A stretch of DNA of 63,141 nucleotides, filler included, from Asterionella formosa (lineage: Eukaryota): NCBI GenBank assembly GCA_002256025.1. It is 25 parts of 25 records of this genome, joined end to end, with 100 filler letters (N's around TTAATTAATTAA, not from the genome) between each part and the next. Parts side by side here need not be neighbours in the genome. Positions count along the whole stretch, not along the records: positions 7,622 to 10,050 come from NKIB01015267.1; positions 10,151 to 12,588 come from NKIB01015268.1; positions 12,689 to 15,126 come from NKIB01015269.1; positions 15,227 to 17,662 come from NKIB01015271.1; positions 17,763 to 20,197 come from NKIB01015272.1; positions 20,298 to 22,732 come from NKIB01015273.1; positions 22,833 to 25,265 come from NKIB01015274.1; positions 25,366 to 27,801 come from NKIB01015275.1; 17 more parts are not named here. One strand, given 5' to 3'. This document shows positions 1 to 63,141 of the stretch, one piece after another. The number at the start of each line of letters is the position of its first letter. Position 1 is the stretch's first letter. The notes below the pieces were generated by a model. That model was not told the DNA's origin. It saw only the letters and a list, made by a program, of their open reading frames with translations, and did not search any database. Position numbers and translations under genes: made by a program.

Positions 1-154
1 CATTTATTTTCAAGAATCAGGATCAATTGATCTTAGAAATATGGTCAAATGATCCTAAACACATGAGCATATTCAGTTTTCCTCTGCACTATTGTGGTAT
101 TTCCATGATGGAAGTAATTACCAGCAAGAACCATTTGAAAATACTTGTAAGAAG

Positions 155-232
155 TCTATGTTTGACTACTCAGACTTAATATAATTTTTTCAACCCCACC
201 TCGAGCTAGGGGTTCAAATGCAGGAACCTTAA
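155..232 (-). mobile_element. End of a TTAA-flanked DNA element (Kolobok-like GG terminus); second copy at 12895-12970
   Basis: Reverse complement TTAA|GGTTCCTGCATTTGAACCCCTAGCTCGAGG matches 12895 TTAA|GGTTCCTGCATTTGATCCCCTAGCTCGAGG; homology stops at the TTAA. Confidence 0.55.
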
Positions 233-325
233 TTTCTGAGTGCATCGTCAAAAGACCCGAGGTAATAATATGTAGCCCTGTCAAGGCATTATGCCTTGTG
301 TACCGGTACCTGGTACCTGGTACCA

Positions 326-420
326 ACCAGTAAAAAACTCCATTGACCCACTGGGAAAAATTTCGAACTGCATTGACCCACTGACGGTATAAAAAACACG
401 TTTTGTTATGAAAAATCATT
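326..420 (+). mobile_element. Terminal fragment of a CCAGT-ended DNA element related to the pogo-like element end in contigs 40546-42971 and 50645-53066
   Basis: ACCAGTAAAAAACTCCATTGACCCACTG...AACACGTTTTGTTAT resembles the reverse complement of 42920-42971 (ACCAGTAAAACACTGCCGTGACCCATTG...AACACGTTTTGCTAT). Confidence 0.6.
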
Positions 421-873
421 CATTTTCTATTTCTAAAGCTCCAGAATGTCTCTTGTGCATAAACCGGATGGAATCACACTGTTAGAGCATCGCCACCGCA
501 TCGACCAAATACCAAAGCCAATTGCAGTTGAAAATATCAATGCACGTCACTTGGTCGAGAAATTTTTTATCAATAGTCGAATTTTTCTTTTTTTTCCCAC
601 CGCATCGACCAAATCTTATATTAGTCAAATCTCGCGCCTATTTTATCAGCCAATAGAAATAAAGGTAGACTGTAGTTTCGTGTGTATCGCTTTGAATTCA
701 TGAAGTAGCTGCATACATACAATATTCTTAAACAGCTAGCAATACTCCTACCGGTACTATCTGGTACTGCCCATCAAAACATATTACAACTATGTACTTG
801 TATATTCGTCGTAGAGAATTGTGGCTTCTTTATTATTACCAATAAATATGACTTTTGTTTTGACACAGCGAAA

Positions 874-2143
874 ATGAGCAATGATAGCGACTCGTCAGAT
901 GACAATCGCTTCTTCCACTTCCGCAATATGCGGAAGCAAAGCGAGAATGCCAAGCAAGAAAGAAACAAGGGAGGAGGATCAAAGGTGGGAAAGGCATCCA
1001 ATCTCAATCGTTTTCGGACAGACTATGACAAGCTTTTGAAAAAGGATTATTTCGGTGAAAATCCGATTTACTCGTCAGCAATGTTCAGGAGGCGCTTCAG
1101 GATGAGACGTTCGTTGTTTGAGAAGATTCTTGATGATTTGGTTTCTTCGGATTCTTACTTTTCTCAGAAGAAGGATGCCTTGGGTTTACTGGGATTCTCG
1201 CCACACCAAAAACTTACCTCGGCGCTTCGCATGTTAGCCTATGGAACATCGGCTGATCAGTTGGATGATTTAACAATGATGTCAGAGTCAACAACACTCA
1301 ACAACTTGCAACACTTCTGTAACGCAATAATCAACAGGTATGGGAAAGAGTATCTTAGAGCTTTGACCAAAGAGGACCTTGAGATGATTCTACGTTTGCA
1401 TGAAGGAAAGGGTTGGCCGGGTCTTCTTGATTCATTGGATGTCATGCGTTGGGAGTGGAAAAACTGTCCCAAAGCACACAGAGGAGCATATCAAGGAAAA
1501 GAAGGAGTGGCGACAATTGCTTTGGAAGCTGCGGTTGATTGTAGACTTTGGTTCTGGCATGCATGGTTTGGAATGCCCGGGGCAAACAATGATCTTAATA
1601 TTTTGGATCGTTCACCGTTTTTCCATGATTTGTCAGCTGGAAGGACTCCAAAAGTACAGTTTGCCATCAACAACCAACAACACAATCTGGGGTATTATTT
1701 GGTTGACGGAATCTACCCAAATTGGCATATATTTGTCAAGACAATTTCAGAGCCACAAGGTCCAAAACGGAGTTATTTCTCGATGCGTCAGGAGGCACAG
1801 CGCAAGGATGTTGAGCGAGCATTTGGAGTTCTACAGGTCAGGTGGAGGATCCTTGCACTTCCATGTAAACTTTGGTCAGTGGGTGCTATGAACAGTGTAA
1901 TTATTGCATGCATCATTTTGCACAACATGATCATAGAGGATGAATAGGAAACTGAAAATACAAATGAATATCTATTTGACAATATTCAGGATGGATTCTT
2001 GGTTGACAACGTGAATCATGACAATGTACACACATTTCTTGATTTCAAGAATATTAGAATGAACTACATGAGTGAAGGTGAACACTTTTCAATTGAGTAA
2101 CAATTTGATTGAGCACTTGTGGATTCAATACGAGAACAAATAG
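874..2143 (+). pseudogene. Harbinger/PIF transposase (HARBI1-like, plant-transposon type), with premature stop at 1945-1947 and a frameshift near 2088
   Basis: Motifs FRRRFRM, SLDxMxWEWKNCP, GANNDLNIL, YYLVDGIYP, QEAQRKDVERAFGVLQ, CIILHNMI; the conserved tail NNLIEHLW lies downstream in another frame. Confidence 0.92.
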
Positions 2144-2265
2144 TAGATAATTACTTGATTCTAGATTTCTATTTTAAGTCTTTAAAGTTCAAGTTCTAGA
2201 TTGGCAGCAATAATGAAAGGATTAGTGTAATGTAATGTCACTATAATCAAACTAGTTTAATACTC

Positions 2266-2442
2266 TTATGGTCCAGTCTCTAGAATCGAAACCTCATCAT
2301 CAGTAGATGATGAACGAGAAGTTGAAATATCTATTTCAACTGAACTGCCTGACTCCAAAGAACCGGTCTTTGTTTTTTTGCGTGATGGTTTTGAACTATC
2401 CTCCATCTCCTCCATAGCTTCTTGAGCCTTCATAGCAAACCA
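2266..2442 (-). CDS. C-terminal end of the Harbinger accessory ORF (probable Myb/SANT or NAM-associated type), partial
   Basis: Open 58-codon frame WFAMKAQEAMEEMED...ETGP* convergent with the transposase, the usual Harbinger layout. Confidence 0.55.
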   Translation of the reverse strand, partial: WFAMKAQEAMEEMEDSSKPSRKKTKTGSLESGSSVEIDISTSRSSSTDDEVSILETGP

Positions 2443-2542
2443 NNNNNNNNNNNNNNNNNNNNNNNNNNNNNNNNNNNNNNNNNNNNTTAATTAATTAANN
2501 NNNNNNNNNNNNNNNNNNNNNNNNNNNNNNNNNNNNNNNNNN
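2443..2542. other. Artificial contig spacer N44-TTAATTAATTAA-N44 (first of 24, recurring about every 2.53 kb up to 60626-60725)
   Basis: Identical 100-nt block with stops in all six frames between unrelated sequences; contig lengths fall roughly from 2442 to 2416 nt. Confidence 0.99.
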
Positions 2543-3051
2543 GCATCTTTATCGAAAAGGCGTGCAAAAGATTTCGCTGAAACCGCCCCATTCTCTATCA
2601 CGATATCTGCTTGGGCTGGGGTGAGTCCAAAGGTGATCAATTTCTCTCGAAATTGCGGCTCTGCCAACACACCATTAAACTCAATGAACACTTGCGCCAT
2701 GGCAAGTTGATCACCAACTGAAATGCCCGATGGATCGTCATCATCATCGTCGCTTTCGTTGCCTCCACTATCGCCTGAGCTATCGCTGGGGTTGTCTGCC
2801 GGTCCAGAGGAACTGTCACTCTGACTCCGATCACTTGCCTGCAGGTCTGGTGCGGGGATTCGGACCTCCTGAATCACTTCAGGCCGCATTCCCACAACTC
2901 CTTCCGCCTCAACGATGTCATCTGGCGGCTCCAGAAGCTCATCTTCTCCCTGGGCTGCTCGAATTTGCGCTCTTGTTGCTCGTTGAGCTGCAATGACACG
3001 CTTCGAGACCCTACCACCCTGTCGAACCCTCTGCTTGGTCCTTGGTGACAT
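2543..3051 (-). CDS. N-terminus of gag of a Copia-like LTR retrotransposon, partial
   Basis: ORF MSPRTKQR... with an acidic/Ser-rich tract, starting about 130 nt downstream of an LTR-like TG...CA segment. Confidence 0.55.
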
Positions 3052-3178
3052 GATGATAATGACCCCAACACTGAACAACGATGCGCAAAAGCGGACTCCC
3101 AGAACGCCGAAACAAACGTTGCTCGCTGGCCAGCAGTTTTCCCTTCGAATATTACAACAATCAACCGATAAAGGCTAC

Positions 3179-3490
3179 TGAAGAGGCTAGATGGGTCTGA
3201 TAAACCGACTAATTCTCCTATCAAACAGGCGATGGGGAGAATACTGAACCTAATGTTGCAATTAGCGCTATCAAAGGGTACCACATAAAAGAAGTAATCA
3301 CAAAGCAATATCCAACACAACTTGTTGGATGGGAAAAACTCGACATATTCCAGACAAGGATTACCCACTCAAGGATGACCAAAATACACGCTGGTCCTAC
3401 AGGCCGCTAGTACCAGGCGCCTGCATGTCACAAGACAGACCTCGCAGGAATACACCTAACGGTTTCCCCGTTGAGCATACGCTTGAGACA
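3179..3490 (-). mobile_element. Putative 5' LTR (TGTCTCAAG...CTCTTCA) nested in another Copia pol
   Basis: TG/CA ends on the minus strand; pol-like coding sequence on the plus strand begins right at 3491. Confidence 0.5.
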
Positions 3491-3669
3491 CCCTGACGTA
3501 TACCCAGAATTTACCAGTTCGGTTTTACCCACAAATGGAAGAGCTCTCCCGCCGGTTTCGTACGCGTCAAGGACAGCTACGATACCCTCACCTTCGTACT
3601 AGGTGGTACACTGATACCATGTTTCCCAAGGACAAGGTGAAGTCGGTGAGGGGACACACATGTGCACAA
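3491..3669 (+). pseudogene. Diatom Copia (CoDi-like) pre-integrase/integrase fragment
   Basis: [27 protein letters not shown]...[10 protein letters not shown] motif typical of diatom Copia pol. Confidence 0.75.
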
Positions 3670-3818
3670 CATCGTACCCCTAAACCAAAGGAAGTCCGAC
3701 AGGAGGATACACTGGCGGATAGAGTGCAAATGGCGGATAAATGGTCTGGACCAGTCAAGACATGAAGCACCCCCAAGGCGATGCCAGTAGTCACTAGCGT
3801 GCCTGCATCAGAAGGCAT
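3670..3818 (-). pseudogene. 5' fragment of a NiCoT/UreH-like nickel-cobalt transporter
   Basis: [23 protein letters not shown]...FGLGVR carries the HX4DH signature; it breaks off where WGxGH is expected. Confidence 0.75.
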
Positions 3819-3949
3819 AATGATGGATGATGAGCAATGTCGTTGTTGTTGTTATGAATGGTATACAAGGGTATGATATATTGTAGCCGAGGAAAGTGGT
3901 GACAGGAAGATCTTTTTGATTTTCTATAAATCATCTCGTTGCATTCCAA

Positions 3950-4645
3950 TACCGGTATATTTATAGATTGATGTATCGGTAGTATACCGGTACAAAAAAG
4001 AATATAAATACATGTATGAATACCGGGTATTACGACTTAGTATCCTTAGCAACATTTGTACCGGTATAAGGTTAACTGTTATAGTACCTGGTACCGGTAC
4101 ATCAATTGGCGTGGTACCACATACTGTACCATAGGTCAAGAGGTCTATTTTACGCATGCATGCATGGTGGGGTTTGATTTAGTACCTGGTACCTGGTACC
4201 TGGTACCGAGTGTTGTAGCTATGAGGATTTTTTGTTTGCTTCTCAGCCATAGGTACGAATTTCGCCGAATCCTCTGGTGAAGAGCTCGTAGTACCTGGTG
4301 CGTACCGGAAATAGTCCTTGATAACTAATATTCATATCTGAGGTATGCACGTATCTTACAGGCAAAATGCAAATAAATACTATACATACATATATCTTAG
4401 ACTACCGGGTATCCCTGAGCTATAGGTACTGTTCCAGGTAGGTACCAGGTTTCTGGTACCCTTAACTCTATACCACAATGATGTAATGGTTTATACAGTA
4501 CAGGTATTTTTGCTAAATGCAGTGGTACATACCCTGGCATCCTGGTACCTGTAGTACCGGTATTCCTGTCTGTAGTAGACCTACTGGTACCGGTATCCTG
4601 TCTTGTTATTTTAGATACTGGTACTGGTACCAGGTACCAGGTACG
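3950..4645. repeat. Cluster of TACCGGTA and (TACCWGG)n palindromic micro-arrays
   Basis: For example 4181-4208 GTACCTGGTACCTGGTACCTGGTACC and 4616-4643; similar arrays at 301-325, 9337-9355, 16682-16712, 29155-29170, 32961-33006, 57141-57189 and 57885-57980. Confidence 0.9.
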
Positions 4646-5083
4646 GCATTCGACGAGGTCGATGGGAAGACGAATGTACTATTATTTTTCATTTTAGCAT
4701 TAGCATTAGCATCAGCATCAGCATGTAACAAATACATCAATATAAATTTTTTCCTTCCAAAGAAAACCCAGACAACAAAAGGTATTGTTGTGTGTCGGTG
4801 TTCCTTCAGTGACTGCTGTCCAATCCTTTTCCATACATCAAATCATAGCTACATCTTGGTCTATCATCAAGGCTACTTGTAGCAATCATTTCAAGATCCA
4901 AGGCAAAGAGCTTTTCTCCATTCGTTCGCGTCGTATTCTACTTTGTAGTTTGCTTCCACCGCCCAGTTCTGTGAATTCCGTCGNNNNNNNNNNNNNNNNN
5001 NNNNNNNNNNNNNNNNNNNNNNNNNNNTTAATTAATTAANNNNNNNNNNNNNNNNNNNNNNNNNNNNNNNNNNNNNNNNNNNN

Positions 5084-5510
5084 TTAACATCAATAGAGCG
5101 ACAAGTGGGTCTCTTCATTGTTGTTTGCTCCTGTAAAAGTCGGTGTCTGTGTCATCCTCATCAATAGAGGGACAATTGTCCTTCATCATTGCGGTTTGCC
5201 GCTGGAAAAAATGGTACCTGTGGTATCATCATTCGCTCGTTAGAACCACTGTCCGTTGCCTCAAACCTGATTAGCGTGTGTGTATGTGCACTGTCGACTT
5301 GTTTACATTACAGGAGTGACTTAGCTACTAAAGTGCGTGTTATAATATCATACTCTGTAGTACAATGCAGAATACTACAGTACCCAATCATCTCATCATG
5401 ATTGATAAGATGATAATGTGATATCACGATAGGTTTACATCGATGCATACATCACCAAAGTATGATACGTAATATTGAATAAAGTATATCACATCGCTAT
5501 GATGCATTGA
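5084..5510 (+). repeat. Dispersed repeat, homologous to about 43180-43620
   Basis: Long colinear match including GGAACCACTGTCCGTTGCCTCAAACCTGATTAGCG and CATACATCACCAAAGTATGATAC. Confidence 0.85.
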
Positions 5511-7719
5511 TCATAGAACTGTGATGATTTCTTTAAAAATTTTATGATATAATTTTGATCAAAATATGATCATGTTAAAATAATACATTGATAATAAAAT
5601 ACGATAAAATATGTACGCAAGTGTTATCGATACTTCACAGAAAATAAATAAATCAATCATATTTATGTTACTTGATATATAAATTAGACTTTTAATGTAG
5701 ACAGTAAAAGCCAACAGTTAATATGATAGTATTATACGGTGGATAGGATCTAAGTATACGGATGCATTAATTTGAACATCACTATAATATGATTTGTGAT
5801 ATGGATGGATGCATATCACATACCGGTATCCTCAACAACCGGCCATCACGTTCATTGTCATGTCGTTTTTCCTTGTTATAGCTGTATTTATGCCGGCATG
5901 TGTATTGTGTAAACACTACGCTGGCGGAACATGCATATTACACTGCTGTGCTCTGTTCAACAATTACTACACTCGGTTACCATCACACCAGCTGCACCTC
6001 CACAAGCGCCTCAAAAAGCTCCGCGTTTCCCTTCCACTGTTTTACATCATATTCTTTTGGCCCTTTGACAACTTGCTTTCCAAATGGCATTTCATGGATT
6101 TCATGCAAAGGATCAGTCAAACAAGAAACGTGACTTCATTTACTTTCATTGTTTACACTACACGACTTCATGTTTTCGGAAAAGAAGATGAAAAAACCTA
6201 TGAAATCAATCGAAGATTCTTTTGATTACACTCAAAGATCAGATGAATTTGAACAGATTCAAGTATGCCGAGCGATACAATAGTGGCAGAGATTGAAAAG
6301 AAGGGAAGATTGCTTTCGAAGAGCCAAGGAAACCCAAACAGTTTTTCTTCGCGGATGAAGACTCTATTCCTACAGAGTCACAGTTCCATCCAGTGTCGTA
6401 TTTTGCTCCTCATTCTCCCGAAATCGCTGATAATGAAGAAGAACTCAGTGATTCTCATTCATTTGATGAACAAATTCATGCGATGAATGAAATATCGGCG
6501 GTAATATGGGAGACATCACTTCAGAAGAAGAAATGGTTGAAAAGTTGCAAAACCAAGAGATATATCTCACTATCCGTCCAGAACATCAAGATGAACATCA
6601 TGAAAGCAGAGAAACTATTGCATTTTTAAAAGAAAAGTTATTCAAGAAAAAGTCCGAGCTAGATCAAGACCTCGAATTCAAGAAGATCAATGCAGACAGA
6701 GATGTGATGACCATACTGGCTAAGGCAGTTGATGCTCTGATTAGGGAACGAAGTCAGAAACACAAAATTGAATCTTTTTCCAAATCATACATGGAAGAAA
6801 AAGAATTTCTCTGTAAAATCATCGAGAACAATCCCGAAGGCAGCTAGCCTACTTTTGTGAAGAGTCAGCATGTGAAATGTGTAGAGTTATTATGCCAAAG
6901 CAAACTGCATTTTCCTTGAGTTTGCCGAAAACTCATGGACAACTAAAATTGTGGAAAGAGTTGTACACACGTACCCCACAAGAAATATGCAATTACACCT
7001 CTGTATTTTATGGAGTCAAAGGTATCAAAAAATCATCTTCAGATTTTAAAGATCTTGCATTTTGGGACCTTGAAACAATTACTTTGCTCTATGATCCATT
7101 ATATAATTCATGAACTTCATCCAACTGATGTAAAGGTCAGAGACGAAACATAGTAATTATCCTTTTTTAATTGCTCCAATACCTCCTTGGGCTTCACTGG
7201 TATCCTAGATTGAATAGAACCTTCTTGCGGTTTTAAGGCAGGCACAACAAATGCAGTGTACAGAATGTTGTTAAACTCAACCACACTCAGTTCAGTTGTA
7301 TCGCTGCATATAGTAGTGTCGCCTTTCGCAAAAAACATACGTTTATGAGCTTTTATTTCGGATGAACTTTTCAAGGAACGTATAGAGGCTAAACGAATGG
7401 AAGTATCGTTCGAGAAAATCACATTTCCCCAAAGAATTACATTTCCCCAAAGAAATAATTTTCCAGGAACAGTAAATGAATTTGACCCATCCCCCTTCTC
7501 CCAGTTCACTTCAATCTAATCNNNNNNNNNNNNNNNNNNNNNNNNNNNNNNNNNNNNNNNNNNNNTTAATTAATTAANNNNNNNNNNNNNNNNNNNNNNN
7601 NNNNNNNNNNNNNNNNNNNNNCTGCATTTTCACACTGAACATCACATTTTTATCTTTATTACCCTACACAGAAACTCAGCGTGTTCTCCGGTGGAGGATT
7701 TATATTGAAGAATATCTTC

Positions 7720-9115
7720 TCACTTTTCACAATATGAAGGGTACTGATAATGTCAAATATTACAGATTCTATCTCTCGCCTCCCGAGGCTTGAGTCTTTG
7801 GTGGGGGATGAACTTGGACCGAAATCTTCAGCATCAACATCCATTTCTACTTTCTCAATTGAAGTAGATGATGAACCTTTGTTTACCTGTTCCCTCAATC
7901 ATCCAATTTTGGCAGACAATATTCAATATCCTCTGGATTATAACTCCATACATGATAGACAATTGCTGGCTATACAATTGATTCTCAATCAAACAACTCA
8001 TCTCATTCTCAATCAACAAACCAAACACATCCGTTAAGATTTCCCTCTATCAATTTTCATCATATACATTTAATATATTTTTGTGAAGAATCCAGGAGAT
8101 ACTTGACGTATTGTTATTCCTACATCACTATCGAATCCTATTATTTATTGGTATCATCAGATATTAACTCATGTGGGTATGACAAGATTAAATGCCACAG
8201 TTTCTACACATTTTTACTATCCTCCATGAAAAGCAAGAGTGGAACATATTACAAGCATATATGAAACATGTCAAAACGTACAAAATTACCTGGTGCTTGG
8301 TTTTGGTGAACTTCCACCAAGGAATGCATTGTTATTACAATGCTCAGAAGTCACAGTGGATTTCATTGGTCCACGGAAGATAACAGTGACTGCACAAGCG
8401 ATTGAATTTCATGCTCCAACTTGAGTTAACACAGTCACCAATTTACCAGAAATTTCACATATGAATAATAAGACATCAGAATATATTGCGATGAAATTTG
8501 AAAATGATTGGTTAGACAGATATCTCCGTCCAGAAGGTTGTTACATGACAATGGAGGTCAATTTACTGGTATTCCTTTCAGACACATGTAAGTGTTGAAT
8601 GGAATTAAAATTGGAATCATTACAGTCAAGAATCCACAAACAAATGCTATCCGTGAACGTTTATATCAATCTATCAGTAAAAGTCTATGTACAAGTTATG
8701 TTAAAGGCTCATCCTCCAATCAAGGAATTTCAAGTTCAGAATATTGTGGATATCAGTTTGCTGCATCATATGCAGCTTGAGCTACTATTTATAGTACATT
8801 GTGTATTTTCACCAGGTACATGGGTTTTCCAACATGATTTGATTACAGATATGTAATTGATATTGGGATATCAATGTCGATAAGTGATAATTGACAAATG
8901 ACTACGTCGTGATAATTTCCGTCGTCGTTCTTGCAATTACAAGGTTGTTGATGAGGTTTTAATCCTATTGGATAATCCTACTACCTTGGATAACCATGGA
9001 CGAGGTCCTTATTCTATTATTCAAGTATATGCCAATGGTACAGTTACTTTTCAACAAACTATGCATACTACGGAACAAATTAATATTCACTACATCAAAC
9101 CTTTTCAAAGGTAAA
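7720..9115 (+). pseudogene. Gypsy pol remnant (end of RNase H, integrase), many stops and frameshifts
   Basis: NITDSISRLPR, WYHQILTHVGMTRL, VDFIGP, WLDRYLRP, DNGGQF, NPQTNAIRER and GPYSIIQVYANGTV motifs. Confidence 0.85.
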
Positions 9116-9139
9116 AGGTTTTCCCTTGGTGTGGGAGAG

Positions 9140-9336
9140 TGAGCGATCTTGCACATCAATACAGATGTATATAGGGTTAGTGTTATATCATATATGTATC
9201 AGAACTCAATAATGAGAGAACTCGACTAACCCTCATTGTATACTTTGGTGTCGACTTAGAGAATGAGTTACACACAAGGATTAACAAATAAGCTCATATA
9301 TTCAACAAATACTACTACTTCTAGTTAGATACTTCA
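9140..9336 (+). mobile_element. Gypsy 3' LTR (TGAGCG...ATACTTCA), preceded by a polypurine tract
   Basis: Follows the integrase and GTGGGAGAG; homologous to 56946-57140 (minus) and 43824-44022. Confidence 0.85.
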
Positions 9337-9744
9337 CCAGGTACCTGGTCCTGGTGGTCCGATATGAAAACTGCTTTGAACCTACCGGTATATCGAAATT
9401 ATTTTACCGCTTTGAACCTCTATGAGTAGAATAACACGTTTTGTCACGAATTTCTGATAGTTTACAAATCTGAAACGATCCATCAGTGGGCGCGCTCTGA
9501 TAATAAAAAATTATTATATCATGTGTGTATTATAACACAAATTATTCTGGTGATCTGCTACATAATATCGTCCTTGCGCTCTGAAGAGATATTTTAGATT
9601 ACTTCTCTGACATTATATATATTTTTAACTTTAATTTTCAACAGTTAAATTTTCATATCAATGCATCCTCTTGTATGCTATGCCGCCTCTTGTTCATTAT
9701 ATGCATGAGTTCTATATATTCATCATTGTCGGTCACTGACCACC

Positions 9745-10050
9745 ATGTCGACTTTTATCTCATCTCCTGATGATGATGATGACATTATGATCACATTGCT
9801 ACTGTTAGCAATGTGCTATCCACCAGTAAATAGGACGCCATCATTCAGGGAAAGTTTGACTGTTGATGAGGTCAGAAGAAGAAGTGGCAAAATCCGTCGC
9901 CACGCACTACAGCATCCATTATCGAGTCCATTCTGGACTTTGTTCAACAGCAAGCATGATGATGCTCTGATTACCTTGTGTGGGTTTGACCATGCTTCTT
10001 TCGAGCTCCTACACCAGCTGTTCAAACCTTGTTTTTATTCCTTCACTCCC
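9745..10050 (+). CDS. N-terminus of an ISL2EU/Harbinger-like (DDE_Tnp_4-type) transposase, partial
   Basis: RRRSGKIRRHAL..P..SPFWTLF.S..DDALITLCGFDHASF resembles stramenopile DDE transposase N-termini; terminal-like repeats upstream at 9359-9445. Confidence 0.6.
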
Positions 10051-10439
10051 NNNNNNNNNNNNNNNNNNNNNNNNNNNNNNNNNNNNNNNNNNNNTTAATT
10101 AATTAANNNNNNNNNNNNNNNNNNNNNNNNNNNNNNNNNNNNNNNNNNNNTGGTGTTCTATTGGTTTTTAGTTTTATGATCATACAATCCTAAAACTATG
10201 ATGATTTACTGTCCCACTGCAGTAGCAACAGTCCTGAACATATGGTGTTCTGTTGCTAGTTTACTACTCCGACTACCCCCAGTATATCACTTACTACCTG
10301 CTACTGGTACTCTGTATATATATCTGATGTATTGTTATTGTCATATGATGTACCGGTACACATGAAGAGCTCCCAACCAAAAAAGGGGCTTAAACAATTT
10401 GCTACCAAAACCCTTGCGGTTATGACTAACACCAATTGA

Positions 10440-11960
10440 ATGGTCTAAATAATTTGTTTCAACGGACGTAGAAAATATCGATGCAAACAAATTTCAGAAA
10501 CAATACCGGTACACGTAGTCGTGGAAAACAATGGACAAATAGTGCATTGAGTATTTTCGAATTATGTATATGCGAGTATGATCATCCCAACCATATCAGA
10601 TGTTCCATATCGAGAGCGCCTTTGAATTTTATAAATGTATAACACTTAATATGTATATATATGTATATATATATATGTTTACAAATTTTATTACTATATT
10701 CATGGCATATATATTTTTTTTAAATCGTTCTGTCATGTTAACAAACAATGCCTGCTGCTTCATGAAAAGATACATTGTAGTAAAGCACATGACAAGCAAA
10801 GAAAGTTTATGCAATACATAACGAAAAACATTGAGGCTTCGACACATTGCGCATTAGAAGGATGGATGATGTTTAAGGTAATGAAGCCATCAATGTGGTA
10901 CTTGGATGACAATCGTTGGGAGGCAGGTAGCACAACAACAAATTGTTAACTAAACGCAGCCACATTTCCTTTTTTCTCTGTTGATTCAACAGCTCGATTC
11001 GCTTGTTGGGGAGCACCAATGTAAAACAAAACCAAATTGCTTAAGTGCTCTTGTCGCCCGTTGGACCTATTCATTTCTGTTGGAACAAAGCTGACAAAAC
11101 GCTTACCTTCTCTCAAAGTCAAGCTGACAAAAATGAACCGGTAAGTTTTATTCGACAACATTGGATACCCGAAACTTACTTATTCAAGAATTTGGCTTAC
11201 TGACAAGTTACTATTACAGACTTATGCATCAGTTGCATTGATTTGTGGTAAGTGAAACAAGAGGATATGATGGAATTGCGTGTTCTTGTGTCAATGTAAC
11301 ATGACTAGCTAACATATCATTCCTTCTCATTGTTACTGTAACTGCATGCATAGGAAAATAAAAATTATCAAACAACGGAATAAACGGCAACAAGTTCACA
11401 ATGACACTTACAGCAGGGAAAGAGACGCAGCATCAGTAAGGCACTGCCTCGCACACGATTCAGAAAAGAGGAAGAAATTGGCGAGACAGGAACAATATAC
11501 ATTGAGCCGAGTAGAGAGAGAAATGTTGGGTTGCTGGCATGTAGATTAATAGATAGCATTGCTTAATTTGATAGTTAAATTACGATCCATTTCAATCTAT
11601 TTTGAACAATGCTTGTGATTAGAATTATGATCATGTTTACGATAGATTTACGATGAAACAATTCACATGATAGCATAGAGTTTAGCTGGTTTTAGGATAC
11701 ATTGTAGTTATAATTTACATCGGGCGATCACGAGAAGTGAATATAATATGAGAAGGTTTATGATATTGATGGGAAATGTTGTTGATCAGTTTATATACAT
11801 TGTGTGATGATAATGTTCTTATTATCATTATACTTCAATGTCGGTAAAATATTAATAAATCATCATAGTTACAAGATACCTTGATCATATTTTTGATCCA
11901 AAAATTATCATATATACGAAAATCCTGTGCCACTCAGTGTACAATACCCTTGATCCTATA
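10440..11960 (+). mobile_element. Degenerate unclassified repeat element ending ...GTGCCA..AG.GTACAATACCC.TGATC.TAT; relatives at about 13850-14753, 28900-28988 and 44940-45497 (minus)
   Basis: Shared terminal motif in three contigs, shared GTCGTGGAAAACAATG block, and about 550 nt reverse-complement match between 10755-11330 and 44940-45497. Confidence 0.65.
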
Positions 11961-12688
11961 TGCATGATACTTTTTATTTGCAGACGACCATCAGTGTCTG
12001 ACATACAGAAATACACGATGGACATACTATTGATTTATAAAACATGTTGTCTTGTCGATCTCTGAAATACTAGCTAGTATGCAGCAAAATTGCAAGTGAA
12101 CTTTGGGTTGTAGTATGTTGTGATAGTTGCATGTTGGGAATGGGACCACTCTTCTAACAGCTTGTTGCATGTGTGGATGTGATTTGAAAATAGAATGTTG
12201 ATGACTAGATATCATGACAGCCATGAAAATGTGCGTTTGATAATGTAGTCGTCTGATTTATTCTGTTTACAATCCATGCCTACAGTAGTATAGAGTCATA
12301 CTTCTTCGTTTTCGTTGCCAATTCAAGCCCAATTGATTGCCAACTATAATCGATTTACCACCCAGTTCTTATTGCTAGAGAAAAGCCTTTGAATGTGTTC
12401 GTCTATTAATTACCGACTTCAAGTTTTTAAACTCTGGCGCATTATTGATTGGTGAATTGAATCAAGAAGCTTTCTGGATTCTCTATCACCATGTCATGCA
12501 AATTTGTCACTGCGGGTCCACCATTTGTTGCAAGCTGATAAAGCAGGTCGGGTAGTTGAAAATTCATACAAATAACATGATTCTTTGANNNNNNNNNNNN
12601 NNNNNNNNNNNNNNNNNNNNNNNNNNNNNNNNTTAATTAATTAANNNNNNNNNNNNNNNNNNNNNNNNNNNNNNNNNNNNNNNNNNNN

Positions 12689-12815
12689 TCACATGAAACC
12701 GTTAAAAGTAATCTTTTTTACGTGAAGAGTGGCATTAATGCATGTGAAGTACCACATAATTAACACTCATACGTAGACGAAATTTCGAAAAGTGGCGTAT
12801 TTCGCGTCTTAGATG
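12689..12815 (-). mobile_element. CATCTAAG-ended element with subterminal repeats, subfamily B; near-identical copy at 29970-30331
   Basis: Reverse complement equals 29970 CATCTAAGACGCGAAATACGCCACTTTTCGAAATTTCG; 21-nt tandem unit TTTTAACTGTTTCATGTGAAG. Confidence 0.8.
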
Positions 12816-13103
12816 TAATAGCAATCTCAATTTTCGTTGTCATTATTAGTGTTGTTACTTTACTTCTTTTATGATTGTATTTTCTATGTTGTGCTTAAGG
12901 TTCCTGCATTTGATCCCCTAGCTCGAGGTAGGGTTACAAAATGTTGAGTCAGACTAATCAAACAAATATTTATCACCTCTAAAATAAATATGTAAAACGC
13001 TCAACAGAGCGTTCACCATTAGACACGCACCTTTCAACATACAGTCTTCAGACAAAGAAGGGGTGTAGACTAGGTCCTCCCTATATATTCTCAGGATATA
13101 GGA

Positions 13104-13232
13104 TCTGGCGAGAAACTGCAGAAAGGAACTTCGGTTTTTTACTATGCTAAAAATATTAGAAAATTAGGGGGAAATCTGTTTATTTGTTATGGTTAAAAAA
13201 ACCGAAGTTCCTTTCTGCAGTTTCTTGCCAGA
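13104..13232. mobile_element. MITE of about 130 bp with about 36-bp TIRs
   Basis: TCTGGCGAGAAACTGCAGAAAGGAACTTCGGTTTTTT pairs with AAAAAACCGAAGTTCCTTTCTGCAGTTTCTTGCCAGA, one mismatch. Confidence 0.85.
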
Positions 13233-15926
13233 AGATATGTACTGATGCTATTTGTAGGTTGTTACTATCTATGTATTGAAATCGCCTTCAGACCCAGTCG
13301 ACGTTGAGCTATCATCGTCAAAAAATCCGACAAAATCTGCCTTTTCTACAGTCTCCAAAACAACGGAATCAGAATCATTAATCGCGGAAACGTCATCATC
13401 GGAATGATAGTCTTGTGCTAAAAATTTTAGTCGTAAAATCTGCTGTACAAAAAGTTCCATTGTAAGGGCACACTGCATTATTCATATTCCGATTAATAAT
13501 GCTTACATCCGTTCGATTGGCCCGGTTTATGAGGTCTTGCAATCCCACGCCTGCCACACTAGATACACATGCAACATTTTCTTGGTATCTGGTACTACGG
13601 AGTAGGAGTACTGAGAGTTATCGGTTATCTAATTTTACTGGCTATCATTTCTAACCCAAAAGAATGATCTGTAATTGATAAAGTTTGATTTGTATATCTT
13701 ATAGGTTTGATCAACAAAGTATATTGATCATATGATAACATACAGTGTAATTGATATGTGAAAAAAAATGATAAAAATTATTATATGATTTGTACCATAT
13801 GAAAAATGCAGCATGACTCCCTCTTATTGAACAAGGGCTTAATTAAGTCACTGACTTGTTGGTACAAACATTGATACTGAATTTTTTTCAAAAACAGTAC
13901 ATCAGGTCGTGGAAAACAATGATTTCTTAGTGCATTCTATATATTTGAATTATGTATAAGCTTAACTGATGATTTAATATACGCATTATTTGCGATATAA
14001 AGAGGGTCGTTGAACTATGCAAGTTTTCAACTGTATATATGTTTATACATTTACAAATTTTTATAAATGTGTACATGGCCAATACATTTGAAATCATGTT
14101 TAACGGTTCCTTGCCATGCACACCGGTATACTTATGCGATATTCGAGTGACACATTATTTTACAGAATATTGATTTCTGGTAAATGAAAGAATGTAAAAT
14201 GGAACTGCCATGTTGAGGTTTTCAGAAAACATGGCTAAGGACTAATTCATTCTCATAGTTGGTATGATTAGAAAATCAAAATGGAGGATATAACAATGGA
14301 ATAGCGCATGCGAATTCAGAATCATAGCAAGAGGAAAGGAGAGAGGCAGAAAACAGTCCTCAGACAAGTTTCAGAATCAGTGTGAAAGGGAGGCAGGAGG
14401 CAAGCATCAAGAGCATTGAGACAATAGAAAAGGAGGGGAACATTGTGTAACTGCACAGAATATAGGAACGTAAAAATCATTTCTAGTTATAGCAGTAAAA
14501 TTACATTCCAATTCAACCTATTCTCATCAGTGATTTCGATTAGAACTACTATAAAGTTAAGATAGATATATGATGAAATGATGTACATCACAGGATAATA
14601 TTTTGATAATTATATGGTGTGCTGTGTTAGTAGAAGCAAGTATGCTTGAACTCATCTTTTACTTATAGTGTGCATTTTTCATACATAAAGCGGAATAAAT
14701 ATCATGTGGCGAAAATTTCTGTGCCAGTTAGCGTACAATACCTGTGATCTTATGCTCTTTGGACGCAATGTTGTGCCTGGGGGCATCAGTGGGTCTCACC
14801 AAGTTGTCATTGTGGATGACTTTACAGGTAGAGATGAGACTGCTATTGCAGTCATTTCGTTAGGAGACAATGGAGTAGTATTTTGCAGGGATGGCAAGGC
14901 TTGTTGCTGTGTTATATTAATTGGTAGGCAATTAATTGCAAATAATTAAAAATACATGGGAGGTATGCTGAAAGTGTAGGAGTTACTGAAAAACTCTTCG
15001 GATGTTGCCATTCAGTGAAAGAGTGAACATGGATTTGGAGGAGCAAGTATTTCCTTCCTTGATGCACATCATAGTCAAAAAGGAATGACATGATGTGGAT
15101 ATTATTGATTTGGACAGTGTTGAGAANNNNNNNNNNNNNNNNNNNNNNNNNNNNNNNNNNNNNNNNNNNNTTAATTAATTAANNNNNNNNNNNNNNNNNN
15201 NNNNNNNNNNNNNNNNNNNNNNNNNNGCTGGACATAGTCATATAGATGGAAACTGTTATGAGAATGAATGTATCAGTACCTGTTGTTTGTCTTTTGATAT
15301 CAATATGTAGAAGTGAACTTTGTTGTACTTACCAGAGTGATGGTCATGTAAAAATGTTACAAATTATTATAATGTTATGCATGTCATATACATAATTCGC
15401 ATTCGCGGGTGAGTCCTGTAGGACATGGTGGAGTGGAAATATTCGTTAATACTTTTTGGTATGGTTTCGCAATTCCGTGGCATGTACTCCGTAGACAGAA
15501 AAGAGAGCATTTTTTTCAGTATACTTGCAGTCCCGTATTTTGAGCTTTGTAGATTTGTACAAGTGACCAGGTACGAAATTTGAAATTATGATCAGTATAA
15601 TGTACGTATTATGTCAATGTATCTGTACATTCCACTGGCAGTTTGTTTTTGACAGTGCTTTATGGAAAAATATATTTATGCATATATATACATTTTTGAA
15701 CCGTGTTTGTATACACATGTATAGAGACGTATACATTGAAGTATTTGATTTATTTTGTTTGTTAAGTTTTTAAGGGTGTTCCCATGTTGTCGGTAGTTCG
15801 TACTGGAATTTTTGCCATGTAATATGTACGAGGTAATATATTATTTTTGTTGCGGTACTTGCTGTTTTGACCAATGTATTGTATGTAAACCGTGTTATTG
15901 ATTGTCTGATGTCGTCTTATTTGCTG

Positions 15927-16323
15927 TACCAATGCTAAGGTGCAAGAAAATGGTTGTGGTGCAATTAGCAACTTGGCTTTGAATGACAACAACAAGGTGA
16001 CAATTGCTGATGCAGGAGGTATCACTACGATTCTGTCTGCAATGAAAACTCATTCCTCCAATGATACTGTACAAGAGCATGTTTGTGTAGCACTTAGGAA
16101 CTTGGCTGTGAATGAAAACAACAAGGTGACAATTGCTGAAGCAGGAGGTACTGTGCAAGAGCATGGTTGTGCAGCACTGCAAACCTTGGCTGTGAATGAA
16201 AACAACAGAGTGAAGATATCCAATGCTGGTGGAAAAGCCGTAATTGAGTCTTCTATGCTAAATTACTCATCCAATGCTGGTGTTCAAGAAAAAGGTAATG
16301 GAGCACTTCGCAATTTGTGGTAA
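15927..16323 (+). pseudogene. Armadillo-repeat protein, C-terminal fragment
   Basis: Repeated VQExGCxALxNLAxNxxNKVTIAxAGG units; no clear start; one repeat has an internal deletion; CpG-poor. Confidence 0.8.
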
Positions 16324-17159
16324 TGATCATAATGGTTATATTTAGGAGGATCAACTAGTATTTATTATTGTAATTACGGAACTGTTATGTTTTGATTATC
16401 AATTAGTAGGGTACGTTTTTGTTAAACTGTTTGTTGAAATTTACGTTTACACTCTTCTAAATGGATGTTTCCCTGATTATGATACATACATGGTGAGCAA
16501 TGCTCGTTTTGTAAACTTGTTCATTTTGCATACAGAAGGATCCATCAACATGGACATGGAGATGGAGATGAATAGCACACCGTCACTATCTGGGGGTAGC
16601 CGGAATGAAACAAGTCCAAATATAATGTTTGCGCAACAGCAACAAATCAGACATGATTCCTCTGAGAAAGTGATGAGTGAGTACCGGTACCATGTACTGG
16701 TACCAGGTACCTGTCGTATCCCCGTCGTCTTGGTCTACAGTATTAGGTGTTTATTTATATAGAGGAGGATCAGAACAGCTGGATATGTTCCGATCCTGAG
16801 AATTTGAGAAAAAGAAATACGTATGTTTGCATACCAAGTCAATTCAGTGATTACGTATGCACTATTTACGTATGGAATCAGAATCACCCTACAGGAAGAG
16901 AGGAACGGATTAACCATTGGAGATCAGTTTATATCATAATTTTAGTTTACGTTTTACATTTAAACCTTTATTATCCGGTATTGCCACTGAGAATATCGTC
17001 ACTGTTTAAGACGGTTTCTGGACATTGGGCTGTTTCGTCTGCTTCAACATCAACAAGAGAGGCACTGCTGGCAAGTTCGGGATCAACCACAAGTTCAGCA
17101 TTGAATAGTGTTGCAGGTTCCAGCTGGCCTTGTTCACTTCTGAATCTCATGGGTGGCAA

Positions 17160-17334
17160 AATCATTGTCACCATTCAAAAAGGAATCATGCTGTGGAGTG
17201 ATTGTTCGAATAAAGACGTGACAGCCTGTGACCAGTATGTTTCGGTACAGTTGCGCATTGACACCAGGTCCGAAGCAGCAGGCACGTTTGAGCAGAAGGT
17301 GAAAACCTTCGCCAACGGTACCACCGAGGAGTAA
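17160..17334 (+). pseudogene. Gypsy gag-like fragment
   Basis: VQLRIDT..EAAGTFEQKVKTFANGTTEE resembles the FxxGTPEE motif at the start of diatom Gypsy gag. Confidence 0.4.
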
Positions 17335-17547
17335 GTACATTAGGTGGAAATTAGCATTTGCCAATGTCATCAGGCTTTTTTTTTATCATGCTCCGGGCTC
17401 GGCACATGCCGCGCCTACATTCATTATAGCCAAAAAAAGGTACTGTCCGCCCGCGTAGTTTCGGACTTTCGCCGGCTTCAAGCAAAAATATCAAACGAAA
17501 ACCGTTCCTATCCCAAAAATATCCGAACTCATCCAAGATTGAACAAG

Positions 17548-17662
17548 GGTTAACATATGCCACGGCATTAGACCTTAACATGGGATACTATACAATTCGT
17601 TTAGATAAAGAGGCACAAAACTTAAGTGCTATAATTTTCCCTTGGGGCAAGTATAGATATAA
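17548..17662 (+). pseudogene. Gypsy reverse transcriptase fragment
   Basis: Translates as GLTYATALDLNMGYYTIRLDKEAQNLSAIIFPWGKYRY. Confidence 0.85.
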
Positions 17663-17762
17663 NNNNNNNNNNNNNNNNNNNNNNNNNNNNNNNNNNNNNN
17701 NNNNNNTTAATTAATTAANNNNNNNNNNNNNNNNNNNNNNNNNNNNNNNNNNNNNNNNNNNN

Positions 17763-20197
17763 CCTTCTCCCACTGCCCAAAAGAAGGGTATTGATGCCAG
17801 CTTGCCTTTTGCAGATGAAGCAAAGGAGGAAGAACGAGCACGGGACTCTGACTCTTCACATGGAGAAGTCCAGCATGTTGTGAAGGAACATGATGACCAC
17901 AAGGCTGGGCGAGGGTCTAACATTTCGTACCAGGATTCTTCGAAGGTGGTGGAGCATGAAGAACCAGCACCTACGCCAACCTATCCTGGAGCCATTGCGG
18001 TGGGAGGGAGAGATCGTGCACGTCCTAGTGCTGAAGTTACAAACAATGAATGGAATGTAGAGGAGTCCCATGTAATCGGTCAACAACCACTTGCCATTCA
18101 TGGCATAGAGGAAGGCCAACACCAACAAGAGGCCGTGTATGCCACTCTTGTTGATGAATTTCCCACTTCTGTGCGTACCACCATGGCGGCTGTCGACATT
18201 GAAGCTGAAGTGAAGGCCCAACGTCACCGTAGCATGATAAACATCATGATATCTTGTGGACTCACAAGTCTTGTTGCCATTGTAGTGGTTGTCCTTGCAG
18301 TTGTGCTTACTCAGAACAACAAAACGAATAATCCAACATCATATGTTCCGGACAATCAAACGTTGGCCCCCACATTTGTAATTCCCTCTACACCATTGTT
18401 ATTTTTTTTGTCGAATAACTCGTTTGACAATGGGGCTGCGCTTTTGACTAATGGCACACCACAACAGCAGGCAATGGTCTGGTTGGAAAATGAGAAAGGT
18501 ACATCAGAAATCATGTATACTGATAAGTTGCTCCAAATCTATGCCTTGGTGACTCTTTATTATGCAACCTCTGGAGACCAGTGGCTCAACCGTGGTTCTA
18601 ACGATGACAGTGGCAGGTCATTGTGGCTGTTCAGTACCTACAATTATTGTGAATGGTTTGGATTGAAATGTGATGCAGATAGAATCCAGGTGATAGATTT
18701 GCAAAACAATACCTTAAATGGGTCCATTCCCCTGGAAATTGGTCTTTTGTCAAGTTTAGGTAAGTTAATACAACCGGCAAGATACAAAAACAAATCATTG
18801 AAGATTGCTCACTAATGAAATGAGTCATATCATTTTACGACAAAGAATCTATTTATTTTTCAAGAAATGCCATAAATGGATCACTACCAAGTGAACTGGG
18901 TCTATTGAGAAGTTTAGGTAAGTTTACATACCGAGCAAGAGACAAAAACAAATCATTGAAGATTGCCCACTAATGAAATGACTCATATCATTTTACATCA
19001 AAGTGACTATTGATTTTTCATCAAATGCCATAGTTGGATCAATACCAAGTGAACTGGGTCTATTGACAAGTGTTATATTGTTGTCTGTAGATATTAATCA
19101 GCTTACTGGCCCAATTCCATTGGAGCTTGGACAGTTGACCAACATCATATTATTGTCATTGCTTGATAACCAGTTGACAGGAACACTTCCAACAGAGATA
19201 GGCCAATTGACTAACCTTGTTCAATTATTATTGGCAGGTAATTTTTTGAAGGGAACACTTCCTTCAGAGATTGGATCCTTGACAAGTCTAACACTATTGA
19301 ATCTACTTTCAAATCAGTTGACTGGTGCACTTCCGACAGAAATTGGGAATTTGAAAAATGTTGTAAATTTTGATGCAAGCTGGAACCTTTTCAATGGAAA
19401 ATTTCCTACAGAGATTGGATTCTTCACAAAACTAACATCATTGTATTTATATGATAATCAAATGACTGGAGCAATTCCGACAGAAATTGGCAAATTAACA
19501 AGCCTTATGAGATTTTACGCCTACAGCAACCGTCTCAATAGCACCCTTCCTACAGAGATTGGACTCTTGACAAGTTTAACCAGCTTGTCTCTTTTTGCTA
19601 ATCATTTGACTGGCACTATGCCTACAGAGGTTGCATTCTTGACAAGCCTAACATTATTGTATCTATTTGAGAATCAATTGACTGGTTCTTTTCCGACAGA
19701 AATTGGCAATTTGACAAGTCTCATAGAATTTAGAGCCTACAGCAACCATTTCAACAGTACAATTCCTACAGAGATTGGATTCTTGACAAGTCTAACATCA
19801 TTGTATCTATATGATAATCAATTGACTGGTGCATTTCCGACAGAAATTGGCAATTTGAAAAATGTTGCTATATTTGATGCAACCACAAACCTTTTCAATG
19901 GAACACTTCCTTCAGAAATTGGACTATTGACAAGTCTAACATCATTGTATCTAATTGATAATCAATTGACTGGTGTACTTCCGACAGAAATTGGCCATTT
20001 GACAAGTCTCAATGATTTTCAGATTTCTTCCAATATGTTTACTGGTGCAATTCCCACAGAAATTGGTCTAATGTCTTTATTGAGTAAGTTTTGCTTATCT
20101 GAAACTTCTATTTCTTGACCATTTGTTCTAAAATTTTACTTTCTTGACAGTTGTATTATCTTTTGGAAAGAATAATTTTACAGGGCCAGTTCCAACA
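17763..20197 (+). CDS. Transmembrane LRR receptor-like protein, partial at both ends; exons ..18759, 18846-18917, 19004-20083, 20151..
   Basis: Disordered N-terminus with YPGAIAV motif, TM helix LVAIVVVVLAVVL, cap motif YALVTLYYATSGDQW...CEWFGLKC, 24-aa plant-type LRRs (LxxNxLTGxIPTEIG), three phase-1 GT-AG introns. Confidence 0.92.
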
Positions 20198-20352
20198 NNN
20201 NNNNNNNNNNNNNNNNNNNNNNNNNNNNNNNNNNNNNNNNNTTAATTAATTAANNNNNNNNNNNNNNNNNNNNNNNNNNNNNNNNNNNNNNNNNNNNTGT
20301 ACAAGTTGAAAACAGATCACCCTTAATATCCTTTTATCATTGTGTCCTTCGC

Positions 20353-21006
20353 TTACTCCTGTCCAGCTTGAAACAGAGCCGACTTTTCCAAAAGACCACG
20401 TCGGTTGTGCACCTTGACAATGTTTCCATCGGCTGCCAGTTCGCCAGAACGGCGCATGCGAACATAATCCTCTCTAGGGTACTTGGTGAATCCCCATTTG
20501 AGACTCTTGAGAATCTTCTGTCGTCCAGCAAACTTGAACTTTCCACGTCGAATGGCTTCAATGACGTGCGGTTCGTTGGCATCCTTGGATCTGACCGAGA
20601 TAAGAATTTGTCCAATTTTAACTCTAGCCGCAACACCAATGGGCTTTCCGTAGGAGTGGCGCATTCCTGACGAGAGTCTATCGGCTCCCGCGCAGGACAA
20701 CATTTTATTGGCACGTAGGACGTGAAACGGGTGAGCCCGGATACGAATGTGGTAGTTGTCCTTTCCAATGGTCTTGGTCAAGTGCTTGTTGATGGCGACA
20801 CGGCAGGCTTCTAGGGCCTCCGAGGAGACTTGCTGCTTCTCGTCCGTGGCAAGGTGAGCCACAAAGGGGAAGAGATCGACGGGGGCCTTCTTTGCACCGA
20901 CATCAAAAATTCGGATTTTGGCTTCTGGCACACCACGGCAGTAGCGGGACTTGATGTACGGCTTGTTCTTTTGGTAGCGGTAGCAGCGGGATGGACGGCG
21001 ACCCAT
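20353..21006 (-). CDS. RPL10: 60S ribosomal protein L10 (uL16)
   Basis: [27 protein letters not shown]...[17 protein letters not shown]...KWGFTKY; intronless; true start at 21006. Confidence 0.98.
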
Positions 21007-21589
21007 GTTGGACGAATTGCTGTTTCTGAGAAAGGAAGAGTGAGGGACTACAGTTTGTAATTCATTGATACATTCATGCGTCGACGCTTCCACCAGACGC
21101 CCTTCCCGTGATTTTCATGGTTCGACGCTGGCGTGAAACGTGGATACGATCGCGAATTCGATGGACGACGGAAAACAGCAATCCCATGGTACATACACAC
21201 ACCTTGACCGCACAAGAAAATAGATTGTCCAAGATGCTGTATTTATTACGCACGATAATCCATAGCAGGAGCAAGTAAGTGGCAAGGGCGGTAAAACTCA
21301 ATGTTTGTCTGTCTAGTATGGCCTTTTTTGGTGTCCGTGTCTGTGTGAAGGGACGACAAGTGGATGCCCCGGCAGAACCTGTTTTGTCATGACGAATGAC
21401 CACAGTGAATGACTATGGCTTCGACCGTGTAAATGTGTCATCTCACGACCACAATTCTGACGATGCGTTGTTCCTATTGGCTATTTTTTGTACATGCCGG
21501 TAATTGTTTATTTCTATCATGAACCATGAGCGAGCAGTAATTAAATTTCATTCATCTCGTGCGTTCAATTTATAATACCTGTATATACA

Positions 21590-22729
21590 ATGGCTGATGC
21601 GGAACCCACCATTGCTGTTCTCCCTCCACTCAATAGTGGCCATGACGACTATGGTACGTCCTCCTCCGATGATGATGACGACGAGTATGATGAGGCAGAA
21701 GCACTTCGAACCTGCCGTCTCAAACAAGGCAAGTGTCCACAATGTGGACAAGAATTGTACAAGTTGGTGCGACGAGGGGTCTTCAGGAAAAAATCAACGT
21801 TTCTACCATTGACAGTGGAAGGGCTTGTTGTTAGAGGTCAATGTTTGAAATGTCTTGATGGAGATGAAGCACTGGCCATTGCCTTGTCCAGCATGCCAGA
21901 TGGCTTCGTAGCACTACAGGAGCCACCCACAGATGGTGCGACATCGTCGAACATTGAAGGCTTTGAGCCAATCATCACAATTCCAATTGCCACCTACGTA
22001 TCCACCAATGCAGCAGTACAGCAGGTCGATGTTACTTATACAGGTGGATTTAATAATCATGGAGAACGGCATGGGAATGGAGTATTGGTATGGAGCAATG
22101 GTGATAAATATGTTGGAACGTTTTGGAATGGACTCCGTGAAGGGGAAGGGACCATTCAATTTGCAGATGGTACGTATTCGAGTTGAATAATCTATTGCAA
22201 ATGATATTCAAAATACTTTTCAACCATATCAACTGACGCACACACGTATACGTATACACACGCAATAGGATCCGAGTATGTTGGGAATTGGGAAAATAGC
22301 AAAATGCATGGTCAAGGGACTCGTCGGTTCAATAATGGAAATGTCTTTAATGGTACTTACAGAGAAGGTAAACGAAGTGGTCATGGTCGATGCTATTTTG
22401 CCAATGGTGACATGTATGTTGGTGAATGGAAATCAGATGCCATGTCAGGCTTTGGACGTTACTATTACAATGATGGCCAATCTTTTGAAGGATCCTTTCT
22501 AGAGGGAAAGAGACACGGGAAGGGCAAGTATCAACTCACTGATGGTCGAGTGGATATATACCGGTACATTAATGATATAAGAGTTGGAGAAGGGGTTCGC
22601 TGGTCGACCAATAGGAGGAAGGCATGGCGATTAGTCGACGGGAAACCGAAGGGGAAAATAAGTTTACAAATTGCTTCACAAATCATGCTTCACATCGGAG
22701 AAGGTCAACCAGAATTGCCAGGAGTATAG
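21590..22729 (+). CDS. MORN-repeat protein with an N-terminal Cys motif; intron 22170-22268
   Basis: Repeated YxGxWxxGxRHGxG units; GTACGT...CAATAG intron joins the two ORFs in frame (FADG/SEYVGNW); CPQCG...CLKC upstream. Confidence 0.9.
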
Positions 22730-22832
22730 TATNNNNNNNNNNNNNNNNNNNNNNNNNNNNNNNNNNNNNNNNNNNNTTAATTAATTAANNNNNNNNNNNN
22801 NNNNNNNNNNNNNNNNNNNNNNNNNNNNNNNN

Positions 22833-23268
22833 GCATGCCGTTCCGAATGAGCAGGCTTTATTTCATTAATGAAACTCTTTAATTTAGTTGAATGAACTCC
22901 AGAAAATTACGTAAACAAATGTGTTACATATTAAGTGAACTTTATTCTAGAATTATGTGAACGAAATTACAGAATTACGTGAAGTATTTCAAATAATTAT
23001 GTGAAGTATTTTCAAATAATTATGTGAAGTATTTCAAATAATTATGTGAAGTATTTCAAATAATTATGTGAAGGTGATCACATAATATAGTGATGATCAG
23101 GAATGCATGCATGATACTTTGATCAAATATTTAACGTGATGTATTCAAATAATATATAGATATATTCAACTACGTATTTTGATGTTTTCAACTAATTCAT
23201 GTGATGCATTCAAAATTAACTAGGCTTATTTATGTGATGGTCACTTCACGTAATACGCGGCTTAGATG
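22833..23268 (-). mobile_element. CATCTAAG-ended element, subfamily A, inserted in a Copia integrase; copies at 44023-44410, 54100-54430 and, diverged, 25380-25640
   Basis: Near-identical reverse-complement match to 44023-44410; 22-nt tandem unit TATTTCAAATAATTATGTGAAG. Confidence 0.85.
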
Positions 23269-25265
23269 TGTGGAACAAATGCACACCATCAAAATGGTGT
23301 AGCAGAACAGGCTATTAGAACAGTATCTGACATGGCACGCTCAATGATTCTCCATGCTTCCAGTCATTGAAAAGGAGGGATCGACAGCACACTTTAGCCT
23401 ATAGCAGTTACTTACACTGTGCACCTTTACAATCATACACCAAATAATCATTCCTTTTGCCCAGCTGATCTCTACACTGGAAGCACAATTCCCAGACATT
23501 ATCTGCGAGATCTTCACACTTGGGGATGTCCAATGATTTCTTGACCCAACTCTTCAATCTGGGAAGAAATTGCCTAGATATCAACCACGATCACGACGAG
23601 GTGTGTTCCTTGGATTGAGCTCCATTCACTCCAGTGAAGTCCCCTTGGTCCTTAATTTGCTAACTGGGAGTATTACCACTCAATATCTTGTGGTTTTTGA
23701 CGACAGTTTCTCCACGGTGGCGTCAATTGGAAAAGATGAAGACCCTCCTGAATACTGGGACGGTTTGTGTCTGGAAAATACAATCTACATACCGAACGAT
23801 TCAAACACTGAAACACCAATGCATCTTCAAGACGACTGGCTCACTTCAGATGAACAAGCACAAAAACAGAGGGAGCTTCATCGACAACAGCGGATTCGTA
23901 CCACATTTAACCCCACACACTTCATTACGGCAGCTTTACCACCTGAAGGACCATCAACACCAGCAGAAAATATCGGCATTTTAGAGGGAGCATCTGCTCC
24001 AATACCTCTCCTAAAGCACCTATTCCACTCAGCACTGATAGTGCACACACAAAACACATACCAGATTCTATTGCAAGTTCACCTCACTCTTCACCACCAG
24101 TGCCAGCAGTTCGAGGGTCAGAATAATTGTACAAAATATATTGACGAAGTATAGTTGACCATGCTGGATCAAACCAAGCATGACAATTTCTACAAGAAAC
24201 AACTGGCATATTCAGCAGAATTACTTACCTGTTTTGACAGTTGTTCACAACATTACTGACCCTCGAGTGTATGCATCCAAAACACGCCGCAAAGATGACC
24301 CTGATTCTCCAAAGTTTCATCAGGCTATTCATGGCAAAAATTCAGAAAAGTACATTAAAGCCATGCAAATAGAGATTGCAACTCTCATTCTTCAACGTAC
24401 CTGGGAATCTGTGCCGAGAACTGCAAACCTCAATGTATTAAAAGGAACATGGGTATTCAAACTGAAACGGCTCCCAGGTGGCACACCTTATCGCTTCCAA
24501 GCACGCGTTTGTGCACAAAGAGATCTCCAAAAGGAGGGCATTGTCTTCTTCGAGACCTATGCACCTGTTTTACTTTCGTCTACCATTCGCTTGCTATTGT
24601 TAACTGTTCTCACTGAGGGCTGGTCAACCCGTCAAGTCAACTACACCAACGCATTTGCTCAAGCCAATCTCAAAGAATAAGTATATCTGGAATACCTCGC
24701 ATTTTGGACCCAAGTCCGGCACCAATAAAGTGTTGCGACTGCTAAAAAATCTATATGGACTTCGTCAAGCTCCTTGCACCTTCTTTGAGAAACTTCGGGA
24801 GGGACTTTTGGAACATGGGTACACTCAATCTCAAATTGATCCATGCTTGTTCATGAAACAAGGAATTATTTGTGTCTGCTATATCGATGACACCATATTT
24901 GCTGGAGCGGACTCACTTGTTCTTGAAGCAAAAATCCAAAGCCTTGGCGTCCATGAAAAGGAACAGCGTCACACTTTTGCACTTAGAAATGAAGGAGAAG
25001 TTGGTGCCTTTCTTGGAATTCAAATATAAAAAACTTGACTGCAGGAATATAATCTCACTCAAACCGGACTAATTGACACAAAGTCCTTGCAGCAACTGGC
25101 ATGTCTGATTGTAATGGAGTGGATACACCATTGACTAATACTCCCTCAGAAAATGATTTCGATGGAGATCCGTTCACTGAAACCTGGCAATACAATTCAA
25201 TCATTGGCATGCTGATGTACCTGACTGCAAATACCCGCCCAGATATTGCTTATGCCATTCATCAA
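23269..25265 (+). pseudogene. Copia pol remnant (integrase C-half, RT, start of RNase H region)
   Basis: AHHQNGVAE, PRSRRGVFLG, GTWVFKLKRLP, ETYAPV, LYGLRQAP, CYIDD, TRPDIAYA; several stops and frameshifts. Confidence 0.93.
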
Positions 25266-25699
25266 NNNNNNNNNNNNNNNNNNNNNNNNNNNNNNNNNNN
25301 NNNNNNNNNTTAATTAATTAANNNNNNNNNNNNNNNNNNNNNNNNNNNNNNNNNNNNNNNNNNNNTAGCTAGCTAGTAGCTTCATCAAAATGCGCACTTG
25401 AATACAGCAACGTGGTGTTTTCTGAACAATACATCACCTTCATTACTTAATCAAAATATCATGCACCATGCAGTACTGATCATCACTATATTTCGAGAAA
25501 ACCTTTATGTAATTCTTTGAACTTCTTGTTCCCGTAATTCTGTAATTTAGGTCATGTTACCACCATTTTATTTCTTTAACATAGGTAGTAACTACTTTAA
25601 ATTTCCTCCATATAGCGAACTCTAGAAATCTATTCACATAACCAGGGCGGCATTTAATTATAAAAGTTAGTGTGTTTTATAGCCCATTCGTACTCATCT

Positions 25700-26060
25700 C
25701 TTTCAAGGCAAATATTTCATTCTGCTACCTGCTGCCGACAAGACCCGTGCTTCCCTAGTTTTGTTAGCGTAGGTGAGTCCCCAACCACCTTTCGCGAAAG
25801 GTGATCGTCTTTGCCGCAGCGTTAGGGGAAACTCCGACCGCCTAGGAAGGCGGCACAAGCTGCTTGTAGGGGGGGGGCAACTCTCTATTTCTTGCACACC
25901 AGGCAAGACCGTGCGGGACGGTAAGGAGTGTGGGAGTCGAACTCAACAATTGCTTCTCAAAAAAATTGCGGGAATCGAACCTCACAAACTATTGCGGGAA
26001 TCGAACCTCACAACCTCAGATCAAAGGCAACATTGTTCTTAACCACTAAGCCATTCCCTC
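25700..26060 (-). mobile_element. tRNA-headed SINE-like element or structured Pol III RNA
   Basis: Minus strand: A box TGGCTTAGTGG (26043-26053), B boxes GGTTCGATTCC twice plus GAGTTCGACTCCC, followed by a GC-rich multi-hairpin body. Confidence 0.6.
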
Positions 26061-27901
26061 ATAACCATTTAATTATGTTCACCACGTACTTCTATACTTT
26101 TCGTTTATGTGTTTTTCTGAAGGTCATTCAACCAATTTAAAAAGTTCTATCAAATAATTTATTTGACTATTTCCACTATTTCACCAAACAACAGGAGAAA
26201 CAAATTTCGACATGCAATAAGGCTTTTTTCAGAATGGAATCTTCACTCTTGAACAGCCAGGCATTGTGGGAAAATGCACCACCCCCTCCCCCCCCTTCTT
26301 GTCCTCGAAGTGGGTTCTTCATTGACCTGCAAAATCTTAGATAGCAACAGTGTGTCAGTAATTCATTTAATATAGCTAGCTACAGCAGAAAAGCAGCACA
26401 CAAGCAGCCATGCACCATTCAATTTTTTCGCAGAGCAACACAGTACTACTATCAGCCAGTCAACATTATCACAACTGACTCCGCCTGCTTTCATATGAAC
26501 ACTCATGCTGTAGTACTCAAAAGCATGATGAGCGAAATGTTAAATGAATGTAGAGAACAATAGTAGGTCAATGTGATTTATTTCTCGCATTGCTGATATG
26601 ATAAAAAACAATGACAAATTATGATAAAATATGTGGAATCCAACGAGTCGAGAATCAAAGACATGCGACACTTATTGACAAAATTAGGAAAGAACAAGAC
26701 TAGCTACCTACTACTAGATAGACTATTAACATATAGCTCACAATATTACAAAGTGAAAAGTGAAAATACGATTTCAGCTTTAGAGATCTTAAAAGTAAGA
26801 TCAGTGATGCTTCCTCAACTAGTAGGCAATTTAACAAAATAAAAGCATCCATCTTTGCGGATCTCAATTTCTGCATCATTTCACCTTCTGTTGCAAAGTA
26901 CAATGTGTGAGTAGATGAAACAAATATTTTTTAAACAGGATTTGTGAGAAAATACCATCCTTGCACATAAGTGTTTTTATTTGCATAGCGGGTTGGTCCG
27001 GGGAAGGATGGCCTCCTGGTAATGGACCCAGGATTGAAAAGCTAATGTTCCAGTATTACCTACACCAGCCACCATTACCCAACATTGAGATAAATAGTAC
27101 CATCGACGACAAAGAGACCTTGATCAACAAGAAAAAGAACTTTGTAAAGGCACTTGAGGCTGTGGTCCCCAACTCCACCACATTTGCTACTATACACTGG
27201 CTGTTCCTAGCTAGTCCATTCAAAAAGTCTGTCAACTTGAGATTCGACTTGACCACCAAGAAATATGATTAAAATACTGATGATTCATTTTTGAATTAGC
27301 AGTTCAACCCAAGAAATCTGCCTGTAAGGAAAACAGGAGTGGCAATGTCACTGTGCGTGCTGGTTGCGGCTCATCGGTGGCATCCAGTCAAACCTGGTAT
27401 CAAACCTGTGCCTCCAAAAAAAACACCAGGGTGACGAATCCGAACGGCAAATACGCACGAAGATAGTTCTATTGCCTTATGATAGGAGGATGGTCCTCCT
27501 TTGGTTTATCTCAAGTCTGTTGAGAAATCTTCCAAACAAGCAAATCCAACCTGTTGTCCCACCTGTCGTAGCAAGTGAGGTTGTTGTTGCTCAAGAAGGG
27601 AAAGATGATAAAATGCCAAAAAAGGCATTCAGAAAGATCAATACTCTCTGACGAGAATGTTTCCGTCATCCCAGAAAATGTTCTTGTCCATGCTGTCCCT
27701 GATGGCTAGAATCTTTTAAATCCCCAATCTAAAACTGCGTCGTCATCTGAAACCTCGTCTTCTGCTGTCTCGTCCTCAACTAGTAGTTGTGAAAAATCTA
27801 CNNNNNNNNNNNNNNNNNNNNNNNNNNNNNNNNNNNNNNNNNNNNTTAATTAATTAANNNNNNNNNNNNNNNNNNNNNNNNNNNNNNNNNNNNNNNNNNN
27901 N

Positions 27902-28229
27902 AATATCCCATGTGTCGAGGACCCTGGCAGGGGGGACAGCCGCCACTGTGTCACCACAATATGTGATGAAATCAATGGCAGGTGTTGGCTGTCCCTCCCG
28001 CCGGCTTTGGCGAGTGGAGGCCCCCCCTCGGATGGGTAACACCCGAAAGGGAAGCCGCCACGGTCCCATCAGAATCTGCAACTCCGTCATCTTCATGTTG
28101 AAGTCCCCCATCATCACAATGGGATCTTCTGGAAACTCCTGATGTAGAGCGTCCAAGGCTCGGGGCAGGGCCCTGAGCACTCGGATGCGATCCGCTCTGC
28201 ATGGGACATAGATTGTTCCCACAAGAATA
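27902..28229 (-). pseudogene. APE/EEP endonuclease fragment of a non-LTR retrotransposon
   Basis: ILVGTIYVP...IVMMGDFN...AIDFI motifs; interrupted by a MITE. Confidence 0.8.
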
Positions 28230-28875
28230 CCGTATACTTCATTGTCCTGGACCCCCCTATGGTTGCTGGACCCCCCTGTACATTTTTTTGTGGTGGAACC
28301 AAACACCCAATAATTTTTTTGTCATAGACAAAGTAACGTGCTATAATGATTTTTGTCCTCGTAGGCACTAGTATGTAATAATTTAGCTACCATTTTGCGA
28401 TTCTTTTGTGCATACAAAACACAAGAGACGACAGGTAGTGGCTGTGAGCAGCTGGAGAATCCTTCATGATGTTGTCGCAACCTTGACCATGACGAAAATA
28501 CGAATTATCTCCACGAAAATAGAGAACGACGCTTTGCTACTTGCTACATGTATTGAAAATGACATGGAAAATACAATCGTAAAAGAAGTAAAGTAATAAC
28601 ACTAATAATGACAACGAAAATTGAGATCGCCGATAACAACATGAAGTCGCGTTTTTCTTGCGAGGTGAAGAACTCTCTCATTTTTCACAAGACGGAAATA
28701 ATTGTCATATTAATCGATCTTAGAAAAATGTGCGCTATCCTGTAGAACTAAAGAAATTTACTTAGGTCCATTATAAGGGAAATCTCTTCATTGTCCTGGG
28801 CCCCCCTTAAGTAAAAACAGTCAAATTCAGTCACGGCAGTGTACATTGGGGGGTCCAGGACAATGAAGTCTACGG
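28230..28875. mobile_element. Tc1/mariner-type MITE, 646 bp, CCG...CGG ends, TA target duplication
   Basis: TA|CCGTATACTTCATTGTCCTGGACCCCCC ... GGGGGGTCCAGGACAATGAAGTCTACGG|TA. Confidence 0.9.
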
Positions 28876-30456
28876 TAAGCCTTAGCCTGTTCACTTTCAT
28901 AGTATGCATTTATCGTACATTTAACAAAATATGTATCATGCACAGAAAATTTCTGTGCCAGTTATCATATGATACCCCTGATCTTATAAGTACGATATAT
29001 ATTTTATTTGCAGACGCGTGAAATCAGCGGGTCGCCAATTTACTGGCTCAAACAGGCATGTATCAACGATCATAAGGAATTTTCCACGTGTATCAACGAT
29101 CATAAGGAATTTTCCACGTAGCGAGGAAGTACGGAGTTTCCCGTACCTCCCTCGTACCTGGTACCAGGTAACGATACAAGGCATAATACATGTACACAAT
29201 ATCATACCGGTAAAATAAAATTAACTTCGGGTATACTCCTATCTACTGTATTTATACCATGTACACAATGTTCAGTTACCAGTATATTGTTTGATTACCG
29301 GTATATACCGTACCCGGTCTCCATCTTCGGACAAATATTCGCAATACCGGTACTCCATCCAATCTTCTGGTAGGGTTTTGATACTAAACAGTATCTGTTT
29401 CGTGGATATAGCTTTGGTGGAGGCCTGTTAGTTAAAGAAGCAACGATTGTGGAGGAAAAGGTAAGCCCATTGTGACTGACATGGTGTCAGAGCTATCACA
29501 ATCCTCGCCGCCTTCATTGTTGATTGTCAACTGTCATTGCTGGAATTTCTTCTAATGATATGCATGTCTTCTTTCATAAACCTCCAAAAGTAGGCACCAG
29601 TTCGCGATTTAGCGCAACATGAAGACAAACAGAAGGCATGAAGAGGAAATAATCTTGGCAACGGAGTTTTGGGTGTTTATCGTTGATCCATTATCATGAT
29701 GTTCAGAGACAGACTGGAGCGGCGATTTGGGATTGCTGTATGGGAAGGAGGCTGTTAGGTGCAGGTGGATACACTTGAAAGTAAATTTGCCTGCTGTCCC
29801 ATGAGGTGTCCAGCCAGCCATATTCAACAATCTTCCGATGTCACCATTCTAATTATTAGGATGACAAACTATTCACTCTTCATGTTCGTAGAAATTGAAT
29901 TAACAAAAATAGACTTTAGTGTTAATCAGCAATGCATCTAGTAGTACTGCTCCTGGATTCACAACAGTACATCTAAGACGCGAAATACGCCACTTTTCGA
30001 AATTTCGTCTACGTATGAGTGTTAATTATGTGGTACTTCACATGCATTAATGCCACTCTTCACGTAAAAAAGATTACTTTTAACTGTTTCATGTGAAGTT
30101 TTAACTGTTTCATGTGAAGTTTTCACAATGAATTTTGAACGCGAGACTGAATTAGTTGATGTTTCAAATAATTCATTTGACTTTTCGAAATTTCGTTTAC
30201 GTACGAGTGTTAATTATGTGGTACTTCACATGCATTAATGCCACTCTTCACGTAAAAAGGTTACTTTTAACGGTTTCATGTGAAGTTTTAACGGTTTCAT
30301 GTGAAGTTTTAACTGTTTCATGTGAAGTTTTNNNNNNNNNNNNNNNNNNNNNNNNNNNNNNNNNNNNNNNNNNNNTTAATTAATTAANNNNNNNNNNNNN
30401 NNNNNNNNNNNNNNNNNNNNNNNNNNNNNNNCACAAGCAACTTCTATCAGGCAAGG

Positions 30457-31821
30457 ATGCCAAAGACAACATCGAAGAAACGAAAACAAGGTGACGTGTG
30501 GTCGAGCGGCGATCATGAGGTTCGCAAAATGGAAGCCTCCCGGAAGTCTACCAGGAAAGGCAACGATGAGACCATGACAAAACGAGAACGGCGGGCTCAC
30601 TTACTATCCCACGACACGAAGAGTCGACGAGAAGAGCAAAAAGTAACTTTGCACCTCACCAAAGTCACGAGAGAGTTGAATGATATGCGAGGTCGATTAG
30701 AAATGTGGGATCAAGAAAGTGAAGATCGCAAACACAAGGAGCTGCAAAAGAAGCAGCAAGAAGAACTGGCAAAACTAGAGGAACCGAAGAAACGGCGCAT
30801 GAGATCAGGTCCAGAAACATGGAAGCTCACCGGCGCAGCTCGCCCGGCATGGATGGTTTATGATTTTGATGTCCGTTACGTCGATCCATATGCCAAGGCT
30901 CATCTAGATTTTGCAGACTCAGTCAAGCGACAACGCAATTTACTCATCCTGTACAAAAATCGGTTCGGGACCAGCGACGCACCACCCATTACGAGAACGT
31001 TTCTTTCCTTGTTGATGCAACAAGCCATGTTATCGCTGCAGGCAAAAAAAATCAAAACGGCAAGGGCGGCTTTGTTGGAGTGCATGGCATTGGAGTCTGC
31101 TACAGCTCCTATTACGACAGCCCGCTGTCATTTAATTCGACTCTATCTCGAACACAACCGACCTGATTCGGCCAGACGACTCATTGAACAGTATGGTCAT
31201 GACAATAGTTGCTGGATTCGCTATTCAGCTGCACTAATTGAGTACGTAAGTTGGAAGTTACTAGGAGAAAAAGGCTCCACAAAAGACACAGCCGAAACAA
31301 CCTTGACTCAAGCAATGAACGCCAATCCGTATTGTGCCTTGTATTTGGCTTTTTTCTCAACTTTTGAAAACATTATGGAATATACCGACGAAGTGGATGA
31401 AGCAGCCGATAATGGATTGGAGGAAGCAATTGAATATTGCAATCACGAGCAGGGAGCGAGAGCTTGGATGGAAACGGATGGCGCAGTAGAGTTTTTGAAA
31501 AGAATGGTGCAGAAAGCGCTCCAAGCCAAGACTATGGATTGGTCATCCAAGCTTCAAGCACAGGAAGGCTTGCACGGAGAACAACAACGCGACGGCCATC
31601 ACGAGAAACCCTCAGAACAGGAAGAAGATGATGAAGTCGACTTCCTTATGTACGCCGGGATGTTTCGAACCGCCATGGACATGCTTGAAGAAAATGGGGA
31701 ACTTACTAAGCAAAACACTATTGATGACGAAAGTGACGAGATGGATGAACGGGAAGAGAATGAACCCAAAGGAAACAATGAAAACGACGACAATACGGAT
31801 GCAGGATCTGACTCGGACTGA
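30457..31821 (+). CDS. Hypothetical 454-aa protein with a basic coiled-coil N-terminus, TPR-like helical core and acidic tail
   Basis: Long intact ORF with normal CpG content, convergent with UTP11. Confidence 0.85.
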   Translation: MPKTTSKKRKQGDVWSSGDHEVRKMEASRKSTRKGNDETMTKRERRAHLLSHDTKSRREEQKVTLHLTKVTRELNDMRGRLEMWDQESEDRKHKELQKKQQEELAKLEEPKKRRMRSGPETWKLTGAARPAWMVYDFDVRYVDPYAKAHLDFADSVKRQRNLLILYKNRFGTSDAPPITRTFLSLLMQQAMLSLQAKKIKTARAALLECMALESATAPITTARCHLIRLYLEHNRPDSARRLIEQYGHDNSCWIRYSAALIEYVSWKLLGEKGSTKDTAETTLTQAMNANPYCALYLAFFSTFENIMEYTDEVDEAADNGLEEAIEYCNHEQGARAWMETDGAVEFLKRMVQKALQAKTMDWSSKLQAQEGLHGEQQRDGHHEKPSEQEEDDEVDFLMYAGMFRTAMDMLEENGELTKQNTIDDESDEMDEREENEPKGNNENDDNTDAGSDSD

Positions 31822-31918
31822 GCAGTATTCCTTATGGGTCGAATTTATATTTGTTCGAAAAGATGAATAAGATTGTAGAAATAGAGAAGATGAGAGAGTA
31901 ACTTTTTGCTAGACCTTC

Positions 31919-32716
31919 TTAGTTGGCCCGCTTTCGTCGCCATTTGTACTGAGCTGGTTGTCCATTTTCAGCCGCCTTCAGTTTTCGTTTGCGGCCCTTA
32001 CCAGCCAACATTTTCTCCGTAACAAGATGTGCTTCCGTCTTGGTCATGACAGCGACACGCTGGGATCGTGCTTCCAACTCCCCGTATTGAGCCTTCCGCA
32101 CACGTGCCAATGCTCGAGCTTGTCGGCGAGCACGTTTTGTTTTTTCAGCTAGATCTCCTTCCTTTAGATCAAATTCTTCCAGCTCCTTTTCAATATCTTC
32201 TCTTCGCCTTCTATTAAAGGATCGACCTGCCACCTCAGGGATCGTATCAAAGTGTTGAGCAACATCAAAGTCCTTTGCTTGCTCCTCAGAATCAAGAAAA
32301 ATGGTGTGCTTCCGGTTGGAATCGCTATCCAAATAATGCAGGGCTGCCTGAAGTCGCTCGCACTTCTTGATGTCCATTTGTTTCTGCATTCGCACATAGC
32401 TGAGGTCTTGATCCTTCATTATTCTCACAGCTTCGGCTCCAATCTGATCTTCTAGTTCCTTGTTTCTCACTTCCATAGTCTTTTGATGTTTGCCATTCGT
32501 AACTTGAGCATTCTTCATCCCAAAATAGAATTCATCAGGATTCCTCATGGCGGCCTTTGTCTTCAGCTGAGTAATCTTGTCTTGCTTCCGATGATAGTCC
32601 ACTGCGCGCTTCTTGTAGTCCTTCTTCTTTTCGAGAAGGCCCAAGTGTTGGCGAGCTTGCGGTTGGGAACGCTCCTTGTGCGTTACGCGCTTGACGGCGT
32701 TGCGTAGTGAAGACAT
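31919..32716 (-). CDS. UTP11: U3 snoRNA-associated protein 11
   Basis: [19 protein letters not shown]...[10 protein letters not shown]...[10 protein letters not shown]...YKWRRKRA. Confidence 0.96.
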
Positions 32717-34232
32717 GGTGTTTGTATGATTTGCTACCGAATGAATGCAACAAGATAGTGATATCGACAATTGAAAGAGATTGATGGTGCGGAATGATAA
32801 TTCAGAGTGGCACCTACTTATTGTAAATGAAATATGTACGGTCGTATATACTTATTTATTNNNNNNNNNNNNNNNNNNNNNNNNNNNNNNNNNNNNNNNN
32901 NNNNTTAATTAATTAANNNNNNNNNNNNNNNNNNNNNNNNNNNNNNNNNNNNNNNNNNNNTGGTACCTGGTACTGGTACCTGTTACCAGGGCCAGGTACC
33001 CTGGTAGCGGATTATGACATTTGAGTACGGTAGTACTGTACCCTGCAAGTTGCGGTAAATATACTGATGGTCAGTTACATATGAAATATTTAGCCACAGC
33101 CATAGTGGATTCTTTCTCAATGAATATGCTCGCCTGCTCGAAACTTAACCATGGCAGAACTGGCAGGCTCATCAACGACTTGATTTTCTATGATCGGGTT
33201 TATCAGGCTCCAATTGGTTCAGTTCAATCAAAATACATAAATATTTCGTTGCCTAAAATGAATTATGATGCTATTTTTGTATATGTTTGATGCTAATTAT
33301 ATGTGTCTGACAAGTAGTTGCTGATGTCTGAAAACTATTAGTTTGTGTCTGACAAAAGATTGTCTGATAAGCGCTCCAGTACTGCTGAAGGCAAGAATAC
33401 ACGCCCAAGGTGGTCTCATGCCTGCGATTATACACCAAGAAGGGTATTGTTGAGGCAATTCACAAACTAGCTATTGTCACGCCATTCGCTTACCTAGCTA
33501 CTGCCCACTCATTGAGTGTATATGTCAATTTCAGCTTCCTATAGCCCATCATATAACATATATTTCATATATTTCCTATCTTCACATCAAAATTTGCAAT
33601 GGGTCCGATATTGCCCATCATTAAATATATTTTGTTTACTTCCTATGATCGCATTTTGGTAATACAATTTGCGCCAATTGCCCCTTGGTTTTCACATATT
33701 CATTGATTTTATGTAGTACCTTATGCCCAATTTCGTCCTCACAAATTATACTTCTCACTCTATCCTGCCTGCCATTGCTTAAATCAGGCTAACAACAGGG
33801 ACCTTTCGACTTTTGTTTGAAAACATCTTCTGCTGCTTGTTATGCTAGTTAGAGCGGATCAGTGAGTAAAACAGTGGAACACTGAATGTGGAATGTAGAT
33901 ACTATTTGTCGAATTTCCGATTTGGTTGCTTCCATGGTCCATTTTGATCGGTTCCATTGTTGTTTGTTGTTCTGCAATGTCGTTTTTGCTTGCTCTATTG
34001 TATCTTATACAAGGGCCGATGTATGTATCAATGCCTACTCTTTGAAGAAGTATTGTTCTTCTTTTTTGTTGATTTGTATAGTCATTGACCATGGTGTCAA
34101 TATTCCAGCCAAGCAATGATGCTTTTCTTGTACTAATGCGCTTTGCTACTACCTTTCTACTATGAGGTTTACCTATAAATGTTCCACTAGAGAGAGTCGA
34201 TAGTGGAGCAGCCTGGCGATCATGATTGCTCA

Positions 34233-34262
34233 GAATAGAATGGAATGGAATGGAATGGAATA
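34233..34262 (+). repeat. (GGAAT)n microsatellite
   Basis: GAATAGAATGGAATGGAATGGAATGGAAT. Confidence 0.8.
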
Positions 34263-34865
34263 AAATGATCAGGGTTGTTTGGTGGGAGCAGGAATGACTG
34301 TGGGCCGAAGTTCTCCTGCTTGAACTTGTGTCAGGCTACTACAGCTATGTGCATGGTTGTAGCAACCAGAGCATCTACGCTATGTGACGATGCAGATCTC
34401 AATTGGGTTCAGCTTTTTCTTCTTTTCTTCATCCAAAAACTGTATCAGTGATACACCCATGATACACTGGTGATCAGACCAAAAAAACTATTGGTGATAC
34501 ACACAAAAAACCAAACCGCCAATTTTGCATCGTATTTCGGAGATGATACACCAATGACGACCAATGACAGAATGATAAGAACGGCCCTATAAGGCACTTA
34601 ATTAACAAATGAGGTTATTATTTATATGTCTATTTCCATTTTGACATTCCTCAGACTACATCTAGTCTTCGGACACCTGTCGACATCAACAGCCTAACAG
34701 ACACATTCTGACAGTGATGGGGGGAGGAACAAATTACCGGTATTTGGGAAAGGAGTATTTTTCGTAAATAAACAACATTTACCTCTACCGGTACACCGAG
34801 TAATTGAATTACTCGTTTTATCAGATTTTTGGCAGACAATCGCTATAACCCCGCTCATCGTTGTC

Positions 34866-35389
34866 ATGATCACTACCACGCTTCATTCTATATCGCTCGC
34901 TGATCCTCTGGTGGCGAGGAGTGAGCTCAAGCAAGAAGCAGCAAGCCAAATCGCTGACCAATCAACGAAATCCGGCATTCAACTAAAGCCAGGACGCCTT
35001 TATGATCGCGAAATCGAACAAGAGCAATTGTTGCGTGCGTTTCAACGCATTTCAAGACCGAACTGCCAGAATCGAGAGTTAGTCCTAATAACTGGCTGCA
35101 GTGGCACTGGGAAGACACAGCTCGCACAAGGTCTGAAAGAAAAAGTCGTCGCATCTGGAGGTTTGTTTCTACAAGGAAAATGGGATCAATTTCAAACGCC
35201 TGAACCGTACGCTCCCATCGTGTCAGCATTCACAGAATATGCAAATTTAATTGTTAAGCAAGGGGAAGATAGCGTAGCAGAAATGAAGAAGATTATCGAA
35301 AAGGAAACCGAATCAGACTACCACTTGCTCACTGATATGATTCCGGCATTAAAGCAGATATTGACGGTGGAAACTGCTGGTACAGGGAT
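34866..35389 (+). CDS. AAA_16/STAND-type ATPase (family related to the ATPase module of hybrid Ser/Thr-His kinases), 5' partial
   Basis: LYDRExE...ELVLITGCSGTGKT (Walker A)...GGLFLQGKWDQFQTPEPYAPIVSAF. Confidence 0.85.
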
Positions 35390-35489
35390 NNNNNNNNNNN
35401 NNNNNNNNNNNNNNNNNNNNNNNNNNNNNNNNNTTAATTAATTAANNNNNNNNNNNNNNNNNNNNNNNNNNNNNNNNNNNNNNNNNNNN

Positions 35490-37918
35490 CGTACGAGTCA
35501 AGGAATTTGGCAAATGTGATTGCCTTGTCAGGTCAGTGGACAAAATGCACGATTAACGAGAATGAGAACCCCGACATTTGGTTTGTGGAGTTGGATAGAA
35601 TTCGAGAACGATTGAGCCGTACAAGCTCCGCAATTTCGGATGGTGCCTATGTGGCCCATGTTATCAACAACCTACCGGAAGTCTACAAGAGTTTGGTGGT
35701 TGGAAAATTTGGTCTCGCGAGCTCCGAGTTCACGATCCAAGAGGTCAAGAAGAATGTACGCGACTATTACGATTTTTATGTGCGTGACGAAACCAAGACG
35801 AATAAGAATGGCGAGCAGGCCTTCTTTTCAAAAAGCAAGTTTAAGGGAGACTGCAGGAAGTGTGGCAAGTATGGCCACAAGGCAGTTGATTGCCGAAGCA
35901 AGGGCAATACTACAGAAAAGAGAGAATTAACTCCCGAGCAACGAAATAAGAGAAAGAATGTGAAGTGTTATAATTGCCAGAAGATGGGGCACTATGCCAG
36001 TGATTGCAACAATCAACAAAATGCACCAATCAAACAGAAGGGAGAAGACGCCAACACCACTACGCAAGGAATGTTCGTGGTGACGTGTAATGAGGAAAGG
36101 TACAACGAAGAGGTAAATCATACGTGCGTGCATAAGGACCGTTGGATACTAGATAGTGGTGCTACGGTACATGTATGCAATGATGAGCGCATCATGGAGG
36201 ACAAGCGCGCAGTGCGTGAAACTGTTCTTGTGGGAAACGGCGCAGCAATTGTTGCGACCGTATCAGGCACAGTGACCCTTACGATGACAGACAAAGGAAA
36301 AGTGTTGAAGCTCACCAATGTGCTCTATGCACTGGAGTTCAAGCAGAACATTATCAGCATTTCGAGAATTATTGACAAGGGAAATAAAGTTATGTTCGAC
36401 GATGATAAGATGACGATCAGAAACAACAACGGATTTTTGATCTGCAAACGTGATGAGACGAGGACAATTGGTGCAATGTACCATGTGCAAGGAACGCCTA
36501 TTCTAAAAGAAACGGTGTTGGAGGTTGAACAAGAAAGCGAGAAGCCAACACAACAATCTATCGACTATGATACTAAAGAAGACGAGAATGAATGGATGAA
36601 AGTCGACGAAAAGAAGAAAACGACGAAAGCGATAAGTGAAACGATCGAGAAAAGAAACGCGAACGAAAATAATGATGTGATTGTGGAAATAAATGAAGCG
36701 CATGAAATGCTTGGACATGTGGGGGAAAAATGTCTTCGTGAGACATCGAAATTATTTGGGTGGAAACTTGTGGGAAATATAAAGGTGTGCGAAGGATGCG
36801 CAGCAGCCAAGGCGAAAGCACGCGCAGTACCCAAGATGACGCAAGAGAAGGCTACAACACCAGGAGAAAGACTGTTTATTGATATTAGCGGACCCTACGC
36901 AAAATCCGCTGTGGGAAATCAGTATTGGGTGATGGCCGTGGACGATGGACTAGAGAAAATGTTCAAACCAGTCATCAACCAACAGGATACGGAGATATCA
37001 GTACAAGAAGATAATGAAGAGTTACATGACGATTTTTATGACGAGTTCGAACCTCAAGAAGTGTCCGATAATGAAGATGAAGATGACGACAAGCAAGAAT
37101 TGGGGAGGAAAACTGAACAATCAACTAAGATAGATGGTACTACGAAATACGAGGTTACAGGTACCAATACCCCAATTGTGAAGGCTAAACGTGCGGAAAG
37201 CGCTCAGTCTAAGCAAGCGAAGTTGGCACGTGAAATGCGAAGATTGGACTCATCGTTCAATCCTACAAGTACGAAAATTGTGAAAATTTCAGGAGATACT
37301 GAGATGCCTGGTGTTATCGAGGAGGATAACGTGAAGGAAATTACGAAGAATACACAGGTGAATTTTTTGTACAACGCAAGTCTGGCCTCTGATCCAGGAT
37401 TACCAACAAGCTACAATGAAGCAATGGCAAGACCAGACAAGAAAGAGTGGATCAAGGCGATCAACAAAGAATATGAAAACTTCCAGTCGAGAGGAGTGTG
37501 GAAAGTTGTCAAACGTGATACTGTTAAGAAGCGAACACTAAAAACGAGATGGGTGTTTCGAATTAAAGAAGATGTGTTAGCCGGGAAGACCATTTACAAG
37601 GCAAGATTGGTCGTGAAGGGATATGAGCAAATCCCAGGTGTCGATTTTACTGAGACATTTGCTCCAGTTGCAAGCGATGCGACAATCAAAACGGTACTCG
37701 CAGTGACGATGTACAACGGTTGGCGAGCGGAGGCTATTGATGTGGAAGCAGCATTTCTAAATGCTGACGTCGATGAGGACATTTATATTGAGCCCCCTCA
37801 AGGTTTGATCGGAGTCGATTCCGATACACATGTTTGCAAGCTTGTGAAGGCTATGTACGGGATAGTACAAGCTCCACGATGCTGGTCCAGGACGTTTGCG
37901 AAATGTGTCACCAATAAA
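35490..37918 (+). mobile_element. Copia gag-pol polyprotein, open frame, integrase core deleted
   Basis: Two CCHC knuckles, protease WILDSGAT, HxxLGH..CxxC, RLFIDISGP, RT YKARLVVKG and DVEAAFLN. Confidence 0.95.
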
Positions 37919-38449
37919 NNNNNNNNNNNNNNNNNNNNNNNNNNNNNNNNNNNNNNNNNNNNTTAATTAATTAANNNNNNNNNNNNNNNNNNNNNNNNNN
38001 NNNNNNNNNNNNNNNNNNTGCATGCTTGTGGCGTCAAAAAAACGAAATGCATGCTACAAAACAAAACATCATTTTATCATGCATTCTCAATAAAGTGACA
38101 AGATCACCAAGAAAGTGAATGCCCAATAGATGTGCATTTGAGAAAGTCATGCATTTCTTTACAATGGAATTGACCGCAATCATGAAATAGCAGGTAGATA
38201 AAACAAGCGAATATTACTAGGAAGGGCAGAATGTTAATGGAAAACTCAAAGTTCAATACTCAAATGTGAGAAAAATCATAAGCAACCATTTGGAAAATTC
38301 ACAGAGAAAACCACAAGAAATACAGTGACAGTGAGAGTGAGAATCTGGATACTCAGGCAAACACAAAAGCAAACAAAACCAGTCAATTTTTGGGTTGACA
38401 TGATAAGTAAGAATGCCTCCGAAAAATGGCGCAATGAACAAGCTATCTA

Positions 38450-39190
38450 GTTAACTTCATTTATTAAGCACCTTAAGACTACTCAAGCGTGAGTAGGGTA
38501 GCCCGCATGGCGCTTCCTGGCATTGAGGCGCTGCAAGGCGGGGAAAGGGTGGATACACTCTCTTGAATGAGAGTAGGGAAAATTATGTGTGCTGTAAATG
38601 CCATATTCTGGCACTGCTGGTGAGTTAATATGTCCAAGAAGGCAGATGGCTTGGTTTGATCTTTTAATGAGGCTTTTATTTGCCTCCCATGTGTTTGCCT
38701 TGCCTTTTGTGGTATTTATGGCAGACTCTGATAATATTGTGCAGCTTTAGTATCTGTTTGGATCAAAATGAATTGTGGTGCCATGATCATCATGATTTTT
38801 CTTGAATGAGTAATGCATCTTATTCCAGCCATTTTGTCAAGCTCCTTGAGTTTCTTGTTGTTTCTGTTGATTCTTTCATGTGTTTGCAGCTCATTGCGTA
38901 CGCTGTAGTTATTGTGTAGCTCAAAGCGCCAGTGGAGCACCGCTTCCGATGCCAGTACATCGACAAATGCGCACTTCAATTGAATGATGCATGTTTATGC
39001 ACTCCATTCATTTTCTTCAAGCTCCTTGAGTTTCTCGTTGTTTCTCTTGATTCTTTCATGTGTTTGTAGCTCATTGCATACAGTGTAGAGATTTTGTAGC
39101 AGAGAGGTCTGATTTGATTGCGTGGCTGTAAATATACATCGCCCTCCATGGTGAGAGGGGGTGCTTACCAGTGCTAGTAGGATTGCCATG
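38450..39190 (-). mobile_element. Probable 3' end of an Ambal-like non-LTR retrotransposon (decayed ORF end, structured 3' UTR, AATAAA)
   Basis: GC-rich hairpin block 38480-38580 followed on the minus strand by GAGTAGTC...AATAAA; internal duplication 38840-38900 / 39015-39080. Confidence 0.4.
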
Positions 39191-39647
39191 ATAGTACTAG
39201 CTTAGTTTCTTTTGTTTACATTTGGATGCTTTGAAAAAATTGTGTGCAATGAACAAGCTACCATCATCTTTAACATTAAAAACTAACACATGAAGGATTA
39301 TCAGCCAATATATTGCTTCCATCCCCCTTTCATGGGCTAACAATGAGTGCAATGATGATGATGAATCTCAAAATATACCAGTATTACTAGCTAGTTACCA
39401 TGTATAAACGATAGTTACAACAAGCAACAGCATTAAGGTATTCCCTAGTTTGGATCATCACAATATCTCTACAGCAGGGTTGTGGAATTTGTATGGAACA
39501 AGGAATTTCTCGGTGTTGTTGATTTTTATGAATCACCATTCTGATTAAATACCATAGCTAGCTATGCATTAGTGGTATACCTGTTATTTATTATACACAT
39601 TTCACCGGTTTTTAGTTACCAGTGACCAGCAGTGTACCGCCATTGTA

Positions 39648-39742
39648 CAGCAAGTTGCGGTCATTTTGCTTAAACTAACATTTTGATCTGGGATAAAGAT
39701 AGCTAAATCTTTAGTTTCAGCAAAATTACCGCAACTTGCAGG
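39648..39742 (+). mobile_element. MITE of about 95 bp, GCAAGTTGCGGT TIR family
   Basis: CAGCAAGTTGCGGTCATTTTGCTTAAACTAA ... TTAGTTTCAGCAAAATTACCGCAACTTGCAGG; homologue at 43676-43775; related end at 33041. Confidence 0.85.
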
Positions 39743-40545
39743 TGTATTTATATTTGTCCAACAAGCAGGAAATCATTCGACAAAATCATAACAATAAATA
39801 CTAAAGATGAGCTTCACAGGGCATTGTACGGACATCAACAGTCAGGCCAGGCCTTAGCACCTATAGAAGCATTTGAAATTTATGGGCACGATGGGGTAAG
39901 AGAATCACTTTGTTTATCTTTAATCCAAGATGACAGTTGTCAGTCAGGATCTGGTCTTTACCAATATTGGATGAAACCAATTTGGCTATAAGCTCATGAG
40001 CTAATGGTTAAAGGTTAGATGTAGCATCGTTATACGATGCTACAAATTGTTTTGATTTCAGGTCGAAGGAGTCGATCTTATGATGATGATGTGTGACATG
40101 AGGAAAAAAGGGAGATGTGATAAATACCGGTAGACAAACCCCATGATACGTAATTTTGTTGTTAACGAGCGAGGCCCACGGAACATCATTATCATCATTT
40201 TTGTTGCACGCGCAATTAGGAAATAACGAAAGTGTTAAAATATTATCATAGTTGCACTTATCGGATAGCTTCTCTGAGAATCTCTACGTGTCTCGCGTCC
40301 TCTTTTCTCGTGATTCAAGGGGGCAATCTTTGGTTGATTCGTTCAGTTCATGGAAAGAGAATCATAGAAGAACCGAACGTCATTGGGAGTGATGCAAAAC
40401 GAGAAAATAGGGCGGAATCGAACGAACCATAAACAATCATCCACGNNNNNNNNNNNNNNNNNNNNNNNNNNNNNNNNNNNNNNNNNNNNTTAATTAATTA
40501 ANNNNNNNNNNNNNNNNNNNNNNNNNNNNNNNNNNNNNNNNNNNN

Positions 40546-42971
40546 CTGTTTGTTCTTTCATTTGCAAAGCTTTTTTTCAGGCAGTTGAAACAAGGGCAAC
40601 AATGTAAGATTTCTCAATAGCAAACAGCAAATCATGTTCAGTCTTTTTGGTAAGTAGGTCTCGCTTTGCAACTGTCAGTTCCATTTTGAAACTTCCATTC
40701 TGCTCTGACAAATCTCCGACTTGCCAGTAGGAGGTTCCATAAGGGACACCTATACACACACTCCATGGGGTCAAAGGGCTGTTGATATATTCGAGAAAGG
40801 TGCAATCAAATTGGGAGCCATGTCCATCTAGGATGAGGAAATGGTTTATTCCATCACTGCGGTCAAACAATACCAAAGAATCCATTTGGGCCAACATTCT
40901 CACCAACAGTTCTGCAGTAATGCTTCCTGACTCCAAACAAGAACACAAAGTGGGCACATGCTTTCCATTTAACACACACACAGGTCCCTGGGGATATCGC
41001 TTTCCTTTGCCAGTGTTAAGGTTGAAGTCGTTCTCATTGCCATGCCATTCCACAAACGGGTTAATCCCCTGTACCCAACTAGTAAGTTCAAGCTCTTTGG
41101 CAGCGAATATTATAGCACACATCACTGGAGTTCCTTCAGCAGCCAGCTGTAAATCCCAAGACTGTAAAATGCGCATCCTTCATAGCACTTCGTTGTTGTG
41201 GTCTTGCCACTGTTCCAATACATAACACTTTCTCATCCCCCTTCTGTCCATCTTTTGCTTGACTGGTGTTACTTCCGACTTCATCAACAAATATGAGTTT
41301 GTTGGCATGCTTCAAAATGTACTTGGTTTTCATTCCCAGGGCTCCTTCCTCATTTGCAACAACATCTCCTGATTTATTCAACTACACTTCTTCATCCAGC
41401 TTTTCCGCAATACCCATCTTGGCCATTTCTTCATACACATCTCTATACATCTGGTGCTCAAAGTTCCGTAATGTGCAACAGTCAGCACGCATCCCATCGA
41501 ATTTGACACCTTTCTTTGCCTTGACATGAAGCCAATTGCGAATCATGAATCCCCTCCAGTACCCTGATCCCAGTGGTTTAGACAATGTTGGATCCTCTCT
41601 GAATGAAATGCAATGTTTCTGCCTCCACAGAACAATATTTTCCATTATGGAAATACCAGACGCAAGTGAGTTCTTAGCAAGTTCCAGTCTCTGCCGACAT
41701 GTAATTGGGACTCGCATTTTAGAGAGTTGGTCAATCAGCACAATAATGTATGGCTCAACTTCGAGCATTGGTGACATTGAAGCTTCGTTTTTTCCCTGGG
41801 GTTTTTTGCGTTTTGCCCGAGATCTCACTGTTTCTATCTTTATTTTAAATCCAGGAGGAATACCAAGCGCCTCTTTTCTCCCCCAAATTATGCAGGCAAG
41901 TGTGAATCTACTTGCTTTCTTGTTCTTTTGCTGCAGTTCTTCTCTAACCCTCATGTATTCTGTGGCCGACTGGACAATGAATTCTTCGATTTTTCTTTGT
42001 ATCGATGCTGATGCCATTTGAGTGGTGGTTCCCTTTTGGCCAGCCTCCAGTAAGTATGGTGGTCATGGGGACAATGACTGCAGGAACACTAACTGCAGCA
42101 GTAGTCATAGTTGTAGAAAATAATTCAATACTATTAATAGCATTGATATAATCATCTACTCCTGTCATGTTGTCATCCTCTTCTCTTGTCAAAGCAGATG
42201 CTCTACTACTTGAATAGTAAAATGAGAGCATATCTGCCTGAGAATCTCCTGATAGTATACCCATGTTGGGGACAGCACTGGCACCTGCCTTTCATAACCA
42301 GTAGTCGACTTTTTTTGTCAGCCAAGGTAAGTATACCTTCTGAGCCTTCACCATGTTGGTAATGGCTCTGTATGGTAGCTTTCCATTATTGTTCGCCTTG
42401 ATTGTTTCAAGTTCTGTAACAATGCCAAGCATGTTGTGTTGAATAACAACCTGAGCATAATGAAGTGCTTCTGTCTCTTTCTTGATGCTGGAAGATCAAC
42501 TTTTTCTTGACTTCGGCTGGTTTGCATGATCGCTGTTTACTGTTTTTCATGTTTTGTGGACTGACGGATACATATATATCAACATCCTCAATCATATATA
42601 GGCGCACCCATATCATTTGCCATCTCTGTACAATTCAAAACCACAACAAATCTTTATTGCTGTAAATGTGGTTAACGTTCAGACACTTATTAAATGAATA
42701 TCGAAATATTTGTAAATATCATTGTAAAATATATGACGATGAGAACTCCAAACTTACCCAAATCCGTGTTCTCTATGTTTTTTTGGTCGATTCACTATTT
42801 CCGGCAATCTAAAGAGATGAACAATTGACTCCAAATCTTAAACTAAATACATAGCTGACTAGCCTACATGCTCGAGAAGGAGCCAGAACTCTCAGAATTT
42901 ACATTTACTTAAGTTTTGATAGCAAAACGTGTTATTCTGCGTTCAATGGGTCACGGCAGTGTTTTACTGGT
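40546..42971 (-). mobile_element. pogo/Fot1-like DNA transposon (DDE_1 transposase pseudogene), copy 1
   Basis: LIFVDEVG, HFTVLGFT, ESGSIT, FLILDGHGS, WQVGD motifs with stops and frameshifts; contig ends at the ...ACTGG|T terminus. Confidence 0.88.
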
Positions 42972-43675
42972 NNNNNNNNNNNNNNNNNNNNNNNNNNNNN
43001 NNNNNNNNNNNNNNNTTAATTAATTAANNNNNNNNNNNNNNNNNNNNNNNNNNNNNNNNNNNNNNNNNNNNTCCGTTGCCTCAAACTTGCTTGCCGTGTG
43101 CATACACACACTGTCAACTTGTTTTCAATGGTATGTTGTTCTTGTATTCACTGTTGAGCTTGTCCGCATCTTTGTTACCATCAATAGAGCGACGCAGACG
43201 AAGTGGGTCTCTTCATTGTTGTTTGCTCCTGGAAAAGTCGGTGTCCGTGTCATCCTCATCAATAGAGAGACAAGTTCTTTTTATCATTGCGGTTTGCCGC
43301 TGGAAAAATTGGTACTCATGGTATCGTCATTCGCTCGTTGGAACCACTGTCCGTTGCCTCAAACCTGATTAGCGTTTGAGTACCGGTATGTGCACTGTCG
43401 ACTTTAGTACATTACAGGCGGAGTGACTTCGCTACTAAATTGCGTGATATAATAATATACCCTGTAGCACAATGCAGAATACATGTGCTTCCCAATCATC
43501 TCATCATGATTGATAAGATGATACTGTGATATCATGATAAGGTTACATCAATGCATACATCACCAAAGTATGATACATAATATTGAATAAAGTACATCAC
43601 ATAGCTATTATACATGATGCTTGGCGCAGCACCTGCCAGTAGAGATATACCCGGCAGTGGAGCATGCCTCTGGTA

Positions 43676-43775
43676 CCAGCAAGTTGCGGTCATTTTACTT
43701 AAATAAAAATTTTAATATCGGATAAAGATAGCTAAACTTTTAGTTTCAGCATAATTACCGCAGCCAACTTGCAGG
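43676..43775 (+). mobile_element. 100-bp MITE with TA target duplication, CCAG...CAGG ends
   Basis: TA|CCAGCAAGTTGCGGT...ACCGCAGCCAACTTGCAGG|TA. Confidence 0.85.
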
Positions 43776-43823
43776 TATCATCATTCAATGGGGAACATTA
43801 CCACAAACATTACCAGTACAAGG

Positions 43824-44022
43824 TGAGCAATCGTGCTCAACTACAGACACACCTACAGAGTTAGGTTTACACAGATTTATCAGAACTCTCTCAGGAGAGA
43901 ACTTGACTAAAACCTATTTGAATACTTTAGTGTCAACCTAGGAGATCGAGTTGCACACAAGGATTACCTAATAAGCTCATATAGCTATTCAATAAATACT
44001 ACTGCTTCTGATTAGTTAGCTA
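43824..44022 (+). mobile_element. Diverged Gypsy LTR (same family as 9140-9336), cut at its 3' end by a CATCTAAG element
   Basis: TGAGCAATC start; shared GAGAGAAC.YGACTAA, CACACAAGGATTA and ATAAGCTCATAT...AATACTACT blocks. Confidence 0.75.
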
Positions 44023-44411
44023 CATCTAAGCCGCGTATTACATGAAGTGACCATCACATAAATAAGCCTAGTTGATTTTGAATGCATCACATGAATTAGT
44101 TGAATACATCAAAATACGTAGTTGAATATATCTATATATTATCTGAATACATCACGTTAAATATATGATCAAAGTATCATGCATGCATTCCTGATCATCA
44201 CTATATTATGTGATCACCTTCACATAATTATTTGAAATACTTCACATAATTATTTGAAATACTTCACGTAATTCTGTAATTTCGTTCATATAATTCTAGA
44301 ATAAAGTTCACTTAATATGTAACATTTGTTTACGTAATTTTCTGGAGTTCATTCAACTAAATTAAAGAGTTTCATTAATGAAATAAAGCCTGCTCATTCG
44401 GAACGGCATGC

Positions 44412-44880
44412 GAATGCTCCTGCACTGAAAGGGTTTGATGCAATGTCAATTGAATGTAGAGGAAGATCATTGTGAGTTATCAGTAGCGTTGCTCATATAG
44501 CCGTCAAAATAGCGCAGTAATCTTACCAGAACAACGTTCATTCCAAACCTCCTTGTCCCTGCCTGTTGTCAACAACAATGCGTGAGCTGACAAGCCATAC
44601 TAGCATTTAGGTACACAACAAGAACACACTCACCATTCAACTGTATTGCAGAGTTCTTTTGGATTTCATCCGAATGCTCCTGAATTGAAAGGGTTTTCTG
44701 CAATGTCAATTGAATGTAGAGGAAGATCAGTGTGAGTTATCAGTAGCGTTGCTCATATAGCCGTCAAAATAGCGGTCAAAATAGCGCAGTAATCTTACCA
44801 GAACAACTTCCATTCCGGACCTCATTGTCCCTGCCTGCTGTCAACAACAATGCGTGAGCTGACAAGCCATATTAGCATTT
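44412..44880 (+). repeat. Direct duplication of about 200 bp (44412-44608 and 44672-44880); third copy on the minus strand at 53730-53935
   Basis: Repeated CAATGTCAATTGAATGTAGAGGAAGATCA.TGTGAGTTATCAGTAGCGTTGCTCATATAGCCGTCAAAATAGCG. Confidence 0.88.
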
Positions 44881-45612
44881 TTCGCCGACTATTCCGTTGT
44901 TTGGCTTTATGGTCCTATGCAGTTACAGAAACAATGAGAAGGAATGATTTGTTAGCTAGTAGTCATGTTACATTGAAACAACGACACGCAATTCCATCGT
45001 ATCCTCTTGCTTCACTTACCACAAATCAATGCAACTGATGCATAAGTCTGTTATAGTAACTTGTCAGTAAGCCAAATTCTTGAATAAGTAAGTTTCGGGT
45101 ATCCAATGTTGTCGAATAAAACTTAACTTTGAGAGAAGGTCAACGTTTTGTCAGCTTTATTCCAACAGAAGTGAATAGGTCCAACGAGTGACAAGAGCAC
45201 TTACGCAATTTGGTTTTGTTTTACATTGGTGCTCCCCAACAAGCGAAACGAGCTGTTGAATCAACTGAGAAAAAAGGAAATGTGGCTGTGTTTAGTTTAC
45301 AATTTGTTGTTGTGCTGCCTGCCTGCCTCCCAACGATTGTCATCCAAGTACCACGCACATTGATGGCTTCATTACCTTAAACATTCTCCATCCTTCGAAG
45401 GCGCAATGTATCGAAGTCACAATGTTTTTCGTTTTGTATTGCAAAAATTTTCTTTTCTTGTCATGTGCTTTACTATGACGTATCTTTTCATGAAGCANNN
45501 NNNNNNNNNNNNNNNNNNNNNNNNNNNNNNNNNNNNNNNNNTTAATTAATTAANNNNNNNNNNNNNNNNNNNNNNNNNNNNNNNNNNNNNNNNNNNNGCT
45601 GCTCCTCCTCTG

Positions 45613-46114
45613 CTTCTTTTTCTATATTGTACTTGCTAGAGTTATCGCTGTAGACTATTTGTAGCTGCTCCGAAACGGAGAAGGCCATTGCGGCACATCT
45701 CAATTTTGACTCACTACGGCGACAAGCAAGGTTGAAATATGCAACAGCTGTTTCTGAACGAAATAACGGATTCAATTCCTTATTGTCAGATACTCAGCAT
45801 CCTTTCCTTCTATTTCTATATTGTACTTGCTCGACTTATTGCTGTAGACTATTTGTAGCTGCTCCGAAACGGAGAAGGCCATTGCGGCACATCTCAATTT
45901 TGACTCACTACGGCGACATGCAAGGTTAAAATATGCAACAGCTGTTTCTGAACGAAATAACGGATTCAATTCCTTATTGTCAGCTACTCAGCATCCTTTC
46001 CTTCTTTTTCTATATTGTACTTGCTAGAGTTATCGCTGTAGACTATTTGTAGCTGCTCCGAAACGGAGAAGGCCATTGCGGCACATCTCAATTTTGACTC
46101 ACTACGGCGACATG
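45613..46114. repeat. 194-bp tandem repeat, about 2.6 copies
   Basis: TGTAGACTATTTGTAGCTGCTCCGAAACGG at 45649, 45843 and 46037. Confidence 0.92.
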
Positions 46115-46419
46115 CGATGCTAAACGATGCTCAACGAGTACCAACGCTGCTTTATTTCTAATCTGGCAGGCTATTGTAATCTCTACAATCAACAATGACT
46201 AAACAATGTGTCTACAACATCAACTACTACTACTACTACGTGTGCTGAATTCTACAGTGTGAATCTTCCTCTTGCATGTGTTATTCTTTGCCAGTTCAGA
46301 TCAAAGTGAATGTCGGAGCGGAAAAAATAATAAGTGTATCGGAATTGGCGTTTCTTTCGTTCATTATATGGTGAAAGCAGCATAATTTCGCTTTTATACT
46401 GTTGCGATGGCTAGTTAGT

Positions 46420-46645
46420 CAACATATATTGTCACGAACACACATAATTATTGGTGTGATCACATAATTATTCAATAAGTGAAATAAATTTTTTTTAACC
46501 CGAATAAATTAGGGAAAAAGTAGCATAATATTTAAAAAAAGTAACATAATATTTTAGAAAAGTAACATAATATTTTAAAAAAGTAGCATAAATACGTCAC
46601 TTTAGACATAAATTCGAAAAAGTGCCGTAAACGGCGTCTTAGATG
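46420..46645 (-). mobile_element. CATCTAAG-ended element, subfamily C
   Basis: Ends ...TTCGAAAAAGTGCCGTAAACGGCGTCTTAGATG; subterminal AAAAGTA.CATAATATTT repeats. Confidence 0.7.
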
Positions 46646-48021
46646 CATGCTGTTTCCATGGTGTCTCATGCCCAACCCAATCCTTTCGCCCCACTGGACT
46701 TCTCGGAGGATGACTATCCTGATTCTGCCTTTTCTTACCTTGACTCTGATGATCCCTGTCCTTCCAGTGTGGGCACTTCTCGCCATGTTCGCACTTCCCC
46801 GGTCCCCCCTACTTGCATGGGTACCCTCCGACATGTCACTCCAGTCTCCAACAAAATCTGCCCAGATTCTGGGGCCTCCGTTGATATGTTTCCTGACCGC
46901 CAATGTTTCATTGAATATGTCCCCCTTACTCACTGTTTTGTCCGGGTGGCCAACAATGATCATACCCCCGTCCTTGGTCGTGGTACAGTTGCCATTCAAC
47001 TCGGGGACTACTTTGTCCGGTTATCGAACTGCCTTCATGTCCCTGGCCTTGATATACCCCTGCTCTCCATCCGCGTTCACCGACGCCATGGATCTGGGTG
47101 TACCTTCATTGCTGACTCCTCTGGCTGCTACCTCAATTTTCCTACTTTTGCCCTTCCGGTTGATGACTCCTCTGATTGTCTCCTTCCTTTTCCCCTGCCC
47201 CATTCGCCTCCTCTTTCTCCTTTGATGATACCTTGTACCCATCGGTTCTAGTCCTTTCCAATCCCCCCTCCATTGCTCGGTTTGCACTCAAATGTGCAGC
47301 CCTTCACCACCACACATGGCCTGTCCATCGGGTTGTTCCTCCTTCACACCCCGCCTCGGACCCCTCCCTTCTCCGGCTCCCCTCCTCAGAATCATCCAAG
47401 ATTATCCTGCCCTTGGATCCTTCTGCTGCCCCTGCCCCTCCAATTATGACTTGTGAACGCCCTGAGTCTTTTGGTGCCCAGGTTCGCCGTTTTTCCTCCC
47501 ATGATCTCCACAAACATTTTGGCAACCGCAAATTTCGTAATTATTCCATCTTTACCAAAGTGGCCAATGGCATTTGCCTGTCGGAACATTTCGAGCCTCC
47601 CATCTCGGTTGGCGACGTTGTCAACATGAAGCGTGGTCCCTCTGGCTTATCCCTCCCTCGCCCTTCCTCCATCCTCCAGCGTGTTGGTGTTGATATTGGC
47701 TATGGTGATGGCATCAGCCCTGGTGGTTACCGCTACTGCCTTCTCCTGGTTGACCAATTCAGTCGCAAGACCTGGTGTTATGGCCTTAAGGACCTCACTA
47801 GCTCCTCTATCTCTGATGCATTCTGGCGATTTTTTGTTGATACAGGCAATTTTCCCCGTGTCCTCCAATGTGACTTTGATCAAAAGTTTCTGGGGGTTGT
47901 TGGTACCAAACTGATCCTTGCCCTTGATGGTACCTTTGTCCGCGGTTCCTTGGATCTTGATGATGACCTTGACTGGCTCTTTGTCCGCCGCAATTCTGCT
48001 GGCCAAATCATCCACCAGACT
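46646..48021 (+). pseudogene. Diatom Copia pol remnant (protease, integrase), frameshifted and internally deleted
   Basis: ICPDSGASVDMFPDR, CLHVPGL, HKHFGNRKFRNY, VDIGYGDGISPGGYRYCLLLVD, LQCDFDQKF. Confidence 0.88.
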
Positions 48022-48121
48022 NNNNNNNNNNNNNNNNNNNNNNNNNNNNNNNNNNNNNNNNNNNNTTAATTAATTAANNNNNNNNNNNNNNNNNNNNNNN
48101 NNNNNNNNNNNNNNNNNNNNN

Positions 48122-50544
48122 ACATGAAATCAGACGCTGAGGACAAGAGGAGCGCATTGCGTCAGAGGCGGCTCGAGCTACAGGAACAGTGGGCGACTTT
48201 ATGTACATGATACTATTAGAAGCTCCGTCCAAAAGAATGACTTGGGAATGGATTTCTATCCTAGAGATGCTGCAGAGGCACCAACGGATCACAGTATTCC
48301 GGATTCCATCCCCAAAGTGGTAGTAAAGGGAAATGTTACACCAGTGACAGCCAAACAGGCACCAACAGATCACAGTATTCCAGAGTCCATCACCAAAGTG
48401 GTACTAAAGGGAAATGTTACACCAGTGACAGCCAAACAAAGGAAAAAGTTCAAAGCAGTCATTAAAGGATCAAATACAAAGAAATCTGAGAGCAATGAGA
48501 ATATGGCCATCATCCTGAACCATCCAGCGGGAAGAACCCACGGCACTGGCTGGAACATAAACAGAAAGACGAAAATTCAAGGATCAAACACACAAAGGAA
48601 GCACCAGGATAAGAAAATAGAGACAAACGCAAGAACGAGGAACTTCCAAAATCAGGATCAGAGAGTATCAAGAACAGTGACATGGCAGTTGTGGAAGCCA
48701 TCCATCATAGTAACGGTAGTACAATGGGCTATCACATGTTGGGCTGGAATATCAAAATTAGAGGTGGCTTACCTCCAAACCATGATTTTGCCGCACCAAG
48801 AAAACATTTCCACCAGAAATTAGAGGTGGTGATGAATCACATGACAACCACAGATGCTTCAATAAGGCTATTGCCAAAAGGAAATTCCAATGAGCGAGGA
48901 AAAAGCGGTCAATAGTGTGTTCAAGATGGAAAAAGTAGATAAAGATGAATACATACTCCAACTAGCTCAAAAGACACATGTTTTCAGGACCCCACCAGGA
49001 CGATCAACTCCGAAAGAAATGCTGGTTCATTTGTGGACAACACTACTAAGATAGGATTCAATTATTCCAAGGAAACTGAGGCCATGACCATCTCCTCCAT
49101 GGTCATTACACTCCAGTAATGCGCACAACTATGGAAAAATCTTCTTTTATCCTCCAGGGGAGCACCGGAATTATCGAAGTGTTTCTTTCAATAGTACACT
49201 GGCATTTGAGCCCTGGAAAGGTAGCTATGCTTGCTTATGCTGCTTCGTTTTTATGTAATGCAAGGCTCAAAACAGAAGCTCAGAATAGTTAAGAATACCG
49301 TTGGAAGGATGGCTCCTGGGGCATCCTCTAAACAAGTGGAATAACTATTTAGAATCAAAAAGTAAAAAATTATGGATTTACCAGGAATTGACACATACTT
49401 GGATGAAGCACCAAATTCAGGAAAGGCAGCCAGCTTTTCGATTCAATATGCACAGACCAACTGGTCTGTACAGCACCTGCCACAACACCGCCTTCTGAGA
49501 GCGTTCCCTGTGATGTACTTGCCCATGGCACCATCAGGTTCAGGAGAGGCAGAATCAAGATAACCAAATGAATGTCGATCAACAGTCATTTGGGGGTCAC
49601 ATAAAAGGGTTACACCTCACAAAAACGCAGCTTTCCCAGCGCCCAGATCCGAGTTTCCATTAAAGAAAAGGAGTGCAACACTTACTTCCTGCAGAAGCGC
49701 CAACTTACAAAAACTAGGATGTTGTCTATTGGCCACAACTGGTTGGCAATACACCTGGCAGTTAAATCGCAACCATTAAAGAATATACTCATGACCAGCA
49801 CATACATTCATGGATGGCTCTCCCCACTGGCGCTAAGAGACAAGTAATATACAACGGAGACACCAGGTGCCCCCACTGTGGCTCAATGGAAACAAATGAG
49901 TATGTTATGCAGTGCGAAGACCCAAAAAAGGTACAGTATGGGCCTTCGATTTTCATCATGAGGGATAGCAATTTGGAACAAGATATCAGCAGGGCAACAA
50001 GTGACCCCGGTGTGGCTCACCTATATGAAACATACCATGTAAAGACAAGAGGTACATCTGATTTCATTCCACTTTTCATGAGAATACAAGCACCGAAACC
50101 AAGAACTTTATCAGGAAAGCAATCATAGTTTCGCAAAATGATCTTGGCCCTATCCTCACCCTGAGGAGTTATCTCACTACAGCTTGGTGCAAAAGCAGTG
50201 AAGTATTCAAGAGAGGATCCCGCATTCAATGGCGCCAAATGCCAGAGCTGTTCCCACCAGGTAGTGACTTAATGGTGGGGGCAACTTTCCAGTTTGTGTA
50301 CAGTGCGAAATGAAAGTTGCGCTAAGGGAAAATCTTTATTCCAGTGCACTCTTCTTTCCATGACATAATTAAAGAATATTATACAATCCAGCAGAAAATT
50401 TGCACCAGGCAGGAATTCCCATCTTTTCTCAGCTCCATTAGATGATATGCATGCTCCAAGCAAAATTGAATAAAAATTAAGATTTCTTGAAAAGGCACAC
50501 TACTTGGTCGCCACATCCAGGCTTCAATCTAACCAAGGTCAGAC
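48122..50544. mobile_element. Scrambled non-LTR (Ambal-like) retrotransposon remnants; 81-bp tandem duplication at 48276-48440
   Basis: C-terminal CPHC..ETxExVxxC zinc-knuckle-like motif near 49868; short ORF pieces on both strands; APTDHSIP...VTAKQ repeated twice. Confidence 0.5.
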
Positions 50545-50644
50545 NNNNNNNNNNNNNNNNNNNNNNNNNNNNNNNNNNNNNNNNNNNNTTAATTAATTAA
50601 NNNNNNNNNNNNNNNNNNNNNNNNNNNNNNNNNNNNNNNNNNNN

Positions 50645-53066
50645 CTGTTTGTTCTTTCATTTGCAAAGCTTTTTTTCAGGCAGTTGAAACAAGGGCAACA
50701 ATGTAAGATTTCTCAATAGCAAACAGCAAATCATGTTCAGTCTTTTTGGTAAGTAGGTCTCGCTTTGCAACAGTCAGTTCCATTTTGAAACTTCCATTCT
50801 GCTCTGACAAATCTCCGACTTGCCAGTAGGTTTCATAAGGGACACCTATACACACACTCCATGGGGTCAAAGGGCTGTTGATATATTCGAGAAAGGTGCA
50901 ATCAAATTGGGAGCCATGTCCATCTAGGATGAGGAAAGGGTTTATTCCATCACTGCGGTCAAACAATTCCAAAGAATCCATTTGGGCCAACATTCTCACC
51001 AACAGTTCTGCAGTTATGCTTCCTGATTCCGAACAAGAACACAAAGTGGGCACATGCTTTCCATTTAACACACACACAGTTCCCTGGGGATATCGCTTTC
51101 CTTTGCCAGTGTTAAGGTTGAAGTCATTCTCATTGCCATGCCATTCCACAAACGGGTTAATCCCCTGTACCCAACTAGTAAGTTCAAGCTCTTTGGCAGC
51201 GAATATTATAGCACACATCACTGGAGTTCCTTCAGCAGCCAGCTGTAAATCCCAAGACTGTAAAATGCGCATCCTTCATAGCACTTCGTTGTTGTGTTCT
51301 TGCTGCTGTTCCAATACATAACACTTTCTCATCCCCCTTCTGTCCATCTTTTGCTTGACTGGTGTTACTTCCGACTTCATCAACAAATATGAGTTTGTTG
51401 GGATGCTTCAAAATGTACTTGGTTTTCATTCCCAGGGCTCCTTCCTCATTTGCAACAACATCTCCTGATTTATTCAACTACACTTCTTCATCCAGCTTTT
51501 CCGCAATACCCATCTTGGCCATTTCTTCATACACATCTCTATACATCTGGTGCTCAAAGTTCCGTAATGTGCACCAGTCAGCACGCATCCCATCGAATTT
51601 GACACCTTTCTTTGCCTTGACATGAAGCCAATTGCGACTCATGAATCCCATCCAGTACCCTGATCCCAGTGGTTTAGAGAATGTTGGATCCTCTCTGAAT
51701 GAAATGCAATGTTTCTGCCTCCACAGAACAATATTTTCCATTATGGAAATACCAGACGCAAGTGAGTTAGCAAGTTCCAGTCCCTACCAACATGTAATTG
51801 GGACTCGCATTTTAGAGAGTTGGTCAATCAGCACAATAATGTATGGCTCAACTTCGAGCATTGGTGACATTGAAGCTTCGTTTTTCCCTGGGGTTTTTTG
51901 CGTTTTGCCCGAGATCTCACTGTTTCTATCTTTATTTTAAATCCAGGAGGAATACCAAGCGCCTCTTTTCTCCCCCCAATTATGCAGGCAAGTGTGAATC
52001 TACTTGCTTTCTTGTTCTTTTGCTGCAGTTCTTCTCTAACCCTCATGTATTCTGTGGCCGACTGGACAATGAATTCTTCGATTTTTCTTTGTATCGATGC
52101 TGATGCCATTTGAGTGGTGGTTCCCTTTGGCCAGCCTCCAGTAAGTATGGCGGTCATGGGGACAATGACTGCAGGAACACTAACTGCAGCAGTAGTCATA
52201 GTTGTAGAAAATAATTCAATACTATAATAGCATTGATATAATCATCTACTCCTGTCATGTTGTCATCCTCTTCTCTTGTCAAAGCAGATGCTCTAGTACT
52301 ACTTGAATAGTAAAATGAGAGCATATCTGCCTGAGAATCTCCTGATAGTATACCCATGTTGGGGACAGCACTGGCACCTGCCTTTCATAACCAGTAGTCG
52401 ACTTTTTTTGTCAGCCAAGGTAAACCTTCTGAGCCTTCACCATGTTGGTAATGGCTCTGTATGGTAGCTTTCCATTATTGTTCGCCTTGATTGTTTCAAG
52501 TTCTGTAACAATGCCAAGCATGTTGTGTTGAATAACGACCTGAGCATAATGAAGTGCTTCTGTCTCCTTCTTGATGCTGGAAGATCAACTTTTTCTTGAC
52601 TTCGGCTGGTTTGCATGATAGCTGTTTACTGTTTTTCATGTTTTGTGGACTGACGGATAAATAAATATCAACATCCTCAATCATACTATATAGGCGCACC
52701 CATATCATTTGCCATCTCTGCTGTACAATTCAAAACCAAAACAAATCTTTATTGCTGTAAATGTGGTTAACGTTCAGACACTAATTAAATCAATATCGAA
52801 ATATTTGTAAATATCATTGTAAAATATATGACGATGAGAACTCCAAACTTACCCTAATCCGTGTTCTCTATGTTTTTTTGGTCGATTCACTATTTCCGGC
52901 AATCTAAAGAGATGAACAATTGACTCCAAATCTTAAACAAAATACATAGCTGACTAGCCTACATGCTCGAGAAGGAGCCAGAACTCTCAGAATTTACATT
53001 TACTTAAGTTTTGATAGCAAAACGTGTTATTCTGCGTTCAATGGGTCACGGCAGTTTTTTACTGGT
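50645..53066 (-). mobile_element. pogo/Fot1-like DNA transposon, copy 2
   Basis: Colinear and highly similar to 40546-42971, with the same contig ends. Confidence 0.88.
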
Positions 53067-53377
53067 NNNNNNNNNNNNNNNNNNNNNNNNNNNNNNNNNN
53101 NNNNNNNNNNTTAATTAATTAANNNNNNNNNNNNNNNNNNNNNNNNNNNNNNNNNNNNNNNNNNNNGGATACAACCTTCCTCGCTGTTTCCCAAGTCCAA
53201 TGGTACCACCAGAATGCAGCAAAGTTTTCTTCCCATTCATGATCCTTGGGACTTCGTCATGTTGTGGCGTTCTACCCCCTGCTCCATAACCACAGCCACC
53301 CTGTCGCGGGCCGTTGCAATGCACGATAATGGGTGATGTACCAAATTTTTCCGGGGGGGGGCAGCGCTTTGACTTTC

Positions 53378-53510
53378 ACAGCCTCTCTACAGAGCTGCGA
53401 CAGAAAATAATAGGGATAAACATAGTACCACCATAACCGTACATGGCAGCCTCTACAGAGCTGCGACAGAAAATAATAGGGAAAAACATAGTACCACCAT
53501 AACCGTACAT
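53378..53510. repeat. Tandem duplication of about 66 bp
   Basis: CTCTACAGAGCTGCGACAGAAAATAATAGGG..AACATAGTACCACCATAACCGTACAT twice. Confidence 0.85.
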
Positions 53511-54430
53511 CACATTTAGCAACACCGCGCCGGTGTTTTTCTGGTAGAAAGTACGTTGTTGTGGTACAATGAGAGAATCCAGGCCGCGCCAGGAGTTTTG
53601 CCACACAGCAGGAGAGTCCACACACACAAAAATTAGCATGGTGAAAAAGTAAGCAATCAATGCAGCCAACAGCCAATCATCCCCTACTGGCTCTTCAGCA
53701 GCTAGATTAACATGTTTTTGTTGTGTATCTAAATGCTAGTATGGCTTGTCAGCTCACGCATTGTTGTTGATAACAGGCAGGGACAATGAGGTCCGGAATG
53801 AAAGTTGTTCTGGTAAGATTACCGCGCTATTTTGACGGCTATATGAGCAATGCTACTGATAACTCACACTGATCTTCCTCTACATTCAATTGACATTGCA
53901 GCAAACCCTTTCAATTCAGGAGCATTCGGAAGAAATCCAGGATTGAGTATTGATGCTTTCTGATTCTGTGTTAATGTCATATGATAACAGGGCTCCGTAA
54001 ATCATGAGTTGTTAGTGTGCCTCGGCGTGCTGTTTGTCATGCTGCCAGCTGATGCTGTATTTCTACTGAATTATTGAACAACTGGCACATAAAGATTCGC
54101 ATAGTCGTTAATACATTACGTGAACTATATTATAGAATTACGTGAACAAAAATTTAAGGCAATGTGAACTGAATTACAGAATTAATTGAAGTATTTCAAA
54201 TAATTATGTGAAGTATTTCAAATAATTATGTGAAGATGATCACGTAATATAGTGATGATCAGGAATGCATGCATGATACTCTGATCAAATAATGAACGTG
54301 ATGTATTCAGATAATATATAGATATATTCAAGTAAGCATTTTGATGTATTCAACTAATTCATGTGATCCATTCAAAATCAACTAGGCTTATTTACGTGAT
54401 GGTCACTTCACGTAATACGCGGCTTAGATG

Positions 54431-55290
54431 TACCTGGTGGGGTCAGTTCTTCGAATCAAAGCGATTGCAAGGGTGTGTTCACGCGCAATCTCCTTTCGCT
54501 CTTCAATGCTATGCCCATTCCCGTCCTGATCCTGGAAGGGTACCAGTTTATAATTTGCTGCCACGGTGCCGCCATGGTCATCAATGGTCTCAGCCCATCC
54601 TCGCAAACACTCAACGTAGTCTTCTGCAGACTGTCCTGCTTGTAACTGACGATAAGTGAGGAAACTGGTCTGAGCGTCCAAAAGTGCAATGAAACCGTTC
54701 CTGCTCTGATCGAACTGTAAAGTAATCGACTTGATCTGTTTTAGAAGCCAAAAACAATCGTTGTTGGCAGTCTTGTCCTTGTAGTCATCGTGCGTTTTGA
54801 CCTTTGCCTTCATGTCATCACTACACTGGCCCCAAATCACCGCAAAACACTGTTACTAGGTTGCTCTTCAGGGTGTAATTGCGCTTGACATACGTTTTTA
54901 CTTCTTCTGCGATAATCATTTTCATGGTCAGTCCTGCATCATCATCTAGGTCATCTGGCATGTCTACCATGGGAACCGCCATGGTGTCGGCAAACAAAGG
55001 GGCAAGGTCTTCAGAGTACTTCAGTGTTTTCCTCACATATCCATCTAGAACTTCTAACGTTTTGGCGTACTGGCGTCTGTCACTTTGTTCTTAATAGCAT
55101 TCAAATACGTTTCCGTTCATGCCCTCCGCGCTGCCCTTGAAAATGCCACGGTTGTTGCTTGTCGCTTGTGTCCTTGCCCGCCCACCACGGCTCCCGTGCA
55201 GACGGTTGTCCCTTCGCCCTCGCCCACTGGTGCTGCCGCTGATCGTTGCGTCTGGGGTGGTGCTCATGGGGTTTGTTGGTCAAATCTCTT
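54431..55290 (-). pseudogene. Diatom Copia (CoDi-like) gag remnant
   Basis: IWGQCSDDMKAKVK...DCFWLLKQIKSITLQFD...AIALIRRTDPTRY; frameshifted; truncated by a CATCTAAG element. Confidence 0.82.
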
Positions 55291-55687
55291 CAAATTGTCG
55301 CTGTTGGTTCCTTGATTGGTGGCTGTGGCCTTAAGCTGCGCTACTCGAATCTATAGAATGTAAATTCCGCGATTGAGATGTCGAAACTCCAGCCTTCCAT
55401 GTGAGTCTCAAAACGGCTGGCTCCTTTTGTTTTAATGTTTTTATTTTATTTATTTTTATTTCGAAACAATGTTGTTTCAACTACCGTAATCGACCGTATC
55501 GCAGGCCTTGAACCTTGTACTGTGTCAATCGAATACAGTTGATGAAATTAATAGTAACGAAGAAGTCGTCAACTTAAACTTTCACTTNNNNNNNNNNNNN
55601 NNNNNNNNNNNNNNNNNNNNNNNNNNNNNNNTTAATTAATTAANNNNNNNNNNNNNNNNNNNNNNNNNNNNNNNNNNNNNNNNNNNN

Positions 55688-56900
55688 ACCACTGAAATTT
55701 CCTGGGCAGATGTATTCTCGGTTGGATCGGCACGTGGCACGGTACCCCAACCGGATGGACGAGTATTATGACTCGATGTATTTAACATACGAGCATGTGG
55801 AACAGGCACAGGGTGAGCAGTGTCAGTATGATAGCTTTCCGTAGGATTGCTGTGTGCACCGCCTCCACGACCACCAAAATGTCCTCGTCTACCAAAACTG
55901 GAACGGCCATATCCATTTAGACGACCAGCCATGCGACCTGCTCGACCACCTTGAGTACGAGGATTCTGGAAACAATTGCCCCAAGTATGTACACCTTCAG
56001 GATGCACCGGGCAAGGACCACGATAATCATGGTACATACGACTGGCTTGTAGAGCTTGATGACGAACAGTTGCCTGAAGATCCCATGCGCGTCCGGCTGC
56101 ATTGACAATAGCACGCGCCCTTCACGACCACTTGGAGTAAAATAATCCTTGTAGAATTGACTACTGACACGCTCGTTTTCTTGATGCATCACACGATTGC
56201 CTTCAGCAATGCGAAGACGGTTCTGTGTGATTATTTGAAAACTGTTCTTGGGAAGATGCTTGTTTCGATCCTTAAACGATTGTTGACTCTCGAAGTAAGA
56301 GAGAACCGAGCGAATCGATTGGTCTGAAGTCTTTGCATGATTTAATTCAAACTCTTGTTGCCACTCATCGGGCATAGAACGGATAATGATAATCCGTATA
56401 TCTTCTTTTGACAATCCAACTTGATCTTCTGGATGAGGCATTAGTTGAAGTAGCCTGTTTAAAGTTTTAATACGAGCTCCGAAATCCATTACCAACATAG
56501 AAAAGGGTTTAGATAAATAACGTAGCATCCATTGTCATTGATGTTGAAAACTCTCATTTGGTAAACGATCGTCTAACCATAAAACCATCGCTTCATCGAA
56601 ACTATTGTAAGATTGATCTTCTGGGTGTACTTCCACATTCAACCAATCCGATAAGGCAATGTCTGTCAAACACCTTTTAAAGTAGGAAAAGGTATCTGCA
56701 GGGCTAAAGGCACATGTGTTAGCCATGTCACGAAATTGACTCACTCCAATTAACAATGCTTCCACTGAGCTTCCATCGATCATATCTTGATCAAACGATT
56801 CAAACCTTCCACCGGTTAAAGCAACTCTGAACCTTTTAGTCTTGATGGTCAATAAATTGTAGTCTTTGATCAAAGGAATCACAGGAACCCTTGAATACAT
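55688..56900 (-). pseudogene. Gypsy gag remnant
   Basis: LRYLSKPFSM, SMPDEWQQEF and a CPVHPEGVHTWGNC (CX2HX4HX4C) knuckle; directly downstream of an LTR. Confidence 0.8.
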
Positions 56901-56945
56901 TGCCAAGTTTGTTGTCTTCTAATTCGAATCTTTTTGAATTCAAAG

Positions 56946-57140
56946 TGAAGTATCTAACTTGAAGTAGTAGTATTTATTGAATATATGAGCTTATAAATTA
57001 ATCCTTATGTACAACTCATTTCCTGAACTGTAATCAAAGTATAGAATGGATGTTAGTCGGGTTCTCTCATTATTGAATTCCGATGTATTTGATATAACCC
57101 TAACTCTATATATATCTGTATCGATGTGCAGGATTGCTCA
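56946..57140 (-). mobile_element. Gypsy 5' LTR (195 bp)
   Basis: Minus strand TGAGCAATC...GTTAGATACTTCA, homologous to 9140-9336. Confidence 0.85.
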
Positions 57141-57189
57141 CCAGGTACCTGGTACTCCGGAATACCTGGTACTGGTACCTGGTACCAGG

Positions 57190-57849
57190 AGTTGGTAGAT
57201 GCTACGTATCTGTAGCTCTCACGCAGTAAAATTTGCTAGAAAAATGTTTCTACACAATTTGTTTGTTTTACTTTGTTTGCTAATAATTGTTTTTATAAAA
57301 GAGTGAGCTTAATGTAAATGTAAATTTGAATGTATGATTTTGAAACTTCCAAGCTCATGCATGTTTCAAAATAGAGGGGATCTTCGGAGGCGAGGTTCAT
57401 TTGTGTTCCCAACTTGAACTGAGAATAAACTACATCCTCTTCCTAAATACACATTTGTCTTAATCTTGGCCTGTCTCAACTTAGGCCAGATGCTGTTTGA
57501 TCGAAGACTGCTTACAGAATGATCCTGTTAATCATAGCTAGATCATATCTAGTTTGCTTCTTTAATGTTCCTTGATGTTACGGACATATCTGTAATTGTC
57601 TAGTCAATCATTTATTGATTTGGCTTCTAGGTCTGATCGTCTTCTAGAGTCCAATTAACAGGTTAGAGAGAACTTCTCCGGAAAGTTCCTCTCTCAACTG
57701 TGGCATTTTACACGCGATATTTAACCATGTAATCTTGAATCAATCATCTAGTGGATTGTGGTACATGTTCCTAATCAGGTCACTAGAGGCGAAAATATAT
57801 TGACACTCATAACCTGATCAGGAATCAGGAATCTCTATGTGTTTCAACT
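57190..57849. mobile_element. 660-bp solo-LTR-like insertion with AGTTG...CAACT ends and a CCAGG target duplication
   Basis: CCAGG (57185-57189)|AGTTG ... CAACT|CCAGG (57850-57854); no ORF; internal hairpins. Confidence 0.72.
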
Positions 57850-58206
57850 CCAGGTAGCAGGGAGTACAACCTGTGTGTTACAAGGGTACCTGGTATTCAG
57901 TGACGGTACTTGGTACCTGGTACCAGTGCTGGTACCAGGTATATGGTTGTCAACGGGTACCTGGTACCAGGCACCGGTATTTAACGCCTGCTATGTTCCG
58001 GTTCCTCTGTGAAGGATGCGGTTAAATGACAAATCAGTGTGATGAACACATGCATACCACTCGGTAAGTAGAAATTCTAGTTTACTGGACAAACATAAAC
58101 GGAGTANNNNNNNNNNNNNNNNNNNNNNNNNNNNNNNNNNNNNNNNNNNNTTAATTAATTAANNNNNNNNNNNNNNNNNNNNNNNNNNNNNNNNNNNNNN
58201 NNNNNN

Positions 58207-59774
58207 TACCAACAAGCTACGATGAAGCAATGGCAAGACCAGACAAGAAAGAGTGGATCAAGGCGATCAACAAAGAATATGAAAACTTCCAGTCGAGAGG
58301 AGTGTGGAAAGTTATCAAACGTGATACTGTTAAGAAGCGAACACTAAAAACGAGATGGGTGTTTCGAATTAAAGAAGATGTGTTAACCGGGAAGACCATT
58401 TACAAGGCAAGATTGGTCGTGAAGGGATATGAGCAAATCCCAGGTGTCGATTTTACTGAGACATTTGCTCCAGTTGCAAGCGATGCGACAATCAAAACGG
58501 TACTCGCAGTGACGATGTACAACGGTTGGCGAGCGGAGGCTATTGATGTGGAAGCAGCATTTCTAAATGCTGACGTCGATGAGGACATTTATATTGAGCC
58601 CCCTCAAGGTTTGATCGGAGTCGATTCCGATACACATGTTTGCAAGCTTGTGAAGGCTATGTACGGGATAGTACAAGCTCCACGATGCTGGTCCAGGACG
58701 TTTGCGAAATGTGTCACCAATAAACCAGGTATGACGAAGAGCAAGATCGACCCTATGTTATTTATGCACCGGAACAAGGATGGACAAATTGATGGTCTAC
58801 TTGTTAATTACGTGGATGACGGTATTGTATGTGGGACTCCAAGTGCAGTGGAGTATATGAAAAATGTTATCAAGGAAGATTTCAATATTACCGAGCAGGG
58901 TATTCTACAGAAACACCTAGGAGTGGAATATGCTTGGAAAGAGGACAAGTATGGTGAATACTGGGAGGTGCAAATGCAGAAATTTCGTATGCAACTTCTA
59001 CGCGAATACGAGAAGTTGACCGGTATGAAAATTAAGTCGTACGCAACGCCGGGCGTACCAGGAAAGACATTGAACAAGAATGACGGTGAAGTCATTATGG
59101 AAGGAGAATATCGAAAAATTGTGGGCAAGTTACTATGGTCTACAAAGAAGGATTCGCCGGACTGTGCGAATGCGGTTCGGGAACTATCGGCTCATTTAAG
59201 TTGCCCAGGTGAAGAACAATGGCATGCAGTGGCAAGAGTCATTGGTTACCTATCCAATATGGAGGATAGAGTTCTCAAGTTGCGTAAGCCAAAAGAGTTA
59301 AGAGTCATTGCCTACGTGGACAGTGACTGGGCTGCTAATAAGGTTAACAGGAAGAGCACGACTGGCTATCTTGTTACTATTGGTGGGGCACTTATCAGTT
59401 GGCAGTCGAAGGGACAACAAACGGTTACGCTGTCCAGCACGGAAGCCGAGTATGTGGCGATGTCCCAGTGTGGACAAGAGATCAAGTTTATAGCAATGCT
59501 ACTGAATGAGGTTACTGCGAGAAGACAATACAGGAGCTATTTTTATCGCGAAGAATCAGCAAATCGGAACCAGGACAAAACATATTGATATTAAGTATCA
59601 TCATGTAAAGGACATGATTGAGGATGAAGAATTGGAAGTCATTTTTATAAGGTCGGAAGATAATTTTGCGGACATTATGACCAAGAACATGAAGGAACAG
59701 ATACATACGAGATTGTCTGAACCAGTTCAGAGTGGAACGATGTTACAGCCTCTTGAGCGTGGCAATGGGGAGGA
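58207..59774 (+). mobile_element. Copia RT and RNase H (same family as 35490-37918), frameshifting deletion in RNase H
   Basis: YVDD, YVDSDWA, LSSTEAEY, EDNTGAI..RTKHIDIKYH; the first about 517 nt are nearly identical to 37402-37918. Confidence 0.95.
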
Positions 59775-60200
59775 TGTCAAGAATATTAGCCCGAGTCACA
59801 AGGATTGTGGACTCGATTGTAATCGAACGAGTCGAATATTGCATTGCCACGTCAATCAGCTGTCTAACGAGATCAGAGATTGAAGATTTCTAAGGAAATG
59901 TTAAGTGGAAACTCGAAGAGAGTCTTAGAATGACTTTGCAGGAAGCAAAGATGCATGGAAAGGAAACATTTAGTTTAGCTTATAATTTAATTTGAGATTT
60001 AGATTATCAACCGAGGAAACAGTGTGTTAATTGACAGGAAGGTCAATTAGTCTATCTAGCAGAAAGGCTAGAAGCAGAGACAAGAGAGAAAGTGAGTGGT
60101 ACTAGGTAGTACTACAATCACGTAAGAGTCTACGTGAAGAGAGACCCAACCCGCGGGAAGGAGTACGGACTATTTCAACATAGGTTGCCTTGTGCCAACA
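59775..60200 (+). mobile_element. Copia 3' LTR (right end at 60180 or 60200)
   Basis: Polypurine tract GGGGAGGA followed by TGTCAAG; candidate ends TTCAACA and GCCAACA. Confidence 0.65.
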
Positions 60201-60499
60201 TTCGGCTGTACATGTATATTATTATTCATAGTATATATATATTTATAAATGAATACACTGACTTATTTATTCCAAGTCTGGACTACTAGAGTCCAAAGTC
60301 TGATGCCACCAAGTCAGTCTTGATGACAAATAACCACAGTTATGCATTATTTTAGTGAGGCAGTATTTATAACCTGGTTATTATATACCAAGTCAGAAAC
60401 ACTGGACACTTTTATACTGGGATGGGGAGCAAGTTGCTAAAAAAAACAACAACTTCAATTTCATTCAAGATGAGATTGACAATGGTTTGACTATCATCT

Positions 60500-60625
60500 G
60501 GAGGGAAAACAGTAACAGAGGAATTGGAAAGATATGTCAAATGGTTGAAAGAAAATGATCCAAGTTTGACTGAACTTCTTAGTCTCAGTTATAATTCAAT
60601 TGGTGATGATGGCGCCAAGGAAATT
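60500..60625 (+). CDS. RI/NLRC3-type leucine-rich repeat protein fragment
   Basis: LERYVKWLKENDPSLTELLSLSYNSIGDDGAKEI. Confidence 0.65.
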
Positions 60626-61488
60626 NNNNNNNNNNNNNNNNNNNNNNNNNNNNNNNNNNNNNNNNNNNNTTAATTAATTAANNNNNNNNNNNNNNNNNNN
60701 NNNNNNNNNNNNNNNNNNNNNNNNNATTCTCAGCAGCAATTATTATTATCTCTAGCTACTCATGAAATAATGCTTTTCATCACTTGTAAACGACTTACGC
60801 AATGGCATTATTTGAATCTTCGGATAATGAAACTTACTCTGCAGCAAGGAAGCAGGATGACCAGTGGGTTGCATGTATCACTCCTGCTGATTTTTTCATT
60901 GACAATGAAGGGTCTTTGAGGACGATAAAAGACATGCTCATTCAACAGATATCGCTACAACGACTTCGTTGTATTCGCGTTCACTTTAAAATCGCCGGAT
61001 ACAGAAACAAAACAAATATGATAATGATTACACTCATTAAGAGTTTTGTTAAAGACTCTTGATCTTTGAGACATGATGGGGTACAACAAAAAGTCATCAA
61101 AAGAACCAAAGAAGTATCTGAAAAGAAACGGAGCTCCCGTTACTCCTGAATCATCAACAAGGTTTTCTCCTCGCCTAAAGAAGTATCTGAAAAGAAAAGG
61201 CTCTCCCTTTACTTCTGAATCATCAACAAGGAAGTCTCCTGGCCTAATACTATCAAAGCAACTTTCTACTACCAGAGAAGATATTGCCAATGACTCAAGT
61301 ACAGATTCCGAATTATCTCCTTCCCAATTGTCTGCATTTCCATCTCCAGTTCCTGGTGCTGATATTTTATTGGATGACGATTCTGAAAGACCCCACCAGA
61401 TTATTAAGAAACTTGGACAACCTCCCAAGAATCAGAGGAAAAGAAATGCTGCAACTGCTCCCAAATTCATGCCGGCTGTACAGCAATT

Positions 61489-62025
61489 GTGGCGGTTATC
61501 ATTGGATGTACACTAACTGATGCGAATGCTGGGGATTCCCAACCTGTCCTTTATAGGGAGGGTGGAAAGACGGAAGCATTAAGTTTCGACCACAAACCAC
61601 AGCAAGATCGAGAAATTGATAGAATTCACAAGGCTGGTCGATTTGTCAACCAATTCGGGCGTGTGAATGGAAACTTGAACATTTCTTGATCCATTGGTGA
61701 TCATCTGAAAAATAAAAATGTTCCAGGAACTCACCCAGCAGGACAAATGATTACAATGGAACCCGATATTGTTTAGGTGATTCTGCATCCAAATGACGAA
61801 TTCATTATTTTGGGTTGTGATGGTATTTGGGATTGCCTCACTAACAACCAGACGGTTAAAATACGTGAGTGAGCGAATTGACACCAAGACGCCAGTAGAG
61901 ATTGGAATTGAGATGCTAGATAAAATCATTAGTGAGGATCATTGATCTACCCAACAAGGTATTGGCGGAGATAGCATGATGATTATGATTATTGATTTGC
62001 AACCGCTGCAACGAGCCTACTGGTG
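61489..62025 (+). pseudogene. Protein phosphatase 2C, C-terminal fragment
   Basis: ANAGDS, LSFDHKP, GRVNGNLNIS*SIGD, DEFIILGCDGIWDCLTN; internal stops and a frameshift. Confidence 0.9.
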
Positions 62026-62148
62026 AAAACTCTATAATTAAATGTCTCAGTAAGGTAAAAAATGTCATTATATTTGTCAAATCATTTCTGACAACGGCTG
62101 CATGCAGTAGGTAAGAACCCAATAGTATATGGTTGGGCAACCGTTAAT

Positions 62149-62400
62149 AAAGGATTCAGACGCTTGGGGTCACGAGGGAACCAGGCTGCCGTTCGAATGT
62201 TGGGCAGCCCTAAAAATTGCATAACGACACGCTTGAGTCCAATACCTCCTCCACCATGGGGAAGAGCACCATTACGGAACAAGTTCACATAATCCTGAAT
62301 TGTCGATACATCGATTCCTCATGCTTTGGCCCGCTCTTCCAACAAGTCTGGGTCAAGAACACGCTGAGCCCCCGACATAATTTCTTGTCCACAAATGATG
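62149..62400 (-). pseudogene. Cytosolic aspartyl-tRNA synthetase, C-terminal fragment
   Basis: GQEIMSGAQRV.DPDLL...[32 protein letters not shown] (motif 3); stop at 62319-62321. Confidence 0.9.
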
Positions 62401-63119
62401 TGATGGAAAGTCAATGGAGTTTCAGTAGTTGATTGAAAGCTTCAAGAGACAGCCATGTGATATTCACGATGAAATCTATTCTCATGAAGAAGCTTTGTAA
62501 CATGCTCATTCCAGTCAATTCATTGATGCTCCCATTTTGGAATTCGCACTGGCTTCGAGTTTCGTTCATAGGACTCCAAAAATGATAATGTAACTGCTGC
62601 AAGTAACAAAAAGCTCTGTTGTTCCGCTTCTTTATCAAGATTGTCAATGACATCCCAACTGTCAGGTTCTTCCGGACGATTTGTTGTTGTCGTTACAGCA
62701 ATGATAATGGTCAGACACATTGAATGATTGAAGCTCACAATGCAATTTTGTTGTTGAGTCTGATGCACATGTTTGCAGAGACATAAAGAAGACGGCTAAC
62801 TGTTTCAACCGTTCCAGAGATATATTTGTGAAATGTATCTCTGTAAAGATTCTTTTTTTCTCAAGATACAACAAAAAATAATTTGTATCTCTGTTAAGAT
62901 TGGCCCTAAGCCACCGCTATGCAACAATCTTAATAACTTTGAAAATATTACATCTTCATGGCTTTGTACACTGAATCAAAACTGATTACTCATCTGTTGA
63001 GTAGAGTGCATTGTCTAACATACTCTTCGTACTTGCATCAGGTTTCGATTGATAAATTACTCAAATATTTTCAGTCGGAAGATGGAGTAAAATAACGGTG
63101 GCTCACAGTTTTTAACTGG
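62401..63119 (-). mobile_element. End of a DNA transposon with a decayed ISL2EU/Harbinger-like transposase N-terminus
   Basis: PKWEHQ*IDWNEHVTKLLHENRFHREYHM..AFNQL; terminus TA|CCAGTTAAAAACTG on the minus strand. Confidence 0.55.
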
Positions 63120-63141
63120 TACCACCAAATACCACCAGATA

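Follow-up and report, generated by a model that had tools for sequence, protein, structure and literature searches.

Excision footprints of DNA transposons are usually treated as rare, locus-by-locus curiosities. For mariner and Sleeping Beauty, 3-nt 3' overhangs have been described, with footprints equal to those overhangs (PMC7827188), and accounts of Stowaway and mariner elements describe footprints in which both TSDs are kept together with 1-4 nt of the TIR (PMC4561436, PMC1925063). The closest precedent for repeated use of a site is intron 4 of the Triticeae beta-amylase gene, where a Stowaway element lies at the same TA beside an older footprint, from which repeated gain and loss were inferred (PMC1925063).

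The DNA considered here (the window, meaning the whole stretch analysed, 63,141 nt) comprises 25 contigs of 2416-2442 bp from Asterionella formosa (GCA_002256025.1), with N spacers between them. The named proteins most closely related to those of this DNA agree with a diatom source. TACCGGTA occurs 21 times, compared with 0.31 expected from 100 dinucleotide shuffles (largest count 2) and 0.48 under a second-order Markov model, and is found in 11 of the 25 contigs; the at least 20 copies claimed in the earlier note include 20 listed positions, every one of them exact, and the 21st copy lies at 22559. TACCWGGTA is found 19 times in the window (0.28 expected), and the commonest words of 7 and 8 nt in the window as a whole are GGTACCA, ACCGGTA, CTGGTACC and ACCAGGTA. 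When all TA-x-TA words with x of up to 7 nt and at least four occurrences are ranked by enrichment, the strongly enriched ones are CCGG (43-fold), CCWGG (37-fold) and CCAG/CTGG (4.7-fold), which together amount to about 0.8 units per kb of sampled DNA. Other top-ranked words, such as CTTCACA, probably derive from a 22-bp tandem repeat. TAGCTA is also enriched, 3.5-fold. The same motifs recur in independent libraries: contig 12 is present in 19 runs from 11 studies, and eight contigs of other metagenome assemblies, two of which represent one locus, carry five TACCGGTA and seven TACCWGGTA in 16.7 kb. The features are collected in the table.

Table. Motif sites, arrays and TIR elements of the window
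Position	Strand	Feature	Basis
301..322	.	Array TA-CCGG-TA-CCTGG-TA-CCTGG-TA	
749..756	.	Isolated TACCGGTA	motif scan
3950..3992	.	Two isolated TACCGGTA, at 3950 and 3985	motif scan
4059..4099	.	Three-unit cluster CCGG … CCTGG-TA-CCGG	
4183..4205	.	Three CCTGG units, perfect run	
4555..4643	.	Mixed 7-unit cluster: CCGG, CTGG, CCGG, CTGG, CTGG, CCAGG, CCAGG	
5821..5828	.	Isolated TACCGGTA	motif scan
9139..9343	+	Family (c), ~205 bp; right tip …CTTCACCAGG|TA intact, left degenerate; CCTGG unit follows	
9383..9390	.	Isolated TACCGGTA, 40 bp past family (c) tip	
10351..10358	.	Isolated TACCGGTA	motif scan
10504..10511	.	TACCGGTA, weak paralogue evidence of indel	vs ~13898
16682..16709	.	Array CCGG, CCATG, CTGG, CCAGG	
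22559..22566	+	TACCGGTA within MORN-repeat protein gene, coding Tyr-Arg-Tyr	homologue alignment
28228..28877	+	Family (a) non-autonomous TIR element, 650 bp including two flanking TA	
29155..29170	.	CCTGG-TA-CCAGG pair, W orientations opposite	
29205..29212	.	Polymorphic TACCGGTA; allele in run X2 without exactly 6 bp	metagenome run
29277..29303	.	TACCAGTA, then TACCGGTA	
29345..29352	.	Isolated TACCGGTA	motif scan
32961..33006	.	Array CCTGG, CTGG, CCTGT and further units, at very start of contig 14	
34735..34793	.	Two isolated TACCGGTA, at 34735 and 34786	
39646..39746	+	Second family (b) copy; borders degenerate, TA|C-AG… and …CAGG-TG-TA	
40125..40132	.	Isolated TACCGGTA	motif scan
43381..43388	.	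TACCGGTA; paralogue at 5283 with TA only	paralogue alignment
43674..43777	+	Family (b) MITE, ~100 bp with flanking TA, tips CCAGCAAG…CTTGCAGG	
43817..44018	+	Family (c), diverged copy TA|CAAGGTGAGC, TACCAGTA before it	
56945..57147	-	Family (c) copy, tip TA|CCTGGTGAGC abutting the 57146-57184 array	
57146..57184	.	Array CCTGG, (CTCCGGAA), CCTGG, CTGG, CCTGG beside family (c) tip	
57887..57966	.	CCTGG and CCAGG units, loosely clustered	

Comparison of related copies shows that the motif can be present or absent as a unit. The paralogues on contig 18 (43381) and contig 3 (5283) differ by a clean 6-bp CCGGTA indel at a TA, as first noticed by eye; a second proposed insertion, at 10504 relative to about 13898, is a weak case: its left side shows little homology, and one mismatch has to be allowed. 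The site at 29205 varies within a natural population, the short allele in run X2 having a depth of 183.1 of 1200.5 on a single contig of 115 nt with one other difference. For both 6-bp differences we infer the direction, gain or loss. Between contigs 17 and 21, which are 97.7% identical, two of nine indels are TA-G-TA and TA-C-TA. The expectation that insertions would be dominated by the TA-x-TA type was not borne out, since only 3 of 25 paralogue or allele indels belong to it; most of the others are exact 3-4-bp tandem duplications, so that slippage is active in the sampled DNA.

The letters enclosed by the two TAs match the ends of resident TIR elements, in agreement with the prediction made from the sequence by eye. 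These elements are TA-flanked, young and high-copy, with tips CCG…CGG in families (a) and (d), which start CCGTA, CCT…AGG in family (c), which starts CCTGG, and CCA…AGG in family (b), which starts CCAGC or CCTGC. The tips of family (a) are CCGTA…TACGG, and its TIR of about 34 nt is 94% identical in the window and matches at 20 of 20 positions in metagenome copies. TA stands immediately before all 13 of its TIR ends, two in the window and 11 at metagenome loci, where the flanks differ. In four complete copies TA alone is common to both flanks; only TA has been duplicated. Copies elsewhere measure 652 bp and are 97.5-99.8% identical; in four runs the element has 10-50 times the depth of its unique flank, with loose ends at both borders. 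TA is likewise found at four of four ends of family (c), a doubtful fifth match at 16489 being left out, and at two of two ends of family (d), and family (b) has clean borders in some copies only. When complete TIR pairs flanked by TA were sought by strict criteria in the window and the loci, copies of family (a) were returned, along with two pairs in contig 2 that match one array to another. The TA target duplication and TIRs are those of the Tc1/mariner/pogo (ITm) superfamily, and the elements, at about 100, 205 and 650 bp, are short, non-coding, high-copy and homogeneous, as are Stowaway-like MITEs.

No Pfam match was found for the ORFs inside family (a), and none of the 126 ORFs of at least 80 aa in the window, nor a tblastn search of it, yielded a pogo-type transposase. 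A candidate comes from a related metagenome contig, L003, on which the family (a) TIR with its TA and a shared terminus of about 135 bp are followed by a DDE_1 ORF (E 2.6e-22), the link being made by one element end on this one 2.3-kb contig. A loose end at 28347 in run X7 reads as the continuation of L003. The full protein, P0195, is an apparently intact 394-aa sequence within a cluster of 88 member sequences, and its relatives bear pogo-type HTH domains. We propose, from sequence comparison, that at least family (a) arose by deletion from a pogo-type (DDE_1) element encoding this apparently intact 394-aa transposase.

Elements also lie next to the motifs. Of 18 element ends, six lie directly against a footprint-like unit, compared with a background of 0.030 (P about 1e-5), and in the five cases with CCGG or CCWGG the unit is each time the one predicted for that family. 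On L006 and L008 and on contigs 4, 18 and 23, elements occupy the outer TA of such a unit; on L006 two elements have only TA-CCGG-TA-CAC-TA-CCTGG-TA between them. This adjacency supports stacking. No joint skipping a whole element, as an empty donor site would, was seen among the 15 joints listed of 41, so excision itself is something that we infer.

Taken with the tip-matched inner letters, the TA-anchored insertions and the pogo-type transposase, it is quite probable that TACCGGTA and TACC(A/T)GGTA are footprints of the canonical kind, left by the excision of resident cut-and-paste transposons with TA as their target. An element would insert and duplicate the TA; a later excision with staggered cuts would leave each flank with its TA and, as a 3' overhang, two or three letters of the element end, and the overhangs would be fused by end joining. 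With CCG…CGG tips, as in families (a) and (d), the overhangs could pair through CG to give TA-CCGG-TA, and with the CCT/CCA…AGG tips of families (c) and (b) they would meet at the third letter to give TA-CC(A/T)GG-TA. CCT/CCT overhangs are not complementary, so the CCWGG product would need a mismatch or the trimming of one letter. Enrichment between TAs is restricted to words that are two-sided (CCGG, CCWGG and CCAG/CTGG). One-sided footprints are typical of Mos1; in the window they are not enriched (TACCGTA 6 against 4.3 expected, TACCTTA 6 against 6.5), and full fill-in forms are absent, so that repair would need to be unusually stereotyped. The reading proposed in the earlier note is supported in its core and does not hold for every site, one of the 21 copies being coding. 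That copy, at 22559, was ruled out as a scar: the three residues are present without gaps in 12 of 12 aligned homologues, as YRY in nine of them, and the conserved Tyr-Arg-Tyr codon run is ordinary coding sequence.

The scars appear to accumulate as short arrays of repeats. Each would offer two TAs at which elements could re-insert, so that repeated cycles, adding 6- or 7-bp units, would build irregular arrays. Such arrays (at least two units within 25 bp), already remarked on from inspection of TACCTGG and TACCAGG units, are present in 6 of the 25 contigs; they combine units of 6 and 7 bp, with either W letter, TA bounds every unit, and the larger clusters interleave CCGG, CCTGG, CCAGG, CTGG and spacers. 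TRF reports 7-bp arrays at 300-324, 4182-4207, 32961-33006 and 57140-57186. Our wider suggestion is tentative, and we would put it at somewhat under an even chance: that in a 'footprint ratchet' pogo-type elements and their MITEs cycle through the TAs of their own scars, transposition and not slippage making the genome-wide GGTACC(W) micro-arrays, with scars the most over-represented oligomers of a diatom genome.

Could the arrays instead be ordinary near-palindromic 6/7-bp slippage microsatellites, with TA elements merely preferring them as targets and isolated TACCGGTA being decayed units? Perfect same-orientation runs, (GTACCTG) x3.7 at both 4182-4207 and 300-324, fit this explanation, the 4183..4205 run being the array most open to it, and so does the prevalence of 3-4-bp tandem duplications among the other indels. 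Because the unit is near-palindromic, 'mixed orientation' is equivalent to an A/T difference at a single position, and target preference could also place elements beside arrays. However, a change from TA to TACCGGTA at an isolated site cannot arise by slippage, there being no prior repeat. Head-to-tail copies in a single orientation occur only in runs of up to 3.7 units, which is not the pattern of a slippage microsatellite, and the arrays, with runs of at most three identical units, mix unit lengths, W letters and non-unit spacers. Slippage also leaves unexplained why the inner letters are element tips and why an adjoining unit matches the family of its neighbour. We consider it unlikely as the general explanation, and it may have added to the short perfect runs. 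Of the earlier note's claim that repeated insertion and excision build the arrays without slippage, the stacking part is supported by elements at the outer TA of scars and by mixed units; slippage fits the perfect runs equally.

Two further readings are much less likely than slippage. The arrays might be sub-repeats of the inverted termini of foldback-like elements, and so parts of mobile elements and not scars: those of contig 2 at 4183-4205 and 4617-4643, 461 bp apart, match in inverted orientation at 16 of 16 positions, and two arrays on contig 23 are separated by about 700 bp. Yet no further copies of the segments between arrays occur in the window or the loci, on contig 23 the W orientation varies within each of the two arrays, and neither isolated TACCGGTA nor the 6-bp indels are accounted for; we regard this reading as very improbable. 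It is slightly harder still to credit that TACCGGTA and GGTACC are selected palindromic sites of intergenic DNA, putatively protein-binding or methylation-related; they are palindromes containing CCGG and CCWGG and cluster in apparently non-coding stretches, but their presence or absence is a clean 6-bp insertion at TA with no point changes, and they also occur inside and beside transposons. An artefact of sequencing, amplification or assembly has a negligible chance of being correct, for although the assembly is highly fragmented, with contigs near 2.4 kb in length, one of which begins within an array, the motifs of contig 12 are covered in four of four runs examined, from four studies, and the same motifs and elements appear in independent metagenome assemblies, where an artefact predicted their absence.

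Excision footprints of resident transposons, which we prefer to these alternatives, appear to be a major mutational input, at roughly one scar per 1-3 kb of sampled DNA; one of the scars still segregates in a natural population, and the transposase is apparently intact. The analysis supplies a diatom candidate for an active pogo-type transposase with a matching MITE. If true genome-wide, the scars would be a legible history of transposon movement in a diatom, a simple sequence marker of ongoing DNA-transposon activity in environmental samples, and a testable, slippage-independent route to the birth of short tandem arrays or microsatellites.

How do these scars compare with known systems? They resemble slippage microsatellites in forming short tandem 6-7-bp arrays, some perfect, and differ in that lengths and orientations are interleaved, TA surrounds every unit, and the content is that of transposon tips. 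The elements share with pogo/Tigger transposons and their MITEs the duplication of TA, TIRs and short non-autonomous derivatives with common termini and, through the candidate transposase on L003, a DDE_1 catalytic domain whose relatives carry HTH domains. Tips in the pogo/Tigger superfamily are usually of CAG type, whereas those of family (a) begin CCGTA, one end of an autonomous copy having been seen. As in the ITm footprints of Sleeping Beauty, Mos1 and Osmar5 with Stowaway MITEs, TA is duplicated and both TAs would be kept with a few terminal letters between. The staggered cuts, 3' overhangs and end joining set out in two sources (PMC7827188, PMC4561436) are what we propose here. In contrast to those footprints, the diatom scars are among the most over-represented oligomers of the sampled DNA, are very stereotyped, being two-sided only, and are stacked in arrays. 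Diatom elements adjoin a probable earlier footprint, as does the beta-amylase Stowaway; that case concerns a single locus over a phylogeny, whereas here 6 of 18 element ends and multi-unit chains in 6 of 25 contigs are involved. The proposed mechanism is one already known, and it is the density of scars and their building into arrays that is unusual.

The palindromic octamer TACCGGTA (TA-CCGG-TA) occurs 21 times in the window against 0.31 expected, and its nine-letter relative TACCWGGTA 19 times against 0.28; these two motifs and their parts are the top 7- and 8-mers of the window. The excess reported in the earlier note is thus confirmed by counts against expectation within the window, and its 20 positions for the octamer are all exact, with one further site at 22559. 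The hexamer ACCGGT falls within TACCGGTA in 21 of its 28 occurrences. When every word between two successive TAs was counted over the whole window, with an analytic Markov expectation, the words that stood out were CCGG (21 against 0.48), CCWGG (19 against 0.52) and CCAG/CTGG (11 against 2.3); the remaining top-ranked words probably belong to a 22-bp tandem repeat. One-sided forms (TACCGTA, TACCTTA and TACCATA) are not enriched in the window, and full fill-in forms are absent from it. The octamer is preceded by a purine and followed by a pyrimidine at 14 of 21 sites, compared with 33% of all TAs in the window (P = 0.0015). The site at 22559 was ruled out as a scar: TACCGGTA there encodes Tyr-Arg-Tyr of a MORN protein, the three residues are present without a gap in 12 of 12 aligned homologues (as YRY in nine), and on this alignment the motif is a chance coding occurrence. 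We also observed TAGCTA 26 times in the whole window (7.5 expected) and ATGCATGC in 15 copies, and contigs 10, 11, 18 and 22 have in common a repeat family built around the 22-bp unit.

Elements were sought as TA-flanked inverted repeats, and the resident families, designated (a) to (d), are listed in the table. Families (b), (c) and (d) all begin with CC. A strict scan for complete TA-flanked pairs of terminal inverted repeats (TIRs) returned copies of family (a) and two array-versus-array pairs on contig 2; a further match to the tip of family (c), at 16489, was set aside because it probably lies in a coding region.

Resident elements, units adjoining their ends and the 22-bp-unit repeats (L006 and L008 are related contigs from other metagenome assemblies)
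Feature	Location	Description
Family (a)	28228-28877	650 bp, tips CCGTA…TACGG, TIR 34 nt
Family (b)		about 100 bp, CCAGCAAG…CTTGCAGG, TA-flanked, clean borders in some copies only
Family (c)		about 205 bp, CCTGGTGAG…CTTCACCAGG, TA-flanked
Family (d)		CCGTAAAACC…, TA-flanked
TACCGG-TA before element	L006; L008	family (a) in L006; family (d) in L008
CCWGG-TA before element	contigs 23 and 4; L006	family (c)
TACCAG-TA before element	contig 18	family (c)
22-bp-unit repeat family	22930-23213, 44078-44316, 54180-54376, 25383-25527	

The family (a) element is 10-50 times as deep as the unique DNA to its right in all four runs, and in the comparison of contig 12 the two borders are exactly the points at which other copies of the flanks begin to differ. 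In other metagenome assemblies its TIR pattern matches eight contigs, two of them from one locus, and it has no match in the genome contig or viral contig collections. A TA directly precedes 13 of the 13 ends seen; the flanks of the copies differ, and the duplicated part is the TA only. Complete copies are 652 bp long and 97.5-99.8% identical, and the family is young. Two observations concern its surroundings. The first 60 bases (1-60) of L004, another of the related contigs, carry the right tip of a family (a) element, then TA, then CCGTAATTGG; here a second element of the CCGTA type may begin at a common TA. The high-copy left flank in the window (27902-28321, minus strand) gives a weak endonuclease/exonuclease/phosphatase match (E 0.003), which suggests that the 650-bp element sits inside a LINE-like repeat.

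How might such elements leave the motifs behind? The account of SB and mariner in PMC7827188 has the non-transferred strand cut three letters inside the element, so that each donor flank is left with a 3' overhang of 3 nt, and footprints after end joining that equal these overhangs. For Stowaway/Osmar, the footprints described in PMC4561436 and PMC1925063 keep both TAs and one to four TIR letters. If SB/mariner chemistry applied here, CCG and CCG overhangs would pair through CG to give TA-CCGG-TA. Family (b), with CCA (top) and AGG ends that have one A:T pair in common, would yield TA-CCAGG-TA; the CCT and CCT ends of family (c) would yield TA-CC(A/T)GG-TA only with a mismatch or after one letter is trimmed; and CCA with G would produce the CCAG/CTGG class.

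A footprint-like unit abuts six of 18 element ends, where 3% would be expected from the background (P about 1e-5), and where that unit is CCGG or CCWGG it matches the family prediction in five of five cases. In L006, TA-CCGG-TA-CAC-TA-CCTGG-TA is all the DNA that lies between two elements. This abutment shows, at the level of sequence, that the presumed scars serve again as insertion targets. The earlier note had gone further, claiming that repeated insertion and excision build the arrays without slippage; the re-use of scars stands, but array growth may proceed in this way only in part, and that stacking is the main builder of the arrays we regard as quite possible, if short of probable. Arrays of at least two units occur in six of the 25 contigs, where CCGG, CCTGG, CCAGG, CTGG and odd spacers are interleaved and identical units run to three at most. 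The short perfect runs may be the result of slippage, an explanation against which, at the element tip, the occurrence of the adjoining unit in both W orientations argues. There is a small chance that foldback-like elements lie behind the arrays, a reading favoured by an inverted pair of arrays 461 bp apart on contig 2.

Comparison of paralogues and alleles shows that the motif can be present or absent at a TA. Contigs 18 and 3, the first pair to which the earlier note had pointed, differ by a clean CCGGTA, a 6-letter insertion/deletion at a TA (86% identity, 441 aligned columns); its second pair proved weak as indel evidence and was rejected. Alleles were compared for contig 12 only, in the assembled Logan contigs of four sequencing runs. 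A 115-nt contig from X2, a run from a study other than the probable source, covers 29192-29312. Apart from one further difference, it departs from the window by the absence of exactly six letters at 29205, the site of a TACCGGTA; at a depth of 183 out of 1200, the allele lacking this motif is in the minority. Across the four runs no indel is listed at 29296 or 29345, and no joint skipping the 650-bp element is among the 15 joints listed for contig 12. Runs X1 and X8 each have one contig with GG put in behind 29166, within a TACCAGGTA unit.

Contigs 17 (40546-42971) and 21 (50645-53066) are alike over their full length at 97.7% identity, and are therefore haplotypes or a recent duplication. Two of their nine indels are TA-G-TA and TA-C-TA, and five are exactly 3 bp. 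Over all paralogue and allele alignments only three of 25 indels have the form TA-x-TA, which had been predicted to dominate; most of the others duplicate 3-4 bp in exact tandem and belong to a second process of small insertion, separate from the first. Between repeat copies these duplications include AGGC, ACT, TGCA, AGG and CTG (for example, 10756-11388 against 44884-45497).

We conclude that the motifs probably have a footprint origin. The interpretation as TA-transposon footprints is largely right, upheld by resident TA-flanked elements with CC tips and by TA-anchored 6-bp differences; it fails for the dominance of TA-x-TA and for the coding site, and is weak for the second paralogue pair.

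A candidate source of transposase is found beyond the window, in which none of the 126 ORFs of at least 80 aa has a Tc1/mariner/pogo domain. The related contig L003 starts with a TA followed by the TIR of family (a), has about 135 terminal bases in common with the MITE and then diverges; the ORF beyond this common terminus has a match to Pfam DDE_1 (E 2.6e-22). The full protein behind it, P0195, has 394 aa from Met to stop and belongs to a cluster of 88 member sequences at 90% identity; in its relatives there are HTH domains of pogo/CENP-B type, and no solved relative was found by sequence. A loose end at 28347 in run X7 reads as the continuation of L003, placing the putative autonomous form in a freshwater sample also. 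A second transposase fragment, 46% identical (E 1.4e-32), lies downstream of a family (d) terminus on the same contig, L006.

The 25 contigs, length-sorted, of 2416-2442 bp each and separated by N44-TTAATTAATTAA-N44 spacers, have a GC content of 35-46% and carry eukaryotic genes (ribosomal protein L10e, Utp11, and MORN, LRR and PP2C domains), together with Ty1/copia pieces and a PIF/Harbinger transposase. Among named proteins, those closest to Utp11 come from diatoms (Synedropsis cf. recta, 64%; Phaeodactylum, 60%), as do the relatives of the MORN protein, and the label 'diatom' therefore stands. Contig 12 is present in 19 sequencing runs from 11 studies, one labelled as an algae metagenome, which is probably the source, and the remainder as freshwater, lake or river metagenomes. 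The PIF/Harbinger match, to ORF 709-1944 (plus strand), is strong (Plant_tran E 8e-79, DDE_Tnp_4) and represents a second DNA-transposon superfamily within the window DNA; the TACCGGTA at 749 lies in the upstream part of this ORF. The end of contig 15 (37401-37918) and the start of contig 24 (58207-58724) are 99.4% identical over 518 bp of Ty1/copia polyprotein (RVT_2), and probably either the two contigs are continuous or the element is present in two copies. An LRR protein gene (18741-20070; LRR_14, LRR_1) has a nested 72/144/216-bp periodicity.

Excision chemistry and the relation of MITEs to transposases are already known, as is re-insertion beside an old footprint (PMC1925063). Among the matches listed from open-access full text, none describes arrays of footprints or an excess of them, in diatoms or elsewhere, and the TACCGGTA octamer appears there only in primers and barcodes. 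What distinguishes the motifs described here from known footprints is their density, with about 50 scar-like units in 61 kb, so that they form the top oligomers of the window, their stereotyped two-sided product, and their occurrence as chains of units.

Follow-up and report, generated by a model that had tools for sequence, protein, structure and literature searches.

A Gypsy-type LTR retrotransposon family of Asterionella formosa that probably integrates at one fixed position of a GGTACC-W-GGTACC palindrome

The analysed window, a stretch of 63,141 nucleotides from the Asterionella formosa assembly GCA_002256025.1, is made up of 25 separate contigs of 2416-2442 bp each, placed near length order and divided by N44-TTAATTAATTAA-N44 spacers. 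Three diverged copies of one long terminal repeat (LTR) lie on contigs c4, c23 and c18 (Table 1), and our re-reading and alignment found these copies, their ends and their flanks as the initial annotation had described them. Since the window consists of separate contigs, the three LTRs represent unlinked loci, and positions 9140-57189 do not form one locus. LTR2 is 82.7% identical to LTR1 over 197 nt and LTR3 75.5% identical to LTR1 over 200 nt; with their TG...CA termini they form the direct long terminal repeats typical of Ty3/gypsy elements. The 12-mer CCAGGTACCTGG has just two copies in the window, both at the ends of LTR1 and LTR2.

A decayed integrase frame and the purine tract GGTGTGGGAGAG lead into LTR1, which is hence the 3' LTR, and LTR2, on the minus strand, is followed by gag with a CCHC knuckle and is hence the 5' LTR; this arrangement bears out the earlier assignment of the element to Gypsy. 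The integrase frame is matched by Pfam Integrase_H2C2 (E=6.3e-05), and no Pfam family matched the gag region. The polypurine tract (GGGAGAG) is found before the 3' LTR and GGTGTGGGAGAG also precedes the LTR in 11 of 15 metagenome loci, while the leader CTTTGAATTCAAAAAG... after the 5' LTR carries no TGG-type tRNA site. In the window the integrase adjoins the 3' LTR, and in the long relatives described below it comes last in pol, as in Ty3/gypsy elements. The stretch of c4 that separates the integrase from its LTR holds no ORF; the window does not reach further upstream in the element, and it showed no reverse transcriptase of this Gypsy family itself.

A homology search with the decayed integrase that was restricted to longer proteins gave no match at E<=0.001, and an exhaustive HMMER search returned 1121 relatives at E<=0.001. 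Six of these relatives were scanned against Pfam, five of them long (1445-1510 aa; P0007, P0012, P0016, P0017 and P0029) and one short (P0002, 473 aa). All five long relatives show RVT_1, then RNase H, then Integrase_H2C2, with an rve match in four of them (all except P0007), and P0002 comprises integrase domains alone. The properties of the window copy's integrase are taken from such relatives because that copy is dead (nine in-frame stops).

Table 1. Features of the window, with positions counted along its whole length.
Feature	Coordinates	Strand	Remarks
LTR1, 3' LTR, contig c4	9140..9336	+	197 bp, TG...CA; integrase end and polypurine tract precede
LTR2, 5' LTR, contig c23	56946..57140	-	195 bp
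LTR3, contig c18	43824..~44018	+	final 4-6 nt missing, unrelated repeat R22 starts there
3' flank of LTR1, CCAGGTACCTGG	9337..9348	.	candidate 5-bp duplication CCAGG (9337-9341), then TACC
Upstream flank of LTR2 (element sense), CCAGGTACCTGG	57141..57152	.	reads GGTA CCTGG before LTR; begins array 57141-57189
Upstream flank of LTR3, TACCAGTACAAGG	43811..43823	.	AGTA CAAGG; two mismatches to GGTACCWGG
Decayed integrase frame (H2C2 zinc finger, core, GPY/F-like end)	7852..9111	+	9 in-frame stops; ends 28 nt short of LTR1
Polypurine-type tract GGTGTGGGAGAG	9128..9139	+	abuts 3' LTR; sequence reading
Leader (CTTTGAATTCAAAAAG...) and gag with CCHC knuckle	55688..56945	-	3' of LTR2, up to contig end; translation
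Unoccupied heptamer array, example, (GTACCTG)3.7	4182..4207	.	
Exact GGTACCWGGTACC sites (n=9)	305, 312, 4188, 4195, 4626, 16699, 57174, 57912, 57956		
Repeat family R22	22833-23269, 44018-44880, 54115-54435		
Repeat family A	5084-5507, 43175-43615		
Repeat family S	10756-11388, 44884-45497		

A pattern lying inside the LTR, and blind to the flank, retrieved the 15 metagenome loci, five of which hold an LTR-flank junction, and found no match in the genome-contig or viral-contig collections. Together with the three in the window these give eight readable junction sequences only, and all eight lie at GGTACCWGG or a near match, in one phase. Four match the 9-mer exactly, while the rest deviate from it at one position (two junctions) or at two positions (two junctions); CCWGG is exact in six of the eight, and the other two read CAAGG. 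Per window position, the background is 0.029% for the exact 9-mer, 0.25% for up to two mismatches and 0.19% for CCWGG. In run X1, the probable source, 51 loose ends on the 5' side of the LTR yield the consensus ...GGTACCAGGTACCTG / ...CCCGGTACCAGGTACCTG plus an aligned G, a bulk consensus with agreement near 0.5 that comes from short assembly contigs. A further 29 and 43 records (72) of the run contain the LTR with CCAGGTACC or CCAGGTACCTGGT, past which their sequences part (agreement 0.39-0.47); those whose alignment continues through the c4 flank are selected for likeness to it. In 99 records the LTR passes into the leader. Given the uniform phase in 8/8 junctions against a background of 0.25%, and the agreement of the run X1 consensus, the preference for CCWGG-like sites, noted at first from three junctions, is real. 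Since every readable junction falls at the same spot of the motif, DNA sequence seems to decide where the element inserts, a rarity among Gypsy-type elements.

Two other sources of the motif had been named beforehand, namely that the flank belongs to the element or that it descends from a single ancestral insertion, and neither agrees with our results. The borders between polypurine tract and LTR and between LTR and leader lack the motif, both in the window and in the eight loci that show both borders, which rules it out as a part of the LTR or of the element. The junctions stem from at least three LTR subtypes, 75-86% alike, and the five 5' flanks (those of c23, c18, L008, L014 and L015) show no relation to one another past the first 9-13 nt or so and have only the motif in common. 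The flanks would be compatible with a 5-bp CCWGG target-site duplication, which stays a candidate, as no copy, whether element or solo LTR, showed its flanks on both sides. Its sole candidate pair is the 5' junction of L014 and the 3' junction of c4, both of LTR1 type, near copies of repeat F and reading CCAGG, an agreement that would be expected about half the time in any case.

Taken at face value, the junctions suggest that the family would integrate, with nucleotide precision, into the 13-bp palindrome GGTACC-W-GGTACC, always at the same place, GGTA/CCWGG/TACC. The integrase would attach each LTR end (TG...CA) to one of the two strands, at points that lie five bases apart with the W in their centre, and the CCWGG between the cuts would then be duplicated to give ...GGTA CCWGG, LTR ... 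LTR, CCWGG TACC.... We favor this fixed-position integration as the probable reading, and think it most likely that the complex of integrase and DNA recognizes the motif without help, since the placement is precise to the single nucleotide and the integrase carries no additional domain for targeting. Instead of the C-terminal targeting domain that had been envisaged, the near-intact integrase of L003 terminates directly after ...GPYTIIQV...INIRRIKPFHR, a GPY/F-like module, and in long relatives (e.g., P0007, P0012 and P0016) the integrase match extends to the final residue. The Pfam scan of the six relatives found no chromodomain, which sets them apart from the chromoviruses. Overall, the family is a high-copy Ty3/gypsy-type LTR retrotransposon of an alga, and its integration at a fixed palindrome position is likely.

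Alternatively, a dimeric DNA-binding host protein sitting on GGTACC palindromes could keep the integration complex a set distance away, in which case the integrase would need no sequence preference of its own. The motif is indeed a perfect palindrome, like the sites of dimeric factors, and its clustering and roughly 80-fold over-representation fit a genomic feature that is bound by protein; tethering is, moreover, the basis of targeting named for Ty1, Ty3, Ty5, MLV and HIV in PMC5408687. However, all eight junctions share one nucleotide phase and the motif is symmetric about the presumed duplication, as is expected if the integrase complex reads its own target, and neither L003 nor the six relatives revealed a partner-binding integrase domain beyond the standard ones. 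We therefore regard tethering as rather improbable, although the present data do not separate integrase recognition from a motif-bound host protein.

Most LTR retrotransposons and retroviruses choose sites via chromatin or tethering proteins and have only a weak sequence bias. The closest known systems include Drosophila errantiviruses and their two-ORF derivatives (the gypsy, ZAM and Idefix subgroups), whose integration is specific for the short palindromes TATA, CGCG and ATAT, with ZAM-type elements favoring GC-rich repeats, according to the review PMC5408687. The same review reserves true sequence-specific integration for insect errantiviruses, with targets of 4-6 bp. The family studied here resembles errantiviruses in belonging to the Ty3/gypsy group and in having a palindromic target, albeit a longer and different one, GGTACCWGGTACC, with nine conserved positions per side that would make up a 13-bp palindrome. 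It differs from them in its TG...CA termini, as opposed to the AGT...AnT of errantiviruses (PMC5408687), in the lack of any env seen between the integrase and the LTR on c4 (the upstream part of the element being outside the window), and in its host, an alga and not Drosophila or another insect. Yeast Ty3 is alike as a Ty3/gypsy element that is placed with nucleotide precision and has no chromodomain. It integrates at Pol III start sites, where the transcription factors of tRNA genes and not a DNA motif position it, whereas the sites here have a palindromic sequence in common. The weak consensus sequences of retroviruses and plant LTR elements, among them GT(A/T)AC for HIV-1 (PMC5408687), are likewise symmetric and centred on a 5-bp duplication with a central W (see also PMC10547254 and PMC6911290), but they reflect a weak bias over thousands of sites, whereas here four of eight junctions match the 9-mer exactly and eight of eight do so with at most two mismatches. 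Non-LTR retrotransposons that target repeats and microsatellites share the use of an abundant, harmless repeat as landing site (PMC4640811), but differ in employing an endonuclease and target-primed reverse transcription. According to the abstract of PMC3706591, strict target specificity was, up to that work, known from non-LTR retrotransposons alone.

A text search of the literature, covering titles and the starts of abstracts of the papers listed, found no published account of this target motif. If our reading holds, a TG/CA Gypsy element that inserts in a 13-bp palindrome at a single phase, in an alga, would extend the picture beyond the errantiviruses. Such a compact integrase could serve to study how target DNA is read, and tools for site-directed integration might be developed from it.

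The motif itself is in marked excess in the window, with 35 sites against 0.42 expected, about 80 times the prediction from composition, partly in 7-bp arrays. Given this excess, targets would be plentiful, mostly outside genes, and landing there may benefit the element as a safe haven; repeated, largely non-coding targets would explain how a very abundant element coexists with a gene-dense host. Only tentatively do we entertain the stronger version, in which a plain Gypsy integrase with no add-on reads the 13-bp palindrome with near restriction-enzyme strictness, and element and arrays form a self-sustaining safe-haven pair, the arrays perhaps having been expanded by transposon activity; this would make it a natural site-specific LTR integrase outside insect errantiviruses. 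The initial annotation went further still, taking the arrays for excision footprints of a DNA transposon that serve as landing pads, so that one class of element creates the targets of another. The 7-bp array unit can indeed be written as CCWGG plus TA, that is, as duplicated targets with two filler bases; the arrays occur clustered, and contig c1 encodes a PIF/Harbinger transposase at 380 bp from one of them. PIF/Harbinger elements, however, make 3-bp TWA duplications, and a transposon that duplicates 5 or 7 bp at the motif was not found in the window. Slippage of a 7-bp microsatellite accounts for the arrays equally well, and in c2 and c23 the array units alternate with GGTACC-GGTACC and further units rich in GTAC, a mixture that does not fit one footprint. 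The landing-pad part fares no better: two of the five new junctions (L008 and L014) lie at one isolated motif each, with no array, and arrays are therefore not required for insertion. Altogether, we find the footprint model highly improbable. An inverted-repeat scan of the array regions showed that the arrays pair up, which is uninformative on transposon ends because palindromic units pair anyway.

Integration at a fixed palindrome position also has to be set against shared ancestry, in which one insertion was copied with its flanks, and against retention, in which insertion is random and copies survive only in harmless arrays; LTR1 and LTR2, being 82.7% alike, might once have bounded a single old element, the contigs are short and in run X1 the c4 flank is a repeat in its own right, but we give these readings hardly any credence, because the five 5' and three 3' flanks differ wholly beyond the motif, the run X1 flanks diverge directly past it, and survival in arrays can yield neither one phase out of seven in 8/8 junctions nor the two junctions at isolated motifs.

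Several other repeats lie close to these features. From segments common to seemingly neighboring contigs we had suspected that the LTR3 locus duplicates the LTR2 locus, and dropped this idea as the contigs are unlinked; the common segments are separate repeat families, R22, A and S. On contig c16, positions 39648-39743 were considered as a paralogous empty site for LTR3 and rejected, as the homology ends before the junction. As a minor observation, the motif CAAGGCAT adjoins two arrays, these being the only two cases.

All eight readable junctions between this Gypsy-type LTR family and its flanks, three from the window and five from metagenomes, stand in the same phase of the motif GGTACCWGG, and the site preference is real. 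Counted towards the element end, the eight junctions carry G at -9 in 6, G at -8 in 7, T at -7 in 7, A at -6 and C at -5 in all, C at -4 in 6 (A in 2), and W at -3, G at -2 and G at -1 in all, with no clear base preference beyond -9. Four of them match GGTACCWGG exactly and four imperfectly, two with one mismatch and two with two, whereas on both strands of the window 0.029% of positions match it exactly, 0.075% with at most one mismatch and 0.25% with at most two (CCWGG alone, 0.19%). The preference for CCWGG-like targets proposed in the initial annotation is thus borne out, all eight junctions lying within two mismatches against a background of 0.25%, and we consider it very probable that the family chooses its sites with nucleotide precision.

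In a BLAST search of the window with LTR1, LTR2 matched at 82.7% over 197 nt and LTR3 at 75.5% over 200 nt, with no match of note beyond these two. In an alignment of the three copies the LTR starts with TGAGC... and finishes with ...ACTTCA, and the two occurrences of CCAGGTACCTGG in the window both lie at LTR junctions, so that the copies and flanks agree with their first description. The last few bases of LTR3 are missing where repeat R22 starts; R22 ends at the identical base in three contigs (23269, 54435 and 44018), and in c22 this end is followed by ACCTGGTGG. The window contains 48 runs of 44 N, paired around a 12-mer (N44-TTAATTAATTAA-N44), and these spacers divide it into 25 pieces (c1-c25) of 2442 down to 2416 bp, ordered nearly by length. 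Contigs c17 and c21 are 97.7% identical from first to last base, being either alleles or a collapsed repeat. Contigs c15 and c24 overlap, the final 518 bp of the one matching the initial 518 bp of the other at 99.4%, so that a single Copia element (gag-protease-integrase-RVT_2) is divided between them. Given these spacers and matches, we take the window to be a series of small contigs that are unlinked; neither distance nor neighbourhood across a spacer has any meaning, and inference from them is void.

Features of the window and LTR-flank junctions, with flanks in element sense
Feature	Location	Before LTR	After LTR
LTR1	9140-9336 (c4, 7622-10050)	...GGTGTGGGAGAG	CCAGGTACCTGGTCC
LTR2	57140-56946, minus (c23, 55688-58106)	...GTACCAGGTACCTGG	CTTTGAATTCAAAAAG
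LTR3	43824-44018 (c18, 43072-45497)	...TACCAGTACAAGG	
L008 (metagenome)	5' end	...ACAGGTACCTGG	
L014 (metagenome)	5' end	...GGGGTACCAGG	
L015 (metagenome)	5' end	...CCTGGTACAAGG	
L001 (metagenome)	3' end		CCTGGTAGGTACC...
L004 (metagenome)	3' end		CCTGGTGCCAGG...
R22, 22-bp tandem units	22833-23269, 54115-54435, 44018-44880		
Repeat F in c4	9487-10050		
Spacers	2443-2542, 4984-5083, ... 60626-60725		
c17; c21	40546-42971; 50645-53066		
c15 end; c24 start	37401-37918; 58207-58724		
PIF/Harbinger transposase (c1)	709-1944 (+)		
GGTACCT array (c1)	298-325		
Array pairs	4182-4207 with 4626-4644; 57170-57189 with 57911-57979		
Host genes on other contigs, as listed: LRR protein with 72-bp repeats, ribosomal protein L10e/L16, MORN-repeat protein, Utp11, AAA_16 ATPase	18982-20115, 20356-21114, 21545-22726, 31922-32851, 34698-35438		

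The integrase upstream of LTR1 lies in a single frame with 9 stops, comprises an H2C2 finger (Pfam E=6.3e-05) and the core, ends in GRGPYSIIQVYANG...INIHYIKPFQR and stops 28 nt before the LTR; downstream of LTR2, a gag-like frame on the minus strand has one stop and a CCHC knuckle. This arrangement confirms that LTR1 is a 3' LTR and LTR2 a 5' LTR. An exhaustive HMMER search yielded 1121 integrase relatives at E<=0.001, of which 30 reach E<=1e-30. All five long relatives scanned (1445-1510 aa) have RVT_1, followed by RNase H and then by Integrase_H2C2; four of the five also have rve, and the query match extends to the last residues of long relatives (e.g., P0007, P0012, P0016). The sixth relative scanned, P0002 (473 aa), has integrase domains only, and a chromodomain is absent from all six. 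Hence, judged by the domains of the integrase and its relatives together with the gag frame, the family is Ty3/gypsy-like and non-chromoviral. Directly after the 5' LTR comes the partly palindromic leader CTTTGAATTCAAAAAG (56930-56945, minus strand), also seen in metagenome loci; a TGG-type tRNA primer site is absent at this place in the window copy and these loci.

Further junctions were sought with a pattern from the conserved inner LTR block, which is therefore blind to flanks; it found 15 metagenome loci (L001-L015) and had no match in prokaryote genomes or viral contigs. In eight loci (L002, L003, L005, L007, L010, L011, L012, L013) the LTR lies between integrase end plus PPT and leader plus gag, reflecting either an assembler's passage through a high-copy element, or tandem elements with an LTR in common, or circles with one LTR. 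Two (L006, L009) are cut by the contig end, and five contain an LTR-flank junction (Table). The junctions come from LTR subtypes only 75-86% alike, and beyond the motif the flanks are unrelated to one another and to the window, except for L004 and L014. The L004 flank reaches the start of c25 roughly 200 bp away from the LTR (60726-60877 vs L004 852-1004, 93% identical), so c25, which also contains a PP2C gene fragment, probably adjoins a copy of the family. Repeat F, of very high abundance in the public run X1 (labelled algae metagenome), occurs in the L014 flank (2-72) some 80 bp upstream of the 5' LTR, inverted relative to the c4 copy, which is 150 bp past LTR1. Since five different 5' flanks are present, the sequences point to at least five independent insertions.

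The same three in-frame stops (...ITDM*LILGYQCR*VIIDK*LRR...) occur in the window copy (8107-9111) and in all six LTR1-type metagenome copies covering this stretch (L002, L005, L007, L010, L011, L013); the stretch is open in the LTR2-type copy L003. A dead LTR1-type subfamily apparently became amplified, presumably in trans. Of the 24 public runs listed, 18 contain c4: the share of sampled c4 words found was 0.89 in the algae metagenome run, which is probably the source, 0.50-0.56 in eight others (freshwater, riverine or without organism label) and 0.25-0.49 in nine more, including two labelled marine, one labelled lake water and one labelled with a named organism. Contigs of four runs were aligned to c4 at 80% likeness; 75,447 X1 records fit c4, hence the family is very abundant there. 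In 51 X1 records an unaligned part precedes the LTR start, with consensus ...CCCGGTACCAGGTACCTG and then an aligned G (agreement 0.5), and 99 leave the LTR end into the leader TTTGAATTCAAAAAGAGTC. LTR plus CCAGGTACC is common to 29 records before divergence (agreement 0.39), and LTR plus CCAGGTACCTGGT to 43 (agreement 0.47). These records are short assembly contigs, not loci, and those aligning into the c4 flank were selected for likeness to it; the loose ends show that a motif recurs and that varied sequence comes after it, nothing more.

Combined, the two half-sites (GGTA CCWGG TACC) make up a 13-bp palindrome, GGTACC-W-GGTACC. Integrases attach the two element ends at positions a few bases apart on opposite strands, and the intervening stretch is duplicated; with TG...CA ends, the duplicated stretch would here be CCWGG, 5 bp, a step we infer because no copy with both flanks occurs among the window LTRs and metagenome loci. 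A symmetric complex acting on a symmetric site would make both orientations look alike and allow both CCAGG and CCTGG. L014 and c4 are the sole candidate pair (both LTR1-type, both CCAGG, with repeat F nearby in mirror orientation); they may be two sides of one insertion, which would weakly support duplication. A C-terminal targeting domain, which the initial annotation named as a feature to look for in the integrase, finds no counterpart, as the frame has no extra domain and the six relatives scanned have no chromodomain. Because the phase is exact and no extra domain is present, we favour the integrase as the putative reader of the site over a host protein; precise site choice including recognition by the integrase appears reasonably probable. 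The motif at the junctions is not a regional effect of arrays, since a random hit in a 7-bp array could fall in any one of seven phases, and in L008 and L014 the motif stands singly amid ordinary sequence. The two alternatives raised in the initial annotation are contradicted by the borders and differing flanks: the motif is not LTR sequence, as the PPT precedes the 3' LTR and the leader follows the 5' LTR in the window and the eight loci with both borders, nor was a single ancestral insertion copied with its flanks, which are unrelated beyond the motif.

Most LTR retrotransposons are described as integrating non-specifically, and the HIV-1 target consensus, GT(A/T)AC, as weak (PMC5408687). 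Strict target specificity was previously attributed only to non-LTR elements (PMC3706591), and non-LTR elements targeting repeats and microsatellites have been described (PMC4640811). Literature searches for the motif, for CCWGG with retrotransposon and for the topic in general gave no relevant match. The present family resembles insect errantiviruses in the reading of a palindromic target at integration, without belonging to them: it has TG/CA ends, no env seen, an algal host and a far longer target.

The window contains 35 occurrences of GGTACCWGG, versus 0.42 expected from shuffles; they are clustered in c1, c2, c7, c12, c14 and c23, and nine unoccupied sites match the 13-mer exactly. The arrays, whose 7-bp unit is CCWGG plus TA, are intermixed with GGTACC-GGTACC and other GTAC-rich units. 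The sole DNA-transposon gene, an open 412-aa frame for a PIF/Harbinger transposase (Plant_tran E=8e-79, DDE_Tnp_4), lies about 380 bp downstream of a GGTACCT array. The PIF/Harbinger superfamily makes 3-bp duplications, and no transposon found in the window has ends or a duplication fitting the array unit. The proposed origin of the arrays as excision footprints is thus unsupported; slippage of a microsatellite would account for them equally well. Their proposed role as safe-haven landing pads is likewise unsupported, given the insertions at single motifs in L008 and L014. In two array pairs the members lie 420-770 bp apart and are mutual reverse complements (in c2, W is T on one side and A on the other); this pairing could be chance, arising from palindromic units, or could mark the ends of foldback-like elements.

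Follow-up and report, generated by a model that had tools for sequence, protein, structure and literature searches.

What is the 660-bp segment that separates two parts of a short palindromic array in Asterionella formosa, and how did it come to lie there? The window, i.e., the whole stretch of 63,141 nucleotides that was analysed (positions 1-63141), consists of 25 contigs of 2416-2442 bp each, arranged by descending length and joined by linkers of the form N44-TTAATTAATTAA-N44. Because the contigs are chained by linkers, features that flank a linker are not genomic neighbours. Both the 660-bp unit and the LTR beside it, which belongs to a second element (element A), lie in contig 23 (55688-58106), and their true context is therefore limited to 2.4 kb. 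The DNA of the window is eukaryotic and rich in transposons, with Copia reverse transcriptase, integrase and gag fragments and many shared repeats, and contains no tRNA genes. The contig that follows contig 23 carries a Ty1/Copia reverse transcriptase (RVT_2, E 1e-44) at 58209-59585, which is 99.4% identical over 518 bp to 37401-37918 in contig 15 and thus suggests a young Copia family. Additionally, contigs 17 and 21 are 97.7% identical along their entire 2.4 kb.

The unit and the surrounding array

The 660-bp unit begins with AGTTG (57190-57194) and ends with CAACT (57845-57849), which form a 5-bp inverted pair with unpaired sixth bases, and a perfect CCAGG abuts it on both sides (Table 1), both as an earlier note on this DNA had described. 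The same note had called the unit free of open reading frames, and its longest stop-to-stop frame lying wholly inside is 53 aa. Two hairpins that had been pointed out within the unit both fold better than shuffled sequences on the plus strand, with z = -3.5 for the first (57460-57495) and z = -2.4 for the second (57655-57705). The first hairpin is identical in two metagenome copies of the unit (contigs L001 and L002, described below). In L001, 13 nt are missing from one arm of the second, which is thus not conserved, and we attach no function to it. In BLASTN searches (word size 9, E up to 1), the unit has no likeness to the neighbouring LTR, to which it had been said to be unrelated, or to the rest of the window, and the window holds no second copy of it.

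The array to the left of the unit (57141-57189) contains five CCWGG and three GGTACC palindromes. The claim that this array resumes after 57850 stands for the clean units at 57885-57971, whereas the first 30 bp past the duplication (57855-57884) show only a degenerate continuation. The 13-mer GGTACCWGGTACC occurs nine times in the window versus 0 times in 100 shuffles, and once in each of L001 and L002; array cores are present in 7 of the 25 contigs. The only Rfam match in 55688-58106 at E up to 1, mir-992, falls on the palindromic array at 57897-57983 (27 and 21 bits; gathering score 79) and was rejected as chance.

With the boundaries given, identical 5-mers on both sides of the unit would be expected by our own arithmetic with p ~1/1024 in random sequence, and the CCAGG pair with p ~1/14 if the flanks are unrelated pieces of a 7-bp array. 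The pair is nevertheless more than chance, because the boundaries are set independently by other copies of the unit.

Table 1. Coordinates of the unit, the array and related features in the window and in one metagenome contig
Feature	Position	Strand	Basis
Probable 660-bp solo LTR, AGTTG...CAACT, of an unclassified high-copy LTR family (family B)	57190..57849	- (inferred from the purine-tract flank in other copies)	sequence; copy boundaries in four runs; L001/L002 likeness; no ORF >53 aa
Target-site duplication, left copy, CCAGG	57185..57189	.	sequence
Target-site duplication, right copy, CCAGG	57850..57854	.	sequence
GGTACCWGG-type array, left part, between the two LTRs	57141..57189	.	motif counts; 13-mer GGTACCWGGTACC at 57174
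GGTACCWGG-type array, right part (degenerate 57855-57884, clean units 57885-57971)	57855..57971	.	13-mers at 57912 and 57956
Short arrays of GGTACC, CCWGG and TACCGGTA palindromes	305-324, 4087-4641, 9337-9348, 16699-16711, 29157-29168, 32962-33000, 57141-57971		sequence
MITE of ~100 bp, inverted ends beginning CAAGTTGCGG	39648-39743, 43677-43776, half copy at 33043; L001 417-518		duplications CAG/CAG, CAG/CAG, CTG/CTG
Element A, 5' LTR, 195 bp, TG...CA, outer end abutting CCAGG 57141-57145	56946..57140	-	copies 9140-9336 (83%) and 43811-44008 (74%); X1 loose ends at 57141
Element A, gag region, decayed, cut by contig end	55688..56918	-	235 library proteins at E up to 0.001; tblastn
Element A, second copy of 3' end (contig 4): integrase remnant 8107-9111, purine tract 9128-9139, LTR 9140-9336, then CCAGGTACCTGG 9337-9348	8107..9348	+	tblastn E 8e-36; alignment; sequence

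Other copies of the unit and its reading as a solo LTR

Parts of 57100-57990 are contained in 20 of the 24 public runs listed, which comprise freshwater, riverine and lake samples and a coded organism A. Most of these runs hold about 0.6 of the sampled words, close to the share expected for the 660-bp unit without its flanks (660/891 bases). Four runs (X1, X2, X3 and X15) were aligned to the whole contig 55688-58106, and in all four the copies break exactly at 57190 and 57849/50. In X1, 49,137 contigs match the 2,419-base contig at 90-100% likeness, with 31 loose ends before 57190 and 11 behind 57849. The flank agreement of these loose ends is 0.47 and 0.49, respectively, indicating many different neighbours. 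The summed contig depth of X1 over the unit, a measure that is not a copy number, exceeds that over 57956-58106 by about two orders of magnitude.

X2, X3 and X15 (an RNA library), which come from three studies, each provide a single contig containing the unit, which there shows 4, 3 and 6 differences, respectively (99.1-99.5% identity); the matches end at 57190 and/or 57850. In the 3,180-nt contig of X3, the unit lies at 769-1429. As 4 and 3 of 661 places differ from the X2 and X3 contigs, the window copy has diverged little from the main form of the family. X2 and X3 agree in the left flank of the unit, and X2, X3 and X15 agree in the right one. X2 and X3 have no cover at 57875-58106 and X15 has none outside 57220-57850, gaps that prove nothing.

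A metagenome scan yielded two short contigs. L002 has a different, gene-like left flank and then the unit from AGTTGG onwards (94% alike over 344 columns), and L001 carries the right 400 bp of the unit at 89%, followed by a different right flank. The 5-mers that flank the unit in L002 and L001, TCATG and ACATG, are alike in 4 of 5 positions if both contigs come from one locus. L002 also contains a perfect palindrome at 577-609, with 16-nt arms, one central base and the core GGTACCAGGTACC, directly after a transporter-like open frame (L002 53-658, labelled from reading its translation) and 72 bp before the LTR copy. Exact 22-mer scans of the viral and prokaryote collections (viral_contigs and genome_contigs) gave 0 matches each. 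The earlier note had named differing boundaries in other copies and a single-copy segment as refuting outcomes, and these data show neither: the loose ends gather at 57190 and 57849/50, L002 starts at AGTTGG, and the many X1 loose ends with diverse flanks show that the unit is not single-copy. Independent copies of the repeat share both ends, as those of an LTR do.

In the metatranscriptome X15, the contig of 704 nt consists of the unit part 57220-57850 and 73 nt of the purine-tract flank. RNA libraries of four studies (six runs) contain 33-51% of the sampled words. Family B may be transcribed in nature; DNA carry-over is possible. The start of the X15 contig at 57220, 30 nt short of the unit end, was considered as a sign of polyadenylation there, which would give a U5 of 30 nt; this reading was dropped, since it is one contig only and DNA can be present in RNA libraries.

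We put the probability that 57190-57849 is a solo LTR, derived from a high-copy family of LTR retrotransposons (family B), at about 0.8. This agrees with the proposal of the earlier note of a solo LTR with non-canonical AG...CT ends, which draws support from the fixed copy boundaries, the copy number, the purine-tract flank of other copies and the inclusion of AGT/ACT in the unit. The 5-bp CCAGG/CCAGG duplication around the unit lies within the 4-6 bp of LTR elements. Beyond 57849, the X2, X3 and X15 contigs share a flank whose minus strand ends in nine purines, GAGAGGGAG, directly before AGTTG. Within the 30 nt of flank seen, this run has the place of a polypurine tract. Since this tract adjoins 57849 on the minus strand, the unit is likely in minus orientation. 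Element A has the same layout, with GGGAGAG abutting its LTR at 9139/9140. AGT and ACT are common to the window copy, the X2 and X3 contigs and L002 and are therefore part of the unit; their sharing at both ends by chance would have a probability of ~1/4096 (our own arithmetic).

We infer that shallow assemblies of a high-copy LTR element lose the rare host flanks and connect the LTR to the internal 3' end or 5' start, which would yield conserved flanks such as those in X2, X3 and X15. The window copy, in turn, has the array on both sides and a perfect duplication, which argues that it is a solo LTR. Searches of the window with short motifs from either conserved flank, allowing up to 2 and 3 mismatches, gave 0 hits, and the window thus lacks the internal part of family B. 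As only 30 nt of each conserved flank are seen, the flanks could belong to another repeat with a nested copy of the unit. In the window, in its alignments to the four runs and in the two metagenome contigs, no full-length element of family B was found, be it as an LTR pair or with a reverse transcriptase or integrase. The runs aligned contain no clean empty site for the unit. A joint between 57189 and 57905 in two X1 contigs was considered as an empty allele and rejected as another array locus, because 13 other letters lie between the two sides and the short side is 22.

In the simplest mechanism, the integrase of family B would have cut CCAGG with a 5-bp stagger and joined a full-length cDNA to it. 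The two LTRs would then have recombined unequally, with loss of the internal part, leaving one LTR with the duplication intact. The retention of AGT/ACT in integrated copies suggests that the integrase joins the ...CAACT-3' end rather than a ...CA-3' end.

One difficulty lies in the ends of the unit. They read AG...CT, with TG and CA at positions 4-5, three bases inside, and the terminal 5'-TG...CA-3' of LTRs is thus absent. Because non-TGCA LTRs exist, AG...CT ends weaken the membership of the unit among LTRs without excluding it. Additionally, the left conserved flank in X2 and X3 starts with TGG only when the terminal T of the unit is included, and in our own reading its remainder lacks the usual T-arm pattern, unlike a standard tRNA 3'-end complement. 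These ends and the lack of a recognisable tRNA-type primer binding site in the X2/X3 flank would suit an LTR-like repeat at the ends of an unusual or non-autonomous retroelement, of the LARD/TRIM type or of the DIRS/Ngaro type, in place of a standard autonomous Copia or Gypsy element, as would the fact that the coding part of family B is not seen in any data examined. We consider such an origin unlikely, given that the perfect 5-bp duplication and the adjoining purine tract fit LTR elements inserted by an integrase; tyrosine-recombinase elements are not known to make such a target duplication.

Inverted ends, a direct duplication and the lack of an ORF are also features of a non-autonomous, MITE-like cut-and-paste DNA transposon, which would have 5-bp terminal inverted repeats and a 5-bp duplication and depend on a transposase encoded elsewhere, and another MITE family does use these arrays (see below). 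However, terminal inverted repeats of at least about 10 bp, as seen in MITEs and other elements with such ends, are not present; those of the unit span only 5 bp, and the sixth bases are unpaired. Moreover, three runs from three studies repeat the conserved flanks of the unit, one being a purine tract; this arrangement fits an LTR between internal sequences and not a dispersed MITE, and makes a DNA transposon quite improbable here. Finally, that no insertion took place, the segment being unique sequence between array patches or break-repair filler DNA with CCAGG microhomology, is very improbable: such arrays are patchy elsewhere (e.g., 4087-4641) and the X1 joint described above connects array to array, albeit with its 13 other letters, but both end points recur in other copies, whose neighbours are diverse, and the X1 summed depth, not itself a copy number, is far higher over the unit than beyond it.

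Element A and the array as a possible shared target

On the other side of the left array part, the LTR of element A continues into a decayed gag region, whose frame is interrupted by a TGA at 56535-56537 and changes near 56121. In nearly all X1 contigs, position 56537 is G, giving CGA instead of TGA, and the TGA looks like a CpG-to-TpG change in the window copy. The minus-strand frames of 56918-55688 match 235 library proteins at E up to 0.001. A domain scan covered eight of these 235 proteins, among them P0085 (1501 aa), in which RVT_1, RT_RNaseH and Integrase_H2C2 score above the curated cut-offs and in Ty3/Gypsy order; its rve match is weaker (28 bits versus a cut-off of 32.6). Two others of the eight have one gag domain and weak reverse transcriptase and protease matches, respectively. 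In tblastn, residues 27-289 of P0085 align with 56882-56142 (E 9e-12; gag) and residues 1162-1500 with 8107-9111 (E 8e-36), where the integrase remnant ends 28 bp before the LTR at 9140-9336. Gag and integrase hence match one RVT_1-RNaseH-integrase polyprotein, and these sequence matches support the assignment of element A, and with it of the adjacent LTR, to Ty3/Gypsy, as had been claimed. A Pfam search of six gag-like ORFs from contigs 22 and 23 left the window gag unnamed and named only the Copia reverse transcriptase of the next contig. For the integrase fragments at 8230-9111, Pfam returned only rve_3 with E 0.021, below the cut-off.

In X1, 51 loose ends at 57141 lead into the internal 3' end of element A. 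X1 has 28 loose ends, and X2 has one of 255 nt, that depart from the window sequence just before 56917, which indicates that most copies with the LTR and leader of element A continue into sequence other than the gag start seen in the window. This departure could reflect a second subfamily or a rearranged copy.

The outer LTR end of element A lies 44 bp from the family B unit and abuts CCAGG. Two different elements in one array had been proposed, and indeed both the unit and this unrelated Ty3/Gypsy LTR abut CCAGG. CCAGG is found at all three element-to-host junction sites of the window, i.e., on both sides of the family B unit and at 57141 and 9337 of element A. All three share one phase of the 7-bp unit, and CCWGG occupies 0.19% of window positions. 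The locus of L001 and L002, with its TCATG and ACATG, shows that CCWGG is not obligatory. When the same short palindromic duplication is looked for, CCAGG appears at 3/3 window sites and (T/A)CATG at L001/L002, too few sites to establish sequence specificity.

The independent junctions lie 0 bp (9337), 20 bp (L001) and 72 bp (L002) from the nearest array or 13-mer. As background, array cores take up 0.56% of positions in the 24 other contigs, and zones extending 25 bp and 80 bp from a core take up 1.2% and 2.5%, respectively. The closeness of the junctions to arrays is suggestive and, with so few junctions, not proof. With less certainty than for the solo LTR, we take the array to be a site where both LTR families land by preference.

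The ~100-bp MITE lies in a GTA(C)-CWG context in all three complete copies (GTA(C)/CWG ... CWG/GT, the slashes marking the junctions) and in the one half copy, which indicates that it inserted in the same array motif. Among the ORFs of contig 32961-35389, beside the half MITE, no transposase-like frame stood out. We tentatively propose, at somewhat below even odds, that three or more unrelated families, namely Ty3/Gypsy, the AG...CT LTR family and the ~100-bp CWG MITE, use the dispersed GGTACCWGGTACC microsatellite as a common landing pad; this proposal rests on four LTR-to-host junctions, which represent three or four loci, and on the three complete copies of the MITE. Both LTR families cut in the same phase, TA/CCWGG/TA. 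Such cutting could arise if DDE integrases recognise the palindrome directly, or its bent or extruded DNA. Alternatively, a host protein on the array might tether the integrases; Sap1 tethers Tf1.

Comparison with known systems and significance

Like solo LTRs of Ty3/Gypsy and Ty1/Copia elements, the family B unit is multi-copy, non-coding and a few hundred bp long, with short inverted ends, a 5-bp duplication and a purine tract beside one end in other copies. Unlike them, it has AG...CT ends, with TG and CA three bases inside. Non-TGCA ends are on record for LTR retrotransposons of plants, including Tos17 (TG..GA), AtRE1 (TA..TA) and TARE1 (TA..CA), and the part of the LTR_retriever study drawn on here lists seven non-TGCA motifs from 50 plant genomes, with a seemingly invariable first T (10.1101/137141). 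These plant elements, so far as that part describes them, share 5-bp duplications and non-canonical end dinucleotides with family B. In contrast, the first base of family B is A, AG...CT is outside the list of seven motifs, and the host is not a land plant.

With regard to target choice, Drosophila errantiviruses of the gypsy, ZAM and Idefix groups integrate into the palindromic sequences TATA, CGCG and ATAT, and the excerpt of the source used here calls sequence-specific integration exclusive to errantiviruses and their derivatives (PMC5408687). The elements of the window resemble errantiviruses, as portrayed in that excerpt, in their short palindromic duplications, with the near-palindrome CCWGG at 3/3 window junctions; they differ in the (T/A)CATG of the other locus and in having no env, and they are not known to be related to that clade. 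NuwaI transposons of the PIF/Harbinger-ISL2EU-Spy superfamily, described mainly from animals in the section consulted, make CWG duplications (PMC4482050). On that description, the ~100-bp MITE, and not the 660-bp unit, is like NuwaI in its three CWG duplications (Table 1), and unlike the mainly animal NuwaI in that no transposase was found for it. Judged by titles and the starts of abstracts, the literature found describes no LTR element that targets CCWGG or a microsatellite; other reports may exist.

The 660-bp unit is very probably a leftover LTR and, as such, ordinary transposon biology, and what is unusual is its end motif and, possibly, the shared landing site. Integrated AG...CT ends would mean an integrase that joins the ...CAACT-3' end, and LTR finders that demand TG...CA would miss family B. 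A shared landing site could explain how a short array became a transposon nest and an assembly breakpoint, since all of it lies in unplaced 2.4-kb contigs. If true genome-wide, this would represent sequence- or structure-directed integration outside the Drosophila errantiviruses.
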